Source of the DNA: Planctomycetota bacterium
GTDB taxonomy: Bacteria; Planctomycetota; Planctomycetia; Kolteriales; Kolteriaceae
DNA: 64,000 bases
Direction: 5' to 3'
Assembly: GCA_046350335.1 (NCBI GenBank)
Contig: JAXMAQ010000017.1
Coordinates: 57,165-121,164, forward strand
Part shown: in pieces, positions 1 through 64,000 of the stretch
Layout of the letters: the number at the start of each line of letters is the position of its first letter
Numbering within the stretch: the stretch's first letter is position 1
Notes under the pieces: generated by a model
Told to the model about the DNA's origin: nothing
What the model saw: only the letters and a program-made list of their open reading frames with translations
Databases searched by the model: none
Program-made: the position numbers and the translations under genes

Positions 1-422
1 CCATCTTTGGTAGATTCTCCACTCACGTTGACCTCCAGACAGATCGGGACGCGCTTTTCGACGCGCTCGGCCTCTTGGGAGATCACCTCGGCCACGGCGG
101 GCCGGTCCACCGAGTGGATCGAATGAACGAGGGGCAAGGTTCGACGAACTTTATTGGTTTGCAAATGGCCGATGAGGTGCCAGCGGAGGTCATGGGGCAG
201 ATGGACGTACTTTCGCCATAGGGATTGCGGCCGGTTTTCCCCCACATCCCGGATACCCAAATCGTAAAGCTGGCGAATCGTTGCGACTTCCACCTCCTTG
301 GTGACGGCGACGAGCGTGATTTCCTCGGGAGAACGCCCCGACCTGGCGCACGCGACCGCGATCCGCTGACGCACCGTGGCAAGATTGGCTTCCAACACGG
401 ACTGAGAATTCCGGACTTCCAT
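1..422 (-). CDS. yggS: YggS-family PLP-binding (alanine racemase N-terminal fold) protein, partial; the C-terminus runs off the window start
   Basis: Reverse-complement translation from ATG at 422 (GTG at 425 possible) reads MEVRNSQSVLEANLATVRQRIAVACARSGRSPEEITLVAVTKEV...GENRPQ, matching the YggS/PROSC N-terminus and its GENR signature. The frame stays open to position 1. Confidence 0.7.
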   Translation of the reverse strand, partial: MEVRNSQSVLEANLATVRQRIAVACARSGRSPEEITLVAVTKEVEVATIRQLYDLGIRDVGENRPQSLWRKYVHLPHDLRWHLIGHLQTNKVRRTLPLVHSIHSVDRPAVAEVISQEAERVEKRVPICLEVNVSGESTKD

Positions 423-788
423 CACGCCTCGTCACGACCTTTCCGCATCCCCTCGCTGGCACCCGCGGTTATTGTAGAGACACCCTGCTCCGAGAACGAA
501 CGGTTAGCCGAGGAGGTGGCTGGACCAGGTGGTGCCGTTCGAACCGATCCCATCCTGTTGAAAACGAGGAAGTAAGCCGCATCTTTTCGCGAGTGCCGCA
601 AGGAACGCGAAAAATGGGAAAGATTCCGGGTTATGCACGAATTACCTGGAGTCTTTTCACCTCGCGGCCCTGCAAAAGCGGATCGGCCTTTGGACTATCC
701 TCAAAGGGGGTAAAATGCTAAAACCATGGAACGGGTAGGCGTTCCAGTCGACTTACGTTCAGATCGGAAACGCTGAACATTTCGGTAC

Positions 789-2078
789 TTGCTTGAGGAT
801 GCGATGCGTTCCTTCCTTGTGTCGCTTGCGCTCGTCATCGTGGGGATCGTGGCTGCAAGCTACTATCTCTCGGTGCGCCAGCCGGAAGTTGCTTATTTTA
901 CTGATAAAGTTCGCATGGACGAAATCACGGAAGTCGTTCCGGTTACCGGCTATGCCGAGCCGACCGAAGTGCGCGTCGTGCAAAGCGAGGTACTTGGCGT
1001 CGTTGAAGAGGTCATGGTCGACTTCAATGACGAGGTCAAGCAAGGAGATGTGTTGGCGCGTCTCTCTTCCGATCTGCAGCGCATGCAGCTCATGAAGGCC
1101 GAGGCGGATCTGGAGTCGGCGGAGGCCTCGGTACTTAAAGCGGAGTCGGCGAAAGAAGAGGCATATGCGGCCCGCGAACGAGCCGTTGCCCTGCTCGACG
1201 CCGCTGAACGTGAATACTCCAACGCCAAGGATCTGGTCGCCAAGAGCGTCGTTGAACAATCGAAGGCGGACATGGCGATGGACGCGGTTCGACAGGCGCA
1301 AGCGGGTGTCGCGCAGGCCAATAGCGGGATCAAGCAAGCCGAGGCTGGCAAAGCATTGGCAGCCAGTCTGGTAAGTGCCGCCCGCGCGGCGCTGCAGGCG
1401 GCCCAGCTGAATCTTGAAAAAACCGAACTCCGGAGCAATCTCAACGGCATCATTCTCAATAAGAGCATTCGCGTCGGTGACGCAGTCGCGCCCGGACCCA
1501 AAGTCAGTCTTTCGGAGTCCTCCCCCGCCATTTTTGAAATCGCCGCCCCCCTCAATCGGATGCAAGCGATCGTCAAGGTAAGCGAAGCGGATTACAGCCG
1601 AGTCAAGAAGGGGCAGAAGGCCACGTTCACGATCGACGCGTATCCCGACGAGAAATTCGAGGCGACCGTCAAGAGCGTTCGGGACGCCCCTACGTCCGAC
1701 CGCACGGCGGTCTCGTATGCCACTGTGCTCGAGTTCGAGAACCGGACCGATCCCAATTCCGGGGAATGGATGGTCAAGCCCCGCTCGACGATCTCCGCGG
1801 ACATTGAAGTACGCCGCGCCGGTCGCGTCTTGGCGGTTCCCAACGGCGCGTTGCTCTACTCTCCCGCGAACGCGTCGATTCCTTCGCTGAAGCCCAACGA
1901 GAGCTTGGTCTGGACGGTGAAGCCCGGGGAAAAGCCGGTCGCGCACGCGGTCAAGACGGGGATTAGCAACGGCATGGCCACGCAATTGCTCGAAGGGGAT
2001 CTTAAGGAAGGGGACCTCGTAATCACGGGCGAGCCGGTCGCCACCTCGGCAGGCTTTCAAATACCGATCGGAAATTGA
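789..2078 (+). CDS. macA: Efflux transporter periplasmic adaptor subunit (HlyD/MacA membrane-fusion family)
   Basis: 429 aa ORF with an N-terminal TM segment, a long coiled-coil hairpin (Ala/Glu/Lys-rich) and a beta-barrel C-terminal region typical of membrane fusion proteins. It sits immediately upstream of ABC ATPase and permease genes. Confidence 0.8.
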   Translation: MLEDAMRSFLVSLALVIVGIVAASYYLSVRQPEVAYFTDKVRMDEITEVVPVTGYAEPTEVRVVQSEVLGVVEEVMVDFNDEVKQGDVLARLSSDLQRMQLMKAEADLESAEASVLKAESAKEEAYAARERAVALLDAAEREYSNAKDLVAKSVVEQSKADMAMDAVRQAQAGVAQANSGIKQAEAGKALAASLVSAARAALQAAQLNLEKTELRSNLNGIILNKSIRVGDAVAPGPKVSLSESSPAIFEIAAPLNRMQAIVKVSEADYSRVKKGQKATFTIDAYPDEKFEATVKSVRDAPTSDRTAVSYATVLEFENRTDPNSGEWMVKPRSTISADIEVRRAGRVLAVPNGALLYSPANASIPSLKPNESLVWTVKPGEKPVAHAVKTGISNGMATQLLEGDLKEGDLVITGEPVATSAGFQIPIGN

Positions 2079-2174
2079 CGAAATGCCCCGCGAAAGGGAG
2101 CTTCCGGCTTCCTGGAACGAACCGGGAAGTCCTGGTGACGCGGAGAAATCGACGACGCCCCGGAGTAGTGCCTC

Positions 2175-2951
2175 ATGGTCAAAAAAGCGGTGATTCGCGT
2201 CGTGGATCTTCAGAAGGTGTATGACGCCGGCGACCTAAAGGTGCGCGCCCTTAACGGCGTCGATCTGGAAATCTACGACGGTGACTTCGTCGCCCTCATG
2301 GGTGCCAGCGGCTCGGGCAAGAGCACGCTCATGAACCTCTTGGGTTGTCTGGATCGACCGACCGGCGGGGAGTACTATTTCTGTGGCCAGGACGTGAGCC
2401 ATTTGAACCGGGACGAATTAGCGCGGATTCGCAACGATCGGATCGGCTTCGTCTTCCAGGGGTTCAACCTGCTCTCTCGGACCAGCGCGATCGACAATGT
2501 TCAGTTGCCGTTGATCTATTCCTCGAAAATCAGCGTGAAGGAACGCCGGGAACGGGCGGCGGCCCTGTTGCGCAAATTCGGCTTGGGAGAACGCCTGGAT
2601 CATCATCCGAACCAGCTGTCGGGCGGTCAGCAGCAACGGGTCGCGATCGCGAGAGCATTGGTCAATCGGCCGGCGATCATTCTCGCCGACGAGCCCACGG
2701 GCAATCTCGATTCCAAGACCGGTCTGGAAATCTTGGCGGAGTTTCAGCGACTCAATGCCGAAGAGAAGCAGACGATCGTCATGGTCACGCATGACCGGGA
2801 GATCGCCAACTGTTGCCTCCGTCAGATCGTGATGCAAGATGGCCAGGTGGTATCCGATCGCCCGACGTCGCGGCCTCGCGACGCGGCTGCCGAACTCGCG
2901 CGTTTACATCTTCCCCGCCCGGCGCCTGCCCCGTTGGAGTTTGCCTCGTGA
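2175..2951 (+). CDS. ABC transporter ATP-binding protein (MacB/LolD-type)
   Basis: Walker [13 protein letters not shown] signature [15 protein letters not shown] and Walker [12 protein letters not shown] are all present. The stop codon overlaps the permease start (GTGA). Confidence 0.9.
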
Positions 2952-4165
2952 ACTTTTTCTCCACCTTAGACACGGCTTTGAATGCCTTATCGGTGAACAA
3001 GGGGCGCACCGCGCTCACGAGCCTAGGCATTACGATTGGTATCGCCGCCGTCATTGCGATGGTCGCCGCCGGTCACGGCGCGCAGTCCAAGATCGATGGC
3101 GAGTTCGCCTCCATCGGTCCCAACCTCGTCGTTTCCTTCTCCGGAACCACGACGAAAAGCGGCCTGCGCATCGGCATGGCCGAGGGCGCCTTCACGCAAG
3201 AGGACGCCAAGGCGATTCGGACCGAACTCGCGCCGCTCATCAACGGTTGCTCCGAACTTCATCAGTTTCCCGTGCAAGCGAGCACCGAGGCGGGCAGCTA
3301 CCTGACGGCTCTCGCGGGAGGTGTTCCGGAACTGTTTCGCATACGCCGATGGAAATTCCGTTCCGGCGGGCCGTACAACGAAGAACAGAACAAACGGCAA
3401 GACAAGGTCGCGGTACTCGGCAAGACCGTCGCGGATAAGTTGTTTCCCAATATCGATCCGGTCGGGCGCACGCTCCGTGCGGGCGGGCAACGGTTTCGTG
3501 TTGTCGGAGTCCTTGAACCCAAGGGAACCGCCCTTAACGGCGCGGACCAGGATGACATCATCATGGTTCCCGTGAACACGCTGCTGAAGAAAGTCGCCGG
3601 CCAGGAGAAGTGTCTTCTTATCATGACCGAGGCGCGTAGCGTCGACCTCGTCCCCGAGGTCAAACGCCGGGTCGAGCAGATTCTCACCTACCGCCACCGT
3701 GTGCGGCCAGGCCAGGAACCGGATTTCAACGTCAAGAGCATGCAAGAGTACGCGAAGATGGCGGACTTGCTCACCAGCACGCTCAGCGGCCTCATTTTCG
3801 CGATCGCGAGTATTTCGCTCGTCGTGGGGGGGATCGGCGTCATGAACATCATGCTCGTCTCCGTGACGGAACGCACTCGGGAAATTGGCATTCGCATGGC
3901 GGTGGGCGCGCGCACCAGGGACGTGCTAGGCCAGTTCCTTACGGAGTCCGTCATTCTAGCGTTGATCGGCGGAGGAATTGGCATCACGCTGGGCGCGTTG
4001 TGTGCATGGGGAATCGCCCATGTCGCGAAGTGGGATTTCGTCATCTCGATTTCCAGCGTGGTCGTCGCCGTGCTCACTTCCGCCGCCGTCGGCATTTTCT
4101 TCGGTTACTACCCGGCTCGGAAAGCGTCGATGCTCGATCCGATCGAAGCCCTGCGTTACGAATGA
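2948..4165 (+). CDS. ABC transporter permease (MacB/FtsX family)
   Basis: GTG start overlaps the preceding stop. N-terminal TM segment, a large periplasmic domain and C-terminal four-TM FtsX-like region (…GIRMAVGARTRDVLGQFLTESV…) are present. Confidence 0.85.
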   Translation: MNFFSTLDTALNALSVNKGRTALTSLGITIGIAAVIAMVAAGHGAQSKIDGEFASIGPNLVVSFSGTTTKSGLRIGMAEGAFTQEDAKAIRTELAPLINGCSELHQFPVQASTEAGSYLTALAGGVPELFRIRRWKFRSGGPYNEEQNKRQDKVAVLGKTVADKLFPNIDPVGRTLRAGGQRFRVVGVLEPKGTALNGADQDDIIMVPVNTLLKKVAGQEKCLLIMTEARSVDLVPEVKRRVEQILTYRHRVRPGQEPDFNVKSMQEYAKMADLLTSTLSGLIFAIASISLVVGGIGVMNIMLVSVTERTREIGIRMAVGARTRDVLGQFLTESVILALIGGGIGITLGALCAWGIAHVAKWDFVISISSVVVAVLTSAAVGIFFGYYPARKASMLDPIEALRYE

Positions 4166-4224
4166 TCGGCAGATCCACTGTTCGCGGAAAAAAGGTGGGG
4201 CCCCACGGACTCGGGTGGGTTTCA

Positions 4225-5205
4225 TTACTCCTCGGAAGATTGGTAAGTCTCCTCGGTACCGCTCGAACGTGTTGACCCGCTCGCCGAATCCAGCACGAGC
4301 AAATAGGCGTCTCGGTGGTCCCACTCCTTGAACCCCTCCGCCGCATAGAGGCCCCGGGCGGGCGCGTTCCCCTCGTCGACCGCTAGGGTCACCTGTTCCG
4401 AACCCGCCTTTCTTGCTACCCGGAGAGCTTTTCTGGTGAGTTCGCGGCCTAGTCCCTGTCCTCGAGATTCTGGAAGCACGCCAAGGTAAGCGACTTCCGT
4501 GGCCCGGTATTCGGGCAAGCCGGAAAGGAGTAGGCACCCGGCCCATTTCCCGTTCTTGCGCGCGAGGAACCAATGCTGGGGATCGAATTGTCCTTGAGCA
4601 CGGTGGCTCTCGTAGATGTCCTCCATCGCTCGAAGGCCGGTTAAACGCGGGCAATCGAGACTTTCCGCGTAGCTTCGTTCGAGAACGCTCAGGAAGTCGT
4701 CGTGCAACGCGGGAGAGTAATGGACGTACTCGATGTTTTCGTTGGATGGAGGACCGATGCGAGCGCGTAGGTCGCGGCGTAAATAAATGAGGTGCGCGAG
4801 GTGAAAGAAACCCTCTTCGCAAAGAGCCGGCGCCTCGTAATTTTCTTCATCGCCGAGCAAGACCTGTACGATCCGGGCTCGTCGGCACGAGGAGAAGCTT
4901 CGCAAAGCCTGGATCAAGCTTTGGCGGACAATGGGTAGATCAACTTCGGACAAATTCTTGTCGAAACGGGGAGGCCAGGCGACGACCGTTCGCCCGGCGG
5001 AGTTCATCGCCAACATCGATCCCACCATTTTTTCGCCGAGCCAACAGCCGAGCAAACCCTCCAAGGGAACGTTCTGGCCCTTCTCCCCTCGAATCAACGC
5101 GTTGATGTGGACGGAACGCTCCCGGGGGGACAGGTGCTGGTAAAGCAACTGGAGCGCGTCGCGCCACTCGGAAACCTGACATTCTCTTGCGAGCCATTGC
5201 GTCAC
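4225..5205 (-). CDS. GNAT-family N-acetyltransferase (C-terminal GNAT domain)
   Basis: C-terminal motif VAYLGVLPESRGQGLGRELTRKALRVARKAGSEQVTLAVDEGNAPARGLYAAEGF is a typical acetyl-CoA-binding GNAT core. The gene lies directly downstream of trpC on the same strand, 1 nt apart. Confidence 0.6.
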   Translation of the reverse strand: MTQWLARECQVSEWRDALQLLYQHLSPRERSVHINALIRGEKGQNVPLEGLLGCWLGEKMVGSMLAMNSAGRTVVAWPPRFDKNLSEVDLPIVRQSLIQALRSFSSCRRARIVQVLLGDEENYEAPALCEEGFFHLAHLIYLRRDLRARIGPPSNENIEYVHYSPALHDDFLSVLERSYAESLDCPRLTGLRAMEDIYESHRAQGQFDPQHWFLARKNGKWAGCLLLSGLPEYRATEVAYLGVLPESRGQGLGRELTRKALRVARKAGSEQVTLAVDEGNAPARGLYAAEGFKEWDHRDAYLLVLDSASGSTRSSGTEETYQSSEE

Positions 5206-5206
5206 G

Positions 5207-5995
5207 TTACCGCCCCATCAACTCGGCGAGTTTTCTTCCAGGGTCGGCAGCACGCATGAACGTTTCCCCCACGAGCACCGCGTGGACGCCCGCCTCCCGA
5301 AGTCTCGCGATATCCGCGGGCGATCGTATGCCACTTTCACTGACGACGGTCCGATCCGAGGGAATATCGGCGAGTAGATCCAAGGTATGAGCCAGGTCGG
5401 TGACGAAAGTTCGCAGGTTGCGGTTGTTGATCCCGATCAAAGGAGTTCCGGTTCGAAGGACAGGGTCCAGGTTCGCCGGGTCATATAGCTCCACCAGGGT
5501 GGTCATGCCTAGAGCCGACGCGACGGCGAGCAGGTCGGCCATCTCACTGGCGGCCAAGCATTCGGCGATAAGCAGAACCGCGGACGCGCCGGCGATTTTC
5601 GCCTGATAAATCTGCACCGGATCGAGAATAAAGTCCTTGCGCAACAGGGGGAGGGAAACGGACTGATGCACCGATCGAAGATCGTCGATCGATCCCTGAA
5701 AAAAAGTCTCGTCGGTGAGCACGCTGAGGCAGGCTGCTCCGTTGCTGGCATAACTTTTGGCGATCGCCGGCGGATCGAAATCGGGACGAATCACGCCCGC
5801 GGAGGGAGACGCTTTTTTTATCTCCGCGATAACCCGCATCTCGTGGTGGCCTCGTAGTTCCGCCAGGAAACTCCGGGGAGGCGGCAAGCGTTCCGCATCT
5901 TCGCGCCAGGATTCGGCTTGGGCTCGCGAACGGAGGTCGACAAGCTCGCGATGCTTCTGCTCAACGATACGACTCAACACGTCACGTTCTGGCAT
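5207..5995 (-). CDS. trpC: Indole-3-glycerol phosphate synthase
   Basis: …IAEIKKASPSAGVIRPDFDP…LSVLTDETFFQGS…LRKDFILDPVQIYQA…IGINNRNLRTF… is classic IGPS. Start is placed at the internal Met (MPERDVL), giving about 262 aa. Confidence 0.9.
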   Translation of the reverse strand: MPERDVLSRIVEQKHRELVDLRSRAQAESWREDAERLPPPRSFLAELRGHHEMRVIAEIKKASPSAGVIRPDFDPPAIAKSYASNGAACLSVLTDETFFQGSIDDLRSVHQSVSLPLLRKDFILDPVQIYQAKIAGASAVLLIAECLAASEMADLLAVASALGMTTLVELYDPANLDPVLRTGTPLIGINNRNLRTFVTDLAHTLDLLADIPSDRTVVSESGIRSPADIARLREAGVHAVLVGETFMRAADPGRKLAELMGR

Positions 5996-6513
5996 ATGAC
6001 TCCACACTCTATTAGCGCCCAAGCCAATTTGATCTCCCGCGGGGTCGGGAAGAGAGGGTTCCACTGGAAAGCAAAGCCGTTTCGAACTTCCTCTCTCGTT
6101 GGGTGAAAGTATTCCTCCGCGGGGCAAACGTCCATGCCGCAAAAGCCCTTGAATGCAAATGTCAGGGGCAGGTCCGTCTCATTTCCCCCCTTGCCGGGCA
6201 AACGCCGAAGGGACCAGCCTTTTTCTCCGCGAGTCAACCAGGGGCCGCGCTTCCTACGAGCCGCTCAAAAGAATAATGCCGTGGCCCGGTTCCCCTTCAT
6301 GGAAGCCGCCCAGTCGCTTCATGCGACCGAGCCGGTGAATACTTCATTGCTTTTCTGAAGCTCAATGGAAAACTCCAAACGCCCGTCCTGTCGAAAACGT
6401 TGACATCCCATTCGAGTATCTCGTCATTTCTTATGACATAATGGACGGAATGCCCGCCAGAACGCAACGCCTGGCGGCCGACGAAGAAGCCCCACGGTTT
6501 CAGGAGAACATCA

Positions 6514-6912
6514 TTGTACACGCTGGATATCCGGACGAAAAACCGAACTGAATTCCTCGAGATGACGAGCGAGGTTCAAGAGATCGTCACGACCGCGGGA
6601 ATGACGTCCGGGGCGGTCGTTTTCTACGTGCCGCACACCACTGCGGGTTGCACGATCAACGAAAACGCGGACCCGGATGTGGTTCGTGACATGCTTTCGG
6701 AAATCAACAAGGTGATTCCCTTCGAGTCCGACTATCGTCATTCGGAGGGGAACAGCGCCGCGCATATCAAGGCATCGCTCTTCGGGAGTAGCGTGACCGT
6801 GATTGTCGATAAAGGGCGACTCGTGCTCGGGACTTGGCAGGGGATTTACTTCTGCGAGTTCGACGGTCCTCGTCGACGGCAAGCGCACGTTCAATTGCTT
6901 CGGTGTCACTGA
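6514..6912 (+). CDS. yjbQ: YjbQ/UPF0047-family secondary thiamine-phosphate synthase-like enzyme
   Basis: 132 aa ORF reading …VVFYVPHTTAGCTINENADPDV…HSEGNSAAHIKASLFGSSVTVIV… matches the YjbQ family. Its TGA stop overlaps the next ATG (ATGA). Confidence 0.85.
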   Translation: MYTLDIRTKNRTEFLEMTSEVQEIVTTAGMTSGAVVFYVPHTTAGCTINENADPDVVRDMLSEINKVIPFESDYRHSEGNSAAHIKASLFGSSVTVIVDKGRLVLGTWQGIYFCEFDGPRRRQAHVQLLRCH

Positions 6913-8057
6913 TGGAAGGCCCCGAACGATGGATGCTCTGGTCCGGCCTGGGACTTGCCTTGGCCTGGGGCGTGGTTCTTTATCGTCTAACTCAAGATTG
7001 GCCCTTTACCCGCATGCGGCGGCGCTTGCCCTTGAGGCTCAAAGGGCCGGAACTCGTCTTGGTGCTCCTCGGGTGGTTCTTCCTGCAAAGCTTCGCGGTC
7101 CGTGAAGACCCATTTGAGTTTGACGCTGGCGACGTGACCGATTGGCCGACATTCCTGAAGGTCGTCGCGGAAGGGGAGAAATCGCTCCATAGCCCATCGC
7201 GGCGAATTTGGAGCCTACTGTCCCCCGATCTCCAAAAGGCTGTCCTCGCTTCCCAAGAGACCGAACCTCCCACGCCAGAACTGGAGTCCACATTGGCTGC
7301 GAGCATTCAAAACATGCTCAAGCAGAAGGATTTTTATCGGGCGGATGATTTTGCCAACGTCAACTATTTGCCCGAATTCCGAAGGATTTTGCAGGCATCC
7401 GCCGGGGAAGTGTCGGAACGCCAGATGCTTCGCCTCAATCGTGGATTGCTCGAAGCGTCGTTTCCGAATTTGATTACACCGGCGGTTCGCCAACTTCTGG
7501 CAACGGTCACTCTTCAAAGTCTGTTGACATTACTTCTTATTCCCATGGGCTTATACTGGATCGCGAAGGTTCCCTTGTATCAATTGGGAATCCATGGTCG
7601 GCACGCCGGTTGGTACGTTGCCTTTGGCATCGTGCAATGGTTGATCTGGGTACCGGTGACGATCGCGATCACGCTGGTTGTCCGCGCTTATGTTCACCAA
7701 GAGACATTTCATCCCGCACTGGACTTTTTTAGCGGACCGAGAAGTCTCGGGGATTGGGTGCTTTTGACGCTTTCGGTGGCCGTGGTCGCGCCCCTCATCG
7801 AGGAACTGATGTTTCGGGGGATCCTGCAGAGTTGGATGGTAAACCGCGTCGGCATTCCTGCAGGTATTCTGATAACCGCGACGCTGTTCGGCTTTGCCCA
7901 TTCGCTGAGCTGGCCGGACCCGGTTCCGTTGATCGTTCTGGGATTTGGAATGGGAGTTGCCTATCAGCGTACCCGTTCCCTCTGGCCACCCGTCGTGGTG
8001 CACGCTCTTTTCAATGGGATGATGCTCCTTGCGGCGGCGTCGGAAATGGCAGGCTGA
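6912..8057 (+). CDS. CPBP-family (CAAX) intramembrane metalloprotease
   Basis: Multi-TM protein carrying EELMFRG, FGFAHS and HALFNG motifs, the Abi/CPBP motifs 1-3. Confidence 0.75.
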   Translation: MEGPERWMLWSGLGLALAWGVVLYRLTQDWPFTRMRRRLPLRLKGPELVLVLLGWFFLQSFAVREDPFEFDAGDVTDWPTFLKVVAEGEKSLHSPSRRIWSLLSPDLQKAVLASQETEPPTPELESTLAASIQNMLKQKDFYRADDFANVNYLPEFRRILQASAGEVSERQMLRLNRGLLEASFPNLITPAVRQLLATVTLQSLLTLLLIPMGLYWIAKVPLYQLGIHGRHAGWYVAFGIVQWLIWVPVTIAITLVVRAYVHQETFHPALDFFSGPRSLGDWVLLTLSVAVVAPLIEELMFRGILQSWMVNRVGIPAGILITATLFGFAHSLSWPDPVPLIVLGFGMGVAYQRTRSLWPPVVVHALFNGMMLLAAASEMAG

Positions 8058-8067
8058 ACGGGCCACT

Positions 8068-9024
8068 TCACGTCGATCGATCCTGAGTGCCGGTAAGCAA
8101 TCGGTAATAGTCCAGGCATTCGGCAAGACCTGTTTCGAAGGGAGTAAAGGGTTCGTAGCCGAGAAGTGTTTGGGCGGCGGCGATGTCGGCTTGGCTGTCC
8201 CGTACGTCCCCAGCCCTGGGGGGAGCGAAGATAGGCTCTAATCGGGTTCCCAGTTTCCGATTGATGGCGTCGACCAGTTCCAGAAGATTGATTCTTCCGC
8301 CGCAGCCGATGTTGAATACCTTTCCGCTGACACCCGGTTTCTCTGCTGCCAAACGGTTGGCGCGAACGACGTTGGCCACGGGTACGAAATCCCGCGATTG
8401 CAAACCGTCCCCGTGAATCGTGGGACGTTCTCCGCGAAGCATCTTGGTGCAGAAAATCGAGATCACGCCGGAATAAGGACTCGAAGGATCTTGCCGAGCG
8501 CCAAAGATATTGAAGTAGCGGAGCCGAACGGTTTCGAGAGAGGTGGTGGCGGCGAAAGCGCTGCAATAATGTTCCCCCGCCAGTTTGCCGGCGGCATAAG
8601 GCGAGAGGGCGAGAATCGGTTGATTCTCGTCGATGGGGCAAACGACTTCTCCGCCGTAGGCACTGCTGCTGGCGGCGTAGACCACCCGGCGAACTCCGGC
8701 GCGGACCGCGGCGCGAAGCACCTTGAGCGTACCCGTCGCGCAAAGTTCGTGACAAAGCAGCGGATCTTCGACGCTACGTGGAACCGACACCATGGCGGCG
8801 TGATGGAAGACGACTTCGGCCCCCGCGATTGCCTTTTCCAACGCCGCATCGTCAAGAATGCTGCCTTCGATCAGGGTGAACGAGTTTCCCAGATGAGCCA
8901 GGTTGTTTCGTTTGCCGGTTGAAAGGTCGTCAAGAACGACGACGTCCCAGCCGTCGCCAACCAAATTGGTTGCGAGATGCGATCCGATGAACCCTGCGCC
9001 CCCAGTAACCAGACATCGCGCCAT
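8068..9024 (-). CDS. NAD-dependent epimerase/dehydratase (UDP-sugar 4-epimerase-like SDR)
   Basis: N-terminal Rossmann motif VTGGAGFIGSHL and the YxxxK region (YAAGKLAGEHY) are present. Start is placed at MARCLVTGG. Confidence 0.85.
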   Translation of the reverse strand: MARCLVTGGAGFIGSHLATNLVGDGWDVVVLDDLSTGKRNNLAHLGNSFTLIEGSILDDAALEKAIAGAEVVFHHAAMVSVPRSVEDPLLCHELCATGTLKVLRAAVRAGVRRVVYAASSSAYGGEVVCPIDENQPILALSPYAAGKLAGEHYCSAFAATTSLETVRLRYFNIFGARQDPSSPYSGVISIFCTKMLRGERPTIHGDGLQSRDFVPVANVVRANRLAAEKPGVSGKVFNIGCGGRINLLELVDAINRKLGTRLEPIFAPPRAGDVRDSQADIAAAQTLLGYEPFTPFETGLAECLDYYRLLTGTQDRST

Positions 9025-9374
9025 GCAATCCTCAATGTCCAAATGGCAAAAGGGCCCGAGGGGGCCCGCACACGTCCCATGGGTCGTTGACATCATAGGT
9101 CACATTTCGGGACTAAGGAAAGATTTGTAGTGGGACAATGGGCCTTCCGTCGATCGTTTCACGTGCCCATGCTTGCTGTTACGTCAATTGAGATTCCGCG
9201 GGGCACAAAACCATGGAAGATCCCCGCGAGGGAATTCTTTTCGGACGACATAGGCGGCGTGATAAGGTGGCAGTCGAAATTATTCATCGGCGGGAGCGGC
9301 AGGTTAGGCAGGAAATACTTCCTAATGGATTTTCGCGGGCGATGATCCAGGCGTCCTTGGATGAAGAGGGTACC

Positions 9375-11069
9375 ATGCGATCGATGTGGTGGTGCTTGAT
9401 GGCGATAGGTATTGGTTTGGGATGGGCGGACGACGGTTGGGGCCAGTCACGTCGGCTCACTCGGTCTGCCGTTCATGCACCCCGTGGAATGGTGGCGACG
9501 AGTCATCCACTGGCGGCCCAAGCGGGGATCGATGTCCTGAAGGCGGGCGGGAACGCGGTAGACGCGGCAATCGCCACCAATGCCGTTCTTGGGGTCGTCG
9601 AGCCCATGAGCTGCGGCATTGGCGGAGATCTTTTCGTACTCCTTTGGGATGCCAAAAGCCAGAAGCTCTACGGCCTGAACGCAAGTGGCCGAGCACCCCG
9701 GAAGGCGACTCTCGACTTTTTTAAGGAACAGAATCTCGCGAAGATTCCGACGACTGGTCCGTTGAGTTGGTCCGTTCCCGGCTGCGTGGACGGTTGGGAA
9801 GTGTTGCACCGCCGGTTTGGCAAACTCTCGATGACACAGATTCTGGCGCCCGCGGTGTTGTACGCGGACGAAGGCTTTCCGCTTTCTCCCATCATCGGCC
9901 GTGATTGGATGGGGAGTGCCGACCTTTTGGCCGAGACCCCGGACGCCGCGCGTACCTTTCTCAAAGGGGGGCAATCACCGCGAGTGGGAGAGATGATGAC
10001 CAATCGTTATCTCGCCGAAACCTATCGGATCATTGCTCGCGAGGGCGCCGAACCGTTCTATAGGGGCCGGATCGCGGAAAAAATCATCGCGTTCAGCGAC
10101 GCGAACGGGGGGCTCTTTTCCCTCGAGGATTTTGCCAAGCACACATCCGATTGGGTTGAGCCCGTGAGCACGAACTATCGGGGATACGACGTCTGGGAAC
10201 TCCCCCCGAATGGACAAGGAATTGCCGTCTTGCAAATGCTCAATCTTCTCGAGCCCCATGACCTGCGAAAGCTGGGGCACAACTCCGCGGATTTTCTGCA
10301 TCTCTTCATCGAGGCCAAGAAATTGGCATACGCAGATCGGGCACGGTTCTATGCAGACCCCGCTTTTTCAGACGTGCCCATCGCGGGACTGATTTCCAAA
10401 GAATACGCGGCACGGCAGGCCAAGCGGATTAACCCCGAGCGTGCCGCGGAGGACGTGCCGGCTGGCGATCCCACGCTCGTCGCGGGTGACACCGTGTACT
10501 TGACCGTCGTGGATGAAAATCGCAACGCCGTGTCGTTCATTCAGAGCAATTACTTTGGTTGGGGATCCGGTCTGGTGCCGGGTGATCTCGGTTTCGTGCT
10601 GCAGAATCGAGGGACCTTGTTCGCCCTCGACCCGGAGCATCCGAATCGTTTGGAGCCCGGAAAACGTCCCTTTCACACCATCATTCCGGCCATGGTGACG
10701 CACGACGGGAAACCTTGGCTTTCCTTCGGCGTCATGGGGGGAGACATGCAGCCCCAAGGGCACGTTCAGGTGCTCGTGAACATGATCGACCATGGCATGG
10801 ATCCACAGCAGGCGGGGGACGCCGCCCGCGCACGGCATTTCGGTTCCGCGGAGCCTACCGGTCAACCCATGCAAGGATCGGGAAAGGTGGTTGTCGAAGC
10901 GGATATTCCCGAGGAGGTGGTTCGAGAGTTGGAACGACGTGGTCATTCCGTCTCTCGGGGGAGTCCCGGCGAGTTTGGCGGCTATCAAGCCATTCGACTC
11001 AACGGGGAGCAGGGGGGATTGGTGGGTGGTAGTGACCCGCGCAAGGATGGGGCGGCCATCGGCTACTAG
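9375..11069 (+). CDS. ggt: Gamma-glutamyltransferase (secreted)
   Basis: Signal peptide MRSMWWCLMAIGIGLGW, catalytic Thr region DTVYLTVVDENRNAV and GGDMQPQGHVQVL are present; 564 aa. Confidence 0.9.
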   Translation: MRSMWWCLMAIGIGLGWADDGWGQSRRLTRSAVHAPRGMVATSHPLAAQAGIDVLKAGGNAVDAAIATNAVLGVVEPMSCGIGGDLFVLLWDAKSQKLYGLNASGRAPRKATLDFFKEQNLAKIPTTGPLSWSVPGCVDGWEVLHRRFGKLSMTQILAPAVLYADEGFPLSPIIGRDWMGSADLLAETPDAARTFLKGGQSPRVGEMMTNRYLAETYRIIAREGAEPFYRGRIAEKIIAFSDANGGLFSLEDFAKHTSDWVEPVSTNYRGYDVWELPPNGQGIAVLQMLNLLEPHDLRKLGHNSADFLHLFIEAKKLAYADRARFYADPAFSDVPIAGLISKEYAARQAKRINPERAAEDVPAGDPTLVAGDTVYLTVVDENRNAVSFIQSNYFGWGSGLVPGDLGFVLQNRGTLFALDPEHPNRLEPGKRPFHTIIPAMVTHDGKPWLSFGVMGGDMQPQGHVQVLVNMIDHGMDPQQAGDAARARHFGSAEPTGQPMQGSGKVVVEADIPEEVVRELERRGHSVSRGSPGEFGGYQAIRLNGEQGGLVGGSDPRKDGAAIGY

Positions 11070-11173
11070 CAGCGTCGCCTCTCGACCGGAAGGAGTTTCC
11101 GTCGTGCCGTCATCGGATCGGTCGGAATCGAGCGAGCGGACTCCGGTTCGGCGATCAGCAGCGCGTAAACGAT

Positions 11174-12100
11174 TCAGCTTTTCTCCGCATCCAACCTGCC
11201 GGTCAATTTGGTCGTGATGACGCTTTTTCCTCGTTGTTCGATGTTTCTGCCGGCGCCGCTGATTTCAAGAACCAGGTCTTCCTTTACCTCTCGTTCGACA
11301 AGCCGGCCGGCTTGGTTGTCGAATAAAGCCGTTCCCTGCGAGCGGGCATCCTTGAGACTGACCTTCACCAGCGGATTTACTTTCGGCGTTAGCGTGACCG
11401 ACTGGTCAACGGCGATCTGCTGCAAGGCGCGTCCATCCCGTTCGACAATTCCCTCGAGTTTATACGTCAATAGGATCGAGCGTTTTCCCAAGATGGCATC
11501 GGAGGTCTCGATCTTTTCCGTCCAGGTACCTCCCATCTCCGGAGGCTTTTCGGGGAAAAGTAGCACCACCGGAATGATTGCCTTGAGCGCTTTCGGATCG
11601 AGAATCGCCTCGGCATTGGGTAGGTCGCGGAAGCGGTTCTTGGTTGCCTCCGTCGCTTCGACGTCGGTGATTTTTCCCAAGGGACTTAACGTGAACTGGA
11701 ACGCCGTTCCCACCATTCGTCCGAGGGTCGGATCCAGGATCGTGATGTTGGCTGCCTGGTTATCGGTGCTATTGGAATCGAAATCGACCTTTCCTCGTGG
11801 TGACGCCGCCTTTAATCGGATTCGATCCACCGTTTGGCGGACGCGGGCCGAGCCATTGGGCAAAATGGAATCCACCACCAGGGTGAAATCGGTGGTGCGG
11901 ACCATCGTCTCTTCCGTGGTGTTTCCATCCACGATGGTCGAGAGATGTCGATCTTGGACGACGGAATAGTACAGCGACTCGCCTGGGGTGAACTTCCACG
12001 TGAGTGGTGCCTGTGCGTCCGCCGGCGCAACGGTCGCAAAACATGATAGGAGGGCGCCGAGCCAGAGGGCTAGCCGTGCCCGACGAATCCAGACTAACAT
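11174..12100 (-). CDS. Hypothetical secreted protein
   Basis: Signal peptide MLVWIRRARLALWLGALLSCFATVAPADA. No recognisable family. Confidence 0.5.
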   Translation of the reverse strand: MLVWIRRARLALWLGALLSCFATVAPADAQAPLTWKFTPGESLYYSVVQDRHLSTIVDGNTTEETMVRTTDFTLVVDSILPNGSARVRQTVDRIRLKAASPRGKVDFDSNSTDNQAANITILDPTLGRMVGTAFQFTLSPLGKITDVEATEATKNRFRDLPNAEAILDPKALKAIIPVVLLFPEKPPEMGGTWTEKIETSDAILGKRSILLTYKLEGIVERDGRALQQIAVDQSVTLTPKVNPLVKVSLKDARSQGTALFDNQAGRLVEREVKEDLVLEISGAGRNIEQRGKSVITTKLTGRLDAEKS

Positions 12101-12300
12101 GATGACCTGCCTTTGTTTCTGAGCTTCAGAAGCGGTACGATCCCTTGGCGAGATCGGCTGCCGCGGCAAACGCAAGGAGAGTCACGGCAAACTCTTCTGA
12201 ATCATATTTGCGGTTGGACGGCCGATTGGCGCCCCTCTCCACCACCTGCTGCACATTGTGCGACAGGACTCAGAAAAAGGCCAGCGGGATTCCTTGTTCG

Positions 12301-15264
12301 TTACGTCTTGGGAGCCAAGGCGGCGAGTTCGGCCTGGATCTTGTCGATCGACGATTGGGCGTTGGCGAGTTCACCGGCGGCCTTCTCCGCTTCCACTTTG
12401 GCGGTTTCGGCCTTCGTTTTGGCCTCTGGAACCTGTTTCGTCAATTGCTCGATTTTCTGAGTCGCGGCGACGGTGTCGCTCTTGAGTTTCTCGACGGCTG
12501 CGACCGCTTGTTCCAGGCCACCGTTGGCCTTGGCAAACGCGTCATTTTGGGCCGCGAGCACCATCTTGGCGGCCTCCAAATCGCCGGTGAGCATGGCGAG
12601 GCTTTCTTTCGCCTTCGCCGCCGCCTGGGCCAAAGTCTTGTTGTCCGGAGTTTTCGCCGCGCTTGCGTCTACTTTAGCTGCCAACTCCGCGAGGGGACTG
12701 GTCAAGGTCTCCTTCTCCGCGACCACTAGTTTCGATGCTTCGAGTTCCGCCGACACCCGGTCGACGAGCTGCTTCGCTTTGACCTGGTTTTCTTCCGCGG
12801 CCTTCAATAGGTTTGGTGCGTCTGCAACGAACTTTTGTGCATCGGCGAGTTCTTTGGCCGACTTTTCGGCGTCTTGCTGCGCTTGAGTCAGGGCAATGTC
12901 CATGGCTTCCTTGGCCGCTTTCCGCGCGGCGAGCAACTGCTCGGCCTGGTAACGGCGGTATTTCACTTCCGCGACGATCCACTTTTGTAGATCCTCTTTA
13001 CCCTTGACGAGAGCGGTTGCGGACTGCTCCGCTACCTGTTTGGCCGCAGCCGCAGCGTCCATGGCTGCTTTAGCGGTGGGTGCCTTGGCCTTCTCGGCCT
13101 CAGCCGCCGCGGTTGCGGCAGTCGCCGTCTCCGTTGACTTTTTGTCCAAGGCGACGACCTTCTCCTCGGATGCCTTGAGGGCGGCAGTAAGGTCTTGGTT
13201 CACCTTTTCCGCCGCCGCCAGGGCCGCGGCGGCCTTGTCCGATTCTTCCTTCGCCTTGGCATAAACGTCGGCGGGAGCTTTCGCGGCTTCCGTCGCCAGG
13301 TCGAGGACCTTTTTGGCCTCCGCTGCCGCCGCGGCCGCCTTTTCCGCCGCCGCCTGAGCACCCGCCGCCGCCTCCGCCAAGTTCTTATCGTCCGGCGATT
13401 TCTCGGATGCCTGCTTTGCCGTGCCCGCGACTTCCGTGAGGGTTTTCGCAATCGATTCACGAACGGTAAAACCATCCGTGGCGTTTTTGACGACGGCCGC
13501 GGTTTCATCGGCAGGCTTCTGGGCGGTTGCCGCGGCGTCGGCGGTTTGCTTTGCCGTCTGTTGTTTGTTCGTCAGGTCCGTCTGAGCTGCCGCTAGGTCC
13601 GCTTTGAGTTTTTCCGCCACTGCTTTCTCTGCGGCAAGCGCGTCTCCGGCTTGTTTGGCCGCTGCCGCGGTGTCCGCGACTTGTTTTTGCAAGGCGACCA
13701 ATTCGTCGGTAGCGGCTTTCGCCTGGGCTTCCGCCGGCGCGAGGGCGTCGGCCGCCGCTTTCGCGGCCATTTCAAGCGCAGGAAGCGCCCCCTTGCTCGA
13801 CTCGATCCGCTCGGCGAGGGTGGGCGGGTTGGTGGATAAGTTGCCAATCCGTTTGCCATCCGGCGCGTTCCAAACGCGAACCTCGCCGTTCCAATCGCCC
13901 GCAAAGACTCGGCCGCCATCGTGACTGAACGTGGCGCGCGTCGCGAGATCGGAAAAAGGTTCGAAGGCGACTTGCTGGCCACCATTGCCGTCCCACGACT
14001 TGACGAGATTGTCCCGGCCTGCGGTGACTAGGCGGCCATCGTGCGTGTATTCCACGGACTGGACACCCCCACCATGGGCGTTCCACGTCTTCACCTGCGT
14101 GCCGTTCTCCATCTCCCACAGACGGATGGAGGCGTCTTCACTGGCGGAGGCAAGGACGTTCGAATCACCGCGCCAGCTCACGTCGGTAATCGCGGCGGAA
14201 TGCCCGCGAAGGTTGTAGAACTCCAGGCCGGAGTGCGATTCCCAAACTTCGAGTCCGCCACTCCGGTCCCCGCTGGCGAGCAGCACGCCGTCAGGACTGA
14301 ACTCAATCGAATAGATCCAGTCGGTGTGTTTTTTGATGGAGTGGAGCAGTTCACCGGTTTCCGTCGAGTAGATTTTGACGAGTTTTCCGGGTCCGCCGAG
14401 CGCGATTTGCGATTGATCGGCACTGATGTCGGCGGCGAGCACGGCATCGAGCTCGTCCTCTCCGACTTCAATGACTCGGCTGCCATCGATCACGTTCCAA
14501 ACGACAACCCGGCCAGACTTTCCTCCTTGGCCCCCACCCGCGAGCAAGAGGGATCCGTTACGGCTGAACTTGAGTACGTGGATCGTTCCTTCGGGGAACG
14601 GGAGGACGCCGATGAGATCCAAGGAGTCGCTGTTGTAAAGGAGGATCTGTTTCTGCCCAGCCAAGGCGATGACCGGCGCCCAGGGACTGGTGGCGATCGC
14701 CGTGACGGCGGTGGCTCGCGGCGTCTTGAGCATGTTTTCGAGTAGAAGATCCGCCGGCATGGGGGGCGGGCCTTCCGGCTTGCCGGTTGGCGCGGACGCG
14801 AGCGAGAGGTCGACTTTGGGTTTGTTCGACATCTTCGCCTTGCTGCCGGAATTCTCAAGAATCCCGCCTTCGATCCATTGGCGGATGACCTTGAGTTCTT
14901 CCTCGGGGAGCTTGGCGCTCTTGGGAGGCATCTTGGGTTCTTCGGCGTGCGTGACCAGCAGGTACAGTCGGCTGGAATCGGGATCTCCCGGGACGATGAC
15001 CTCACCGGAGGCGCCGCCGGCGAGCAGCTGAGTGTAGCTCATGACGTCGAGGTCCGCGCTTGCCTTGTCGGGATTGTGGCAAGTCGCGCAACGAGTTCGG
15101 AAGATCGGTACGATGTCGTCCTGGAAAGTGATCTTTTTGGCCGCCGGTTCCGCTGCATGGAGGACCGGCGCGTGACCGCCGACCAGGCAGACGAGCATTC
15201 CGCCGCCGACCATCCACGCGAGCAAGCGGGCTAGCGTTCTTTGGTTTTCGCGTTCCAGGGTCAT
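12301..15264 (-). CDS. Planctomycete c-type cytochrome (PSCyt1-like CxxCH) / WD40 repeat / long Ala-Lys-Glu-rich coiled-coil protein
   Basis: 987 aa. N-terminal signal/TM, then IVPIFRTRCATCHNP…KMPP (heme-binding CxxCH and a PSCyt1-like fold). About seven WD40 repeats follow (…WD, …VWN, …LWE). The C-terminal roughly 480 aa is a low-complexity Ala-rich coiled coil with internal near-repeats (SPDDKNLAEAAAGA / TPDNKTLAQAAAKA). Confidence 0.8.
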   Translation of the reverse strand: MTLERENQRTLARLLAWMVGGGMLVCLVGGHAPVLHAAEPAAKKITFQDDIVPIFRTRCATCHNPDKASADLDVMSYTQLLAGGASGEVIVPGDPDSSRLYLLVTHAEEPKMPPKSAKLPEEELKVIRQWIEGGILENSGSKAKMSNKPKVDLSLASAPTGKPEGPPPMPADLLLENMLKTPRATAVTAIATSPWAPVIALAGQKQILLYNSDSLDLIGVLPFPEGTIHVLKFSRNGSLLLAGGGQGGKSGRVVVWNVIDGSRVIEVGEDELDAVLAADISADQSQIALGGPGKLVKIYSTETGELLHSIKKHTDWIYSIEFSPDGVLLASGDRSGGLEVWESHSGLEFYNLRGHSAAITDVSWRGDSNVLASASEDASIRLWEMENGTQVKTWNAHGGGVQSVEYTHDGRLVTAGRDNLVKSWDGNGGQQVAFEPFSDLATRATFSHDGGRVFAGDWNGEVRVWNAPDGKRIGNLSTNPPTLAERIESSKGALPALEMAAKAAADALAPAEAQAKAATDELVALQKQVADTAAAAKQAGDALAAEKAVAEKLKADLAAAQTDLTNKQQTAKQTADAAATAQKPADETAAVVKNATDGFTVRESIAKTLTEVAGTAKQASEKSPDDKNLAEAAAGAQAAAEKAAAAAAEAKKVLDLATEAAKAPADVYAKAKEESDKAAAALAAAEKVNQDLTAALKASEEKVVALDKKSTETATAATAAAEAEKAKAPTAKAAMDAAAAAKQVAEQSATALVKGKEDLQKWIVAEVKYRRYQAEQLLAARKAAKEAMDIALTQAQQDAEKSAKELADAQKFVADAPNLLKAAEENQVKAKQLVDRVSAELEASKLVVAEKETLTSPLAELAAKVDASAAKTPDNKTLAQAAAKAKESLAMLTGDLEAAKMVLAAQNDAFAKANGGLEQAVAAVEKLKSDTVAATQKIEQLTKQVPEAKTKAETAKVEAEKAAGELANAQSSIDKIQAELAALAPKT

Positions 15265-15281
15265 TCCCGCAACTCCCTCGA

Positions 15282-17732
15282 TTAATGATTGAACATGAAC
15301 TCTTTGGAGTTCAAGAGTGCCCAGAAGGTATCTTCCAGCACGGCCTGGTGGTTGGGGTTCTCCGCGAAGAGTTTTTCAAACTTTGCGCGCTCCGCCTCGG
15401 ACGGTTTGCGCGAGAAACAACGAATGTAGAGTTCTTCGAGCACTTCCATCGGAGTCTTCTTTTCGTCCAGCATGCGTTTGACGATGTTCCCTTGCGGAAT
15501 CCGCTGGGAAGTCGTGTCTCCATTGAGCAGATGAAGCGCCTGGGACAAATTCGGCTCCATCACGACTTCGCAGGAGCACACGGTTTCGCGCGTGGCGCGG
15601 CCAAAGGTGGTCAGGAAGTAATTCGAGACCACGCCATCGGCAATCTGGACGGCGCGGGCGCCCAGCGGCAATCCCTGGAACTTGTTTTTGGTTTCCGTAA
15701 CCGCAGAGATCGCGTCGAGCATCACCTCGGCGCGAATGCGGCGAATCGGGCCATGCGAGAAGTTCTTCTCGTCGAGCTTGTTCGAATCGTTCCGCTGGGT
15801 CGAAAGCTGGTAGGTGCGGGAATTGCAAATGTCGCGCACGAGTGACTTGAAGTCGTATTTGTATTCGGTGAACTTCGCCGCCAACGCGTCTAAGAGCTCG
15901 GGATTCGACGCCGGATTACTGATGCGGACGTCGTCCACGGGATCGATGATCCCCTTGCCCAGGAAGTGTGCCCAGATGATGTTGGAAAGGTTCCTCGCGA
16001 AGAACGGGTTCTCGGGGGAAGCCAGCCATTCCGCGAGCACGACTCTGCGGTCCTTGCCCGCGACGTTTGGAGTTTCTCCACCCAGGAACTTGGGAGGCAT
16101 CGGACGACCCCCCACCAGGTGATTCACTTCTCCACCGCCGCTGTTAAAGACGATGACTTCGCGCGGGTCCTCCGCTCCCTTGCGGCCAATCTGCGCGAAG
16201 AAGGCGGCGAAACTGTAGTAATCATCCATCGTCCAACGATCGAAGGGATGATTGTGGCATTGGGCGCATTGGATCCGCATGCCCATGAATACCTGGGCCA
16301 CGTTCTCCGCCACCTTGAGAGTGTCCGTCTCCAACTGGTAGTAATTCGTCGCGGGGTTCTTGAAGGTTCCCCCGCTGGCCCCCAGCAACTCCTGAACGAT
16401 CTGGTTCATCGGGACATTGTTGGCGATCCGGTCCTGCAGCCAGTTGTAATAGGAATTGATCGCCTTATAGCTGACCGTCTGCGTGGTGCGGATCTGTAAT
16501 AGCTCCGCGAACTTCATGACCCAGACCTCGGCGAATTCCTTGCGGCCGAGCAGTTCGTCGACGAGTTTGGCGCGTTTGTCCGGCTCTTGGCTCGCCATGA
16601 ATCGATCGTAGTCGGCTCGCGTGGGGAGCGTCCCCGCAATGTCGAGAAACACGCGGCGGAGAAACTCTTCATCCGTGCAAATGTCCGAGGGAGTGATGCG
16701 AAGCTTTTTGAGCTTGTTGTTGACCAAGGTGTCGACGTAGTTGTTCTCCGGGACCTTGGGGAACTCGAACTGCAGTCCCTTGGGCACGACGATGATCTGC
16801 GAGCCGACGGTGAAGGTGGCGAACCGCGCCATGACAAACGCTTCGCCTCGTTCCGCGGCGGTGACCTTGCCATTCTCCGAGATCTTCGCGGAAGTGTCGT
16901 TGTTGCTTAGAAACAATGCCAAGGAGGTGACATCCCGATCGGTGCCGTCGGAGTATTTGGCCCGGACGGTCATTTGCTGCGTCGTGTCCTTCCCATCCAA
17001 GACCGCTTGCTTGGGAAGTATTTCGAGGGAGATGGGGGTCGGAATCTCGGCGGGATCTTTGGGAACTCCCGCAGCCAGCCAGCGGATCAGCGTCTGGTGC
17101 ATTTCGCCGCCCGGCTCAAAACGCTTGCCGCCCGAATGGGGAACGGTGCCGATGGCCTTTTCCACCATTAGGCATTGCTCGGGAATCGCGAGGTTGATTC
17201 TTCGGCCGTTGATTTCATGCGTGATGCGGTAATGGTCCCCGTCGGGATCGAAGCCGAAGAGGGACAGGCGGAATCCGTCTTTTCCACGCGCCGCGCCATG
17301 GCAGCTGCCGCTATTGCAACCGGACTTCATGAAGATGGGCATCACGTCGAGTTTGAAGCTGATGGGGCGGTCTTCGGAGGCCGCCTTGACCGTGACCGGA
17401 ATCGTGAGCGTTTGCCCGCCGTACTCGACTTTCAGTTCCGTGGCGCCGTCGGCGGCAGGATACACCACGTGATTCTCGAATCTGACCAAGGCGGGATTGG
17501 CGAAGTTGTAAGTAGCTTCACCCGTCACATCGCGCGTGATGCCGTTTTCCTGCGTGGCCTGAACCACGATCGACTGCCGATCTCGCGAGGTGGTGAGGTC
17601 GACGTTCGTGGGAAACGCCTCGACCTTGACCAGGGGCGAGGGAGCAGGAGGGGACGCGGGTTCCTCGGCGTGGACGCCGATGGCGACGAATCCCAATGTG
17701 CTGGTCAACAAACCAAACATCTTCCATTTCAT
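15282..17732 (-). CDS. DUF1549/DUF1553 (PSCyt2/PSD1) domain protein with N-terminal Big (Ig-like) domains
   Basis: 816 aa with a signal peptide, two Big-like segments, a DUF1549 core and the DUF1553 (PSD1) region (…RIQCAQCHNHPFDRW…). Confidence 0.85.
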   Translation of the reverse strand: MKWKMFGLLTSTLGFVAIGVHAEEPASPPAPSPLVKVEAFPTNVDLTTSRDRQSIVVQATQENGITRDVTGEATYNFANPALVRFENHVVYPAADGATELKVEYGGQTLTIPVTVKAASEDRPISFKLDVMPIFMKSGCNSGSCHGAARGKDGFRLSLFGFDPDGDHYRITHEINGRRINLAIPEQCLMVEKAIGTVPHSGGKRFEPGGEMHQTLIRWLAAGVPKDPAEIPTPISLEILPKQAVLDGKDTTQQMTVRAKYSDGTDRDVTSLALFLSNNDTSAKISENGKVTAAERGEAFVMARFATFTVGSQIIVVPKGLQFEFPKVPENNYVDTLVNNKLKKLRITPSDICTDEEFLRRVFLDIAGTLPTRADYDRFMASQEPDKRAKLVDELLGRKEFAEVWVMKFAELLQIRTTQTVSYKAINSYYNWLQDRIANNVPMNQIVQELLGASGGTFKNPATNYYQLETDTLKVAENVAQVFMGMRIQCAQCHNHPFDRWTMDDYYSFAAFFAQIGRKGAEDPREVIVFNSGGGEVNHLVGGRPMPPKFLGGETPNVAGKDRRVVLAEWLASPENPFFARNLSNIIWAHFLGKGIIDPVDDVRISNPASNPELLDALAAKFTEYKYDFKSLVRDICNSRTYQLSTQRNDSNKLDEKNFSHGPIRRIRAEVMLDAISAVTETKNKFQGLPLGARAVQIADGVVSNYFLTTFGRATRETVCSCEVVMEPNLSQALHLLNGDTTSQRIPQGNIVKRMLDEKKTPMEVLEELYIRCFSRKPSEAERAKFEKLFAENPNHQAVLEDTFWALLNSKEFMFNH

Positions 17733-17800
17733 TGTCGTCTCGCTTGATCCTGGGGGCGATGATTCTCGGGTCCGGGAGCTTGAAGTAACGCGTGGGGAAA

Positions 17801-18172
17801 CTACTGTCCTGCGACCAACGCCGCTTTCTTCTTGGCTCGTTCGGCCTGCTCAAGGCGCAATTTCTCGAGGCGGGTCAAACGCTTTTCCGGCATGGGGGCC
17901 GGAGGTGGTGGTGGCGCTGCCGCCGTCGCCGCGGGGGCGGCCGGAGCGGGTTCATCCTTCTTGGGCGGTGGCGGTGGATCAATGCCAAGCACCCCGCCGT
18001 AACCAAGATAATGGACAATCGGTTCGCCATCTTTCGTGATGATCTCCTGGCAGAACAAGGTCGCGTGTTGGCCCGCTGGACTAGCCGCCGCCGTCGTGAC
18101 GGGGAAAAAGACTTCCGCGGAATCCTTGGTGATCTGCATCTCTTGGTGTGGCGACCTGGGCGGGTAAACCAT
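17801..18172 (-). CDS. Hypothetical small Pro/Ala-rich protein
   Basis: Start at internal Met (MVYPPRSP…). Poly-Pro/Ala linker (PPPPPKKDEPAPAAPAATAAAPPPPPAP) and a basic coiled C-terminus. The upstream part of the same frame may instead be a frameshifted continuation of the PPC-domain gene. Confidence 0.35.
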   Translation of the reverse strand: MVYPPRSPHQEMQITKDSAEVFFPVTTAAASPAGQHATLFCQEIITKDGEPIVHYLGYGGVLGIDPPPPPKKDEPAPAAPAATAAAPPPPPAPMPEKRLTRLEKLRLEQAERAKKKAALVAGQ

Positions 18173-18395
18173 TGAGGATCGCTCGAGCCGTAGCCGTCGA
18201 ACGGAGTGGCCTGCGTCAACTTGCAGACAACTCGGTTGGCTTGCCCTGCTCGGCAGCAGCCATCTGAATACCCAGAGCGACGAAAGGGGGGGCCACCTCG
18301 AGCGGCACCAGTTGGTGAGGAGACCCAGATCGGCCCGTTGCCGACCGTCGCCTGGCAAGATCACGACCACTTTCCACTTACGGGTCTGGCCGCCG

Positions 18396-20318
18396 CTATT
18401 GGCGTTGATCGGGTAGCGTGCTTCGGTCTGACCCTCGGGGATGGTGACGACGATGCCGCGCCCACCTGGGGGCTGGAAGGGAAAAGTAAAGGGCAATGGG
18501 AGCGTTATACCCCTCTTTTCGCTCGGCAATCACCTTCAATTCCATGGAACCGTTCTGAACCAGGGGAACTTTCGGCTCGACGACCGAGATCTTGAAGGGA
18601 GCCTCGTCGGTGACGGCGACCGCCAGCCGATCGACGCTCGTTTGATAGTAGACAGTGATGTTAGGTGGGCCGGTGACAAGGTCTACTTTCTGGAGCAGCG
18701 AGCCGCGAATTTTCTGATTGGGGTCGGCATGGGTGGCGAACAGGTCGACCAGTTTCCCGACGACCGGCGCGTCGGGAGCCGCTTCGAACACGACTGGGAC
18801 CAAGCCAAGATTATCGGCCATGTTTTCCGCTTGAACGGTGACCTTTTCTGGGAGTCCGTCAGCGCCGATGACTAGCTCGCCGCCAAAATTCACCCGATTG
18901 CCCTGAATCAACGTAGCGTAGCGATTGCCACGCGGCACCGGCACGGTTTGGCGTTCCTGGGAGCTTTGTGCCACTTGGGGAATGGATAGGGTCAGGGAAG
19001 CGGCAACGGGCTGAGTTTCGACGCGATAGACGTAGTCCGAACCTCCCTTGCCCAGGTGATCCGTGACGCGAATGAAGTATTCCCCGTCGGCGGGGGCTTG
19101 GAAACGGAGATAACTATCGGGGCCAAAGGCATCGTCATTACCGACGATGGCGTTGCCGTTGATGTCGTGCACGGTGAGGACCGCGTCGAGGGCGGACCGA
19201 AGCCGGCGAGCGTAGACGTGAATTTCAAAAACCTGACCCGCGCCCGCCTTGACCTTGAAGCAGTCGATGTCCCCTTTTTCGGAAATGATGCCATTACATG
19301 CCAAGGGGAGAGGGATGGGCGCCAAGGTTGCATTGGAGAACTCGTTGTTCGGCTCCGCCTCGAGCAGGTTTGTCAGATCGGTGACCCGGAACGGATTGGG
19401 GGATGGCGAAGACAGGCCATTTTGATCGAGAAAAAGACTGAAATCGGACTTAGGTGCTTCCGGCAATTTCACCGTTTGGGTCGCTTCGCCAGCGACATCG
19501 CCGAGGAATTTGAGGGTAAGTTCTTCTCCCACCTTGCCGCCGGAGGGATAAACGGCGCTCGGACGGGGGAAATTCCCGACATGCAGTCGGTATTGGCAAG
19601 AGCCGTTGCCGCCATAGGCGCTCTCGCGAACCTGTACGACATACTTGCCGTCCGCCGGCGCGATCACGGAGGCAAAGGTATCTTGCAGTAACAGGGCGGT
19701 ATCGTCGTTGGCGGCCAATTCAAAACGCTTTTCATCGAGAATGGCGACGTAAACGTCGAAGAGCGTGATTCCCAGGCGAATGGCTTCGACCTCGGCGCTG
19801 ATGCGGTCTCCCTTTTTCGCCTCGACCACGAAATAGTCCACGTCTTCGTTTTCGACCGTGCCCGCGACCGTAGTATTGATGGGAATTGCTTGTGGTTTTG
19901 CAAATTCGTTATTGGGCTCCGTCTCGGCGAGGGCGGGAAACATTCCGACTTGAAAAACGCGAAGTTCGGAAATACCGGTCGCGGTTCGCAATCGGAGCGG
20001 ATGTTCGCCGAGCGAACAATCGGGGGCAATCTTGATCTTCGCCTTCACCTGGTTGTTATTGACGACTTCGAGGCCAAGCACCTCAATGCCGGGCTTGTAG
20101 AAGAGGATCTGCTGCGCGTCGGAGAGGCGATCTCCGCCGAGGAAGATCTCCATCTCCGTGCCGCGCTGTCCTCCCCAGGGGTTGACAGCGCCGAGAGTGG
20201 GAGAAGCCCCGTTCGCCGCGTCAACGCCGGTGAGCGCCGCGACGAAAGGAACAACCGCGAGAGTCAAAAAACGGAGCAACGTTCGCGCGGGGCGAATGTG
20301 GGAAACGGTTGCAGACAT
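18396..20318 (-). CDS. Secreted protein with two PPC (pre-peptidase C-terminal) domains; 3' end apparently frameshifted
   Basis: Signal peptide, then two copies of the EPNNEF…G(T/I)…(D/E)(V/I)D(Y/C)F motif. Past a G5 run (plus strand 18468-18472) the protein-like sequence continues in another frame (PGGRGIVVTIPEGQTEARYPINANSGGQTRKWKVVVILPGDG…). The real product probably extends to about 18216 across one or two frameshifts. Confidence 0.65.
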   Translation of the reverse strand: MSATVSHIRPARTLLRFLTLAVVPFVAALTGVDAANGASPTLGAVNPWGGQRGTEMEIFLGGDRLSDAQQILFYKPGIEVLGLEVVNNNQVKAKIKIAPDCSLGEHPLRLRTATGISELRVFQVGMFPALAETEPNNEFAKPQAIPINTTVAGTVENEDVDYFVVEAKKGDRISAEVEAIRLGITLFDVYVAILDEKRFELAANDDTALLLQDTFASVIAPADGKYVVQVRESAYGGNGSCQYRLHVGNFPRPSAVYPSGGKVGEELTLKFLGDVAGEATQTVKLPEAPKSDFSLFLDQNGLSSPSPNPFRVTDLTNLLEAEPNNEFSNATLAPIPLPLACNGIISEKGDIDCFKVKAGAGQVFEIHVYARRLRSALDAVLTVHDINGNAIVGNDDAFGPDSYLRFQAPADGEYFIRVTDHLGKGGSDYVYRVETQPVAASLTLSIPQVAQSSQERQTVPVPRGNRYATLIQGNRVNFGGELVIGADGLPEKVTVQAENMADNLGLVPVVFEAAPDAPVVGKLVDLFATHADPNQKIRGSLLQKVDLVTGPPNITVYYQTSVDRLAVAVTDEAPFKISVVEPKVPLVQNGSMELKVIAERKEGYNAPIALYFSLPAPRWARHRRHHPRGSDRSTLPDQRQ

Positions 20319-20390
20319 CGACGTCCTCGTGCAATGGTTTTGCGTCGCGGGACCGCCATCGACATCCGTGCTTTTGGCGTCCGTAAGCGA

Positions 20391-21782
20391 TTACGCGATG
20401 AGATCCTTGACCACTTTTCCGCCGTCCACAATCTCGATGGGCCGATCTCCGGGTGCCATCAGTTCCTTGTCGGCGACGATGCCCAGCTGTTTGTAGACCG
20501 TGGTGGCGAGGTCTTCGATACCCAGGGGATCTTTTTCTGGTTCCGATGCGGTCGCGTCCGATGTGCCGTAGATGAAGCCCTTTTTGATGCCTCCACCGGC
20601 GAGCACGACGCTGAAAACCTTGGGCCAATGGTCGCGGCCCGCCGTGCCATTGATCTTGGGGTAGCGAACTCGGACAGGGCCATCACCAAGGTGCTGTCGA
20701 GCAATCCACGTTGCTCGAGGTCGCGGATCAAGGTGGCCGAACGCGACGTCAAGGCCGGCAATTGATTTGCCATTCCGCCTCTCGCACGTCGTTGTGCATC
20801 CCATCCACCATAAGTCAAAGGAGACGAACCGAACGCCCGCTTCGACGAGTCGGCGGGCAGAGCAGCATGCGTTGGCCCGCGGCGTTCCTGCCGTATTTGT
20901 CGCGCAGTTCCGTTCAGCACCGCGTGGATGACGAACGCTTCGCGCGCTGCTGCCGAACTGATGAGCCCGTAGGCTTTCTGATAGAAAGAGTCCGTAGCGT
21001 CGGAAGAGCATCAGACTTTTTCCTTTTTGGCGAAATACTCATCGACGGCAGCGAGAATGCCGCGACGGCTATTGAACGCATCTCATCGATGCCGCGAGGC
21101 CAAAGCCAAGTCTTGTACGCGGAAGTCGCCGCTCGCCGGATCGCTTCAGGCTGAACGGTCGTACACCGAACTCAGGTAGCCGCTGCCGGCGAGTGGTCGG
21201 CATGCTCAGGTCACAGACGTAGGGAGGAAGATTGTTGCGCTCGATGCTGCGACTCGTGAGACACCCGCTCCCATGCTCGGAAAGATGAGCGGGGACTCGG
21301 CTTGTAGCCGGTGAACATGTTGTGGGTGCCGCGTTCGTAGGCTGCTTCGCCATGGGTCATGGACCGGCAGATCGTGATCTTGTCCGCGATCTGTGCCGTT
21401 TCTTTAAGCATTTCGTTGATGCGTTCGCCTGGAATCTTGGTCTCGATGGAGCCCATGTCTCCCCGGTATTCGACGACGGGCATAGGGCTTCGGATCGAAG
21501 GATTCTTGATGCGCTATGCCACCCGGCAGGAGATGTGGATGACCGATTTCGCGCCTGACCTTCAACGCTCTGGTAGTTCTTTTGCTCGCCTCACTTGGCG
21601 CTTTTGCCCGGAAGAAGTCGCCGAGGGTCAATCAACCCGCCACGTAGCCGGTAAAAAAGGAAATCTCGCCGGGACTTACGGCGAAAATGAGCAGGATCAT
21701 CGTGCCAGGTGCCGCTTGATCTTCTTTCCATGATCGTACTCCGAGTCACCCACGTGGAGGCATTTCCTGTGCCCATAGCCAT
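20391..21782 (-). pseudogene. DUF1501-family (sulfatase-like, Tat-secreted) gene disrupted by at least five frameshifts
   Basis: Fragments in three minus-strand frames align colinearly with the intact DUF1501 at 37338-38783: RRDFL Tat motif, HQESFDPKP, RSMTHGEAAYERGTHNMFTGY, ALTSRSATLIRDLEQRGLLDSTLV, then NGTAGRDHWPKVFSVVLAGGGIKKGFIYGTSD…VDGGKVVKDLIA. Confidence 0.7.
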
Positions 21783-22516
21783 TGCCGGAAGGCGAGAACC
21801 TCATGAAACCCTGAAACTCATCATCCATGATTTCGCGTGGAGATTCGAGCCTTCGAATCCCCAATGAAGCTTGGCTGCATCCTGCGTGCCGAGATCGGAC
21901 GATTCGTCCGAGGTTTGCTCCCAGAAACCACCGCCGTACGGACTATTCCTACGTTACCCTGCGTTTTGGTCGACAGACGCGTGGGACGGACGGTTGGAGG
22001 GAGGCGGGACCGCGTGCCTGCAGCGGGCTCCCAGGTTGGTTATGTATGGCTGGTAACGATCGATTCTTCCAGCGCCTTTTTCTCGTCTATCGACAAGTTC
22101 TTTATCGCTCGTTTGAAAAATCGAGTGCGTGTCCGAATCAGTCTAAGTCTCCTGGTCGCGATGTCGAAATATTCCACCAGGGTCGCCGCCATGCCGTCAG
22201 GCTGGCGAAAATTTACCGGATCTTCTGGGCCCAAGGTCATGCTTCGGCAGCATTAGACTCACCGGGTGGCAAGGGGTTCCCAGGTTTTCATTACACCTGC
22301 ATGTTCCGGCACGGTAAAGGGTTGCTGATTTTCCGGCTTGCCGCGAATGGTGTTAAAGGTAGGCGTTCCGTAAGTGTATTTCTGGAATGGCTTTGGTGGT
22401 TTTTGCCCTGATTGGCGAGAAATCCGCGGATTCAATACCCGCGTGAGGAATTGGCTGGTTGGCGGGACGGATGGGCTAGAATTGAGGCGTAAGGCGGTAG
22501 AGGTCGAATTCAGTCC

Positions 22517-23704
22517 ATGCGGATCCGTGTTCTCGAATTGGCGGAATCATTTCGATCCTTCCCGAGACCATTCGCCGCCACTGCGGCAGTTCCACTGCTC
22601 ATCCCTTCCTTGTTGGAAGCGGACACCGTGCGATTTCGCGAAGGGCGAGAGATCGTCGAGGTGGAAGGGAACGTGCTCGCGGAGGACCGTGTCGGCACGG
22701 TCATGCTCGAAGGACGGGACGGCGCCCATTACTTTATCTCGTCGGACGCGCTCATTGAGCGAAAAAAGGCGGAGAAGCCAACCGAACCGTACACGAAACT
22801 TCAATTGCGCGCCGCTCTGGAGAGAGAGTTAGGTCCTCGATTTCGTTTCGATCAGACCAAACATTATCTCGTCGCCTATAGTTGCGCGCCCGAGTACGCC
22901 CAGCAAGCCAGTTCGCTTTTTGAACGCGCATTTTCGGTCTTCACGAATTATTTCAGTCGAAGGGGTGGTTTTCGATTCACGGCTCCCAAACAGCCGCTGG
23001 TTGCCATCATCTGCTCTTCACGCGAGGAATACGTCAAGTTGCTGTCGAAGGAACTCGGTCCATTGGCGGCGTCGACGGCGGGTGTTTACATGCCAACGAC
23101 CAATCGCATGTACATGTACGATGCCCTTGGTGGCGAGACGGCGGAATATCTCCGAACCGCGCCCAAATCCGCCTCCGCGCCCGATGGATTCGCCCTACTT
23201 CTGCGGGAGCAGAACGTCTCCACCATCGTGCATGAATCGATTCATCAGATCGCGTACAACTCCGGGTTTCACAATCGGCACGTGCGCAATCCTGTGTGGC
23301 TGGTGGAGGGGATGGCGACATTTTTTGAGACTCCCGATCTCGACGCCAAGGGGGGCTGGGGGGGCGTTGGGAACGTAAACCGGGAGCGATTGGAACGGTT
23401 TCAGCAAAGGTTTTCGAGCAGGCCGAAGGATTCCCTGCGACGGCTGATTCTGGACGACACCCTGTTTCGTCAGCCGGACACGGCGAACGACGCCTATGCC
23501 GAAGCCTGGGCCTTGACGTACTTTCTGTGCAAGGCGAAGTCGAAGTCGTATGTGGAGTATCTAAAGATTCTGAACGCACGGCCGCCGATGGTCGAATATT
23601 CCGCCGAGGATCGCGTTCGGGATTTCCGGACGGCATTTGGCAAATCCCCCGAGGATGTCGACACGGATTTCCGAAAGTACATGTCTCGAGTCATGTTCAA
23701 ATGA
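22517..23704 (+). CDS. DUF1570-family protein with an HExxH zinc-metallopeptidase-like motif
   Basis: 395 aa. IVHESIHQIAYN contains HExxH. The length and overall architecture fit the Planctomycete-specific DUF1570 family. Confidence 0.7.
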   Translation: MRIRVLELAESFRSFPRPFAATAAVPLLIPSLLEADTVRFREGREIVEVEGNVLAEDRVGTVMLEGRDGAHYFISSDALIERKKAEKPTEPYTKLQLRAALERELGPRFRFDQTKHYLVAYSCAPEYAQQASSLFERAFSVFTNYFSRRGGFRFTAPKQPLVAIICSSREEYVKLLSKELGPLAASTAGVYMPTTNRMYMYDALGGETAEYLRTAPKSASAPDGFALLLREQNVSTIVHESIHQIAYNSGFHNRHVRNPVWLVEGMATFFETPDLDAKGGWGGVGNVNRERLERFQQRFSSRPKDSLRRLILDDTLFRQPDTANDAYAEAWALTYFLCKAKSKSYVEYLKILNARPPMVEYSAEDRVRDFRTAFGKSPEDVDTDFRKYMSRVMFK

Positions 23705-23827
23705 GGGAAATGTAATTGGCGGAACGTTCGTCGTTTCGCGCTCTTGTCTTAGGTTGACTAGACCGATAGAAAGAAGCGTCTATCGACGGGAATCTAGCCG
23801 ACTTTTGTTTCATGGAGAGTCAAGCCA

Positions 23828-24434
23828 ATGGGGCATTACACTGGCCCTAAGGGACGAATCAATCGACGTTTGGGCGCTTTGATTTACGAAGCCTCGGGGG
23901 CGGCGCGGGCGCTGGAACGGCGCGATTATCCGCCGGGTATGCACACCCGCCGGGGGAAGATGTCCAATTACGGAATTGGGCTCAACGAAAAGCAGAAGAT
24001 CAAGCACTATTATGGCTTGGGCGAGCGGCAGCTCCGTCGGTATTACGAGCGTGCCAGCCGGATGGCGGGCAACACTGGCGAGAACATGCTTTTGATCTGC
24101 GAGCGGCGTTTGGACAACGTCGTCCGACGTGCCGGAAAACCGCGCGTACCCGGTCGCAAGCCCGGCGAAACTTGTTCATTGCCATTTCGCGGTTAATGGC
24201 GTGAAGGTGAACAAGCCATCATTCCTGGTTCGGCCGGGCGACGTCATCACCGTCGTTCAAGTCAAGTTGCAGGGGGTCTATCAGGCGATCATCGATGGCC
24301 TGAAAGCGGATCCCATTCCGTGGGTGAATTTCGAAGCGGATGCTCTTCGCGCCACGGTGACCGGTTATCCTGGGAAGACCGACATCAGCCTCCCCGTTGA
24401 AATCGGGTTGGTTATCGAGTTCATGTCCCGCTAA
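23828..24434 (+). CDS. rpsD: 30S ribosomal protein S4, interrupted by an apparent +1 frameshift at an A4 run (24136-24139)
   Basis: N-terminus MGHYTGPKGRINRRLG…ERRLDNVVRRAG is in one frame (ORF 23828-24196). The S4 domain RAYPVASPAKLVHCHFAVNGVKVNKPSFLVRPGDVITV… is in the +1 frame (ORF 24129-24434). Deleting one A restores a canonical S4. Confidence 0.85.
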
Positions 24435-24453
24435 CTGATGGTTGAAATCGAGA

Positions 24454-24495
24454 AGAGTGCGTCCTGGCAAAGGGCGCGCTCTTTTTCTTTTCTTG
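24454..24495 (+). terminator. Putative rho-independent terminator after rpsD
   Basis: Stem AGAGTGCG…CGCGCTCT (8 bp, one G·U) followed by TTTTCTTTTCTT. Confidence 0.45.
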
Positions 24496-24624
24496 GAATG
24501 TTTCAGCGACTCCCCTCTTTTGCTCTCGCGCGGTCGAGCACCCCGCCAAACCCGCTACCGAGCTGGCGTGCGTCGCCGGCATATGGAATGCAGAGCCGTC
24601 ACGAACCGATATTGAGATCCTTGC

Positions 24625-24930
24625 CTAGTTCTCGCTGAAATCGAACTTAGGAGCCGCACGGCTACTCAGAGGATTCTCAACGAACCTTTGGCGACAGGGG
24701 GCACAAAGATCCAGATGGAAAGCTTCGGGACGAACGGAATCCGAAGACTCGGATTCCTCTTCCTCGGCTTTGAGTAATTGGCTGACCTTCTCGAGGTTAT
24801 CCTCGTCGATGTCTTCTTCGCTTAACTCCCAGGGGGAATTGGCTGGCCGGACATCGATACGCACGACATATCGTTCCTTGGCATCTTCCGGCATCTCTTT
24901 ACCACACATGTCGCAGGTAAAGTGAATCAT
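24625..24930 (-). CDS. Hypothetical small zinc-ribbon protein
   Basis: CDMCGKE…CAPC pair of Cys dyads and an acidic central region. Confidence 0.45.
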   Translation of the reverse strand: MIHFTCDMCGKEMPEDAKERYVVRIDVRPANSPWELSEEDIDEDNLEKVSQLLKAEEEESESSDSVRPEAFHLDLCAPCRQRFVENPLSSRAAPKFDFSEN

Positions 24931-25448
24931 TCGAACTGGCCTCCCCAACGACTGGCATCCCACCGACTCGAAACGGGATCGACGACATGGGTTGGGGGAA
25001 GTGGAGGGACGTCTTCCGCTCTTCCCGAGACGAAGATCACCAAGCCGAATCGGCTTCCACGTGAACTCGAATTTCCGACGTCGAACCTACAATTTGTTGC
25101 AAGGTAGCACTCCGCAACTCGCGACAGCGAGGTGGGCAACCCGATCCAGTGGTTCGCGCTCCATAAGGTTCGAAACCTTTTCCCTGCCGGTGACGAAATC
25201 GTGATCCACGGAGTTCGTCGCCTTGCGACGGCTGGAGGTGTTGTGCTCTATGAACGACGAGAAATCCAGGCTCGTTACTCGATCATACCCGGGCAAAAAA
25301 CGCGTGCATAGCCCTATCCAGCAAATTATCTTGTGCGCGCAAATACTTATCACGACTTTCTTTTTATCGGGAATTTCGACGCAGTTCCGGCACTCGAAAG
25401 TCGGCGTTAAGGGCAACCTGATGGTACGATTCTCGGCGGGCGCGGGTG

Positions 25449-25703
25449 CTAGGAACGAAGTGGTTTTTGCCCATGCAACGCCCGCAATTCCTGAGCGGCG
25501 CGCCAACTCTCCGTCGTTGTTTGCAGAAAACGGGTAATGGACGCCGTGGAGACGCTGAGCAGGTCACCGAGGTCGGAGATTCTTCCTTGATGCTCGTGTA
25601 CAAGATCGAGCACGAATGCGATCGTGGGAAGAAAACGTGGGTCTCGCGCGGGGAAATCGAGAGAGTTTGAAGATCGAAAGGCTTCGAGGGATGCGGGCGT
25701 CAC
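25449..25703 (-). CDS. Putative small winged-helix (ArsR-like) transcriptional regulator
   Basis: DPRFLPTIAFVLDLVHEHQGRISDLGDLLSVSTASITRFLQ resembles an ArsR/SmtB HTH recognition helix. The assignment is weak. Confidence 0.35.
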   Translation of the reverse strand: MTPASLEAFRSSNSLDFPARDPRFLPTIAFVLDLVHEHQGRISDLGDLLSVSTASITRFLQTTTESWRAAQELRALHGQKPLRS

Positions 25704-25973
25704 CGGTTGCCTGTGCTGGAAAGCGAGAGCCTCACGGAGTCGGCGGATCGCTCGTTTCTGGTTTTCCGGGCGATATCTGCTTTCGGTGGCCGTTGGGGAA
25801 TGAGACCGGTGGGCAAGTGGCGGAGTCGAACGGCGGCGGAGTCGGTTTGTTCGCTACGAAATTGCCCCCTGGGCCGCTCGCGCGATAGTGGTCCTCCTCG
25901 CGTTGCGCAAGGAGTTCGGTGTCCGAGAGGCTCCACCAATCGATGCGCGCGTCCCCGGGCCCCGGCGCGTCTC

Positions 25974-26204
25974 TCAATGTTCCGTATCGTCCGTCAAAGA
26001 GAGGGCAAGCAACCCACCCACCACGGCTCCACCGATTGGAATCAATCCCCCGGCGGCCAAAATCATCGGCAGCGATTCCCGCTCCACGATCGCGAACATG
26101 AACAACACGAAAAGAAAGGAGCCGAAGGCGGACCAGGCAACCACCTTGCCGACGAATTTGAAGTCGATAGTTACCGCGTCGCTCTCTTGCTGTTGCTCTG
26201 CCAT
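25974..26204 (-). CDS. Hypothetical small two-TM membrane protein
   Basis: 76 aa with two hydrophobic helices. A GAGGA ribosome-binding site lies 8-12 nt upstream of the ATG. Confidence 0.45.
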   Translation of the reverse strand: MAEQQQESDAVTIDFKFVGKVVAWSAFGSFLFVLFMFAIVERESLPMILAAGGLIPIGGAVVGGLLALSLTDDTEH

Positions 26205-26322
26205 CGATGCTTTCCTCGGTAGTTGAAACGGCCGGCAAAATTTATCGCGGTCATTTTAGAAGAAATCCGCCCGAATGGCGATTGTCCCGCGCTGGGGAAA
26301 TTCAAGGTTGCCCCTGCGACAA

Positions 26323-27309
26323 TCACGGGGCGAGCCGATCTCCCCAGTGCAACTTCTCGGTGAGAGTCCGGTAATAACTTCGCCCGCGGAGACGGGCCAA
26401 TTGAAAATCGACTGCCGACCGTCGGACGACCACCTGGTGATTGGGCGTCAGCGGTAGCTGGATATGCCCGTCGATGATCAAGGTCGTGCCTCCGGAGGCT
26501 TTGGGGCACCGAAGTTGGAACTCACGGTTGGACGATTCGACCAAAGGTCGCCAGGTAAGTCCATGAGGACAGACGGGCGTGATCACGACGGCGTCTAGCG
26601 ATTGCACGAGGATGGGTCCCCCCGCGGCGAGACTGTGCGCCGTGCTGCCGATCGGCGTGCTCAGGATCAGGCCGTCGCCACTAAAGGTCGTGACTGGTTC
26701 CCCGTCAATCGTCAGTTCGATGTCGATGATCTGGAAGGGTGGGCCAGCGGAAACGACGACTTCGTTGAGGACGCGGTATTTGCGGGGGGAATGGGAATTC
26801 TGGATTCGTCCGACGGCACATTCGAGGGTGACGTGGCGACTGACGCCAAATTGGCCCGCCAGGACTTCCGGACAAACGGAACAGAACTCATCCGGCGTCA
26901 GTTCCGCGAGAAATCCCAGCCGTCCCAGATTGATGCCCAGCACGGGGATTTGCCGTTCGCCAAGCTGATGCGCAGCGCGCAGTATCGCGCCGTCTCCTCC
27001 CAGGACGATCGCCAGATCCGCTTCGTGGTTTTCCATCGAGGTTTGACCGCTGAGATCGAACCCCGCAATGGTTCCGCCGTTGGACTCCACGACGTTGCGA
27101 ATCTCGTCCGCGTGCGCCACCACTTGCTCTTTCCGCCCGTTTCCCAGTAGGAGGAACCGGCGGGGTGGGGTGGGGTATTGCAGATTCCCGGCCGAACTGC
27201 TCGTCACGTTCTGCTTCCTTCCTTGCGAATCGATTTGATTTCCGATCTTCTCTACAAGTCGTCGCCGGGCGCGCGAACCGTAAAGGGAGCACCGGAGTAC
27301 GAGGAGCAT
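26323..27309 (-). CDS. nadK: NAD(+) kinase
   Basis: GGDGAILRAAHQLGERQIPVLGINLGRLGFL and NEVVV motifs are present. The true start may lie internal to this ORF. Confidence 0.85.
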   Translation of the reverse strand: MLLVLRCSLYGSRARRRLVEKIGNQIDSQGRKQNVTSSSAGNLQYPTPPRRFLLLGNGRKEQVVAHADEIRNVVESNGGTIAGFDLSGQTSMENHEADLAIVLGGDGAILRAAHQLGERQIPVLGINLGRLGFLAELTPDEFCSVCPEVLAGQFGVSRHVTLECAVGRIQNSHSPRKYRVLNEVVVSAGPPFQIIDIELTIDGEPVTTFSGDGLILSTPIGSTAHSLAAGGPILVQSLDAVVITPVCPHGLTWRPLVESSNREFQLRCPKASGGTTLIIDGHIQLPLTPNHQVVVRRSAVDFQLARLRGRSYYRTLTEKLHWGDRLAP

Positions 27310-27510
27310 CCGATCCTATCATCTCTCTCGGCTTTCACCAGGGGAACCGGCGGACGAACAGCATTCCCGCGTGAGAACGGTGAAAATGTACCTTCCCCGC
27401 TTGCGATTGTTCAAGGGCATGTGGTAAGGTCGCCAGCGAATGGAGACAACAACCTGGACGAAAGCGCCCCATTCGTGACGGCGCATCATCGGTTTTGACG
27501 GAGGCGCGCA

Positions 27511-28410
27511 GTGAAACGAATCGGCGTGATTGATTTCGATACGTCCCATGTCTTCCAATTCGTCAGCCGTCTCAACCATGTCGGCATTGCCGAGGATCAA
27601 TGGGTGGAGGGGGCGACCGTGGTGGTCGGCTGTCCCGGTAAATCCGAGATCTACCCGCAGCGGATTCCTGAAGAAACCGAGAAGATCAAAAAGCTCGGAT
27701 TGGAGTTGGTGAGCTCTCCGGAGGATATGCTCAAATACGACCTCGACGCCGTCTTCATCGAGTCCAACAGCGGCTTGCAGCACCTTGAACGCGCGGAGTT
27801 TTTCCTCAAACACAAGCTTCCCTTGTTCGTCGACAAGCCCTTCACTTGTTCTTCGCGCGACGCCGAGAGGATTTTCGAACTCGCGGACCAGGCGGGAGTT
27901 CCCGTGTTCAGCAGTTCCTCCTTGCGTTATGCTCCGGAAGTGGTGGCCTTCAAGGCGAGTAACACCGCCAACAGTCCCACGCTAGGCTGCATGACCTGGG
28001 GCCCTGCTTCCCTTGACCCCAAGAATCCCGGGCTTTATCACTACGGAATCCACGCGGTTGAAATGCTCTTCACCATCATGGGGGCCGGGTGCGAGTCCCT
28101 CAGTTGCACGACCACGCCGCAAGTCGATCTCGTCACGGGAACCTGGTCCGGGGGTAGGGTGGCGAGCGTGCGCGGCATACGGCCCTCGTCGGACTACGGC
28201 TTCGTAAGTTTCGTGGATGGGGCTTCCAAGCTGCAGCACGTTGGAACCGGGAACATTTACCGCGAACTCTTGAAGGCAATCGTCGGCATGCTGCAAACCG
28301 GAAAGTCCCCGGTCCCTCCCCAAGAGACGCTAGAGATTGTCCGCTTCATCGAATTGGCTGCGGAAAGCGCGGCCAATCATGGAGCGCTCCGCCACCTCAA
28401 GGGAGCTTGA
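27511..28410 (+). CDS. Gfo/Idh/MocA-family NAD(P)-dependent oxidoreductase
   Basis: N-terminal Rossmann fold (MKRIGVIDFDTSHV…) and a C-terminal alpha/beta domain. Confidence 0.8.
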   Translation: MKRIGVIDFDTSHVFQFVSRLNHVGIAEDQWVEGATVVVGCPGKSEIYPQRIPEETEKIKKLGLELVSSPEDMLKYDLDAVFIESNSGLQHLERAEFFLKHKLPLFVDKPFTCSSRDAERIFELADQAGVPVFSSSSLRYAPEVVAFKASNTANSPTLGCMTWGPASLDPKNPGLYHYGIHAVEMLFTIMGAGCESLSCTTTPQVDLVTGTWSGGRVASVRGIRPSSDYGFVSFVDGASKLQHVGTGNIYRELLKAIVGMLQTGKSPVPPQETLEIVRFIELAAESAANHGALRHLKGA

Positions 28411-29841
28411 TGTCCGGCGTTTTTCCGGAGTCATGTCTCGGGAAGGCGAGCGCGCTTTGCCCGCATGGAGTGTGAAGAGCAAGCTGGCGAGCGCAATCAG
28501 GCCCACGGTTTGACCTGGCCGCAGACTCCACCGCCCCATCCCCGTCGCCTTGGGGAAGAGGTGGCAAAGGGCGCCCGTCATCAATAATGCGATTCCCATT
28601 TGCGGCACCATTTGATACCGCGACCAGTAGACCAGATCCCCGTAGTTCACCCACGTCCGAAACGGGATCGTCAGGGCATAAGACGCCAGAACAAACAAGC
28701 CGAACGGAAGCAGTCGCACGGCTTTGGGCCGAAGCCGAAGCAGCAGAACGAATGCGACCACGGGAATGGGGAATAATGCGACATAGTACCAGGTCGGTTC
28801 AGTCGTGACGTTCATCGTGCGAAAGATGCCCAGGTTTCGCAGAAATAGTAGGTCGACGGCGAACTGCATCGAGTAATAAATGCCGTTGAGATAATCGATG
28901 GTTTCGCCGAATGCCCTGCTTCCACCCACGACGTAATGGTTTGCCCCGCTGAATTGCAGCAATATTGGGACAATCAGCGACACGGCCAGGAGCGTGGAAA
29001 TCGTCGGGAGCGCCGACGCCAAGAGTCGCCGCGTAACGCCGTGAAGATTTCGTTTAAGCAGAACCCACACGGACGTCAGGGGACCCACGAGCAGACCCAT
29101 CGAGTAAGAAAATGGTGCCAGAAAACAGAGCCCAGAGGCGGCCAGGAAGCGCCACGGGCGCAGCGGAGCGCCAAAGTCGCCGACCAGAAGGAGCGACATC
29201 AAGAGGGCGATGGTGGCCGTCAGCCAAAGGGAAGCGGAATACCACTGAATGATCTCTCGCTGACAGGTGGTCAAGGCATAAAAGCCGACGGCGAGAAGCC
29301 CCGCGGCGTCGCTCTTCCATTCCCTGCGCGCGAAGAAGAAAAGCAGGATCAACGTGATCAGATAAAGCGGGATGACCACCAGGGAACAGACGAGGGGCCG
29401 GGTCGATTCATTACTGATCTGAACGCAAAGGAAACTGATGACTCGCGTCGGGATCACGAGGTGATCGTTGTACGGCATCCATAGATTGGAACGGGTCATT
29501 TCCCAGGTTGCCGACGCCCGGAGGTAGTCCTTGTCGTCATAGAGGATGTAGGGATTGAGCCATCGGTCGCGGAAGAGGATGAGCCAGAGGCAAAAGATGA
29601 CGGCGAACACCAGCCATGTTCGCCAAGGTCGCGCGGGGGTTGTTGGAGGTTCAGAAGGTAAAACGGGCTCATTCTCAGCCAGTATCCATGCCCGCGCGCT
29701 TTCGATTGCGAGGATCAAGCCCGCGATGGCCAATTCCACGAGCATCGCGCCATGAATCCTCTCGACCCGCGTCAACAGCCAAGGATTGAGCGCAACGACC
29801 ACGGTCGCGATGGCCGCGAGGTAAACGTAGAGTCTCGTCAT
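28330..29841 (-). CDS. Hypothetical polytopic membrane protein (about 12 TM, possible GT-C-like)
   Basis: 503 aa, highly hydrophobic with multiple TM segments and no clear motif. Its 3' end overlaps the convergent oxidoreductase by 80 nt. Confidence 0.55.
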   Translation of the reverse strand: MTRLYVYLAAIATVVVALNPWLLTRVERIHGAMLVELAIAGLILAIESARAWILAENEPVLPSEPPTTPARPWRTWLVFAVIFCLWLILFRDRWLNPYILYDDKDYLRASATWEMTRSNLWMPYNDHLVIPTRVISFLCVQISNESTRPLVCSLVVIPLYLITLILLFFFARREWKSDAAGLLAVGFYALTTCQREIIQWYSASLWLTATIALLMSLLLVGDFGAPLRPWRFLAASGLCFLAPFSYSMGLLVGPLTSVWVLLKRNLHGVTRRLLASALPTISTLLAVSLIVPILLQFSGANHYVVGGSRAFGETIDYLNGIYYSMQFAVDLLFLRNLGIFRTMNVTTEPTWYYVALFPIPVVAFVLLLRLRPKAVRLLPFGLFVLASYALTIPFRTWVNYGDLVYWSRYQMVPQMGIALLMTGALCHLFPKATGMGRWSLRPGQTVGLIALASLLFTLHAGKARSPSRDMTPEKRRTSSSLEVAERSMIGRAFRSQFDEADNL

Positions 29842-30060
29842 CTTCCGGTCGATCCCGTCCCTGCCTATCTGAAAAAACGCGCCAACCCCACCCGATGTGC
29901 GCCTGAAAGGCTTTCTACGCTAAGCCATTTCCCGGCGTTATTGGAGTCGGTAAGTGCGCGTTATTCTTCGAGATTTCCAGGCAGTTGGCTAGTCGCGGCA
30001 TCATGAATCGAGCCGCGAAGCCAATTGTACGACCGACGAAACAGAGTGGAGTTGGCGAGA

Positions 30061-31305
30061 TCAGGGATCGGGCAGGGCGTGACTGACGCCGAAGGCGATC
30101 CATCGCGCGGGAATGTCGCGTATGAAGGGAAGTCTTAAGAAAAAGGGTACTTTGAGCGTGGCATTGGGATCGAGCGAAGTTTTTACGATCCGATCTTGAA
30201 TGGCGGTCTGTAAGCGTTGGATTCGCTTGACGGCATATTCTCGCGCCTTTTGCACCTTCGCCAGGTCCGCTTCCTGGGCCGTCCCCTCGTGTATATCCCG
30301 CCAAAGCATGTTGGACGTGACGATGGCGTCCTGGATGGCAATGTTGATGCCCACGCCGCCGACGGGGGACATCGCATGTGCGGCATCACCGATGAACAGC
30401 AACCCTGGCTTGTGCCAGACGGGCAATCGGTTCGATTCGACCGAAAGGGGAGTAATGTGTTTCCAATCGTCGAGGAGTTGGACCCGATCGGCGAACTCGG
30501 GTGCAAGGACGACGATCGACCGTCTTAAAGCTTCGATCCCCTCGTTCTTGAGCTTGGGATAGTCTCCTTTCACGATGACATATCCCAATTGCCACTCGTC
30601 CCCACGATCGAGAACAATCAACATGTGACCGCCGGAGAGTCGAAAGATCTCGTCTTTGGGATCGGACTTTTTCGCGGGCAATCGGAACCAAAGCACGTCC
30701 ATGGGAGGGGAACTGGCGATGGTTTCGAATCCTGCGAGTTTCCGCATGCGGGAAGCTCGTCCGTCGCAGGCCACCGTGAGTCCCGCGCGCACTTCGCCTT
30801 GGCCATGGGACGTTTGAAAACGGACGCCTACGGCCGTGCCGTTCTCCTGGATCATGTCGGTGACGTTGGCTCCCATGAGGAGCTGGAACGTCGGGTATTT
30901 CGCGGCCTCCTTGGCGATAAACTCCAGAAACCGGGCTTGGGGCATGAGCGCAATGAAAGGGAACTTCGTATTGAGGCGCCTAAGGTCCGCGGCCTTGAAA
31001 GTTCCATTCGGCGATTTAAAGCCGATCGTTTCCATTTTCGAATGAGGAAGTTCGAGTAATTTGTCCGCCAGACCAAGGGTATCGAGTGCTTCGAGCGTCG
31101 ACGGATGGATCGTGTCGCCGCGGAAATCGCGGTCGAAATCCTTGTGACTTTCGAGCAATGCGACCCGCACGCCTTTCCTTGCGAGAAGCAGGGAAAGGAT
31201 CAGTCCCGCGGGTCCTCCGCCTACCACGCAGCATTCGGCATGTACCGTTTCGATGGGTTTCGTTTCCTTCCTTTGAACGACTTTCGCGGTCGAGGTCGCA
31301 GTCAT
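30061..31305 (-). CDS. FAD-dependent monooxygenase (UbiH/COQ6 family)
   Basis: VVGGGPAGLILSLLLARKGVRVALLE dinucleotide-binding motif and a GD…DAAH region are present. Start is placed at MTATSTAKV. Confidence 0.85.
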   Translation of the reverse strand: MTATSTAKVVQRKETKPIETVHAECCVVGGGPAGLILSLLLARKGVRVALLESHKDFDRDFRGDTIHPSTLEALDTLGLADKLLELPHSKMETIGFKSPNGTFKAADLRRLNTKFPFIALMPQARFLEFIAKEAAKYPTFQLLMGANVTDMIQENGTAVGVRFQTSHGQGEVRAGLTVACDGRASRMRKLAGFETIASSPPMDVLWFRLPAKKSDPKDEIFRLSGGHMLIVLDRGDEWQLGYVIVKGDYPKLKNEGIEALRRSIVVLAPEFADRVQLLDDWKHITPLSVESNRLPVWHKPGLLFIGDAAHAMSPVGGVGINIAIQDAIVTSNMLWRDIHEGTAQEADLAKVQKAREYAVKRIQRLQTAIQDRIVKTSLDPNATLKVPFFLRLPFIRDIPARWIAFGVSHALPDP

Positions 31306-31686
31306 CGATTCATTCCCGATATAGTGTAACCCTTTTTTGTCTGTTCCGAGCGTGGGCCTCGCCAACGTCCCGAAAATGGCGCACGACGGACCAAGAGATG
31401 GCAAGGCTGCGAAACCACTACCTGGAAACTACTTCATGAAATGGGAGTTTCCAAACCCGCCACGGTTTTCGACCACCGTTCGCTTTCCCCCGGAGAGGAG
31501 CCCGGGGGTCGGCAACTTCGGTTACGACTGGCGCGGGTTGCCGCATCATTCGCGGTGGAGTAATGATCCCGTGACAGGTAAAGCGACCATCGAGGCCCCC
31601 TCTGGAATCCGTTCGGTTCCGAGGTTCCAATACGGCTGTAAGAAAAGTCGTCTTTCGACACTAATGGGGAAAAAAGGGACGATTTA

Positions 31687-32208
31687 TTGGGCATCGCGGA
31701 TCACGAACTTCGGTTTCGGCAATGGCTCAGCGAGCATAAAGGCTTGCTGATCAAGGTCGTACGTTCCTTTGCCGAGGATCAAGCCGATCAGGATGACCTT
31801 TTTCAGGAAATCGTGCTTCAGGTCTGGTTGTCTTTGCCCCGATTTCGGAACGATTCCAAGCCGACGACTTGGCTGTATCGGGTCGCGCTCAACACCGCGT
31901 TGGCGTGGAAACGTGGCGAGCGGAAGCATCGTGGCCGGCATGGCTCTCATCCCATGAACGATCTTGCCGTCCCAAAAACGTCTTCCAGCGATGCCGCGGA
32001 AAATGGTGAAGTCGTCGATCAGCTATATGCCGCGATTCGCGCGCTACCCGTTGCCAAGCGAGCCCTGGTGGTCCTCTACCTGGACGGCTTTACGTATCGT
32101 GAGATTTCGGAAGTGGTCGGAATGTCGGAAAGCAACGTCGGCGTTAGCCTCAGCAGGATCAAACGCGAGCTCGCATCGGCAATCAAGGAGCCTGGGAATG
32201 GATCCTGA
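31687..32208 (+). CDS. RNA polymerase sigma-70 factor, ECF subfamily
   Basis: Region 2 (DLFQEIVLQVWLSL…YRVALN) and region 4 (YREISEVVGMSESNVGVSLSRIKREL) are present. Confidence 0.85.
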   Translation: MGIADHELRFRQWLSEHKGLLIKVVRSFAEDQADQDDLFQEIVLQVWLSLPRFRNDSKPTTWLYRVALNTALAWKRGERKHRGRHGSHPMNDLAVPKTSSSDAAENGEVVDQLYAAIRALPVAKRALVVLYLDGFTYREISEVVGMSESNVGVSLSRIKRELASAIKEPGNGS

Positions 32209-32815
32209 AAAAATGCGCCAGGCTTGGCAGTCGCAATCCTGCGGCACGATCGGAGACAATCCCGATCAGTTGCTCAAGGTGGTGCGCTGGGAACGGCTCG
32301 CGCAGTTTTGCGTCGACATCGGCATGATCGCCTTTTTCTTTTGTGTCTCGGTTTGGATGTGCGAGAGGGCGTTTCGAGACATTCGGCAATACTGGCCGTG
32401 GTTGATCTCGGCATTGGGTAGCGGATGGGTGGTGGGGTACATCACGTTCAACCTCTGGCTCCGACAACGTCATGCCGCCCGTTTCGACGATCCGCTGCTC
32501 GCTCATGTCGAGTGGTCGATCAAAGACATCGAACATCAAATGTGGCTCGATCGTTGGTCGCCGTGTTGGTACATCCTGCCCCTTGCCTTGGGATGCATGC
32601 TTCCACCGATCCTGTTTTTCGCAATGGAATATGGCGAACGCCCTGTATGGGAAGGTCTCTTGCCATTGTTGGGCACGGAATTTGTCTTTGTTTTTACGTT
32701 CCTTTTTGTTTATCTCGTCATGCAATTCGGCGTGCGCCATGCAAACGAGAAACGATACCGAGAATTACAGTCGCTTAGGTCGCTTCGCGAAAACCTATCC
32801 AATGCTTCGGAGTAA
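32198..32815 (+). CDS. Putative anti-sigma factor / membrane protein
   Basis: Start overlaps the sigma-factor stop. Multi-TM protein immediately downstream of the ECF sigma gene. Confidence 0.5.
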   Translation: MDPEKMRQAWQSQSCGTIGDNPDQLLKVVRWERLAQFCVDIGMIAFFFCVSVWMCERAFRDIRQYWPWLISALGSGWVVGYITFNLWLRQRHAARFDDPLLAHVEWSIKDIEHQMWLDRWSPCWYILPLALGCMLPPILFFAMEYGERPVWEGLLPLLGTEFVFVFTFLFVYLVMQFGVRHANEKRYRELQSLRSLRENLSNASE

Positions 32816-32819
32816 TCCC

Positions 32820-33935
32820 ATGCACATGAATTTAGCGTTCGCCGCGATAAGCATTGGGATCTCGTTACTCTCCCTCCCTCCATCGCCGCCGAAAGACGTT
32901 ACTTCGCTCCTCGTCCCAGTCATCGAAAAGCATGACGTACCCGGCATGGCGGCGGCGGTCATCCAAGGTGGTGAAATCGTTGCCATCGGGGTCGCCGGCG
33001 TTCGGTCTCGCGGCAAGCTCGAAAAAGTCGCGGTCACTGACCGATTTCATCTCGGTTCCGACACCAAAGCAATGACCGCCATGCTCTGCGGCATCCTCGT
33101 GGATGAAGGAAAACTGCGCTGGGATCAGAACCTCGGCGAGACTTTTCCCGAATGGAAGAAAACCATGAACCCTCAGTACGCGAGCGTCACGCTCGAACAG
33201 CTTCTCACCAACCGAAGCGGCGCTCCAAGCGACCTCGAAAAAGATGGCCTTTGGGACAAACTTTGGCGTCATAAAGGGACCCCTACAAATGCGCGCCGGC
33301 TTCTCGTCGAAGGGGTTGTTTCCCAACCGCCGGAGTCCAAACCCGGCGAGAAGTACCTCTACTCCAACGCGGGTTTCTCCATTGCCGGATACATGGCCGA
33401 GAAATGTACCGGTAAATCGTGGGAAGTCTTAATGCGTGAAAGGCTCTTCCTACCGCTCGGCATGACTACCGCCGGCTTCGGAGCGCCGGGTGCGCGAGCC
33501 AAAAACGATCAGCCACGTGGCCATAAAGCGGACGGGTCCCCGGTCGAACCGGGCCCAGGTGCCGACAATCCGGTCGCGATCGGACCTGCCGGCATCGTTC
33601 ACTGCTCGATCGGTGACTGGTCCAAGTTCGTCGCGGCCAATCTACCTTCAACCAAAACGAAACTCGTCACGGCCGAGACGCTTGAGAAACTCCACACCCC
33701 CGCGCCGGGCAAGCCGAAATACGCCATGGGCTGGCTCATTGCCGACGGCCAGCCCTGGGCGGGTGGACCAGCGTTCACTCATGCCGGCAGTAACACCATG
33801 TGGTACGCCGTCGCCTGGATTGCCCCGGCGAAAGACTTTGCCGTCCTCGTCACCTGCAATCAGGCGAGCGACAAAGCCTGTAACGATGCCGTGCTAGCCC
33901 TCATCATCGATCATTTCCGGTCCGAGAAGCCTTAG
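32820..33935 (+). CDS. Serine hydrolase, class C beta-lactamase/PBP family
   Basis: Signal peptide and an SxxK motif (LGSDTKAM) are present; YSN-like and later motifs fit the beta-lactamase/transpeptidase fold. Alternative starts lie at 32802 and 32826. Confidence 0.8.
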   Translation: MHMNLAFAAISIGISLLSLPPSPPKDVTSLLVPVIEKHDVPGMAAAVIQGGEIVAIGVAGVRSRGKLEKVAVTDRFHLGSDTKAMTAMLCGILVDEGKLRWDQNLGETFPEWKKTMNPQYASVTLEQLLTNRSGAPSDLEKDGLWDKLWRHKGTPTNARRLLVEGVVSQPPESKPGEKYLYSNAGFSIAGYMAEKCTGKSWEVLMRERLFLPLGMTTAGFGAPGARAKNDQPRGHKADGSPVEPGPGADNPVAIGPAGIVHCSIGDWSKFVAANLPSTKTKLVTAETLEKLHTPAPGKPKYAMGWLIADGQPWAGGPAFTHAGSNTMWYAVAWIAPAKDFAVLVTCNQASDKACNDAVLALIIDHFRSEKP

Positions 33936-34182
33936 CCCAATCTCCGTGGGCGCGCCTCCACGGTGTCCGGGCCAGGGATGCAGGATCCCTCTTGGCGCAA
34001 CGGCACGAGATCCCAGGATTTGCCATGACTTGGGCCTGGGGATTTGGGTAGAATAAATGCGAAGGTCAGCCACGCTCTCCAATGCCAGGGATGAGCATGC
34101 GTTTCGTTTGTTCCTGGCCCCCGCCCAGCGGGACGATGCATCTTGGACTTTCCACGCGGTTCTCCAAAGGTTGGATCCATTG

Positions 34183-37100
34183 ATGGCAGCCCTGTTCCCT
34201 AGCAAACGGAATTCTCGGGAGACATTGGCCACGCACAAAAGTGGCGCGGGGTTACTCCGCCCCTTTTGTTCCGTCGTCCCCCTTCTGCTGCTGGGCTGGG
34301 GATCGGTTCCCAGATCTGCTCATGCAGAGCCAAACGCGGATTACGAACGGGAAGTGCGGCCGATCTTCGTTCAACGATGCATTCAATGCCATGGACCGAC
34401 GAAGCAGAGCGGCGGTTTACGGTTGGACGGCATCGAATCGATTCGGACCGGTGGCGACAGTGGGCCAGCCGTCCAGAACGAAAAGCCGGAAGCGAGTCTA
34501 TTGCTCCGTGCCGTGCGTCAAGAGGACGACGTGTCGGCAATGCCTCCAGAAGGGGAGGCTTTGTCCACGGAAATCGCTTTTGACTCGGTGGATCGAGGCT
34601 GGCCTGCCGGGAACGGATGGCGGTGCCTCGAAAAAGGTGTCGAGTGATCACTGGTCGTTCCAGCCCGTGAAACGTCTGGCGATGCCCGAAGTTCGAAATC
34701 CATCGTGGTTCGCCATCCGATCGATTCCTTTATCCTTGCCAAGTTGGAGAAAGAAGGGATTTCGCCGGCCCGCGAAGCGAGCAAAGAGACCCTCATTCGA
34801 CGTCTGAGTCTCGATCTGGTGGGTTTGCCGCCGACTCCGGAAGAAGTGGAAGCGTTTTTGCTCGACAATCGGCCGGACGCCTACGAACACCTGGTCGAGC
34901 GCTTGCTCGCCTCGCCGCATTACGGAGAACGCTGGGGCCGATTCTGGCTCGACATGGCTCGTTATGCCGACTCGAATGGCTACACGATTGACGGGCCCCG
35001 CGAGATTTGGAAGTATCGCGATTGGGTAATTGAGGCTCTCAACCAGGACATGTCGTTCCGCCAATTCACCATCGAGCAGCTCGCCGGCGACCTGCTGCCC
35101 GATGCCACGCTCGCGCAGCGGATCGCGACCGGTTTTCATCGCAATACGATGATCAATGAAGAGGGTGGAACGGACGATGAGCAGTTTCGCGTCGAAGCGG
35201 TTGTCGATCGCGTGTCCACGACGGGCGAGGTTTTTCTCGGGTTGACGCTCGGGTGCGCCCAATGCCATAGCCATAAGTTCGATCCGATCACACACAAGGA
35301 GTTCTACCAGTTCTTCGCGTTTTTCAACAACTGCGACGAACCGTCTCTCGAAGTCCCGACGCCGGAACAGGAGAAGATACTCGCTCGCGTTCGGGGGGAA
35401 GTTTCCAAACTCGAAGCACAAATCAAAACTCGCGAGGAGGAACTCGCGAAATCGCACGAGGCTTGGTTGAGTGACTTGCAGTCGTCCTGGGATCGTTGGA
35501 TCGACGTCATCCCCTCGAGCGCTCTTTCCGAGGGAGGGGCCACGCTTGCCGTCCAGTCGGATCGCTCGGTTTTGGCGGGCGGCGTTAACGCCAAGCAGGA
35601 CGTCTATACCGTGGTGGCGAACACCGAACTGACGGATATCGTCGGATTTCGCCTGGAGGTATTGATCGACGATTCGCTGCCGTCGAAAGGGCCCGGCAGG
35701 GCGAGCAATGGCAATTTCGTGCTCGGCGAGTTTTCCGTCGCCGTGACCCCACTCGGAGACCCGACGGGGAAGAAGGTCATTCCGCTAAAATCCGCGGTCG
35801 CGGACCATTCCCAGCCGCAATACCCGATCGAAAACGCCATCGATGGCAACGACAAAACCGGCTGGGCCATCAATACCGCGGACAAAAAAGGGGCGAATGT
35901 CCCTCGCGTGGCTCTTTTTCTGACAAAAGAGCCGGTTGGTTATCCTCAAGGCGCCACATTGATCTTTACCTTGTCGCAGCAAGCGGTGGAGAGCTACAAC
36001 CTCGGCCGTTTTCGCATTTCGCTAACTCGAAAAGGTGGCGAGGCTCCTAAACTCGTTCCCAATACCTTGGTCAATATTTTGAAAACCCCTGCGGATCAGC
36101 GAACGGAGGATCAAAAGAAAGAGCTTCGCGATCGCCAATTCGACGAGGACGGGAGGCGTCGAAGGTTGGAGAAGCAAATAGCCGTTCTCAAGAAGCAGAT
36201 TCCAGGAATTCCCAAAACAATGGTGCTGGCGGAGCGTAAAGAAGTTCGGGACACGTTCGTGCACATTCGTGGAGACTTCCTTCGCAAAGGGGCAAGGGTC
36301 GAGCCGGGCGTCCCCGCCGTCCTCCCTTCGCTGAAGACCGCAGGCCGGCCCGGTCGCCTCGATCTCGCCCAATGGTTGACGTCGCCGGAAAATCCATTGA
36401 CCTCCCGCGTGATCGTCAATCGCGTTTGGCAGCAGTATTTCGGCAGGGGAATCGTCGAGACCGACAACGATTTCGGAACTCAGGGGACGCCGCCGTCCCA
36501 TCCGGAACTGCTCGACTGGCTTGCCAGTGAATTTGTCGAAAAAGGTTGGAGCTTGAAGCAATTGCATCGGTGGATCGTTTATTCCGCGACTTACCGCCAA
36601 TCCTCCGATGCCCGCCCGGAGCTCAAGGAGGTCGATGCCCGGAACGTGTGGCTCGCGCGTCAGAATCGTCTCAGGCTCGATGCCGAGGTGATTCGCGATG
36701 CGGCGCTCGCCGTGAGCGGTCGGCTTTCGAGAAAGATTGGCGGGCCTAGCGTATTTCCTCATCAGCCGGACGGTGTCATGGCCTTGGCACAGGTCAACCG
36801 TCCTTGGAAAGTAAGCGATGGAGAAGATAAGTATCGCAGGGGTCTCTACACCTACTTTTGGCGCTCCACGCCCCATCCGTTTCTCAAGGTCTTCGATTCC
36901 CCCGATGCGCAGAGAGCGTGTACCCGGCGTTCGCGATCGAACACGCCCCTGCAGTCGTTGACCTTGCTCAACGACGCGGCGTTCATGGATTGCGCAAGCG
37001 CCTTGGCGGAGCGTATTCCGAGGGAATGCAACGGCGACGACTCGGCACGCATGCGCTATGCCTTTCGGCTCGCCATGGCTCGCGAGCCGTTACGGGAGGA

Positions 37101-37329
37101 GTTCGAAACGCTGATGACGTTCCTCCATCAGCAAAAAGCCGACTCGACTGAAGGTTCGGATTTCGCTCGGAAAGAGGATCCAGAGATCGTCGGCACGGGA
37201 AGCGAGGCCGGGGTCGCGGTTTCTCCGGGCGCGTCGGAAAGGGAGTCCGAGGAAGTAACGCGAACCCGTGCGTGGACCGCGGTGGCCCGCGTGCTCCTCA
37301 ACCTCGATGAGTTCATTACCCGGGAGTAG
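34183..37329 (+). CDS. PSCyt1 cytochrome c / DUF1549 / DUF1553 protein, with two compensating frameshifts near the 5' end
   Basis: Signal peptide then CIQCHGP…MPPEGEALS (PSCyt1) in frame 1. HWSFQPVKRLAMPEVRNPSW is in frame 2 (34582-34708). VRHPIDSFILAKLEKEG… through the C-terminus is back in frame 1 (ORF 34705-37329). The shifts fall at a T4 run (34578-34581) and near 34706-34708. Confidence 0.75.
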
Positions 37330-37337
37330 TCGAGCCG

Positions 37338-38783
37338 ATGAAAGATCCCACGATTTCGCCAGAGTTGCTCGCGACCCGACGGCATTTTTTTGGTCAGTGC
37401 GCTCTTGGCCTGGGGGCCATCGCGTTCAATAGCATGTACGCGACGGGGGAGATCCAAGGGGCGCCTTCCTCGACAAAAGAGGAACCCTTGTCGCCGCGGC
37501 CGCCACATTTCGCCCCCAAAGCCAAACGGGTGATTTACCTCTTTATGGCCGGCGGTCCTAGCCAGATCGATCTCTTTGATCCCAAGCCGAAGCTGGCCGA
37601 ACTCTCTGGTCAGATCGTTCCCGAATCGTTCACGAAGGAGAAACGTTTCGCGTTCATCGGCAAGGACGCAAAACTTCTCGGTAGCAAGCGTGAGTTCAAG
37701 AAGTATGGTCCTTCGGGAATGGAGATTTCCAACCTCCTTCCTCATCTTGCCTCAATTGCCGACCAGGTGACCTTCATTCGGTCCATGAAGACGGACGTGT
37801 TCAACCACGGTCCGGCAAAATGTTTCATCAACACCGGCTCCCCCGTCTTCGGTCGACCGAGCATGGGGGCGTGGGTGACCTACGGCATCGGAAGCGAGTC
37901 CCGCGATCTTCCCGGCTTCGTCGTGCTCAATTCCGGCCCGCGTGGGCCACGTGGCGGAACCTCGCTGTACGCCAGTGGGTTTCTACCGACCACCTACCAA
38001 GGGGTCCCACTCCGATCTAGTGGCGAGCCAATCCTCAATCTCACCAATCCGCCTGGAGTAACTGGCCAGCAGCAGCGGCAAGTGATCGACACGGTCAATC
38101 GACTAAATGCAACGCACTATGCGACCACGGGAGATGACGAGATTGCCACCAGAATCTCCGCGTATGAAATGGCGTTTCGCATGCAGACGAGCGCCCCGGA
38201 CCTGATCGATCTGACCGGAGAAAGCAAAGCGACGCTCGATCTTTATGGCGTCGATCCCGACAAGCCTTCCTTTGCGCGCAATTGCCTGTTGGCGCGCCGG
38301 CTGGTGGAGAGGGGCGTCCGGTTCGTGCAGCTGTATCACACCGATTGGGACCATCACGGCGACGCGACGAACAACCTCGCCGAGGCACTCGAGGCACGCT
38401 GCAAGGAGACGGATCAAGCGTCCGCCGCTCTCGTCAAGGACCTCGCAAGCCGAGGACTCCTCGACGACACCTTGGTCGTCTGGGGTGGTGAATTCGGACG
38501 AACGCCGATGGGTGAAAACCGAGACACCATCGGCAGGGATCATCACATCGACGCCTTTACCGTCTGGCTTGCCGGTGGGGGCGTGAAGCCTGGCTTGGCA
38601 ATCGGCAAGACCGACGACCTCGGGTTCTATGTCGAGGAAGATCCCGTTCACGTTCATGATCTACAGGCGACGATCCTCCACCTACTTGGACTGGACCACA
38701 AGCGATTGACGTTCCGATTCCAGGGTCGCGACTATCGCCTTACCGACGTACATGGCGACGTCGTGCAAAAGATCCTGGCGTAG
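37338..38783 (+). CDS. DUF1501-family protein (Tat-secreted, sulfatase-like)
   Basis: Twin-arginine motif TRRHFFGQCALGLGAIAF and …GRDHH…GGGVKPG… are present. This is the canonical partner directly downstream of the PSCyt/DUF1549/DUF1553 gene. Confidence 0.9.
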   Translation: MKDPTISPELLATRRHFFGQCALGLGAIAFNSMYATGEIQGAPSSTKEEPLSPRPPHFAPKAKRVIYLFMAGGPSQIDLFDPKPKLAELSGQIVPESFTKEKRFAFIGKDAKLLGSKREFKKYGPSGMEISNLLPHLASIADQVTFIRSMKTDVFNHGPAKCFINTGSPVFGRPSMGAWVTYGIGSESRDLPGFVVLNSGPRGPRGGTSLYASGFLPTTYQGVPLRSSGEPILNLTNPPGVTGQQQRQVIDTVNRLNATHYATTGDDEIATRISAYEMAFRMQTSAPDLIDLTGESKATLDLYGVDPDKPSFARNCLLARRLVERGVRFVQLYHTDWDHHGDATNNLAEALEARCKETDQASAALVKDLASRGLLDDTLVVWGGEFGRTPMGENRDTIGRDHHIDAFTVWLAGGGVKPGLAIGKTDDLGFYVEEDPVHVHDLQATILHLLGLDHKRLTFRFQGRDYRLTDVHGDVVQKILA

Positions 38784-38822
38784 AGACCTCGATATCGTCA
38801 ATCCGGATTCGCTCGCCTGCCT

Positions 38823-40061
38823 TTGACTCGTTATACTGGCGTTCCGTCACCTCTTCGTGCCGTTAACGAGGGAAATGCAACGTTGATCCCATCGCTTCTA
38901 CGTCCGCTTCTTTGCATCGGCACGCGACCGGAAGCGATCAAGATGGCGCCGGTTGTTTTGGAATGCCGGCAGCGAATCAATGTCAAGCCAATCATCTGCA
39001 CCACCGGCCAGCACAAAGATCTGGTGCGGCCCATTCTCGATTATTTCGGCATCGTGCCGGAAGAATCGCTTCCCAGCATGGCCGGTGAAACGACGCTCGC
39101 CAATCTCACGGCGAATTTGTTGTTGGGATTGGATCAATTGCTCGTTAAAGTCGCTCCCGATTGCGTCGTCGCGCAAGGGGATACCGCTTCCGTACTCGCG
39201 GCGTCCATGGCCGCGTTCTATCGGCATGTACCCTTCGTGCATGTGGAAGCAGGGCTGCGGACTGGGGATCTACGCGCGCCTTGGCCCGAGGAGTTCAATC
39301 GTCGGGTCGCGGGGATTACGGCGGCGCTCCATTGCGCACCCACCGATAGGAGTGCCGGAAATCTCCGCAGGGAAGGAGTGCCTCTAGGCGATATCGAGGT
39401 GACGGGAAACACTGTTGTTGACGCCCTCTTTCGAGTTCTTGAGCGTGAGCGTTCCCGGTCCCCGCATTGGTCCCGTTGGTTTCAACTACCTCCGGATGCG
39501 CCGGTGGTGTTGGTGACGGGGCATCGTCGCGAGAACTTCGGCGAAGGGTTGCAAAACGTGTGTCATGCGCTCGTCCAACTCTCCGAGCGTTTCCCGGATC
39601 ATTACTTTCTGTATCCCGTACATCCGAACCCGAAGGTGGATGGTCCGGTCCGCGCGATCCTGGGAAATCGTCCCAATGTTCGATTGCTCGCGCCCGCGGG
39701 GTATCCTGAGTTTGTTTGGTTGATGAATCGAGCCACGTTGATTCTCACGGATTCGGGGGGAATTCAGGAAGAGGCGCCATCACTGGGAAAACGGGTGCTC
39801 GTTTTTCGTGACACGACGGAACGACCGGAATCGGTGGAAGCGGGGTATTCAGTCTTGGTCGGTACGCAATCGGAACGAATCGTGGAACATGCGGTTCGAG
39901 TCCTCGAAGGGCATTCTCCACCGCTTGACGCGATAAACAATCCCTACGGTGACGGACATGCGGCAGCGAAGATCGTTGACGCCATGTTGGCCCGATTTGC
40001 AAGACGCGAGATAAGCAGTGAATTCATGGGGAAAAACCGGGAAAACCATGGCCAAGGATGA
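38823..40061 (+). CDS. wecB: UDP-N-acetylglucosamine 2-epimerase (non-hydrolysing)
   Basis: …GTRPEAIKMAPV…, DSGGIQEEAPSLGKRVLVFRDTTERPE. A TTG start near 38883 is more likely. Confidence 0.85.
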   Translation: MTRYTGVPSPLRAVNEGNATLIPSLLRPLLCIGTRPEAIKMAPVVLECRQRINVKPIICTTGQHKDLVRPILDYFGIVPEESLPSMAGETTLANLTANLLLGLDQLLVKVAPDCVVAQGDTASVLAASMAAFYRHVPFVHVEAGLRTGDLRAPWPEEFNRRVAGITAALHCAPTDRSAGNLRREGVPLGDIEVTGNTVVDALFRVLERERSRSPHWSRWFQLPPDAPVVLVTGHRRENFGEGLQNVCHALVQLSERFPDHYFLYPVHPNPKVDGPVRAILGNRPNVRLLAPAGYPEFVWLMNRATLILTDSGGIQEEAPSLGKRVLVFRDTTERPESVEAGYSVLVGTQSERIVEHAVRVLEGHSPPLDAINNPYGDGHAAAKIVDAMLARFARREISSEFMGKNRENHGQG

Positions 40062-40845
40062 TCCGCAGTTAAAGGTGTCTTCCGTGCCAGCCTGGCGCCG
40101 CGCGCGGGGTAGGGTGTTCGTGGTCCTCCCCGCGTATAACGAGGAGGCCAATCTCGGCCCATTGCTCGAACGGATCGACCAGGCGATGCACGAGGACTCG
40201 ATGTCCTACGAAGTCGTGCTTGTCGACGACGGCAGCCAAGACGCCACCGCCGAGGTCGCCTTGCGATATGCCCGATCCATACCGTTGCATCTCGAGCGCC
40301 ATGGGAAAAACCAGGGGCTTGGAGCGACGATCCGAGACGGACTTCGAGTCGCGGCGACTCGCTGTTCCCCGGGGGACATCGTCGTGGCCATGGACGCGGA
40401 CAATACGCATACCCCAGGTTTGATTCGAAGCATGGTCCGTTTGATCCACGAAGGGAACGACGTCGTCATCGCGTCTCGATATCAGCCTGGTTCCTACATC
40501 CGCGGTCTCTCTTGGTTTCGTCGATTTCTCAGCTTTGCCGCGCGCGTCCTGTTCCAGGTTGTCTTTCCCATTCGCGGCGTGCGCGACTATACCTGTGGCT
40601 ATCGCGCCTATCGTGGCGAGATTCTGCGCCAGGCGTTCGAGAAGTACGGCGACGATTTCGTCAATGAAGAAGGTTTTCAATGCATGGTCGACATTTTGCT
40701 CAAGCTCCGCAAAATGGACGTCATCTTTCGCGAAGTTCCCCTTATTCTGCGCTACGACCAGAAAGCCGGCGCGAGCAAGATGAACGTTGGTCGGACGATT
40801 CGCCGCACGCTCCAGCTAATGGTCCGCCGCCGCTTTGGCCAATAG
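40048..40845 (+). CDS. GT2-family polyprenol-phosphate glycosyltransferase (DPM1/ArnC-like)
   Basis: VVLPAYNEE…VDDGSQD…DADNTH…RGxxRxY pattern fits this family. Confidence 0.8.
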   Translation: MAKDDPQLKVSSVPAWRRARGRVFVVLPAYNEEANLGPLLERIDQAMHEDSMSYEVVLVDDGSQDATAEVALRYARSIPLHLERHGKNQGLGATIRDGLRVAATRCSPGDIVVAMDADNTHTPGLIRSMVRLIHEGNDVVIASRYQPGSYIRGLSWFRRFLSFAARVLFQVVFPIRGVRDYTCGYRAYRGEILRQAFEKYGDDFVNEEGFQCMVDILLKLRKMDVIFREVPLILRYDQKAGASKMNVGRTIRRTLQLMVRRRFGQ

Positions 40846-40914
40846 TCCATGGTCGATGGCACGCGGGACCATAATTCCGGGCGACAAAGGTGACTGGGAC
40901 GGCTTGAATCGTCG

Positions 40915-41565
40915 ATGACTTCTTCATTCGATCGGCACTATTACGAGACCTATTACCGCAATTACACGTTGCAGAACCCCCGGCGCAAGCTCCTGTATTA
41001 CCGGAGAATCTTGGAGAAGCATTTGGGTGAAGGGGCTCCCCGTTCCGTGCATGACATGGGGTGCGCTTTCGGCGCGTTCCTTGGCTCGCTCGACGATACT
41101 TGGGAGATTCATGGCTCGGATGTCAGTGAGTTCGCGATCGAGGAGGCGCGGAAAAGTTACCCGCGTGGAGCATTTCTCGTCGGCGACGCGAGCAGGGCGC
41201 CGGTGTTTTCTCGCCCCTTCGGCGTCGTGACGGCGTTCGACGTCATCGAGCACGTTCCCGACCTGGATCGAGTCGCGGATTCGGTGAATGCCCAGCTGGT
41301 TTTCGGCGGCCTCTTTGTCTTCGTCGTTCCCGTCTACGATGGGCTCAGTGGACCCATTATCCGCTTGCTGGACCGCGATCCGACCCATGTTCATAAGTGG
41401 CCGAGACAACGATGGCTCGATTGGGCCGTCAAGTCTTTCGAACTTCTCGAGTGGCAGGGGATTGTCCGATACCTGCTCCCATGGGGATACTACCTACACG
41501 TGGTGACCAATCGGTGCCGAGCACATGCGCCCGCCATCCTGGTCGCTTGCCGGAAACGGTCGTAG
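40915..41565 (+). CDS. Class I SAM-dependent methyltransferase
   Basis: SAM-binding motif I HDMGCAFGAF and an acidic loop DVIEHV are present. Confidence 0.75.
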   Translation: MTSSFDRHYYETYYRNYTLQNPRRKLLYYRRILEKHLGEGAPRSVHDMGCAFGAFLGSLDDTWEIHGSDVSEFAIEEARKSYPRGAFLVGDASRAPVFSRPFGVVTAFDVIEHVPDLDRVADSVNAQLVFGGLFVFVVPVYDGLSGPIIRLLDRDPTHVHKWPRQRWLDWAVKSFELLEWQGIVRYLLPWGYYLHVVTNRCRAHAPAILVACRKRS

Positions 41566-41662
41566 CTCCTGGTGTCGCCGACGTTTTACTTCCATGGCAG
41601 GCGCCGCGAGCGGAACAGTCTGGATGGAGGGGATGGGAGCTTTCCAGTAATCCGAGGATCCC

Positions 41663-43360
41663 GTGCTGCAACGAATCCCGTACCTTGTTGGGCTTCTCTT
41701 GGTCGCGACAGCGTCGTTGTATCGACTCGACATGCCCGTCCTCTGGAACGACGAAGCGGATACCGCCGTCACGGGCCGAAATGTACTCATTCATGGCTAT
41801 CCCGTGGCGCACGATGGAAGAAACGTGCTGGTGTTCGGCAATTGCATGGGGGTTAGCGTCGACTTGCAGCCGAGAACCTTGCCGCCGGTTCAATACTACG
41901 TCGCGGCGGCGGGGATCCATCTTTTCGGCGATAACGCGCGCGGCGTGAGAGTTCCTTTTGCTCTGATCGGCATCCTCGCCTTTTTTCCGCTGTGCGCGCT
42001 CCTGCGGCCGTTGACCCCCAACGTGGTCGTCTACGCTACCCTTCTATTGCTTTCGCCTCAAGTAGTTCTCTTTCACCGCAACGCGCGCTATTTTCCAGTG
42101 CTGACGCTGACCTGTGTTCTCGCGCTCTGGCTGCTAACGCGCAAGGACGGTTCAAAATCCGCGCGCTTCGTTTCCCTTTCCTTGATTTCCGCCGTCATGT
42201 TCAATGCACATCCACTCGCCGCCGCCTTGACTTTCGCGTCGTTTGCCGTCATGGCTTTCCTTGCTCGCCGCGACCGCTTGGGGGAGACGCTGGTGTCCGG
42301 GGCGGTGGGTTTTGCCTCCTGGTTCTTGATCTACTTCCCTAAAAAACCGGTCGGATCCGTCCCCCCCACGATCGCCTCGAGTCAAGCGAGCGGAATAGGT
42401 GATTGGCTTTCAAACTTCGTCTCCGGCATGATTGCCGGGTTCGCGGATCTCGACTTCGTCAACGGATTGCCCTTGGTCTTTGCGTTTCTAATCATCTCCT
42501 TTTCCTTGGCATTCGTTCGATCGCGGTTCCTTGTTGTCGCGCGCTATCCGCTAACCATTTTCGTGGTGGTGAACCTGCTTTTACAGATCGTTGCCACGGC
42601 CGCGTTGAGTGGATCGGAGACGCAGTGGCACTACGCGGTACTCCGCTACATGCCACATTTGTTCGTGCTCTTGCCTTTGCCTCTCTTTCTTCTCGTGGAA
42701 ACGTGGTTCGGCGAGCCCGAAGATGGCCGAGTGCGAAAAGTGGAATTCAGCGAACGGCGACGCTCCCCGAACCAAACTCCAGAATCAAGTCGTCCGTTGC
42801 CGGCGGTTACTCAAGGCCGTAAAGCCGCGCTCTTGGTGGTGGTGCCGATCTTCCTTCTGAACGTGGGGGGCGTGTCGCTGTTTACGCAACCCGCCGAGGG
42901 TCGGCGCTGGCATGTCTCGTGGTGGCTTCCGGTGTATAAGGAGATCTTCCAGCCACCAACGGATCCGATGCTAAAGCTTTTTCAGACGCTTCGAGACCAA
43001 GCACCTGCTTCAACGGATACCCCGATCCAGGTGGTCCCCAAATTCCTCAATGACGTCTTTACCTATTACGTGGGAGATCGGTACTTGATCGCGCCCGACG
43101 TTGAAGCCTCGTCGGACTGCCAGGCATGTGTCGAGGCCGCGATCGGCAAGGAGTCGTTCGCGCGTTTCCGCCAGCCCCCAACTTGGGGAGTCATTTTTGG
43201 CAAGGCGGCGAACGTCCCTCCTGGCTACCGCGAAATGAAGATCGACTTTAACCGTTGGCTTCCTGACGCGACTCGGCCGGAACTGACGCGGCATGGATTC
43301 GCGGGGGAGGGGACCGCGACCACCTTTTATTCCCTGTTTCGAAAAAATGACTCGCCTTGA
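41663..43360 (+). CDS. GT-C-fold membrane glycosyltransferase (ArnT/PMT-like)
   Basis: 565 aa with about 11 TM segments and a DEADT-like motif in the first periplasmic loop (WNDEADTAV). It lies directly downstream of the GT2 and methyltransferase genes. Confidence 0.65.
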   Translation: MLQRIPYLVGLLLVATASLYRLDMPVLWNDEADTAVTGRNVLIHGYPVAHDGRNVLVFGNCMGVSVDLQPRTLPPVQYYVAAAGIHLFGDNARGVRVPFALIGILAFFPLCALLRPLTPNVVVYATLLLLSPQVVLFHRNARYFPVLTLTCVLALWLLTRKDGSKSARFVSLSLISAVMFNAHPLAAALTFASFAVMAFLARRDRLGETLVSGAVGFASWFLIYFPKKPVGSVPPTIASSQASGIGDWLSNFVSGMIAGFADLDFVNGLPLVFAFLIISFSLAFVRSRFLVVARYPLTIFVVVNLLLQIVATAALSGSETQWHYAVLRYMPHLFVLLPLPLFLLVETWFGEPEDGRVRKVEFSERRRSPNQTPESSRPLPAVTQGRKAALLVVVPIFLLNVGGVSLFTQPAEGRRWHVSWWLPVYKEIFQPPTDPMLKLFQTLRDQAPASTDTPIQVVPKFLNDVFTYYVGDRYLIAPDVEASSDCQACVEAAIGKESFARFRQPPTWGVIFGKAANVPPGYREMKIDFNRWLPDATRPELTRHGFAGEGTATTFYSLFRKNDSP

Positions 43361-43398
43361 GGATCGATGCGGACTTTTGGAACATGGTCCGCTGAGCG

Positions 43399-44253
43399 TC
43401 AGGTTGATTCGAGAAAGGCGGTGACGAATCGCAGGGTGGCTTCCGTATGCAGCGAGTGAATCAAGTGGCCTACCTCGCGGATTCGGATGAAGGTGCACCG
43501 CCGAATCCACGCGGCGGCGAGCTCGGCATCATTATCGGAGAGCGCCCCGCCGAGGTTGAAATTTCCCTGTAAAAGCAGCGAGGGGCAGGCGATGCTTCTC
43601 AGGATTTGCTCCAGATCGTAACCTTCGAGCCAACGGCCGTCGATCACCGGAGTGAGGACGTCCGGATCCATCTGCGAGAGTCCCTTGGCGGAGAACCGGA
43701 GTGAGGCGGGATCACGGATATCGGCGAGCCGTACTCGATCCGCGGAACGGGGAGGCTGGATGGCGATTTCCGCCAGACCATTCACCAGCTCATCGATGGC
43801 AAGCCCGGACCCAGCGAGTTCCTGAAAGGCTCGAAACATTTCCCGGTAGTACGTCTGTCCGATCGTTTTGCCCATGGAGCGGAAAGGGGGATCTTCCAGA
43901 ATGGTGGCGCGAACCCGTTCGGGGGCCTCGGCGGCGACCGCTGCCGTTACCAAACCTCCCAGGGAATGCCCAAACACGACCGCCGGCTCGTCCAATCGTT
44001 CGCGTAAAAACCGAACCACGTCCCGAGCGTAATCGAGCACCAGGTAATTGCCGTTTCCCCGGCCGGAACGCCCATGACCTCGAAAATCGAGCGCAAAGAC
44101 TTGCCAGCGATAGGCAAGCGTCGGTATGACCGTCAGAAAGTCCTGCCAGCAGCGGGTGACCCCATGAAGAAGAACTAACGGGGGGCCTGAGGGGGGGCCC
44201 TCCGCGTAGTTTAGGTCAATTTCCCCAGCTCGAAAGATTTGTTCCCGCAGCAT
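43399..44253 (-). CDS. Alpha/beta-fold hydrolase
   Basis: LVLLHGV…GHSLGG nucleophile elbow is present. A GGAG ribosome-binding site precedes the ATG at 44253; an alternative start is at 44292. Confidence 0.8.
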   Translation of the reverse strand: MLREQIFRAGEIDLNYAEGPPSGPPLVLLHGVTRCWQDFLTVIPTLAYRWQVFALDFRGHGRSGRGNGNYLVLDYARDVVRFLRERLDEPAVVFGHSLGGLVTAAVAAEAPERVRATILEDPPFRSMGKTIGQTYYREMFRAFQELAGSGLAIDELVNGLAEIAIQPPRSADRVRLADIRDPASLRFSAKGLSQMDPDVLTPVIDGRWLEGYDLEQILRSIACPSLLLQGNFNLGGALSDNDAELAAAWIRRCTFIRIREVGHLIHSLHTEATLRFVTAFLEST

Positions 44254-44464
44254 TCTAGTTTCTCCAGCTCCTAACGACGTAGAATACAGCATCGGACGTT
44301 TGCCATGCGTAGGCAAGGGAGATATGCCAACGAACGGCGTCCGCGGAAGCGACGGGCATCCGCCGCCGTCGAATGGGCAAGCATGGGGAATGGAACATCC
44401 CTTGCTCCCGAGGAAAGGGTTCGATTTCGTCCGGGAAGACAGTTTAATCATCGAGGCTTGGGGC

Positions 44465-45394
44465 ATGGGGATTTACGATCGCGACTATTACCGGGAAACA
44501 CCGCGGGGATTCGGCCGCGGCAGCCTGGCGGGGTTCTCGGTGACCACGTGGATCATCGTGGTAAACGTTGCAGTCTTTGTCCTGGATGCCTTGCTCAAGA
44601 ACATGAACTATCAGTTCATCCTGGTGGATGGTCGGGGACGGCCGGTGTTGATTGCTCCGCCGCTCGAGTTCTTCGGCCTTTTTTCGGTCTCGACGGTGGT
44701 TGGTCACTGGGAAGTTTGGCGGTTCATCACCTATCAATTTTTGCACGCAAATTTGATGCACCTCGGCTTCAACATGCTCGCGCTGTACTTTTTCGGCGGA
44801 ATCATTGAGGATTATCTTGGAAGTCGCCGGTACCTGGCGTACTACCTCATTGCCGGGGTCGCAGGCGCCATCCTTTACTTAGCGCTCTATTTCCTCAACG
44901 TGCTCGTCTACTACCCTTGGACGCCGCTCATCGGAGCGTCGGCGGGTATCTACGGCATTCTGATCGGTGCCGCAACCTTGGCTCCGAACAGCCAGGTCAT
45001 GATCATGATTTTTCCGTTCTTCGTCCCCATGCGTCTGCGCACCCTTGCCATGATCATGATCGGCGTGGCCGTCTATCAGGTCTTCCTGGGTGGCAACAAT
45101 TCGGGTGGAGAAGCGGCTCACCTGGGAGGAGCGGCGCTCGGATACCTGCTCATCCGTAACTCGCATCTCCTCTCTTTCGTGGACGGGTTCTCGCTGGGTA
45201 GTCTATTTTCTCGGCGGGAATCCTCCGATCCTTTTGTGCATGGACATGGTGCCTGGGAAAGGCGCATGCGCGCCAAGGAGGAGCTCGAAGAGGAGGTGGA
45301 TCGGATCCTTCGCAAGATCAAGCTCGAGGGGATGGACAGCCTCACGAATGACGAGCGGGACACGCTAATCAACGCCAGCCGCCAAAGGCAGTAA
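44465..45394 (+). CDS. Rhomboid-family intramembrane serine protease
   Basis: GASAGIYG (catalytic Ser) and AHLGGAALG (catalytic His) motifs within six or more TM segments. Confidence 0.8.
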   Translation: MGIYDRDYYRETPRGFGRGSLAGFSVTTWIIVVNVAVFVLDALLKNMNYQFILVDGRGRPVLIAPPLEFFGLFSVSTVVGHWEVWRFITYQFLHANLMHLGFNMLALYFFGGIIEDYLGSRRYLAYYLIAGVAGAILYLALYFLNVLVYYPWTPLIGASAGIYGILIGAATLAPNSQVMIMIFPFFVPMRLRTLAMIMIGVAVYQVFLGGNNSGGEAAHLGGAALGYLLIRNSHLLSFVDGFSLGSLFSRRESSDPFVHGHGAWERRMRAKEELEEEVDRILRKIKLEGMDSLTNDERDTLINASRQRQ

Positions 45395-45897
45395 CTCTCG
45401 AATCGAGCGTTCGAGAACTCCTGCCGATTTTCGCGTCATTCATGTTTTTATCGGGCGCCGATTGCGTTTGCACGTTCCTTGCCGGCGAGATTGCTGTACC
45501 TTCAATTGAACCTGTTGCCGTTCAGACAAGTAACGCCTTGGTCCGGCTCTCATTTCAACGCCGAGAATCGCTGCTAGCGTCACGGCCCTTCCAGTGATCG
45601 CACCGGGATATTCTCCGTTGCTTTTCTGAATCTAAACCTCTTCAAGGCGTCGAAGGATCCATGGTCACGAAGAAATCTATACCGTACATCGGAATGATGG
45701 TCTTTTCTAAACTGGTAATTACCAGCCATGTATTACGATCGGAATGATCGAATACTTTGATGCGGAAGCTGCTGAACTGTTGAAAGTTCAGGACCGGAAA
45801 CTTACACACCTAAACCCGTTTTCTCCGTGAGAGGCGAGCGATGTCGCCGGTAAGTATTGTTCGACAAGACAGGTGATTGCCGAGAAGGAGTATCGAG

Positions 45898-47121
45898 ATG
45901 AATCGTGGTATTCCATGTGCTTTGGCGTTGCTGCTCCTCGCTTTCTCGGTGAAGGCCGACGAAGCCTGGCATCCCATCGTTCCCTATCTTTCCCCAGGGA
46001 AATGGAGCGAGGGAGAAAAGAAGTTTGCCGCGGATGTCCCCGATGACCAGACTCGATTCGGGCTCGGCATCCTGCAAATCTTGACGGCGTTCGAACATCT
46101 TTCGGGTGGACTTTACGAGCATGGATTTCTGTCGGATCCATCCATGCCTCGGTCCGACAGGGGGTCGTTCTTCAACGCCAAGCCGAAGCCAATCAACGAC
46201 AAAGGTGCCGGCGATCTCATCCGAAATTTCGTGAAGGATCTCGCAGTTGCCGAAGCTACGCTCGCGGGCGTCAAGGACCCCAAGATCAAACTCAAACTTC
46301 CCATTGGAAAGCTCTTCGCGGAATATCGGGCATCTTTCGGTCGAAATCCGTTGATGCGTTTTCTGCCCATGCTGACCGAGTTCGCGCCCGCGATCGCGAC
46401 GGAAGCAGTGCCCGATGAGAACTCAATGTCGGTCATGGTAATTACATTTGATCAAGCGGACGTGACCTGGCTGCGCGGGTACTGTCATATTCTACTGGCG
46501 TTTGGCGAGTTGATCTCGGCGTGCGATCTCAAGGATTGGTTCGATCGGAGCGCGCACTTTGTTTTTCCCAAAGTGGAGGGCCCGTACCCTTTCCTGCGGC
46601 AGCCGCGATCGGACGCATTTTTCAACGATCCCTTTTTCATGGTGGACCTGGCTGCCGCCGCCGTCACGTTTGGTGGGCCGGTGGCCGAGCCCAAGCGACT
46701 GGAAGCGTCGCTGGAACATTTTCGGATGGTCCCCGTTCTCAGTCGACGGATGTGGTCCGAAGTTCGCGCGGAGACCGACGACGACCACGAATGGATTCCC
46801 GGTCCCAGGCAGAAATCGGGCCCTGCGGGGGCGGCGGTTACGGAGCAAATGGTCGACGCCTGGCTCGCCATGCTCGACGAAGTCGCCGCGATACTTGATG
46901 GAAAACTCCTCGTCCCTTTCTGGCGTGGCGGTGGAACGCAAGGCGTGAACCTGAAGCGCGCCTTCCTGGAATCGAAGCGTCTCTCCGCCCTGGATTGGAT
47001 TCAGGGAACCGCCGCCGCTCCTTACCTTGAGGCAGGTCCCCTTGCCAAGCCAAACGTCTGGAACCGACTGCTCGACGTTTTTGGCGACAACGTCTTTGGT
47101 TACGCCCTTTGGTTCAATTGA
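45898..47121 (+). CDS. Hypothetical secreted protein
   Basis: An AAGGAG ribosome-binding site and the signal peptide MNRGIPCALALLLLAFSVKA are present. No recognisable family. Confidence 0.6.
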   Translation: MNRGIPCALALLLLAFSVKADEAWHPIVPYLSPGKWSEGEKKFAADVPDDQTRFGLGILQILTAFEHLSGGLYEHGFLSDPSMPRSDRGSFFNAKPKPINDKGAGDLIRNFVKDLAVAEATLAGVKDPKIKLKLPIGKLFAEYRASFGRNPLMRFLPMLTEFAPAIATEAVPDENSMSVMVITFDQADVTWLRGYCHILLAFGELISACDLKDWFDRSAHFVFPKVEGPYPFLRQPRSDAFFNDPFFMVDLAAAAVTFGGPVAEPKRLEASLEHFRMVPVLSRRMWSEVRAETDDDHEWIPGPRQKSGPAGAAVTEQMVDAWLAMLDEVAAILDGKLLVPFWRGGGTQGVNLKRAFLESKRLSALDWIQGTAAAPYLEAGPLAKPNVWNRLLDVFGDNVFGYALWFN

Positions 47122-47532
47122 CGAAGAGAATGCGAGCCCACCTTCCTCGATGTCCGGGGGTGAATAGATGTTTTTGAAGTGACGACGGAAATCGTTACTC
47201 GACTTGTTCTTGCGGTCCAATGCGTAATTTCATCCATGCGATCTTCGAAAACTAGTTATAATAGTCGGCAGTGTAGCCGAGTTCCGCGTCCACCAGGGTC
47301 GCGGGAGCGGGGGACCCAACTGAAAGCCGAGGAAACTCGGTTTTCTGGGGCGCAGGCTCGCAACGCCGCGAGTCGGAGCACTTTCAAGCTCTAGCCCGTC
47401 AGCTAACCTCGTAGGCCGGTCCGCGATGTGTCGTCGCTGGCCGTTCGTTGAAAGTGCACTCCACGTCAAAGCGGCGTCACGCGACGCGGAGCGCGGGTTT
47501 CCATCCGGGCATTCCTGCCCTGAAGGTGCTCC

Positions 47533-49719
47533 ATGTTTTCAAGTATTGTTCTGTTGGCCCAAGGGCCGACTGCGGACTTCGTGCGCGCATGGCTGGATTG
47601 GCTTGCTAGTCTGGGGCTCATGGCTTCGGTCGCGATTACCAGCCCTATCCTTTACTGGCTCATGTTCCGGTACATACCAAACAACAAAGTGGGAGTGGTG
47701 GAGAAACTCTGGTCGTTCAATGGATCGCTTTGCGAAGGAAACATTGTTGCACTCGAAGGTGAAGCGGGCTTGCAGGCCGATCTGCTTCGAGGTGGACTCC
47801 ACTTCGGCTTTTGGCGTTGGCAGTACCGGGTGCATAAAGCGCCGCTGGTGACGATTCCTCAGGGAAAAATGGGCTACGTCTATTCGCGCGATGGCGATGC
47901 GCTGTCTCCCAACCAAACCTTGGCCCGCGTGGTGGATTGCGAAAACTTCCAGGATGCTCGCGCGTTTCTCACGACCCCCGAAGATGGCATTCGCGGGCAG
48001 AGGGGACGGCAGCGGGCCATACTGCGAGAAGGCGTGTACGCGATCAACCCCGCCATCTTCGTGGTCATTACGGATGACGCGGTGTTTTCGCTGGAGGCCA
48101 TTTCCGATTCCCAAGAACGCCAACTGCTATCCACTTGGCGAACACAGTTGCAGGAGGTTGAAGGCTTCCATCCGGTCGTCGTCGGCAAGCCCCTGGTTTT
48201 CTCCGATCCGCTGAATCCCGACCATTCCATGAATGTCGACGGCATTGGGCTGGTGACGGTCCATGACGGTATTTCTCTCAACCCGGGGGAAATCATCGCG
48301 CCAAGCGTCGGAATGGAACCCACGGAACCGAACTATCACAACAATTTCCAAGATCCTGAAGCATTTCTGCGAGCCGGGGGAAAGCGAGGCCGGCAATACG
48401 TCCCCTTGACCGACGGCACGTATTTCATCAATCGTTGGTTCGCCACCGTCGAGATGATTCCAAAGACGGTAGTCCCGATCGGCTATGTTGGCGTGGTGGT
48501 CAGCTACTACGGACAGGTCGGCCGCGATATTTCCGGAGATGCTTTTCGGCATGGCGAACGAGTTGCCGAAGGCCAACGTGGCGTGTGGCAAAAACCACTG
48601 GGACCGGGCAAATATGCGTTTAACACACTAGCGGGGAGCATCGTGCTCGTGCCGACGACCAACTTCGTCTTGCATTGGGTGACGGGAAAAAGCGAGTCGC
48701 ACCGTTACGATGAAAGCCTCCGTTCCATCGACTTGGTGACGAAAGATGCTTATGAGCCGCTGCTCCCCCTTTCCGTGGTCGTGCACATTGACTACCAGCG
48801 GGCGCCGAGCGTGATTCAGCGGTTTGGCGACGTCAAGAAGTTGATCACGCAGACGCTGGATCCCATGCTCAGCGCTTATTTTCGCGATATCGCCCATCGT
48901 AAGACGATGCTCGAATTACTGCACGAACGGGACTTGATCCAAAAAGAGGCTCGGGACGAACTGCGTCGCAAATTCGGCGAGTTCGACATCGAATGCGTGG
49001 ACGTACTGATCGGCAAACCGTCGCCGAATGAAGGAGATCACAAGATCGAGGATCTATTGGAACAGTTGCGACAGCGACAACTTTCCCACGAGCAGTTGGA
49101 AACGTACGCACGGCAGACGGCGGCCGCGGAAAAGCTTCGGATGTTGAACGAGGCGCAAGCCCACGCGACGATGCAAACACAGCTCACCAACAGTAGGGTG
49201 CAGGTGCAAATCGTCGAAAACCAAGGGGAAGCCGAGTTGGCACGCTCGCGGAAGCAGGCGGAACAAACCGTGGTTTTAGCCGAGGCGGAACTCGCCAGGT
49301 CGCGGCGTCAAGCAGAGCAAACGGTTCTTTTGGCGGAAGCCGATGGGCAAAAGCAAAAGATCTCTGGCCGCGGTGAAGGACAGCGCGTCATGCAGGTAGG
49401 CCTTTCCGAAGCCGCCGTTCTTCTCCGTAAAATCAGTTCGTTTGGCGATCCGAGACTTTTCACCCTGTCCATGGTTGCCGAACATCTGGCCCACAGCGAG
49501 CAACCGCTCGTACCGGAACGACTGTTCGTGGCTGGACAGAATGGTGACGCGCAATCCCAGCTGGGAAATGGAATGCTGGGCATGCTCCTCAGTTTGCTAG
49601 TGGCGGAGAAATCAGGATTCCAACCACCGGATGCCGCGGAGATTCACGGTTTGCAATCGCTCGCGGACCGATTTTCCGAGGATGCCCTTGCTTCCCTTAA
49701 GGAAACGCCGTGCCCTTGA
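47533..49719 (+). CDS. Flotillin-like SPFH/band-7 family protein
   Basis: N-terminal TM, an SPFH domain and a C-terminal flotillin repeat region (ELARSRKQAEQTVVLAEAELARSRRQAEQTVLLAEADGQKQ…); 728 aa. Confidence 0.85.
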   Translation: MFSSIVLLAQGPTADFVRAWLDWLASLGLMASVAITSPILYWLMFRYIPNNKVGVVEKLWSFNGSLCEGNIVALEGEAGLQADLLRGGLHFGFWRWQYRVHKAPLVTIPQGKMGYVYSRDGDALSPNQTLARVVDCENFQDARAFLTTPEDGIRGQRGRQRAILREGVYAINPAIFVVITDDAVFSLEAISDSQERQLLSTWRTQLQEVEGFHPVVVGKPLVFSDPLNPDHSMNVDGIGLVTVHDGISLNPGEIIAPSVGMEPTEPNYHNNFQDPEAFLRAGGKRGRQYVPLTDGTYFINRWFATVEMIPKTVVPIGYVGVVVSYYGQVGRDISGDAFRHGERVAEGQRGVWQKPLGPGKYAFNTLAGSIVLVPTTNFVLHWVTGKSESHRYDESLRSIDLVTKDAYEPLLPLSVVVHIDYQRAPSVIQRFGDVKKLITQTLDPMLSAYFRDIAHRKTMLELLHERDLIQKEARDELRRKFGEFDIECVDVLIGKPSPNEGDHKIEDLLEQLRQRQLSHEQLETYARQTAAAEKLRMLNEAQAHATMQTQLTNSRVQVQIVENQGEAELARSRKQAEQTVVLAEAELARSRRQAEQTVLLAEADGQKQKISGRGEGQRVMQVGLSEAAVLLRKISSFGDPRLFTLSMVAEHLAHSEQPLVPERLFVAGQNGDAQSQLGNGMLGMLLSLLVAEKSGFQPPDAAEIHGLQSLADRFSEDALASLKETPCP

Positions 49720-49996
49720 TCACAACTCATGGGCGTATCGGGGGTTAATTCAGGATCAGCCGCGCACCGACCGGGGATGCCCAGGCTCGCGGCTGGGTTC
49801 ACTTGGGAACGGGAAATCAAGGGACGTTGATCCCTAGAAAGACCTCCTTTTGCTTGTCGCAATGACGACCTCCACCAGGAGTCCGGGCTGGGTCCCTGCA
49901 AAAGAATCTGGAGCGGCATCGTCTTTGTAACTTCATTTGAATAAATGGTTTGTGATCGAAATCTGTTGGCGGATAGGATTTGTTGCGAATTACTGG

Positions 49997-50024
49997 TTTA
50001 CATATCGGAACATTCCGATATATT
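49997..50024 (+). promoter_or_regulatory. Sigma70-like promoter (TTTACA-N16-TATATT) with an embedded 9-bp inverted-repeat operator ATATCGGAA-ca-TTCCGATAT
   Basis: Read directly from sequence. The palindrome occupies the spacer, a classic repressor-occluded architecture. It sits 180 nt upstream of the rhodanese gene that begins the sulfur cluster. Confidence 0.4.
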
Positions 50025-50146
50025 GAATAGTAGAGGGCAAAAGGGTGTGGCGGCGAGCGGATGGCGCAGACGCCACGTTGTTTGGGTAAGGCGTTCCCTG
50101 GGCTCTCGAAGGGGATGCGCGGACTCAAAAAATTTTCCGACAAAAG

Positions 50147-50170
50147 ATAGAAAGGTTCCGATCTTTCTAT
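50147..50170 (+). promoter_or_regulatory. Inverted repeat ATAGAAAG-gttccgat-CTTTCTAT (candidate operator) 32 nt upstream of the rhodanese ATG
   Basis: Perfect 8-bp arms. The spacer contains the TTCCGAT half-site shared with the upstream operator. Confidence 0.35.
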
Positions 50171-50201
50171 TGTTTGCGTCGTGAGGAATCCGGAGGAAGT
50201 C

Positions 50202-50801
50202 ATGAACATCACCACCATCTCCCCGAAACAGTTGAACGATGCTGTCCAGGCGGATCCAGCGATCGAGTTGATCGATGTGCGGACCCCTGTGGAATTTCGC
50301 GAAATGCACGTCAGGTTCGCGCGTAACGTCCCACTGGATCGTCTCGCGAAGGACCCGTCCATCATGGATCGCAAGGGAACGTCCAATCCCCTCTACGTGA
50401 TCTGCCGCTCGGGAAGCCGGGGCAAGCAAGCGTGCGAAAAGCTGATCGCCGCTGGCGTCACGAACGTGGTCAATGTGGAGGGAGGCACGCAGGCGTGGGA
50501 CGAAGCGGGACTCCCGGTCGTGAAAGGTCAAAAGGCGGTTTCCCTCGAACGGCAGGTACGCATCGCAGCGGGTTCGTTGGTGCTTCTCGGCTCCGCCTTG
50601 GCGTTCTTCGTCAGCCCCTATTGGATCGGGCTGGCGGCCTTCGTGGGAGCCGGTCTGGTGTCTGCGGGCGTTACCGACACCTGTGGCATGGCGATGTTGC
50701 TGGCACGGCTGCCATGCAACCAAGTCCGTCACCGCGCTGGGGACAAGGCCAAGGAAACCATGTTTTGCAAGACAAGTTCGAAACCGAAATGTTGTGCCTG
50801 A
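50202..50801 (+). CDS. Rhodanese-domain / DUF2892 membrane protein (YgaP-like sulfurtransferase)
   Basis: A GGAGGA ribosome-binding site is present. The CRSGSRG active-site loop is followed by a two-TM DUF2892 region with C-terminal cysteines. Confidence 0.8.
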   Translation: MNITTISPKQLNDAVQADPAIELIDVRTPVEFREMHVRFARNVPLDRLAKDPSIMDRKGTSNPLYVICRSGSRGKQACEKLIAAGVTNVVNVEGGTQAWDEAGLPVVKGQKAVSLERQVRIAAGSLVLLGSALAFFVSPYWIGLAAFVGAGLVSAGVTDTCGMAMLLARLPCNQVRHRAGDKAKETMFCKTSSKPKCCA

Positions 50802-50858
50802 GCTCCTCGCGTGACGGCGCGTCCGGAGGGTCAAGCGGCTGCAAAGGGAGAAGTCACC

Positions 50859-51197
50859 ATGTCCTTGATTAACCGGAGTCTCGAAAAAAACATTTGCACG
50901 CTTGGTATTACTGATCGCCCATTCCCGTGCTGGTGGATTTTTATGCCAACTGGTGCGGACCTTGCTGCCGTTAGCGCCCCGTCGCTCGAACGATTAGCCA
51001 GCAGATTCACCGGTCGCGTGAAGATCGTCAAGGTCGACGTCGACGAGGAGCATGAACTGGCGAACGAGTTTCACGTGGCGTCGATTCCGACTTTGGCATT
51101 CTTCGCGGAAGGAAAATTCGTCGGCAAAACCGCAGATGCCTCGTGCCGGAAGGGGGCTGCGAAAAGTTTTGAATCGGCTTGCGGCGGAGAGGATTGA
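50859..51197 (+). pseudogene. trxA: Thioredoxin, disrupted by three (possibly four) single-base frameshifts
   Basis: Three pieces sit in three frames: MSLINRSLEK|TFARLVLL, then SPIPVLVDFYANWCGPC, then VSAPSLERLASRFTGRVKIVKVDVDEEHELANEFHVASIPTLAFFAEGKFVGK. Shifts fall at an A7 run (50884-50890), at CTGA (50911-50914) and at the WCGPC active site (about 50953-50960). ERIDK in an alternative 3' frame hints at a further shift. Confidence 0.6.
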
Positions 51198-51356
51198 CAA
51201 GCGCCACGTTGGCACGTCCTCCACGGGCACTAACGCCGCGACTACCTGGCGGAATGGATAAAAGGGATTCCGCCCGGCTGGAAGGGACTTTCACCAGCTC
51301 GGCGACGCAAAACTCTTGATGGTCGCTCGGCAAGATTTGATGACGGAGAACCAATC

Positions 51357-52775
51357 ATGATTCTGAAACAGTATTATCTCGGCTGCCTGTCTCATGCCTC
51401 CTACTTGGTCGCGGACGAGAAGACGAAAATCGCGGCGGTCGTCGATCCTCAGCGGGACGTCGAACAATACCTGCGTGACGCGGCGGAGGGTGGCTATTCC
51501 ATTCGCTACGTCTTTCTGACGCATTTCCACGCGGATTTTCTCGCCGGGCACATTGAATTGCACTAATCGAACGAATGCCGAGATCGTGATGGGAGCACGA
51601 GCACTGGCGGTTCGCCAAACTCCGCGGCGAACGATGGCGATTGCTTCAACTTGGGGGAGGTCCGAATCCAAATCTTGGAAACTTCGGGGCACACTCCCGA
51701 AGGGATCTCACTACTCGTATTCGATAAATCCCAAAACGAATCGTCGCCCCAAGCAGCCCGGTGTTGACGGGGGACACGCTTTTCATCGGCGACGTCAGTC
51801 GTCCCGACCTCTTGGCGTCCATCGGCGTGACGGCGGATGAATTGGCCGAAATGCTTTACCATTCGCTCAGCAAACTGCGCTGATTGCCGGACGACACGCT
51901 CGTTTATCCGCGCACGGCGCTGAGTCGATGTGTGGCAGAGTCTGAGCAAGGAAACGGTTTCGACGATCGGGGTGCAAAAGCGTTTCAGTGCGCGCTCCAA
52001 CCCATGAGTCTCGACGATTTCGAAGCGACTGGTGACGGCGGATCGGCCAGGCGGCGGACTATTTCGTGTATGACGCCATCAAGAATCGTCAGGAACGTCC
52101 CGATCTTGAAGCGACGCTTCGCTCTTCACTCAAGGCCTTGTCCGTCGACGACGCCCTTGGGTTGGCTCAGGGCGCGCGGTGGTGGACGTTCGAGAGGCCA
52201 TCGACTTCGAAGGAGCACATCTCGCGGGCGCGATCAATATCGGCCTAAAGGGAAAGTATGCGACCTGGTGTGGCTCGGTGCTCAGCCATGCTCATCCCAT
52301 CGTGGTCATTGCAGATCCAGGTAGCGAAGTGGAGGCCATCACGCGGCTCGGCCGCATTGGCTTTGACAATGTGGCTGGATTCCTCGGTGACGGCATGGCG
52401 GCCTTGGAAAACCGCCCGGAACTTCTGCGGCGCATACCTCGGATCACTGCCGCCACGCTCGCAGAACTGTTGGCCGAGCCGAATCCACCTTACGTCTTGG
52501 ACGTGCGCTCGGAGAAAGAATGGCAATCGGGCCACGTGGACGGCAGTCACAATATTCCGCTGAATCGTCTTCGCGAACGAATTTCGGAAGTGCCTGCGAA
52601 CCGTCCGGTGATCGTGCATTGCGAAGGGGGGTATCGTTCGGCGATCGGCGCCAGTCTCTTGGCGGAGGCGGGCCGAAGCAACGTGACTGACCTGGTGGGC
52701 GGGTACAAGGCCTGGCTCGCGTCGAAATTGCCGGTGCAATCGGAGACGGCCTGCTATTGCCGCTTGGAAAAGTAA
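51357..52775 (+). pseudogene. Persulfide dioxygenase (MBL-fold ETHE1-like) - rhodanese fusion gene, disrupted by about 6-7 frameshifts
   Basis: Colinear fragments across all three frames: THFHADFLAGHIEL; [12 protein letters not shown]; [18 protein letters not shown]; [20 protein letters not shown]; LPDDTLVYP; FQCALQPMSLDDFEA; DYFVYDAIKNRQERPDLE; then an intact rhodanese domain VVDVREAIDFEGAHLAGAIN…HCEGGYRSAIGASL (ORF 52179-52775). Confidence 0.7.
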
Positions 52776-53045
52776 GACGTTCATGGCTGCAATGAACTCC
52801 CTCTCTCGGCGGAGAGCCGCAATAAACTCGTTCTCCCGCCGGGAGAAGGGCGGGGTGATGGGCCTTTACACGACAAACCTGCGCGTATCCCACTCCCCAG
52901 CAACGTAGCGGCATTACTGTTCCGAAGCTCAATGGCACGCGTGAAAGCGTTCAGTCGGAATCGGCGGTTTTCCTGGGCTGGAACGTCATTGCGCATGGGT
53001 CGAATGGACTTTCGGCCGCGGCGTGGAAGAACGAGAACTCACGGG

Positions 53046-53880
53046 ATGGGGGAATTCGACGTGTCACCGCTTACCTTCTTCTTTGGCGCCTTGGTGGGTT
53101 TTTCCCTCGGGCTCACGGGGGGAGGAGGGGCGATCTTTGCCGTCCCGCTGCTCGTCTACGGCTTGGGAGTCCCCGCGCGTGAAGCGGTCGGTGTCTCCTT
53201 GTTGACAGTGGGAGCCACTTCGCTGGTCGGCTTCTTGCATCGCGCGAGACATCGCATGGTCGAGTTTCCGACTGGTTTGTTGTTCGCGGCGGCGGGCATG
53301 ATTAGTGCGCCCGTGGGCGCGCTGGCCGCCGATCGAATTCCGGAGCCCTTTCTGCTCACGTTGTTCGCCGGCCTCATGGTCGTGATCGCCGCACGGATGT
53401 GGAAGTCAGCCGCGGAGTCGACGTTTCGATTGCCCATCGTCACCGACGAAAACAAGGGGCCCACGTGCCGACGCGATCCGGAAGGAAAACTCCGCCTGAC
53501 GTCGCGATGTGCCATGCTGTTGTTGCTCATTGGCCTGGGAGCAGGCGTTCTGTCGGGTCTGTTCGGCGTCGGTGGCGGATTCATCATCGTGCCCGCCTTG
53601 GTCTTCTTTAGCAGCATGGGAATCCAGCGGGCCATCGGTACTTCGCTCTGGTCATCACTCTGATCGGCGCCCTCTGGAACGGCGAGTCATCTTCTGGCGG
53701 GCAAGGATCTTTCCATTGCGATCGCGGCGTTATTCACGGCTGGAAGCCTCGCCGGCGCCTCTATGTGGGAACTGGACTGGCACGGCGGCTCGCCGGCTTG
53801 TCCTGCAGAAGGTGTTCGCGATCGCGATTTTGCTCGTTTCCGCGTTCGTCTTGTTTCGCACGCTCGGCGGGGTTTGGTGA
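53046..53880 (+). pseudogene. TauE/SafE-family sulfite/anion exporter, C-terminal third disrupted by four or more frameshifts
   Basis: N-terminus is intact (GALVGFSLGLTGGGGAIFAVPLLVY…). Between 53648 and 53800 the sequence hops frames 0, 2, 0, 2, 1: AIGTSL / VITLIGAL / SGTASHLLAGKDLSIAIAALFTAGSLAGASMWEL / TGLARRLAG / RLVLQKVFAIAILLVSAFVLFRTLGGVW. Confidence 0.65.
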
Positions 53881-53920
53881 GGAGTTTCGCCGCATCCTGA
53901 AATATCGGGATTTTAATCCA

Positions 53921-54487
53921 ATGGCTTCGATTCGCGAGGGGAATATGCGTCTAACGTCAATGTTGATGGCGTGCCTGCTTGTGGGCGTAACGCTTGGGGC
54001 CGGGAAGGAAGGATCGGACCTTCGGTTTCCGCGAATCGCCGACTTTGGCGGCGTCGTTGACGTGCCTGGTGCCGTCGAGCCGCCTCGCCGGGGAACCAAA
54101 ATCGTCTTTGATGTCCTCGCGGAAGGGAAGCCGGCGGAACTGAATAAGGGACTCGAAAGCGTCGCGCGCTACCTGAATCTGAATGCAACTGCTGGTAACC
54201 CGCACACGGAGGTCACGCTCGCGGTCGTTTTGCATGGCGGAGCGACGCGAGTCGCGCTCGATGACCCGGCCTATGCACGAGTAACGGGAAATGCAAAGAA
54301 CCCCAACCTCCCCTTGATCCTGGCTTTGAAAAAGTCGGGGGTTGAAGTCCTGGTTTGTGGACAATCCCTCGCCCGGCATGATTTCTCGACATCGGAGGTG
54401 GCTGCGGGCATTGACGTCGCCGTCTCCGCAATGACCGTGAACGCAAACAAGCAACAAGACGGTTACTCCTACATCGTGATTCCTTAA
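53921..54487 (+). CDS. DsrE/DsrF-like family protein (secreted)
   Basis: Signal peptide, then …KIVFDVLAEGK…VVLHGGATRVALDD…LVCGQSLARH… fits the DsrE fold. Confidence 0.55.
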   Translation: MASIREGNMRLTSMLMACLLVGVTLGAGKEGSDLRFPRIADFGGVVDVPGAVEPPRRGTKIVFDVLAEGKPAELNKGLESVARYLNLNATAGNPHTEVTLAVVLHGGATRVALDDPAYARVTGNAKNPNLPLILALKKSGVEVLVCGQSLARHDFSTSEVAAGIDVAVSAMTVNANKQQDGYSYIVIP

Positions 54488-54501
54488 TCGGAGGGCTCGC
54501 C

Positions 54502-55056
54502 ATGAGAAAAACAACTGGCGTTCGCTTGGCGACGATCGGCTTGGGATGGATCCTGCTCACGTCCGTCATTCACGCCGAAGAAGGAGGGCAGGGACACCGG
54601 GGTCGCGGCTCGTCGGGACGTGGTCGGGGCGGCGATCCCGCGTTTGTCGAAGATCGGAAGATCTTTCATCAGCTGCTCCAGCATCGCGATTCCATCCGTC
54701 GGGAGGTCAAAAACACCGAGTATGGCGTCGAGACGATTACCGAGTCGGACGATCCGAAGGTAGCCTCGCTCATTCAGCTGCACGTCGCTTCGATGAAAAG
54801 ACGGGTCGAGGAACGGCGCCCGATCCATCAGCGAGATCCCCTCTTCGCGGCCCTATTTCAACACGCGGACGAGATTCAGTTCACCTTCGAAAGGACCGCG
54901 AAAGGGGTTCGCGTGAAGGAAACCTCGGAGGATCCATACGTCGCAACGCTCATTCAAGGGCACGCTCGGGTCGTCTCTTGGTTTATCGAGCGTGGACCCG
55001 ATGAAGTACATCGCAACCATGAAGCACCCGCGAAAAAGAAAGAGGCGAATCCATGA
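54502..55056 (+). CDS. Hypothetical secreted protein with internal duplication (DPxVAxLIQxH repeats)
   Basis: Signal peptide, a Gly/Arg-rich linker and two about 60-aa repeats (…ESDDPKVASLIQLHVASMKRRVEE… / …TSEDPYVATLIQGHARVVSWFIER…). Confidence 0.5.
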   Translation: MRKTTGVRLATIGLGWILLTSVIHAEEGGQGHRGRGSSGRGRGGDPAFVEDRKIFHQLLQHRDSIRREVKNTEYGVETITESDDPKVASLIQLHVASMKRRVEERRPIHQRDPLFAALFQHADEIQFTFERTAKGVRVKETSEDPYVATLIQGHARVVSWFIERGPDEVHRNHEAPAKKKEANP

Positions 55057-56255
55057 CAAACTCTTCCATCAAAAATCATTATCAGGTGTTGATTCTCGGC
55101 GGTGGCTCGGCGGGCATCACGGTGGCGGCCCGTTTTCTTAAAAAGCTCAAAGGGGGCGATGTCGGCATCGTCGAGCCTTCCACCAAGCACTATTACCAGC
55201 CGCTCTGGACGCTCGTCGGCGCCGGTGTCTTTCCCAAAGAGATTACGCAGCGGGACGAGGCCTCGTTCATTCCGCGAAGGGCCGACTGGATTCGGGAGGC
55301 GGTTCATGACATCCATCCCGACGACAACTGCGTCACCACGTCGAGCGGACGCCGGATAAGTTATGACTTCCTCGTCGTCGCGTTGGGGATCCAGATCGAT
55401 TGGGGGAAGATTCCCGGTCTCAAGGAAGGGCTTGGCAGCCACGAAATCTGCAGCAATTATTCCTACCAGCACGTCGACTATACCTGGAAATGCGTGAGCG
55501 GTTTCAGAGGGGGGACCGCGCTTTTCACGATGCCCAGCACGGCGGTCAAGTGTGGCGGGGCGCCTCAAAAGATCATGTATCTTGCCGATGATTCCTTTCG
55601 CCGATCGGGCGTGCGGGACAAGTCTCGCGTTCTCTTCGCCTCCGCTCAAGGATCCCTTTTCGCCGTCGAACGGTACCGGCGGACTTTGGAAAAGGTCGCG
55701 TCGCGCAAGGGAATCGATGTTCGCCTCAAGCACAACCTCGTCGAACTGAAGCCCGAGCGGAAGGAAGCGGTTTTCGAGCATTTGGAAACGAAGGAACGGA
55801 TAACGATTCCCTTCGACATGATCCACGTCACTCCTCCGATGAGCGCTCCCGACGTCATCAAGAGAAGTCCGTTGGCGAACGAGGCGGGCTGGGTTGATGC
55901 GGACAAATACACGCTGCGGCATCCCACCTATGCGAACGTCTTTTCGATCGGGGATTGCAGTGGTTTGCCGACGTCTAAAACGGCGGCGGCGATTCGCAAA
56001 CAAGCGCCGGTGGTCGTGGAGAATCTCGTTGCCGCGATCCACGGTCGGCCGATCGAGGCTCGGTATGACGGCTATACCTCTTGTCCGCTTGTCACGGGAT
56101 ATGGCAAGCTGGTGCTCGCGGAGTTCGATTACGAAGGCCAGCCGACGGAGACCTTCCCTTTCGACCAGTCCAAGGAACGCCTTTCGATGTATCTGCTCAA
56201 GGCCCATGCCCTACCGAGGCTCTATTGGCATGGCATGCTCCGCGGCCGCGCCTGA
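55053..56255 (+). CDS. sqr: Sulfide:quinone oxidoreductase, type II (SQRDL-like)
   Basis: VLILGGGSAG FAD motif, HYYQPLWTLVGAG, and the redox Cys residues in KCGGAPQK and GDCSGLPTSKT. Its ATG overlaps the upstream stop (ATGA). Confidence 0.85.
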   Translation: MTNSSIKNHYQVLILGGGSAGITVAARFLKKLKGGDVGIVEPSTKHYYQPLWTLVGAGVFPKEITQRDEASFIPRRADWIREAVHDIHPDDNCVTTSSGRRISYDFLVVALGIQIDWGKIPGLKEGLGSHEICSNYSYQHVDYTWKCVSGFRGGTALFTMPSTAVKCGGAPQKIMYLADDSFRRSGVRDKSRVLFASAQGSLFAVERYRRTLEKVASRKGIDVRLKHNLVELKPERKEAVFEHLETKERITIPFDMIHVTPPMSAPDVIKRSPLANEAGWVDADKYTLRHPTYANVFSIGDCSGLPTSKTAAAIRKQAPVVVENLVAAIHGRPIEARYDGYTSCPLVTGYGKLVLAEFDYEGQPTETFPFDQSKERLSMYLLKAHALPRLYWHGMLRGRA

Positions 56256-56405
56256 ACCCGGTACCGTTGGGGATTCGCCAAAAGGAGAAGAGGCTCATGG
56301 CGTAACGGATACTTTTTTGCCACTCAGAAAAACTATTACAGGACCCGGTGCGCTAAGGCTCGTCATGCAACCAAGTCGGGCATCATGACATGGCCATTCC
56401 GATGT

Positions 56406-56936
56406 TCAGTCGACGACCGCTTCGGGGTGGGCTTCGCGGAAGCGTCGGACGGAGGAGTCGACTTCCAGGAGTGCCTCTTTGGCGCAGACCCAGCCGCCGG
56501 GTTCGACGGTGACCCCTTCAAGCTGCTTGTAGGTCGCGAAGAAGTGGGCCACTTCCTTCAAAAAGTGAGGCGGAACGTCTTCAAGCTTGTTGAAGCTCGC
56601 GAACAGCGGGTCGGAGTTCGGAACGCCGAGCACCTTGACGTCGTTAACGCCACGATCCTTCATGCGGAACAGGCCGACAACGCGCGTTTCGATCAGGCAG
56701 CCGGTAAACGTCGGCTCGTTGACCATGACGAGAATGTCGAGCGGGTCGCCATCTTCCGCGAGGGTCTGCGGGATGAAGCCGTAGTCGCTGGGATAGTGGC
56801 TCGAGGCGTAAAGATAACGGTCGAGTCGAAAGAGGCCGGAGTTCTTGTCCAATTCGAACTTGTTGCGATGGCCGCGCGGGATCTCGATGATTGCGTTGAC
56901 CACGGACGGGATATTCGTGCCGGGGGTAATGCTCAT
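56406..56936 (-). CDS. ppa: Inorganic pyrophosphatase
   Basis: …IEIPRGHRNKFELD…DGDPLDILV…GVNDVKVLGVP…. Confidence 0.85.
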   Translation of the reverse strand: MSITPGTNIPSVVNAIIEIPRGHRNKFELDKNSGLFRLDRYLYASSHYPSDYGFIPQTLAEDGDPLDILVMVNEPTFTGCLIETRVVGLFRMKDRGVNDVKVLGVPNSDPLFASFNKLEDVPPHFLKEVAHFFATYKQLEGVTVEPGGWVCAKEALLEVDSSVRRFREAHPEAVVD

Positions 56937-57031
56937 GTACGGGTTATGACTGAACATGGTCCTCATTCCAAGCAAAAGAAATACGGTGGAACGTCAGGTA
57001 TTCAAAGCCGGGGCGCAATATGCCCGCCGAC

Positions 57032-58155
57032 CTATGATTCTCGGGTAATCCTTTCCTGGCCGGGCACGGTGTTTGAGCGGCACTGGGCGCGCCACCGGAG
57101 CCAATGATCGGCAAGCACCAAGGCGACCATCGCCTCTCCCATGGGGACGAATCGAGGCAGAAGGCAGGGGTCATGCCGTCCTTTGGTCGCGATCTCGGTG
57201 GGAGTGCCTGCTTGGGTCACGGTGGGCTGTGGTTTGGACAAGCTGCTCGTCGGTTTGATGGCGACGCGGCAGACGATGGGCAAGCCGCTGCTGATCCCGC
57301 CGAGCATGCCTCCGTGTCGATTGCCCGTCGTGGTGATGTTGCCTTCTTGTTGAACGAAAGGATCGTTGTTTTCGCTTCCTTGGAGGTGGCGACGGCGAAT
57401 CCGGCCCCATATTCAGTGCCGACGACGGCGGGGAGCGAGAGGAGGGCTTCGGCCAGATCCGCCTTTAATTTGTCGAAGACCGGCTCGCCGAGTCCCGGCG
57501 GAACGCCGACCGCGACCAGTTCACTCACCCCGCCAATCGAGTCCTGGTCCAGCCTTACCTCGTCGATCAAGGCGATCATCTTCTCCGCAGCTGCCGGGTC
57601 GGGACACCGTACGATGTTGGACTCAACGGATTCCAGCGTTACCGAAGCCGGATCGGAAACGGAAGCGACGATATTGCCGACCTGTTTGGTGTAGGCGAGA
57701 ACGCGAATCCCTTCGGCAGCGAGGAGTTTTTTGGCGACGGCGCCGGCGGCGACCCGGGCCACCGTCTCGCGCGCGGAGGAGCGACCTCCCCCGCGATAAT
57801 CCCGAAAGCCGTATTTGGCGTCGAACGTGTAGTCCGCGTGCCCTGGTCGATACTTGTCCTTGATGTCCGAGTAATCTCGGCTCCGTTGATCGGTATTGCG
57901 AAATAGGATGGCGACCGAGGTGCCGGTTGTCTTTCCTTCGAACACGCCCGAAAGGATTTCCGGAGCGTCCGCTTCGTCTCGCTGGGTGGTGATTTTCGAT
58001 TGTCCGGGCCGTCGTCGAGCCAGGTCCGGCTCGAGATCCGCTTCGGAGAGAGGAATTCCAGGCGGGACCCCGTCGATGATGACGACGTTCCCCGGGCCAT
58101 GCGATTCGCCCGCCGTCGTGATGCGAAAAAGTTGCCCGAAACTGTTACCTGCCAC
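57032..58155 (-). CDS. aroC: Chorismate synthase, with one apparent frameshift (about 57383-57386)
   Basis: N-terminal part [20 protein letters not shown]…[14 protein letters not shown]… lies in the frame of ORF 57217-58236. The conserved C-terminus …[13 protein letters not shown]…[10 protein letters not shown]…[30 protein letters not shown] lies in the frame of ORF 57032-57307. The N-terminal frame after the shift contains implausible sequence. Confidence 0.8.
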
Positions 58156-58325
58156 AATCCCTACTCGCGAGTGCCAGAAAAGAAACCCGGGCACCGGCCA
58201 AAGATGTCCCAAAAGGCTTGGACGTGGAAACTTCATCGATCCACGCGATCAGCCGCTGGTCATCATATGGAATTCCGCGAGGGGGGCGTTCCGGCGCTCT
58301 GGCCGCCGACGTTTTTCACGAAAGA

Positions 58326-59469
58326 TTAGTACTCGTCAATGATTTCCCGGTCGCGCCAGGTGGAGCCATCGATGGTGTTGAGCTTATAGAAAAGGCCCGG
58401 GTCGATGGAGTTGTCGCGGAAATCGACCGTCCCGTCACCGAAAAGGAAATTGGCGCCCCCAGGATGGGAGCTGGAGAAGACGAACGGTCGGGGGAGCCGC
58501 GGATTGACGGTGGAAGTCGTGTCGGGCGCGTTGATCTTGTAGAACTCGGCTTGTGGGTGTCCCGGCGGATAGACGACCCCATGACAGCTGCCGAAGGTGC
58601 CTCCTCCCCAGAAAGTACCGGAGTTCGGTTCGCTAAGGACTTGTAGCGATTCGCCGACCGCAATGGTTTTATGCACGCCGTCGGTGATTCGTTCGTTGTT
58701 CGCTGCTCCGTTGTTGCCGAACATTCCCATGGGGGGAAACAGCTGATCGCGGGGAAGTTGATCAACGGCCTTGCTGGCGGCTTTCGCTAGCGATTGAGCC
58801 TTGCGCACGCGATTGTGCACGTAGAATCCGTAGGTGTTGCTGTATTCGTCGTACTCGCCGGTCGCGAACCGATAATTGGATCTGCGGGCGTTGCTGGCGG
58901 AATACTTGGCGGTCAGATTCGTGGGCTCAAAGGTTGAGAAATCGGGCTCGGAATCGCTGGGGCAGGTGTAGGCCGCGATGCGGACGCTGACGGCGGTGAT
59001 GCAATTCTGATTGATCTTGTCTTGGACGGAGAGGCCCGCGGGTGTTAAAGGCGCGAGGTCCGTATAGGGACGAGTTAAACGCGCTGGCGCTCGAGGGATA
59101 ATTGTGGTCGTACAGGTCGTAGACGGCATCTTGTTCCAGAAAGGGGAGCAGCAAGAGCCAGCCGGTGGTATTCTGTACCGCCGCCGAGGATCGGCGGCAT
59201 TCCCGGTGCTGTTCGCAGGGTTGTATCTCCGGACAATTTCCTCCGGGAGCAATAGGCGGGGTTGATTTGGCAGGGTAAACCTTGTGACTTTCGTGATAGG
59301 TGCCCAGCGCGTTGCCGATGTTGCAGAAGGTTATTCTGAAGCATTGCGACGGCGAGCCCTTCGCGAACGTAACTGACCGCGGGGAGCAAAATGGCCCGAG
59401 GACACCGATGATGCTGATGACCACCAAAACTTCGATGAGCGTGAATCCCCAGCGCGCGGGTTTTGGCAT
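58326..59469 (-). CDS. DUF1559 protein (prepilin-type N-terminal cleavage/methylation domain plus H-X9-DG motif), with one frameshift
   Basis: N-terminus MPKPARWGFTLIEVLVVISIIGVLG, then …GWLLLLPFLEQDAVYDLYDHNYPSS in the frame of ORF 58927-59469. …YTCPSD…HPGGANFLFGDG (H-X9-DG) is in the frame of ORF 58326-59252. The shift is near plus-strand 59050-59090. Confidence 0.7.
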
Positions 59470-59891
59470 TGTGGTTTCGTCCTCGAAAACGTGGTTCCCG
59501 TGTCCCCTCCGCGTGAAGCGGTAAGCGTCACGCGCGAGCGATTGTCGCTCCGGAAAGAAATGTCGTGGACCAGTCTGCGTTAAGCCAAGGCTCTACAATC
59601 AGCTTGCCCTTGCGTTGTGATATTCCGTTTCCGATGCTCAAAAAGCCTTGGGTTCGGCCGCGGTTTTCCAGCCTCGGCAGCCAGATTCCTCTTCTCCGTC
59701 AGATCCGATTCTTGCCTTTCAACGTCATTGACCGTCAATGGGTTGAAAGAAGTGTGCCCGCTACCCGTGCTCGCATGGTGCGAGTTTTTGTCGCCGGAGA
59801 TACGATCGGCCTCCAGCTATGATTGTTCTTATCCCGCGACAACTGTCAAGCCCCAAACGGAAAACCGAAGACGAATGGGAAAGGAAAACGA

Positions 59892-61298
59892 ATGCGCGTT
59901 CAGTTCTGGGGAGCCGCCGGCACCGTGACGGGCTCCATGCATCTGGTGGAAGTCTCGGGACGTCGGATATTGCTCGACTGCGGCATGTACGTCGGGCATC
60001 GAAAACAAGCCTTCGAAATCAACCGCAACGTGCCGTTCGACGTCCGTTCCATTGACGCCGTCGTCGTGTCGCATGCACATATCGATCATACGGGAAATCT
60101 GCCGACGCTCGTTCGAGCTGGCTACGAGGGGCCGATCCACGCGACCGGCGCGACCGCGGACCTCGCGGATTACATGCTCCTCGATTCCGCGCACATCCAG
60201 GAAAGCGACGTGAAGTATGTCAACAAGGGGCGCGCGCGAATGGGAAAAAGGCTCTTCGAACCGCTGTACGTCCAAGAGGACGCTCGGCAAACGCTTCGGC
60301 AATTCGTCAGCCACGATTATGGTAAGCCGTTCGCACCGGTGCCCGGCGTGCAGGTACAGTTTTTCGACGCGGGGCATATCCTGGGCTCCGCGAGCGTCTT
60401 GCTGACCTCGGGCGAGGGGAATGGCGCGCGAACACTTCTCTTCTCCGGCGACATCGGACGCAAGGATCTGCCCATTCTTCGCAATCCACAGATTCCGCCG
60501 GGCGTTCATGCCGTCATCATGGAGAGCACGTATGGCAATCGCGTGCACGAGTCTTCGGACACGACCAAGGAAGATTTGGAACGTATCGCGCGCGAGACGT
60601 TCGAGCGGGGGGGCAAACTGCTTATTCCCTGTTTCGCGGTCGGCCGTGCCCAAGATGTCCTGTATCGTTTGAACGAGCTTTGGGAAGAGCGTCGGCTCCC
60701 CGTCATGGACGTGTTCGTCGACAGTCCGCTCGCGATCAATATCACCGAGGTCTACCAACGGCACCGGGAGTGCTACGACCAGGATGCACTCGACGCGGCA
60801 AGGAGCGAGAAGGATCGAGATCCACTGAGTTTTTTCGAAAGTCCGCTATGTGCGAATCGGTGGAGGACCAAAGCAATCAACGACTCCGGCCTGGTCCCCG
60901 CTGTGGTGATCAGCGCGTCGGGCATGTGCGAATCCGGCAGAATCCTGCATCACCTCAAGAATGGCATCGAGGACAAGAGGAACACGATTTTGTTCGTCGG
61001 CTATCAGGCGGAGCACACGCTCGGCCGACGGATTCTGGATGGGGCGGAGTTTGTCTCCATTCTGGGCTACGATCGCAAGGTGCGCGCCAAGACCGAACGC
61101 ATGGAGGGGTTCAGCGCGCACGCGGACCGAAACGAACTCTTGGCGTGGGCGGCTCAAGTCCGGTCCCGTGGCGCCGTCGAGAAATTCTTTCTTGTGCATG
61201 GCGAAGACGAGGCTCCCCGATCTCTCGCCCAAGGACTCCGCGATCAAGGCGCGCTCCAGGTCACGATCCCCCGGCGTGGTGATATTCACGCGATTTAA
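59892..61298 (+). CDS. MBL-fold metallo-hydrolase, beta-CASP RNA-processing family (RNase J/CPSF-like)
   Basis: VSHAHIDHTGNLP (HxHxDH) and a beta-CASP region with a C-terminal His (GFSAHADRNEL). An AAAGGAA ribosome-binding site is present. Confidence 0.85.
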   Translation: MRVQFWGAAGTVTGSMHLVEVSGRRILLDCGMYVGHRKQAFEINRNVPFDVRSIDAVVVSHAHIDHTGNLPTLVRAGYEGPIHATGATADLADYMLLDSAHIQESDVKYVNKGRARMGKRLFEPLYVQEDARQTLRQFVSHDYGKPFAPVPGVQVQFFDAGHILGSASVLLTSGEGNGARTLLFSGDIGRKDLPILRNPQIPPGVHAVIMESTYGNRVHESSDTTKEDLERIARETFERGGKLLIPCFAVGRAQDVLYRLNELWEERRLPVMDVFVDSPLAINITEVYQRHRECYDQDALDAARSEKDRDPLSFFESPLCANRWRTKAINDSGLVPAVVISASGMCESGRILHHLKNGIEDKRNTILFVGYQAEHTLGRRILDGAEFVSILGYDRKVRAKTERMEGFSAHADRNELLAWAAQVRSRGAVEKFFLVHGEDEAPRSLAQGLRDQGALQVTIPRRGDIHAI

Positions 61299-61471
61299 TG
61301 AGCATCAGAAGACTAAACTTGCACGGTCGCCATGAACTCCCTCTCCCAGCGGGAGATGGTCGGGGTGAGGGGTGTCTTTTGGCACGACAAACATGGGCAC
61401 GATGCGCACTTCCTGCACCCTAACCACCTAATGTCGTGATATCCGGACCGGAAATGGTGGCGAGATAATAA

Positions 61472-62239
61472 TCAGCAAGGTCCGCTTGCCAGAGAGGCGT
61501 CCCAACGTCGTTTGTGTTCCGTGAGAATCGCGATGGCTTCATCGACGTTGTTGACGCAAATGGGAATACCGACGTCTTTGGGATCGACGAGGGAAACGGA
61601 TCCGCCGAGCATGTGGCTTCTGGCCCATTCGACGAGGTCCTTCCACATCGGGCCAACCAGCACGAGCGGAGTATCAGCGACGTGGCGGACCTGTAAGAGT
61701 TGCCAAATGAGCATGAGTTCGAGCGTCGTTCCAATGCCGCCGGGCACCACCACGAAGGCGGAGGAAAGCCGGACGAAGTGATGCAGGCGAGAAAAGAACG
61801 TGCGGTGCCGATAGAGTTTTTCGAGAAATGGGTTCGGCGCCTGTTCGAAGGCGAGTTCGACCCGCAGGCCGATGGAGCGGGTTAGGTTTTCGACGTCGCC
61901 GATTTTTTCCCCCTCGTTCGCCGCCTGCATGAGTCCTGGTCCGCCGCCGGTGACAATATCGCAACCGATGTTGGCGAGTGCGGCGGCGAGCCGGCGGACA
62001 TCTTCATAGAGCACATCACCGGGCCGGATCCGCGCGGATCCAAAAATCGTCACGCGGTAATAGTCCGGCTTAGGAGGATAGACGCTGGAAAGGTCGTCCA
62101 CCACGTTCCAGAGGCCGAGCACCGCCTCTTCGATCACGTGGAAGGTTTGTTGGGGATCGGTGCAATGCACGCGCCTGCCGTTAAGACCGTTGGTCATCGT
62201 CGGCGAGGTTGACCCAGGCGACGAATCATTCTCGGACAT
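61472..62239 (-). CDS. LOG-family protein (TIGR00730; cytokinin riboside 5'-monophosphate phosphoribohydrolase-like)
   Basis: TIFGSAR…GGGPGLMQA…VVVPGGIGTTLEL are the signature motifs. Confidence 0.8.
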   Translation of the reverse strand: MSENDSSPGSTSPTMTNGLNGRRVHCTDPQQTFHVIEEAVLGLWNVVDDLSSVYPPKPDYYRVTIFGSARIRPGDVLYEDVRRLAAALANIGCDIVTGGGPGLMQAANEGEKIGDVENLTRSIGLRVELAFEQAPNPFLEKLYRHRTFFSRLHHFVRLSSAFVVVPGGIGTTLELMLIWQLLQVRHVADTPLVLVGPMWKDLVEWARSHMLGGSVSLVDPKDVGIPICVNNVDEAIAILTEHKRRWDASLASGPC

Positions 62240-62779
62240 CGAAACTTCCTTTCCGCCCTATCCGCGATTCTTTGAGCACCGTCTCGGCACGAGCCATGGG
62301 TGCTTCCCCAGGCGAATGTTCGTGCAGCCAGAGAGCATCCAGAATGCCCCAGGCGGCCAATTGACCTCGGCCAACGCCTAAGCTCGACAGTCTTCAGCAT
62401 GCGATGATTTCAAAAAGTTTGCAAGGCGGGGATGGGAGTAGGACCGTATCGCCGAAGCCACGCGTTTACATTATGGCGATGGAAAACCCCATGGTCGCTT
62501 TGAAATCTGGCCTTGCAAACCGCCCCTGTTTTTAATTAGGATGCCGCATCGTCTCCTCGTGTAGTGTATCCGCCCTCGCGACCGCTGGCTCCCTGTTGAG
62601 CTTCAAGTTTATGATGTCGCAGCCAAACGCATGGTCCGATCTTTTGATTTCAGATTTTCCGTCCGACTCAAGCGACATCGAGGACCTAGAACGCGGAAGC
62701 GTTCGTTATCTCACCACCGAAGACGATCGATGTTCGAACCATTGGCGATCTTTTGTTTATCTTCATAAAGGATGATAAT

Positions 62780-63895
62780 ATGCCTCGCTCATTATGGACC
62801 TATGGTCTTTGTCTCCTGCCGGTAATTGTGGCTTCGAAAAGTCGCGCGGATTTCATCGGCGACCAGGTGCAGAGTGGACTTTCGGTTCACACCACGGGCA
62901 TCACCAGCATCGTCTTCGCGTTGGATGACGCGGGTTCCGGATCCGCCAACGCTGTCGTCGCCGCGGACATTGCGACCGGGAATCGGACGGTCATCTCGCG
63001 ACCGGGCGTGGTGGGTTCCGGTCCGGACTTCGGATCACTGATTACCGGCCTGACGATTGATCGCGACGGTTCAATTTTGCTGGCTGGTTTTGACGCCGAT
63101 GCCATCTTTAAAATCAATCCATTGACGGGCGATCGATCCATTCTTTCGGGGCCTTCCGTCGGAACGGGACCAGCGCTCGACGGTGCGAGTGCGATCCTGG
63201 TCGGGCCCAACGGCGAGATCTTTGTGGGCACGGGTAGCACTGACTCCATCATTCGCATTGATCCGATTACGGGGGACAGAACTTTGATTTCGGGACCCTC
63301 GGTCGGCACGGGTCCGGCGATCGACTACGTGAGCGGACTTACGCTTACCGCGAACGGGGACTTCTATGCGCTCAGCAGCAATTCGGACCGTATTTATTTT
63401 GTTGACGGCGTGACGGGGAATCGAACGATCGTCTCGGGGGGCGGTGTTGGCTCGGGGCCCGCGTTCGGCCCGTTCATCTCCGATTTGCAGATTCTTTTGG
63501 ACGGCACGCTTGCCGTCACCGACGGCACGCGCATTCTTCGCGTCAATCCCGTCACGGGCAACCGGAGCATTCTTTCCGATGCCACCACCGGTTCCGGAAC
63601 CATCATGGGATGGATGGAATGGCTGACCCTGGCACCGAACGGGTTTTTGCTCGCCTCCGGCGATAGCAGCAATTCGTCGCGAAATTATGGGGTATTTCTC
63701 ATTGATCCAGCGACGGGCGATAGGGTCCTGTTGACGGGTAAAGATGTCGGAATCGGGTACTATGCCGGTCAGTACCGCGAGGCAGTAGCTATCGGCGTGG
63801 CCGTCCCGGAAGCCTCGTCTTTGTCACTCGCCGCCGCTTGCGCTCTCAGCTTTTGGGTCATTCATCGGCGACGGCGACGGTTCCCCGCCAAGTAA
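62780..63895 (+). CDS. Secreted six-repeat (putative beta-propeller) protein with a C-terminal PEP-CTERM-like sorting signal
   Basis: Signal peptide, then six repeats of about 46 aa with the pattern (I/V)(D/N)PxTG(D/N)R(S/T)(I/L)(I/L)SGxxVGxGP. C-terminus is VPEASSLSLAAACALSFWVIHRRRRRF (PEx motif, TM, Arg cluster). Confidence 0.6.
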   Translation: MPRSLWTYGLCLLPVIVASKSRADFIGDQVQSGLSVHTTGITSIVFALDDAGSGSANAVVAADIATGNRTVISRPGVVGSGPDFGSLITGLTIDRDGSILLAGFDADAIFKINPLTGDRSILSGPSVGTGPALDGASAILVGPNGEIFVGTGSTDSIIRIDPITGDRTLISGPSVGTGPAIDYVSGLTLTANGDFYALSSNSDRIYFVDGVTGNRTIVSGGGVGSGPAFGPFISDLQILLDGTLAVTDGTRILRVNPVTGNRSILSDATTGSGTIMGWMEWLTLAPNGFLLASGDSSNSSRNYGVFLIDPATGDRVLLTGKDVGIGYYAGQYREAVAIGVAVPEASSLSLAAACALSFWVIHRRRRRFPAK

Positions 63896-64000
63896 GCTCA
63901 ACAGAGTCACCATTTGCCCGCGGTGTTAATCATCTTGAGGCTAAAGGGCGAGCCGAGACTATCTCCAGACATGGGAGATTGGGCGGCTTTCCCTTGCCTC

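What the first reader, a model, noticed from the sequence alone, without database searches (positions are those of the whole stretch)
18396..59469. Bursts of single-nucleotide frameshifts in otherwise well-conserved genes, including essential ones
Reading all three frames shows that rpsD, aroC, a thioredoxin, a persulfide-dioxygenase-rhodanese fusion, a TauE exporter, a PSCyt/DUF1549 gene, a DUF1559 gene, the PPC-domain gene and a DUF1501 gene are each broken by one to seven indels. The translated segments on either side of each break are colinear and perfectly protein-like. Several breaks sit in homopolymers: A4 at 24136, A7 at 50884, T4 at 34578, G5 at 18468. The events cluster in bursts (50.8-53.9 kb, 20.4-21.8 kb, 34.5-34.7 kb), while other long genes (987, 816, 728 and 564 aa) are intact. 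Two readings are possible: (a) long-read/homopolymer assembly errors in low-coverage stretches, or (b) genuine recent decay of specific loci. Broken rpsD and aroC argue for (a) at least for those two genes, unless paralogues exist elsewhere in the genome.
Basis: seen in the sequence. Interest (0 to 1): 0.7.

Follow-up and report, generated by a model that had tools for sequence, protein, structure and literature searches.

The report
Patches of sequencing errors breaking genes
About 56 tiny insertions and deletions, packed into nine short stretches of this planctomycete metagenome contig, break ten otherwise normal genes; the pattern points to patches of poor-quality assembled sequence, not to biology.

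Summary
Frameshift-aware alignment to intact homologues gives about 56 one- or two-base indels. DUF1501 alone has 11-19 indels and PDO-rhodanese has 9.

All the indels lie in nine patches totalling about 3.4 kb, roughly 1.7 per 100 nt. About 48 kb of other ORFs, containing 178 homopolymers of 5 bases or more, have none.

Patch edges fall inside genes, and sequence on either side matches homologues normally. Insertions are about as frequent as deletions. The breaks are not enriched at homopolymers. Inside the patches there are also extra radical substitutions at invariant residues, plus one in-frame TGA.

This spectrum is expected for stretches of a MAG contig backed only by a few noisy long reads, unpolished or used as gap fill. 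It is not expected for pseudogene decay or recoding. Broken rpsD and aroC point the same way. No sister genome exists in the searched collections, so only read mapping can prove it.

Verdict: an artefact of low interest.

The parts
17801..20318 (-). PPC-domain gene (~830 aa). Error patch at 18146-18488 with about 6 indels, 5 of them insertions. The rest of the gene is clean.
   Evidence: Frameshift-aware alignment to 8 homologues. Count is 5-9 across penalty settings. Pfam PPC domain.
20391..21782 (-). DUF1501 gene. Error patch at 20661-21656 with 15-17 indels (insertions about equal to deletions). The last 267 nt (20394-20660) are clean. Start codon uncertain (21731 or 21782).
   Evidence: Match to consensus at columns conserved in at least 90% of homologues is 87% in the patch versus 45/45 in the clean part.
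23828..24434 (+). rpsD (ribosomal protein S4). Two frame changes at about 24136-24140 and 24165-24170. The reading passes through all three frames within 30 nt.
25449..25990 (-). RF-1/GGQ-domain gene (ArfB/PrfH-like), read across three frames. At least 3 indels at about 25785-25880.
   Evidence: Three-frame reading. The stitched protein matches the GGQ domain of release factors at E=3.6e-8.
34057..37329 (+). PSCyt1/PSCyt2/PSD1 gene. Two indels at about 34576 and 34707. Clean from 34720 onward.
   Evidence: Pfam full-length PSCyt2 and PSD1.
50859..51261 (+). Thioredoxin. 4-5 indels at 50880, 50914, 50966 and 51139-51153. The WCGPC motif is restored after correction.
51357..52775 (+). Persulfide dioxygenase fused to two rhodanese domains. 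Patch at 51564-52178 with 9 indels, plus an in-frame TGA at 51881-51883 where homologues have K or R. The gene is clean on both sides of the patch.
53043..53880 (+). TauE/SafE exporter. Patch at 53647-53799 with 4 indels. 53034-53646 is clean.
57032..58155 (-). aroC (chorismate synthase). A single 1-nt deletion at about 57385.
58326..59469 (-). DUF1559 prepilin-type gene. About 5 frame changes at about 59300-59400 and one at about 59040. Counted by eye only.

Best explanation
The window comes from a 121-kb contig of an uncultured Planctomycetota MAG. It has two quality classes.

About 95% of it is accurate sequence. Nine short patches (1-1300 nt, about 3.4 kb in total) are noisy. They carry roughly 1.5-1.7 indels per 100 nt, plus an estimated 2-4% substitutions. 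This looks like the consensus of very few error-prone long reads.

The most likely origin is places where short-read support or polishing was missing: long-read bridges between short-read contigs, unpolished dips in coverage, or strain-variable stretches. Gene callers then split the affected genes. The genes themselves are almost certainly intact in the organism.

Shown here: the indels, their patchiness, their spectrum and the intact flanks. Inferred: the sequencing and assembly cause.
For: 1. About 56 indels fall in 9 patches, and none fall in ~48 kb of other ORFs. Dispersion p is about 1e-50. Control genes give 0 events at the same settings.
2. Patch edges ignore gene boundaries. Only 340 nt of the 2.5-kb PPC gene is affected. 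DUF1501 is clean for its last 267 nt. PDO-Rhd is clean on both sides of its patch. TauE is clean for its first 600 nt.
3. Insertions are about as common as deletions (roughly 22 each), all are 1-2 nt, and there is no excess at homopolymers.
4. Substitutions at invariant residues rise only inside patches.
   - DUF1501: 111/128 match consensus in the patch versus 45/45 outside.
   - PDO-Rhd: the patch has G>N, P>S, G>S, G>E, E>V and a TGA stop, while the flanks show only conservative changes.
5. The mix of substitutions, insertions and deletions resembles raw nanopore error as summarised in the proovframe preprint (3-5% substitutions, 2-4% insertions, 2-4% deletions). That paper also notes that low coverage or local heterogeneity leaves parts of metagenomes unpolishable. 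Frameshifts in long-read MAGs are a documented artefact (PMC9262707).
6. The backbone keeps frame through 178 homopolymers of 5 bases or more, 49 of them 6 or longer. So the contig as a whole is not raw-read quality.
7. The essential genes rpsD and aroC are broken and have no second copy in the window.
8. The source is a MAG: the SPFH protein is 100% identical to NCBI MFO0946361.1.
Against: - No reads, depth or sequencing platform information could be examined.
- No near-identical genome exists in the searched collections to show the intact sequence. The best matches are 76% aa for the SPFH protein and 56% for the PPC protein.
- The substitution estimate is indirect, and some mismatches may be hidden pairs of compensating indels.
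- Second copies of rpsD or aroC elsewhere in the genome cannot be excluded.
- Isolated events (aroC, the PSCyt pair) could individually be real.
Confidence: 0.88

Rival explanations
1. Genuine recent pseudogenisation: these loci are decaying in the living organism.
For: - The indels are in the deposited sequence.
- Several affected genes belong to large paralogous planctomycete families (DUF1501, DUF1559, PSCyt) in which loss of one copy is tolerable.
- One in-frame stop is present.
Against: - Damage is confined to sharp patches inside genes, while sequence downstream of the first frameshift stays as conserved as intact genes.
- The indel-to-substitution ratio is about 1:1 to 1:2, with no deletion bias and no indel longer than 2 nt. 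From established knowledge, bacterial mutation gives far more substitutions than indels, and shows a deletion bias.
- rpsD and aroC are hit.
- One patch region spans adjacent genes of an operon, Trx and PDO-Rhd.
Confidence: 0.06
2. The contig is a consensus across co-assembled strains. The patches are strain-variable segments where the mixed read pile-up gave a garbled consensus. This is still an artefact, but one caused by heterogeneity rather than low depth.
For: - The patchy distribution.
- The literature notes that localised intra-population heterogeneity leaves regions unpolishable.
Against: - rpsD and aroC are not expected to be strain-variable.
- Patch sequence has no repeats and no GC shift.
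- This cannot be separated from the low-depth model without reads.
Confidence: 0.05
3. Recoding: programmed ribosomal frameshifting or transcriptional slippage restores the products.
For: A few breaks lie at short A or T runs (A4 at 24136, A7 at 50884, T4 at 34578).
Against: - Up to about 17 shifts occur in one gene, in both directions, about 50 nt apart.
- The longest homopolymer in the window is 7 bases.
- All homologues are single uninterrupted ORFs.
- Extra substitutions and a stop codon accompany the shifts.
Confidence: 0.01

Closest known systems
Frameshift artefacts from residual indels in long-read or hybrid (meta)genome assemblies (proovframe preprint 10.1101/2021.08.23.457338; Sereika et al. 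2022, PMC9262707)
   Same: Small indels split genes whose pieces stay colinear with homologues. They occur where coverage or polishing is insufficient. Essential genes are affected. They can be corrected using protein guides.
   Different: The classic description stresses genome-wide homopolymer errors. Here the backbone is clean, homopolymers included, and the errors are random-context and confined to nine patches at near raw-read density.
Bacterial pseudogenes in decaying genomes (for example Mycobacterium leprae or recent endosymbionts; from established knowledge)
   Same: Frameshifted genes with recognisable homology.
   Different: True decay spreads over the whole gene, is dominated by substitutions and deletions of varied length, and spares essential single-copy genes. 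None of this holds here.
Programmed +1/-1 frameshifting (prfB, dnaX) and transcriptional slippage rescue at long poly(A) tracts in endosymbionts (from established knowledge)
   Same: The reading frame changes inside a functional gene.
   Different: Those cases have one conserved site per gene, with a slippery motif or a run of about 9 bases or more. Here there are dozens of unconserved sites in random context.

Membership tests
Assembly/sequencing indel artefact (low-depth or unpolished long-read stretches) | ORF fragments on either side of each break are colinear with single-ORF homologues. | tested here: met
Assembly/sequencing indel artefact (low-depth or unpolished long-read stretches) | Errors are distributed by position in the contig, not by gene, and the rest of the contig is clean. 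| tested here: met
   Nine patches with edges inside genes. 0 events in ~48 kb of other ORFs.
Assembly/sequencing indel artefact (low-depth or unpolished long-read stretches) | Error spectrum like read noise: 1-2 nt insertions and deletions in similar numbers, accompanied by substitutions. | tested here: met
   About 22 insertions and 22 deletions. Excess radical substitutions and a TGA inside the patches. Compared with the spectrum quoted.
Assembly/sequencing indel artefact (low-depth or unpolished long-read stretches) | Low read depth, or no accurate-read support, at the affected positions. | not testable with these tools
   No reads are available and no platform information was retrievable.
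Homopolymer-type error (454 / Ion Torrent / nanopore consensus) | Indels concentrated in homopolymer runs. | tested here: not met
   7 versus 5.0 expected near runs of 4 or more; 16 versus 16.8 near runs of 3 or more. 178 runs of 5 or more are in frame in intact ORFs.
Genuine pseudogenes (genome decay) | Damage spread through the whole gene, including downstream of the first disruption. | tested here: not met
   Clean segments within the same genes match conserved columns at 96-100%.
Genuine pseudogenes (genome decay) | Substitutions far outnumber indels, with a deletion bias and variable indel length. | tested here: not met
   Indels at about 1.5-1.7 per 100 nt against an estimated 2-4% substitutions. 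Insertions about equal deletions. All are 1-2 nt.
Genuine pseudogenes (genome decay) | Affected genes are dispensable or backed up by a paralogue. | tested here: inconclusive
   rpsD and aroC are broken and have no second copy in the 64-kb window. The rest of the genome is not available.
Programmed ribosomal frameshifting | A single site per gene with a slippery motif, conserved in homologues. | tested here: not met
   Up to about 17 sites per gene in both directions. Homologues are uninterrupted.
Transcriptional slippage rescue | Breaks at long A/T runs (about 9 bases or more). | tested here: not met
   The longest run in the window is 7 bases, and most breaks are not at runs.

The most novel reading that the evidence does not exclude
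Some or all patches are real: short tracts of clustered in-vivo mutation (for example error-prone repair synthesis) in a planctomycete lineage, tolerated because second copies of rpsD and aroC exist elsewhere in the genome.
Probability: 0.02. Interest if true: 0.75.

Novelty: not a real feature. Interest (0 to 1): 0.08.

Why it matters
Taken at face value, the frameshifts would suggest that a free-living planctomycete is losing ribosomal protein S4, chorismate synthase and a sulfide-detoxification operon. That conclusion would be wrong.

The practical value is a warning:
- This MAG contig contains raw-read-quality patches.
- Gene calls, pseudogene counts, completeness estimates and metabolic reconstructions from it will be distorted. 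This applies especially to the sulfide oxidation operon and the DUF1501/PSCyt clusters.
- The contig should be re-polished, or frame-corrected with protein guides, before use.

Tried and rejected
- **Exact-product look-ups.** The 816 aa and 728 aa proteins found no contig.
- **Sister genomes.**
  - The closest SPFH relative (76%) sits in a genome with no synteny to the window.
  - The genome-contig scan gave at best 56% identity.
  - The metagenome scan gave at best 82% identity over a partial match.
  - So no sister genome was available.
- **Homology-free frame tracking.** Codon and hexamer Viterbi tracking was too noisy to count events, and I used it only as a guide.
- **Plain tblastn.** It blurred the frames, so I wrote a frameshift-aware aligner and validated it on a synthetic case and on intact control genes.
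- **Apparent indel at 54513.** I rejected it. It comes from aligning untranslated upstream sequence of stop-to-stop ORFs.
- **RF-like gene.** Pfam on the single fragments found nothing. Only the stitched sequence matched release factors.
- **Homopolymer-driven error.** Tested and rejected.
- **Repeats or GC anomalies as a cause of the patches.** None found.
- **Recoding and slippage.** Considered and rejected; see the rival explanations.
Full report
**What the window is.** The window has about 58% GC. It carries typical planctomycete families: PSCyt1, PSCyt2, PSD1, DUF1501, DUF1559 and DUF1570. The SPFH protein at 47533-49719 is 100% identical to NCBI MFO0946361.1, 'MAG: SPFH domain-containing protein [Planctomycetota bacterium]', on a 121,164-bp contig. 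No close relative was found. The next best SPFH homologue is 76% identical and lies in a non-syntenic genome. The best genome contigs match to the PPC protein is 56%. The best metagenome matches to the rhodanese part of the PDO fusion are 76-78% full length and 82% over a partial match. A direct comparison with a sister genome was therefore impossible.

**Checking the observation.** To count events, I wrote a protein-to-DNA aligner that allows 1- and 2-nt frameshifts. It recovers planted indels exactly. It reports none in intact control genes at the working penalty or a stricter one. Homologues came from two sets of loci:
- 80 genome loci around the DUF1501 / PPC / PSCyt2-PSD1 / WD40 cluster.
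- 34 metagenome loci around a syntenic sulfur operon.

**Event counts by gene.**

| Gene | Position of events | Count |
|---|---|---|
| PPC gene | 18146-18488 | ~6 |
| DUF1501 | 20661-21656 | 15-17 (11-19 across penalties) |
| PSCyt | ~34576 and ~34707 | 2 |
| Thioredoxin | 50880-51153 | 4-5; WCGPC restored |
| PDO-rhodanese | 51564-52178 | 9, plus a TGA at 51881-51883 where homologues have K/R |
| TauE | 53647-53799 | 4 |
| rpsD | 30 nt at ~24136-24170 | 2; passes through all three frames |
| aroC | ~57385 | one 1-nt deletion |
| DUF1559 | ~59300-59400 and ~59040 | ~6 by eye |
| RF-1/GGQ gene | ~25785-25880 | ≥3 |

- For rpsD, the middle frame encodes ARTRSQAR, which matches ARTRRQAR in solved S4 structures. 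The stitched protein aligns end to end.
- For aroC, the stitched protein aligns end to end with chorismate synthase 5z9a at E=1e-122.
- For DUF1559, the two fragments are colinear on the Pfam model.
It is spread over three frames, and its stitched translation matches release-factor GGQ domains.

The total is about 56 events in ten genes.

**Distribution.** The events form nine patches spanning about 3.4 kb, roughly 1.7 per 100 nt, with a median spacing of 50 nt. The patches are separated by clean blocks of 1.5-16 kb. The index of dispersion in 1-kb bins is 6.4, p about 1e-50. The clean sequence was checked in three ways:
- The 987, 816, 481 and 400 aa genes and several others give no events in the aligner.
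- About 20 further ORFs show full-length Pfam domains.
- Together about 48 kb of ORFs keep frame through 178 homopolymers of 5 bases or more.

Patch edges fall inside genes:
- The PPC gene is perfect for 1.8 kb before its patch and again after it.
- DUF1501 is perfect in its last 267 nt.
- PDO-Rhd is clean on both sides of its patch.
- TauE is clean for its first 600 nt.

**Spectrum.** Insertions and deletions are about equally frequent, roughly 22 each, and all are 1-2 nt. Proximity to homopolymers equals the chance expectation: 7 versus 5.0 for runs of 4 or more, and 16 versus 16.8 for runs of 3 or more. Patches have no repeats elsewhere in the window and unremarkable GC.

At alignment columns conserved in at least 90% of homologues, the window departs from consensus mainly inside patches:
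- DUF1501: 111/128 match in the patch versus 45/45 outside. The mismatches include isolated changes of invariant H, P, S and E.
- PDO-Rhd: the patch shows G>N, P>S, G>S, G>E and E>V plus a stop. The flanks show only conservative changes (I>V, V>I, A>G and similar).

Converted roughly to nucleotides, this is 2-4% substitutions on top of about 1.6% indels. The conversion is my inference. Some mismatches may be hidden pairs of compensating indels.

**Interpretation.** A clean backbone with short stretches of random insertion, deletion and substitution noise at near raw-read density is what a MAG contig looks like where the consensus rests on very few long reads. That happens at long-read bridges between short-read contigs, at places without short-read polishing, or in locally heterogeneous regions. 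The proovframe preprint summarises nanopore raw error as 3-5% substitutions, 2-4% insertions and 2-4% deletions. It also notes that low coverage and localised heterogeneity leave parts of metagenomes unpolishable. Frameshifts in long-read MAGs are a well-documented artefact (PMC9262707). The assembly cause is inferred, because no reads or platform data could be examined.

**Rivals.**
- *Genuine decay.* This predicts damage along whole genes, substitutions far outnumbering indels, a deletion bias with variable lengths, and sparing of rpsD and aroC. The first three were tested and not met, and rpsD and aroC are both hit.
- *Programmed frameshifting or transcriptional slippage.* This is excluded by the number, direction and context of the sites. 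The longest run in the window is 7 bases. All homologues have uninterrupted ORFs.
- *Strain-mixture consensus.* This is a variant of the artefact that I cannot separate from low depth.

**Verdict.** As a biological feature it is almost certainly not real, and its interest is low. What remains untested is read support, which is the decisive experiment.

Noticed in passing
window 47265-47432 (+); L081 9730-9899: A c-di-AMP riboswitch (RF00379, 56 bits) lies about 100 nt upstream of the SPFH/Band-7 (YqiK-like) gene at 47533-49719. The same riboswitch-SPFH arrangement occurs in a relative whose SPFH protein is 76% identical (67 bits).
   Followed up: partly
window ~25449-25990 (-): An RF-1/GGQ-domain gene (ArfB/PrfH-like) is split over three frames. 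The stitched protein also shows three single-residue insertions relative to RF2, which may be in-frame errors or natural variation.
   Followed up: partly
window 50193-56255 (+); loci L082-L111: A sulfide-detoxification-type operon: rhodanese-YgaP, thioredoxin, PDO with two rhodanese domains, TauE, a DsrE-like protein, an unknown 184-aa protein, and a 400-aa Pyr_redox_2 (SQR-like) protein. The gene order is conserved in many of the 34 metagenome loci fetched.
   Followed up: partly
window 12301-21782 (-); loci L001-L080: A four-gene cluster: DUF1501, a PPC-domain protein of ~830 aa, PSCyt2-PSD1 (816 aa) and WD40+PSCyt1 (987 aa). The PPC-domain gene has relatives in 80 Planctomycetota and Verrucomicrobiota loci, and homologues of the three neighbouring genes occur in many of them. 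Its function is unknown.
   Followed up: no
window 51881-51883: An in-frame TGA inside the PDO-rhodanese patch, at a column where 20 of 25 homologues have K or R. It is consistent with a single-base substitution error.
   Followed up: yes
window 21800-22500 and 25100-25450: Stretches with no recognisable ORF or Pfam hit, next to error patches. They could be intergenic, or genes too damaged to recognise.
   Followed up: no
The frame change itself maps about 20 nt away, at about 18479-18488. There may be an additional in-frame error here.
   Followed up: partly

Follow-up and report, generated by a model that had tools for sequence, protein, structure and literature searches.

Seven co-oriented genes on the plus strand of the analysed stretch of DNA, a 64,000-nucleotide segment of a Planctomycetota contig (hereafter the window), encode a YgaP-like rhodanese, a thioredoxin, a CstB-like persulfide dioxygenase, a putative TauE/SafE-family exporter, a DsrE-like protein, a secreted two-repeat protein and a predicted type II sulfide:quinone oxidoreductase (SQR). 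This gene content, proposed in an earlier sequence-only reading, is borne out by Pfam and homology searches. The genes and the elements that precede them are:

49997..50024, plus strand: sigma-70-type promoter, TTTACA-16 nt-TATATT, scoring 10/12 in a promoter scan
50005-50018, plus strand: palindrome TCGGAAcaTTCCGA, lying in and filling the promoter spacer, upstream of the operon
50156..50161, plus strand: further conserved TTCCGA box, immediately upstream of ygaP, invariant in a 5-locus alignment
50181/50202-50801, plus strand: intact YgaP-like membrane rhodanese (Pfam Rhodanese + DUF2892/YgaP_TM)
50859..51261, plus strand: thioredoxin (WCGPC), in at least three frames as given (Pfam fragment; frameshift-aware alignment to the thioredoxin of locus L055)
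51357..52775, plus strand: CstB-like (type III) persulfide dioxygenase, frameshifted as given (Pfam; frame-corrected structure-sequence matches)
53046..53880, plus strand: putative TauE/SafE-family (DUF81) anion exporter, 3' end frameshifted as given (Pfam)
53945..54487, plus strand: intact DsrE-like protein (Pfam DsrE, 2e-12), with an alternative start ATG at 53921
54502..55056, plus strand: intact secreted two-repeat protein of 184 aa (ortholog alignment)
55053..56255, plus strand: intact predicted type II SQR (homology), with an ATGA overlap with the two-repeat gene

The several 4-nt ATGA overlaps described in the sequence-only reading reduce to the single junction between the two-repeat gene and sqr (55053-56), the remaining intergenic gaps being 57, 95, 270, about 64-76 and 14 nt. 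The region would form a single transcription unit starting at the conserved sigma-70 promoter with its palindromic operator spacer.

Protein families encoded at the locus

The SQR aligns with human SQOR (6MP5/6OI5) at 6.7e-142 across residues 8-398 of 400; its matches to the Aquifex SQR, the Acidithiobacillus SQR and FCSD reach only 1e-11 to 1e-16. Both aligned cysteines are retained, with the segments AVKCGGAPQK and YTSCPLVTGY corresponding to VKCAGAPQK and YTSCPLVTGY of human SQOR, and we take these to be the catalytic redox-active cysteines. The FAD-binding GxGxxG motif is present near the N-terminus as ILGGGSAG (residues 13-20). Full-length homology, the cysteines and the FAD motif together predict that the flavoprotein is a type II, SQOR-like SQR, closer to characterised type II enzymes than to type I/V SQR or flavocytochrome c.

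The first gene encodes a YgaP-type membrane rhodanese, recognized by the Pfam Rhodanese (2.6e-15) and YgaP-like_TM (2.9e-08) profiles, with an active-site CRSGSRG motif conserved in 44 orthologs, a C-terminal CC motif and 65-76% identity to its orthologs across the full length. Like the SQR and the DsrE-like protein, which had also been described as intact, it is full length relative to its orthologs, as is the two-repeat protein. The thioredoxin that follows, as given, matches only positions 37-92 of its Pfam profile in one frame, and its reading frame is broken; once frame-corrected it displays the thioredoxin fold and scores 97.2 bits against TIGR01068 (cut-off 96.8), with the WCGPC motif falling within the frame-2 segment. 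Its gene accompanies the operon only occasionally, occupying the same slot in L055 and lying inside the cluster in L125.

The dioxygenase consists of an MBL-fold domain, a middle rhodanese-like domain and a C-terminal rhodanese. After frame correction it matches 3TP9 over its full length (residues 1-463, 3e-79) and the S. aureus structure 3R2U over residues 1-453 (3e-54). The metal-binding HxHxD motif, in the form THFHADF, falls within the undamaged 5' part of the gene, and the rhodanese active-site motif HCEGGYRS within the undamaged 3' part. The TauE-like protein as given covers positions 2-173 of the 237 of its Pfam profile in one frame (130.5 bits), the remainder being recovered only after correction of four indels; a frameshift-aware alignment to the TauE of locus L001 yields 206 identical positions of 262.

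The DsrE-like protein contains a VCGQ cysteine that is nearly invariant in a 28-ortholog alignment, and an N-terminal hydrophobic signal-like segment that is unusual for the DsrE/TusD family; it has no match in NCBIfam and no PDB sequence match below E = 0.8. Each repeat of the two-repeat protein comprises a helix, a β-hairpin and a long helix (AF2 core pLDDT 97-99). In its alignment, certain His, Met, Arg and Asp positions are invariant and no Cys is conserved, and searches of Pfam, NCBIfam and PDB sequences, as well as a structural fold comparison, returned no match for this unnamed family of 215 homologs. As a guess, the secreted DsrE-like and two-repeat proteins might handle periplasmic sulfur species or a metal.

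Conservation, operator and regulator

The genes for the YgaP-like, CstB-like, TauE, DsrE-like and two-repeat proteins and for SQR are found intact and in the same order in loci L001, L003, L006, L008 and L020, and over 20 other Planctomycetota loci show close variants of this order. The comparison of orthologous loci places these genes as conserved neighbours in dozens of loci. The SQR shares as much as 81% identity with Pirellulales orthologs (80.5% with that of L001), and the closest relatives overall reach at most 81% amino acid identity in the genome scan and at most 82% in the metagenome scan, neither of which yielded a near-identical intact copy for comparison. An exact look-up of the SQR gave no match, and a cluster look-up returned only the MAG's own proteins, in one-member clusters at 90% identity. 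A 118-aa cluster mate, P0005, is only ~85% identical, and its short contig is also split. Two further loci of the same operon, L022 and L025 from Microflora Danica MAGs, are similarly fragmented; these MAGs are presumably long-read assemblies.

A compact sulfide operon of this kind is not new to Planctomycetes, being common in Pirellulales MAGs, and a 2017 study had tallied both type II SQR and type III PDO across Planctomycetes genomes (PMC5702731, Table 1). The suggestion that, if the indels were unreal, the locus would be a complete and compact operon in a Planctomycete is favoured by the evidence set out below.

Upstream of the genes, the layout TTGACAnnTCGGAAnnTTCCGATATA(A/T)T is found a single time in each of 14 related loci, invariably upstream of the operon, and the palindrome TCGGAAcaTTCCGA in the promoter spacer is likely to be a repressor operator. 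A gene for an ArsR-family protein of ~105 aa is the first after the conserved promoter in 13 of the 14 operator-carrying loci; over the first 80 loci as a whole, the count is 19. This protein matches BigR (3PQJ) at 1.5e-9 and SqrR (6O8L) at 1.6e-9. In our locus the operator is present, and a tblastn search found no such regulator gene anywhere in the window. The regulator gene is genuinely absent at this locus, implying that some real remodelling of it has occurred.

Distribution and origin of the indels

The frameshifts noted earlier in the thioredoxin, dioxygenase and tauE genes are present in the sequence as given, amounting to at least 17 indels of 1-2 bases plus one stop codon. They are confined to three sub-gene patches that add up to ~1 kb, the remainder of the same genes being clean:

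50875..51150, no strand: patch A, thioredoxin, at least four frame changes, at about 50875, 50912, 50966 and 51150 (frameshift-aware alignment)
51564..52174, no strand: patch B, dioxygenase, ~9 indels, at 51564, 51610, 51756, 51911, 51937, 51990, 52022, 52050 and 52174, and a TGA at 51881 (ortholog alignment)
53646..53798, no strand: patch C, tauE, four indels in 152 nt, at 53646, 53672, 53757 and 53798 (frameshift-aware alignment)

Patch B deprives the dioxygenase of an uninterrupted frame as the sequence stands, a break that we judge to be an assembly artefact. In patch A, substitutions at conserved sites appear from the final ~50 codons of the ygaP gene onwards. The confinement of the indels was assessed with within-gene range tests, in which the nine indels of the dioxygenase are restricted to 610 nt out of 1419 (p = 0.006) and the four of tauE to 152 nt out of 829 (p = 0.02); the probability of finding all 17 in 17% of the operon is post hoc and was not relied on. 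The dioxygenase gene is free of indels over its first 220 nt and its last 575 nt, which together show one change in 107 conserved columns. Mismatches at columns conserved in 90% or more of orthologs number 7 of 99 in patch B, 1 of 38 and 0 of 69 in the dioxygenase flanks, and 7 of 464 in the pooled non-patch parts of the operon (patch B versus pooled, p = 0.005); this enrichment of substitutions at ortholog-conserved residues pertains to patch B, the sole patch big enough to test. The substitutions of invariant residues include P110S, G148S and G190E.

Similar damage is seen elsewhere in the window. The rpsD gene contains two -1 shifts 29 nt apart (~24137 and ~24166), aroC a -1 shift at ~57384, a DUF1501 gene lies in at least three frames and a DUF1559 gene is split. 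The errors cluster in 20.4-24.2 kb and 50.9-59.2 kb, the other parts of the window being clean. This frame map derives from a coarse codon-usage Viterbi tracing, with Pfam used to examine each suspected break; most of these were simply ordinary gene boundaries.

Because damage of this type affects the essential rpsD as well as aroC and the DUF1501 and DUF1559 genes, and because it is patchy within genes whose corrected products are as conserved as their intact neighbours (the frame-corrected dioxygenase and TauE are each 79% identical to their L001 counterparts, as compared to 80.5% for the intact SQR), the indels in the thioredoxin, dioxygenase and tauE genes are very probably sequencing or assembly errors. 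The derivation of the contig from a MAG also counts toward this reading, as does the similar fragmentation of L022 and L025. On the whole, we consider it quite probable that this is a complete operon of the known SQR-PDO kind, with frameshifts that represent low-quality consensus patches of a MAG contig, and the organism most likely carries the operon intact.

Some observations run against an artefact. The simplest error signature, that of long homopolymers, is absent: the indel contexts contain no long homopolymers, which neither proves nor excludes long-read error. Such indel clusters are also rare in short-read de Bruijn assemblies, and a concentration of damage in non-essential accessory genes is likewise expected from real decay. 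The absence of the regulator gene, as a sign of real remodelling at the locus, counts on this side too.

A mixed origin, in which most changes are consensus errors and a subset, such as the TGA at 51881 or the thioredoxin disruptions, represents real strain variation collapsed into a chimeric consensus, appears unlikely. The MAG source and the grouping of errors into two broad regions, a pattern expected where variable regions have lower or mixed coverage, are consistent with it, and the loss of an occasional operon member like the thioredoxin would be tolerable; against this, no sequence feature separates a real subset, the patches being alike in density and type. Still more doubtful is real pseudogenisation, namely that the lineage is losing the thioredoxin, dioxygenase and tauE genes and keeping sqr and the dsrE-like and ygaP-like genes. 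The presence of all three broken genes in one operon beside four intact neighbours, the accompanying substitutions of invariant residues in patch B and the missing cis-encoded regulator, which could fit a locus in flux, speak for such decay, but neutral decay would spread across whole genes rather than remain in sub-gene patches, damage of the same type hits aroC, two further genes and rpsD, whose breakage is unexpected in a viable cell, and the corrected proteins have the same identity to orthologs as the intact neighbours. Programmed frameshifting or transcriptional slippage bypassing the frame changes, for which only the good conservation of the in-frame segments speaks, is effectively refuted by the uninterrupted frames in all 46 of 46 orthologs, and the ~9 changes within 610 nt are of both signs and lie in unrelated contexts without slippery motifs.

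Returning to consensus error as the preferred reading, the proposal that the steps downstream of SQR are being dismantled finds no support and dissolves once the same frameshift patches are recognized in rpsD and aroC. This also serves as a caution that pseudogene calls on this and similar MAGs are untrustworthy without reads.

Predicted pathway and relation to known systems

The protein families and their conserved neighbourhood support the suggested logic of cst and sqr-pdo systems, in which sulfide would be converted via persulfide to sulfite or thiosulfate and exported. The type II SQR would oxidize H2S, placing sulfane sulfur on a thiol acceptor and passing electrons to the quinone pool, and the YgaP-like rhodanese may transfer sulfane sulfur between carriers. 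The Fe(II) dioxygenase part of the CstB-like protein would convert persulfide to sulfite, which its C-terminal rhodanese could combine with persulfide to form thiosulfate. TauE is predicted to export the oxyanions, and the thioredoxin might reduce persulfidated or oxidised thiols. What emerges is a Planctomycete form of the SQR-PDO sulfide-oxidation operon, conserved together with its promoter and predicted operator. Two items stand out: an unnamed secreted two-repeat family linked to type II SQR, and an ArsR-type regulator that the window lacks.

In terms of regulation, the locus resembles the BigR/SqrR operons in the ArsR-family regulator of its relatives and the palindromic operator overlapping the promoter, and differs in that the window keeps the operator without the regulator gene. 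From its sequence, the regulator of the relatives appears to have no Cys at the position of BigR Cys42, with other cysteines present instead. Tentatively, these features might be combined in a version of the system with a periplasmic accessory pair of the DsrE-like and the His/Met-rich two-repeat proteins and an ArsR-family repressor acting on TCGGAA-NN-TTCCGA through persulfide-sensing cysteines other than those of BigR/SqrR, this regulator having been lost here. If true, its loss in the MAG would make expression of the operon constitutive.

In its set of parts, the locus corresponds to the known cst, yrk and sqr-pdo clusters. The S. aureus cst operon consists of cstR, cstA, cstB and sqr, with tauE alongside, and the present locus shares its logic by combining a type II SQR, a three-domain CstB-type dioxygenase-rhodanese and TauE in one cluster. 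The same composition of the S. aureus operon is cited in PMC9918477. The window differs in having neither a CsoR-family CstR nor TusA; in place of the fused CstA (rhodanese-TusA-DsrE) there are a separate membrane-anchored YgaP-like rhodanese and a DsrE-like protein with a signal-like N-terminus, and the thioredoxin and two-repeat protein are additional. The locus would work like cst and is not a member of the S. aureus cst operon type, given that CstR and the fused CstA are absent from the window.

The yrk cluster has near-identical parts, namely the DsrE homologue YrkE, the rhodanese YrkF, the PDO YrkH, the TauE protein YrkJ, the thioredoxin YdfQ and an SQR. It is distinguished by a CstR-like repressor along with NreBC regulation and by TusA, lacks the two-repeat protein and the YgaP-type membrane anchor, and has a different gene order. 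The human mitochondrial unit (SQOR, ETHE1 and rhodanese) is related through the full-length homology of its SQR with retained aligned active-site cysteines; its dioxygenase is of the ETHE1 type (type I), in contrast to the CstB type (type III) found here, and the bacterial version adds the operon organization, the exporter and the accessory proteins.

Gene content and conservation of the sulfide operon

The seven genes between 49997 and 56255 all lie on the plus strand, and Pfam domains together with ortholog comparison bear out the gene content proposed by the sequence-only reading:

50181-50801, +, rhodanese and YgaP-like transmembrane domains (ygaP-like; Pfam)
50811-51197, +, thioredoxin fragment (trx; Pfam)
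51357-51566, +, MBL-fold fragment, 5' part of the dioxygenase gene (Pfam)
52179-52775, +, two rhodanese domains, 3' part of the dioxygenase gene (Pfam)
52932-53663, +, TauE (tauE; Pfam)
53765-54487, +, DsrE (dsrE-like; Pfam)
54502-55056, +, two-repeat gene with a 184-aa product (no Pfam match)
55053-56255, +, Pyr_redox_2 (sqr; Pfam)

An ATGA overlap is found only at the final junction, between the two-repeat gene and sqr, and not at several junctions as had been proposed; the remaining gaps measure 57, 95, 270, about 64-76 and 14 nt. Between the dioxygenase gene and tauE, the 270-nt spacer (52776-53045) is unusually long, its counterpart in the related locus L001 being only about 30 nt, and harbours a pair of GC-rich hairpins, CTCTCTCGGCGGAGAG and TTCTCCCGCCGGGAGAA. 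At their C terminus, the operon's YgaP-like proteins carry a conserved Cys-Cys (50780-50801), which reads ..KCCA in the window and ..SCCG or ..SCCR in most relatives; in their ARMPWNQV motif, the Trp shared by at least 90% of orthologs is replaced by Cys in the window. Upstream of the operon, a c-di-AMP riboswitch (RF00379; 47265-47432, +) matches the full model at 56.3 bits (gathering score 38) and directly precedes a 728-aa SPFH/Band-7 gene (47533-49719). The window also carries DUF1501, DUF1559 and PSCyt2/PSD1 genes, consistent with its assignment to the Planctomycetota.

A genome scan with the SQR as query recovered 80 loci, the best of which belong to Pirellulales/Pirellulaceae MAGs with 70-81% identity. 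Five of these related loci (L001, L003, L006, L008 and L020) share the order ygaP-like, dioxygenase, tauE, dsrE-like, two-repeat gene and sqr, with all genes intact and encoding a dioxygenase with two rhodanese domains (~490 aa), TauE (~270 aa), and DsrE-like and two-repeat proteins of ~180 aa each. Close variants of the cluster occur in more than 20 further Planctomycetota loci, and in Firmicutes loci sqr adjoins a dioxygenase-rhodanese gene. The thioredoxin gene lies between ygaP and the dioxygenase gene in the related locus L055, and downstream of the two-repeat gene in another, L125. This shared order indicates that the genes are conserved neighbours rather than a chance arrangement of unrelated ones.

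Residues 8-398 of the window SQR align with human SQOR (6.7e-142), and both cysteines aligning with the active-site pair of the latter are retained; judged by this alignment, it is a type II enzyme. It lacks a signal peptide, given that the FAD motif begins at residue 13. 3TP9 (3e-79) and 3R2U of S. aureus (3e-54) both align with the whole of the frame-corrected dioxygenase, which on this homology is of the CstB or type III persulfide dioxygenase (PDO) kind (class as in PMC5702731). The frame-corrected thioredoxin reaches NCBIfam TIGR01068 and contains WCGPC, while both the DsrE-like and two-repeat proteins start with a hydrophobic signal-like segment.

These family memberships and the conserved neighbours argue that the functional reading offered earlier, from sulfide through persulfide and sulfite to export, is right. 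By analogy with characterized families, SQR would oxidize sulfide to sulfane sulfur with reduction of quinone, rhodanese-type carriers would shuttle the sulfane sulfur, and the CstB-like enzyme would convert persulfide to sulfite, its rhodanese domain making thiosulfate. TauE would then export the anion and thioredoxin would repair persulfidated thiols. The signal-like segments suggest that the DsrE-like and two-repeat proteins may act across the membrane from SQR.

The two-repeat protein has 215 homologues, all unnamed and devoid of Pfam domains, save two fusions to a YgaP-like transmembrane domain. Invariant His, Met, Arg, Asp, Pro, Leu, Phe, Gly, Thr, Ser and Glu residues are present in the family, with no invariant Cys. 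A confident AlphaFold model (core pLDDT 97-99) predicts two copies of a unit made up of a helix, a beta-hairpin and a long helix. The gene is usually beside sqr and sometimes alone; homologues outside sulfide operons include L126 2075-2743 and L124 6001-6567, and one adjoins an RND (ACR_tran) efflux pump. Together with the invariant His and Met, this neighbour hints that the protein binds metal instead of carrying sulfur.

Origin of the frameshifts

Frameshift-aware protein-to-DNA alignment against L001 placed about nine indels in the dioxygenase gene (51564, 51610, 51756, 51911, 51937, 51990, 52022, 52050 and 52174), along with a TGA stop at 51881, four in tauE (53646, 53672, 53757 and 53798), and, against the L055 thioredoxin, at least four frame changes in trx (about 50875 to 51150). 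Once corrected, the dioxygenase and TauE are 79% identical to L001 (363/462 and 206/262, respectively), comparable to the intact SQR (80.5%).

The sequence-only reading had suggested that, should the indels be real, the pathway is being dismantled downstream of SQR, a view that the distribution of damage does not support. All nine dioxygenase indels are confined to 610 nt of a 1419-nt gene (p = 0.006), leaving the first 220 and last 575 nt clean, and the four in tauE to 152 nt out of 829 (p = 0.02). At columns conserved in at least 90% of 46 aligned dioxygenase orthologs, the window shows 7/99 mismatches within the patch (51564-52174) as against 1/38 and 0/69 in its flanks, and 7/464 in all non-patch parts of the operon pooled (p = 0.005). 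Such confinement of substitutions counts against decay, because a dead gene decaying neutrally would accumulate changes along its whole length.

Comparable damage affects other genes of the window. The ribosomal protein S4 gene rpsD (23828-24434, +) is split between its two Pfam domains, with -1 shifts at about 24137 and, 29 nt further on, at about 24166; the shifts were placed by alignment to an E. coli S4 sequence, of which the Pfam split is independent. A viable cell would not be expected to carry this double frameshift, which is the strongest sign that the frameshifts in the window are technical. The chorismate synthase gene aroC (57032-58236, -) has a single -1 shift at about 57384, placing Pfam positions 1-238 and 258-327 in different frames. 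Three or more frames are needed to read a DUF1501 gene (20391 to about 21500, -), and a DUF1559 gene (58326-59469, -), whose product has an N-terminal methylation motif, is split. Damage is concentrated in two broad regions, at 20.4-24.2 kb and at 50.9-59.2 kb; outside them the window looks clean, and some 20 other genes checked across it give complete domain matches. Two Microflora Danica MAG loci (L022 and L025), which we take to be long-read assemblies, carry the same operon with genes (ygaP, dioxygenase, tauE and dsrE) broken up among several frames, illustrating how common such artefacts are. Given the within-gene clustering, the patch-bound substitutions, the same damage elsewhere in the window and the origin of the sequence as a MAG consensus, the indels very probably represent low-quality consensus patches in an operon that is intact in the organism.

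Promoter, likely operator and the absent regulator

The promoter TTTACA-16-TATATT (49997-50024), whose start marks the left edge of the region, has as its spacer the palindrome TCGGAAcaTTCCGA, a likely repressor operator. The same layout, TTGACAnnTCGGAAnnTTCCGATATA(A/T)T, occurs exactly once per locus in 14 related loci, always upstream of the operon. In 13 of these 14, and in a total of 19 among the first 80 loci, the first gene past the promoter encodes a ~105-aa ArsR-family protein, which matches BigR (1.5e-9) and SqrR (1.6e-9):

L001 5432-5776, ArsR-family regulator gene
L055 5895-6209, ArsR-family regulator gene

No such gene was found in the window, where, within 50026-50155, about 110 nt of unrelated sequence takes its place; L087, another related locus, likewise lacks it. 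Still present in the window are the promoter with its operator and, adjoining ygaP, a conserved TTCCGA box (50156-50161). The operon would be constitutive if the genome has no copy of the regulator elsewhere.

Relationship to known systems

The operon matches the parts list of the S. aureus cst operon, from which it differs in lacking CstR and a fused CstA, and is hence not a strict cst operon. Closer still is the yrk-sqr-pdo cluster of B. licheniformis, which holds a DsrE homologue, a rhodanese, PDO, TauE, thioredoxin and SQR (PMC9918477). A 2017 tabulation of Planctomycetes genomes already lists type II SQR and type III PDO (2 SQR and 4 PDO in 6 genomes; PMC5702731, Table 1). Given these matching parts lists and prior records, the operon belongs to an already known kind of system; what novelty remains comes from the family of unnamed secreted proteins, from an operator that is embedded in the promoter and partnered by an ArsR-type regulator, and from loss of the gene for this regulator in the window.
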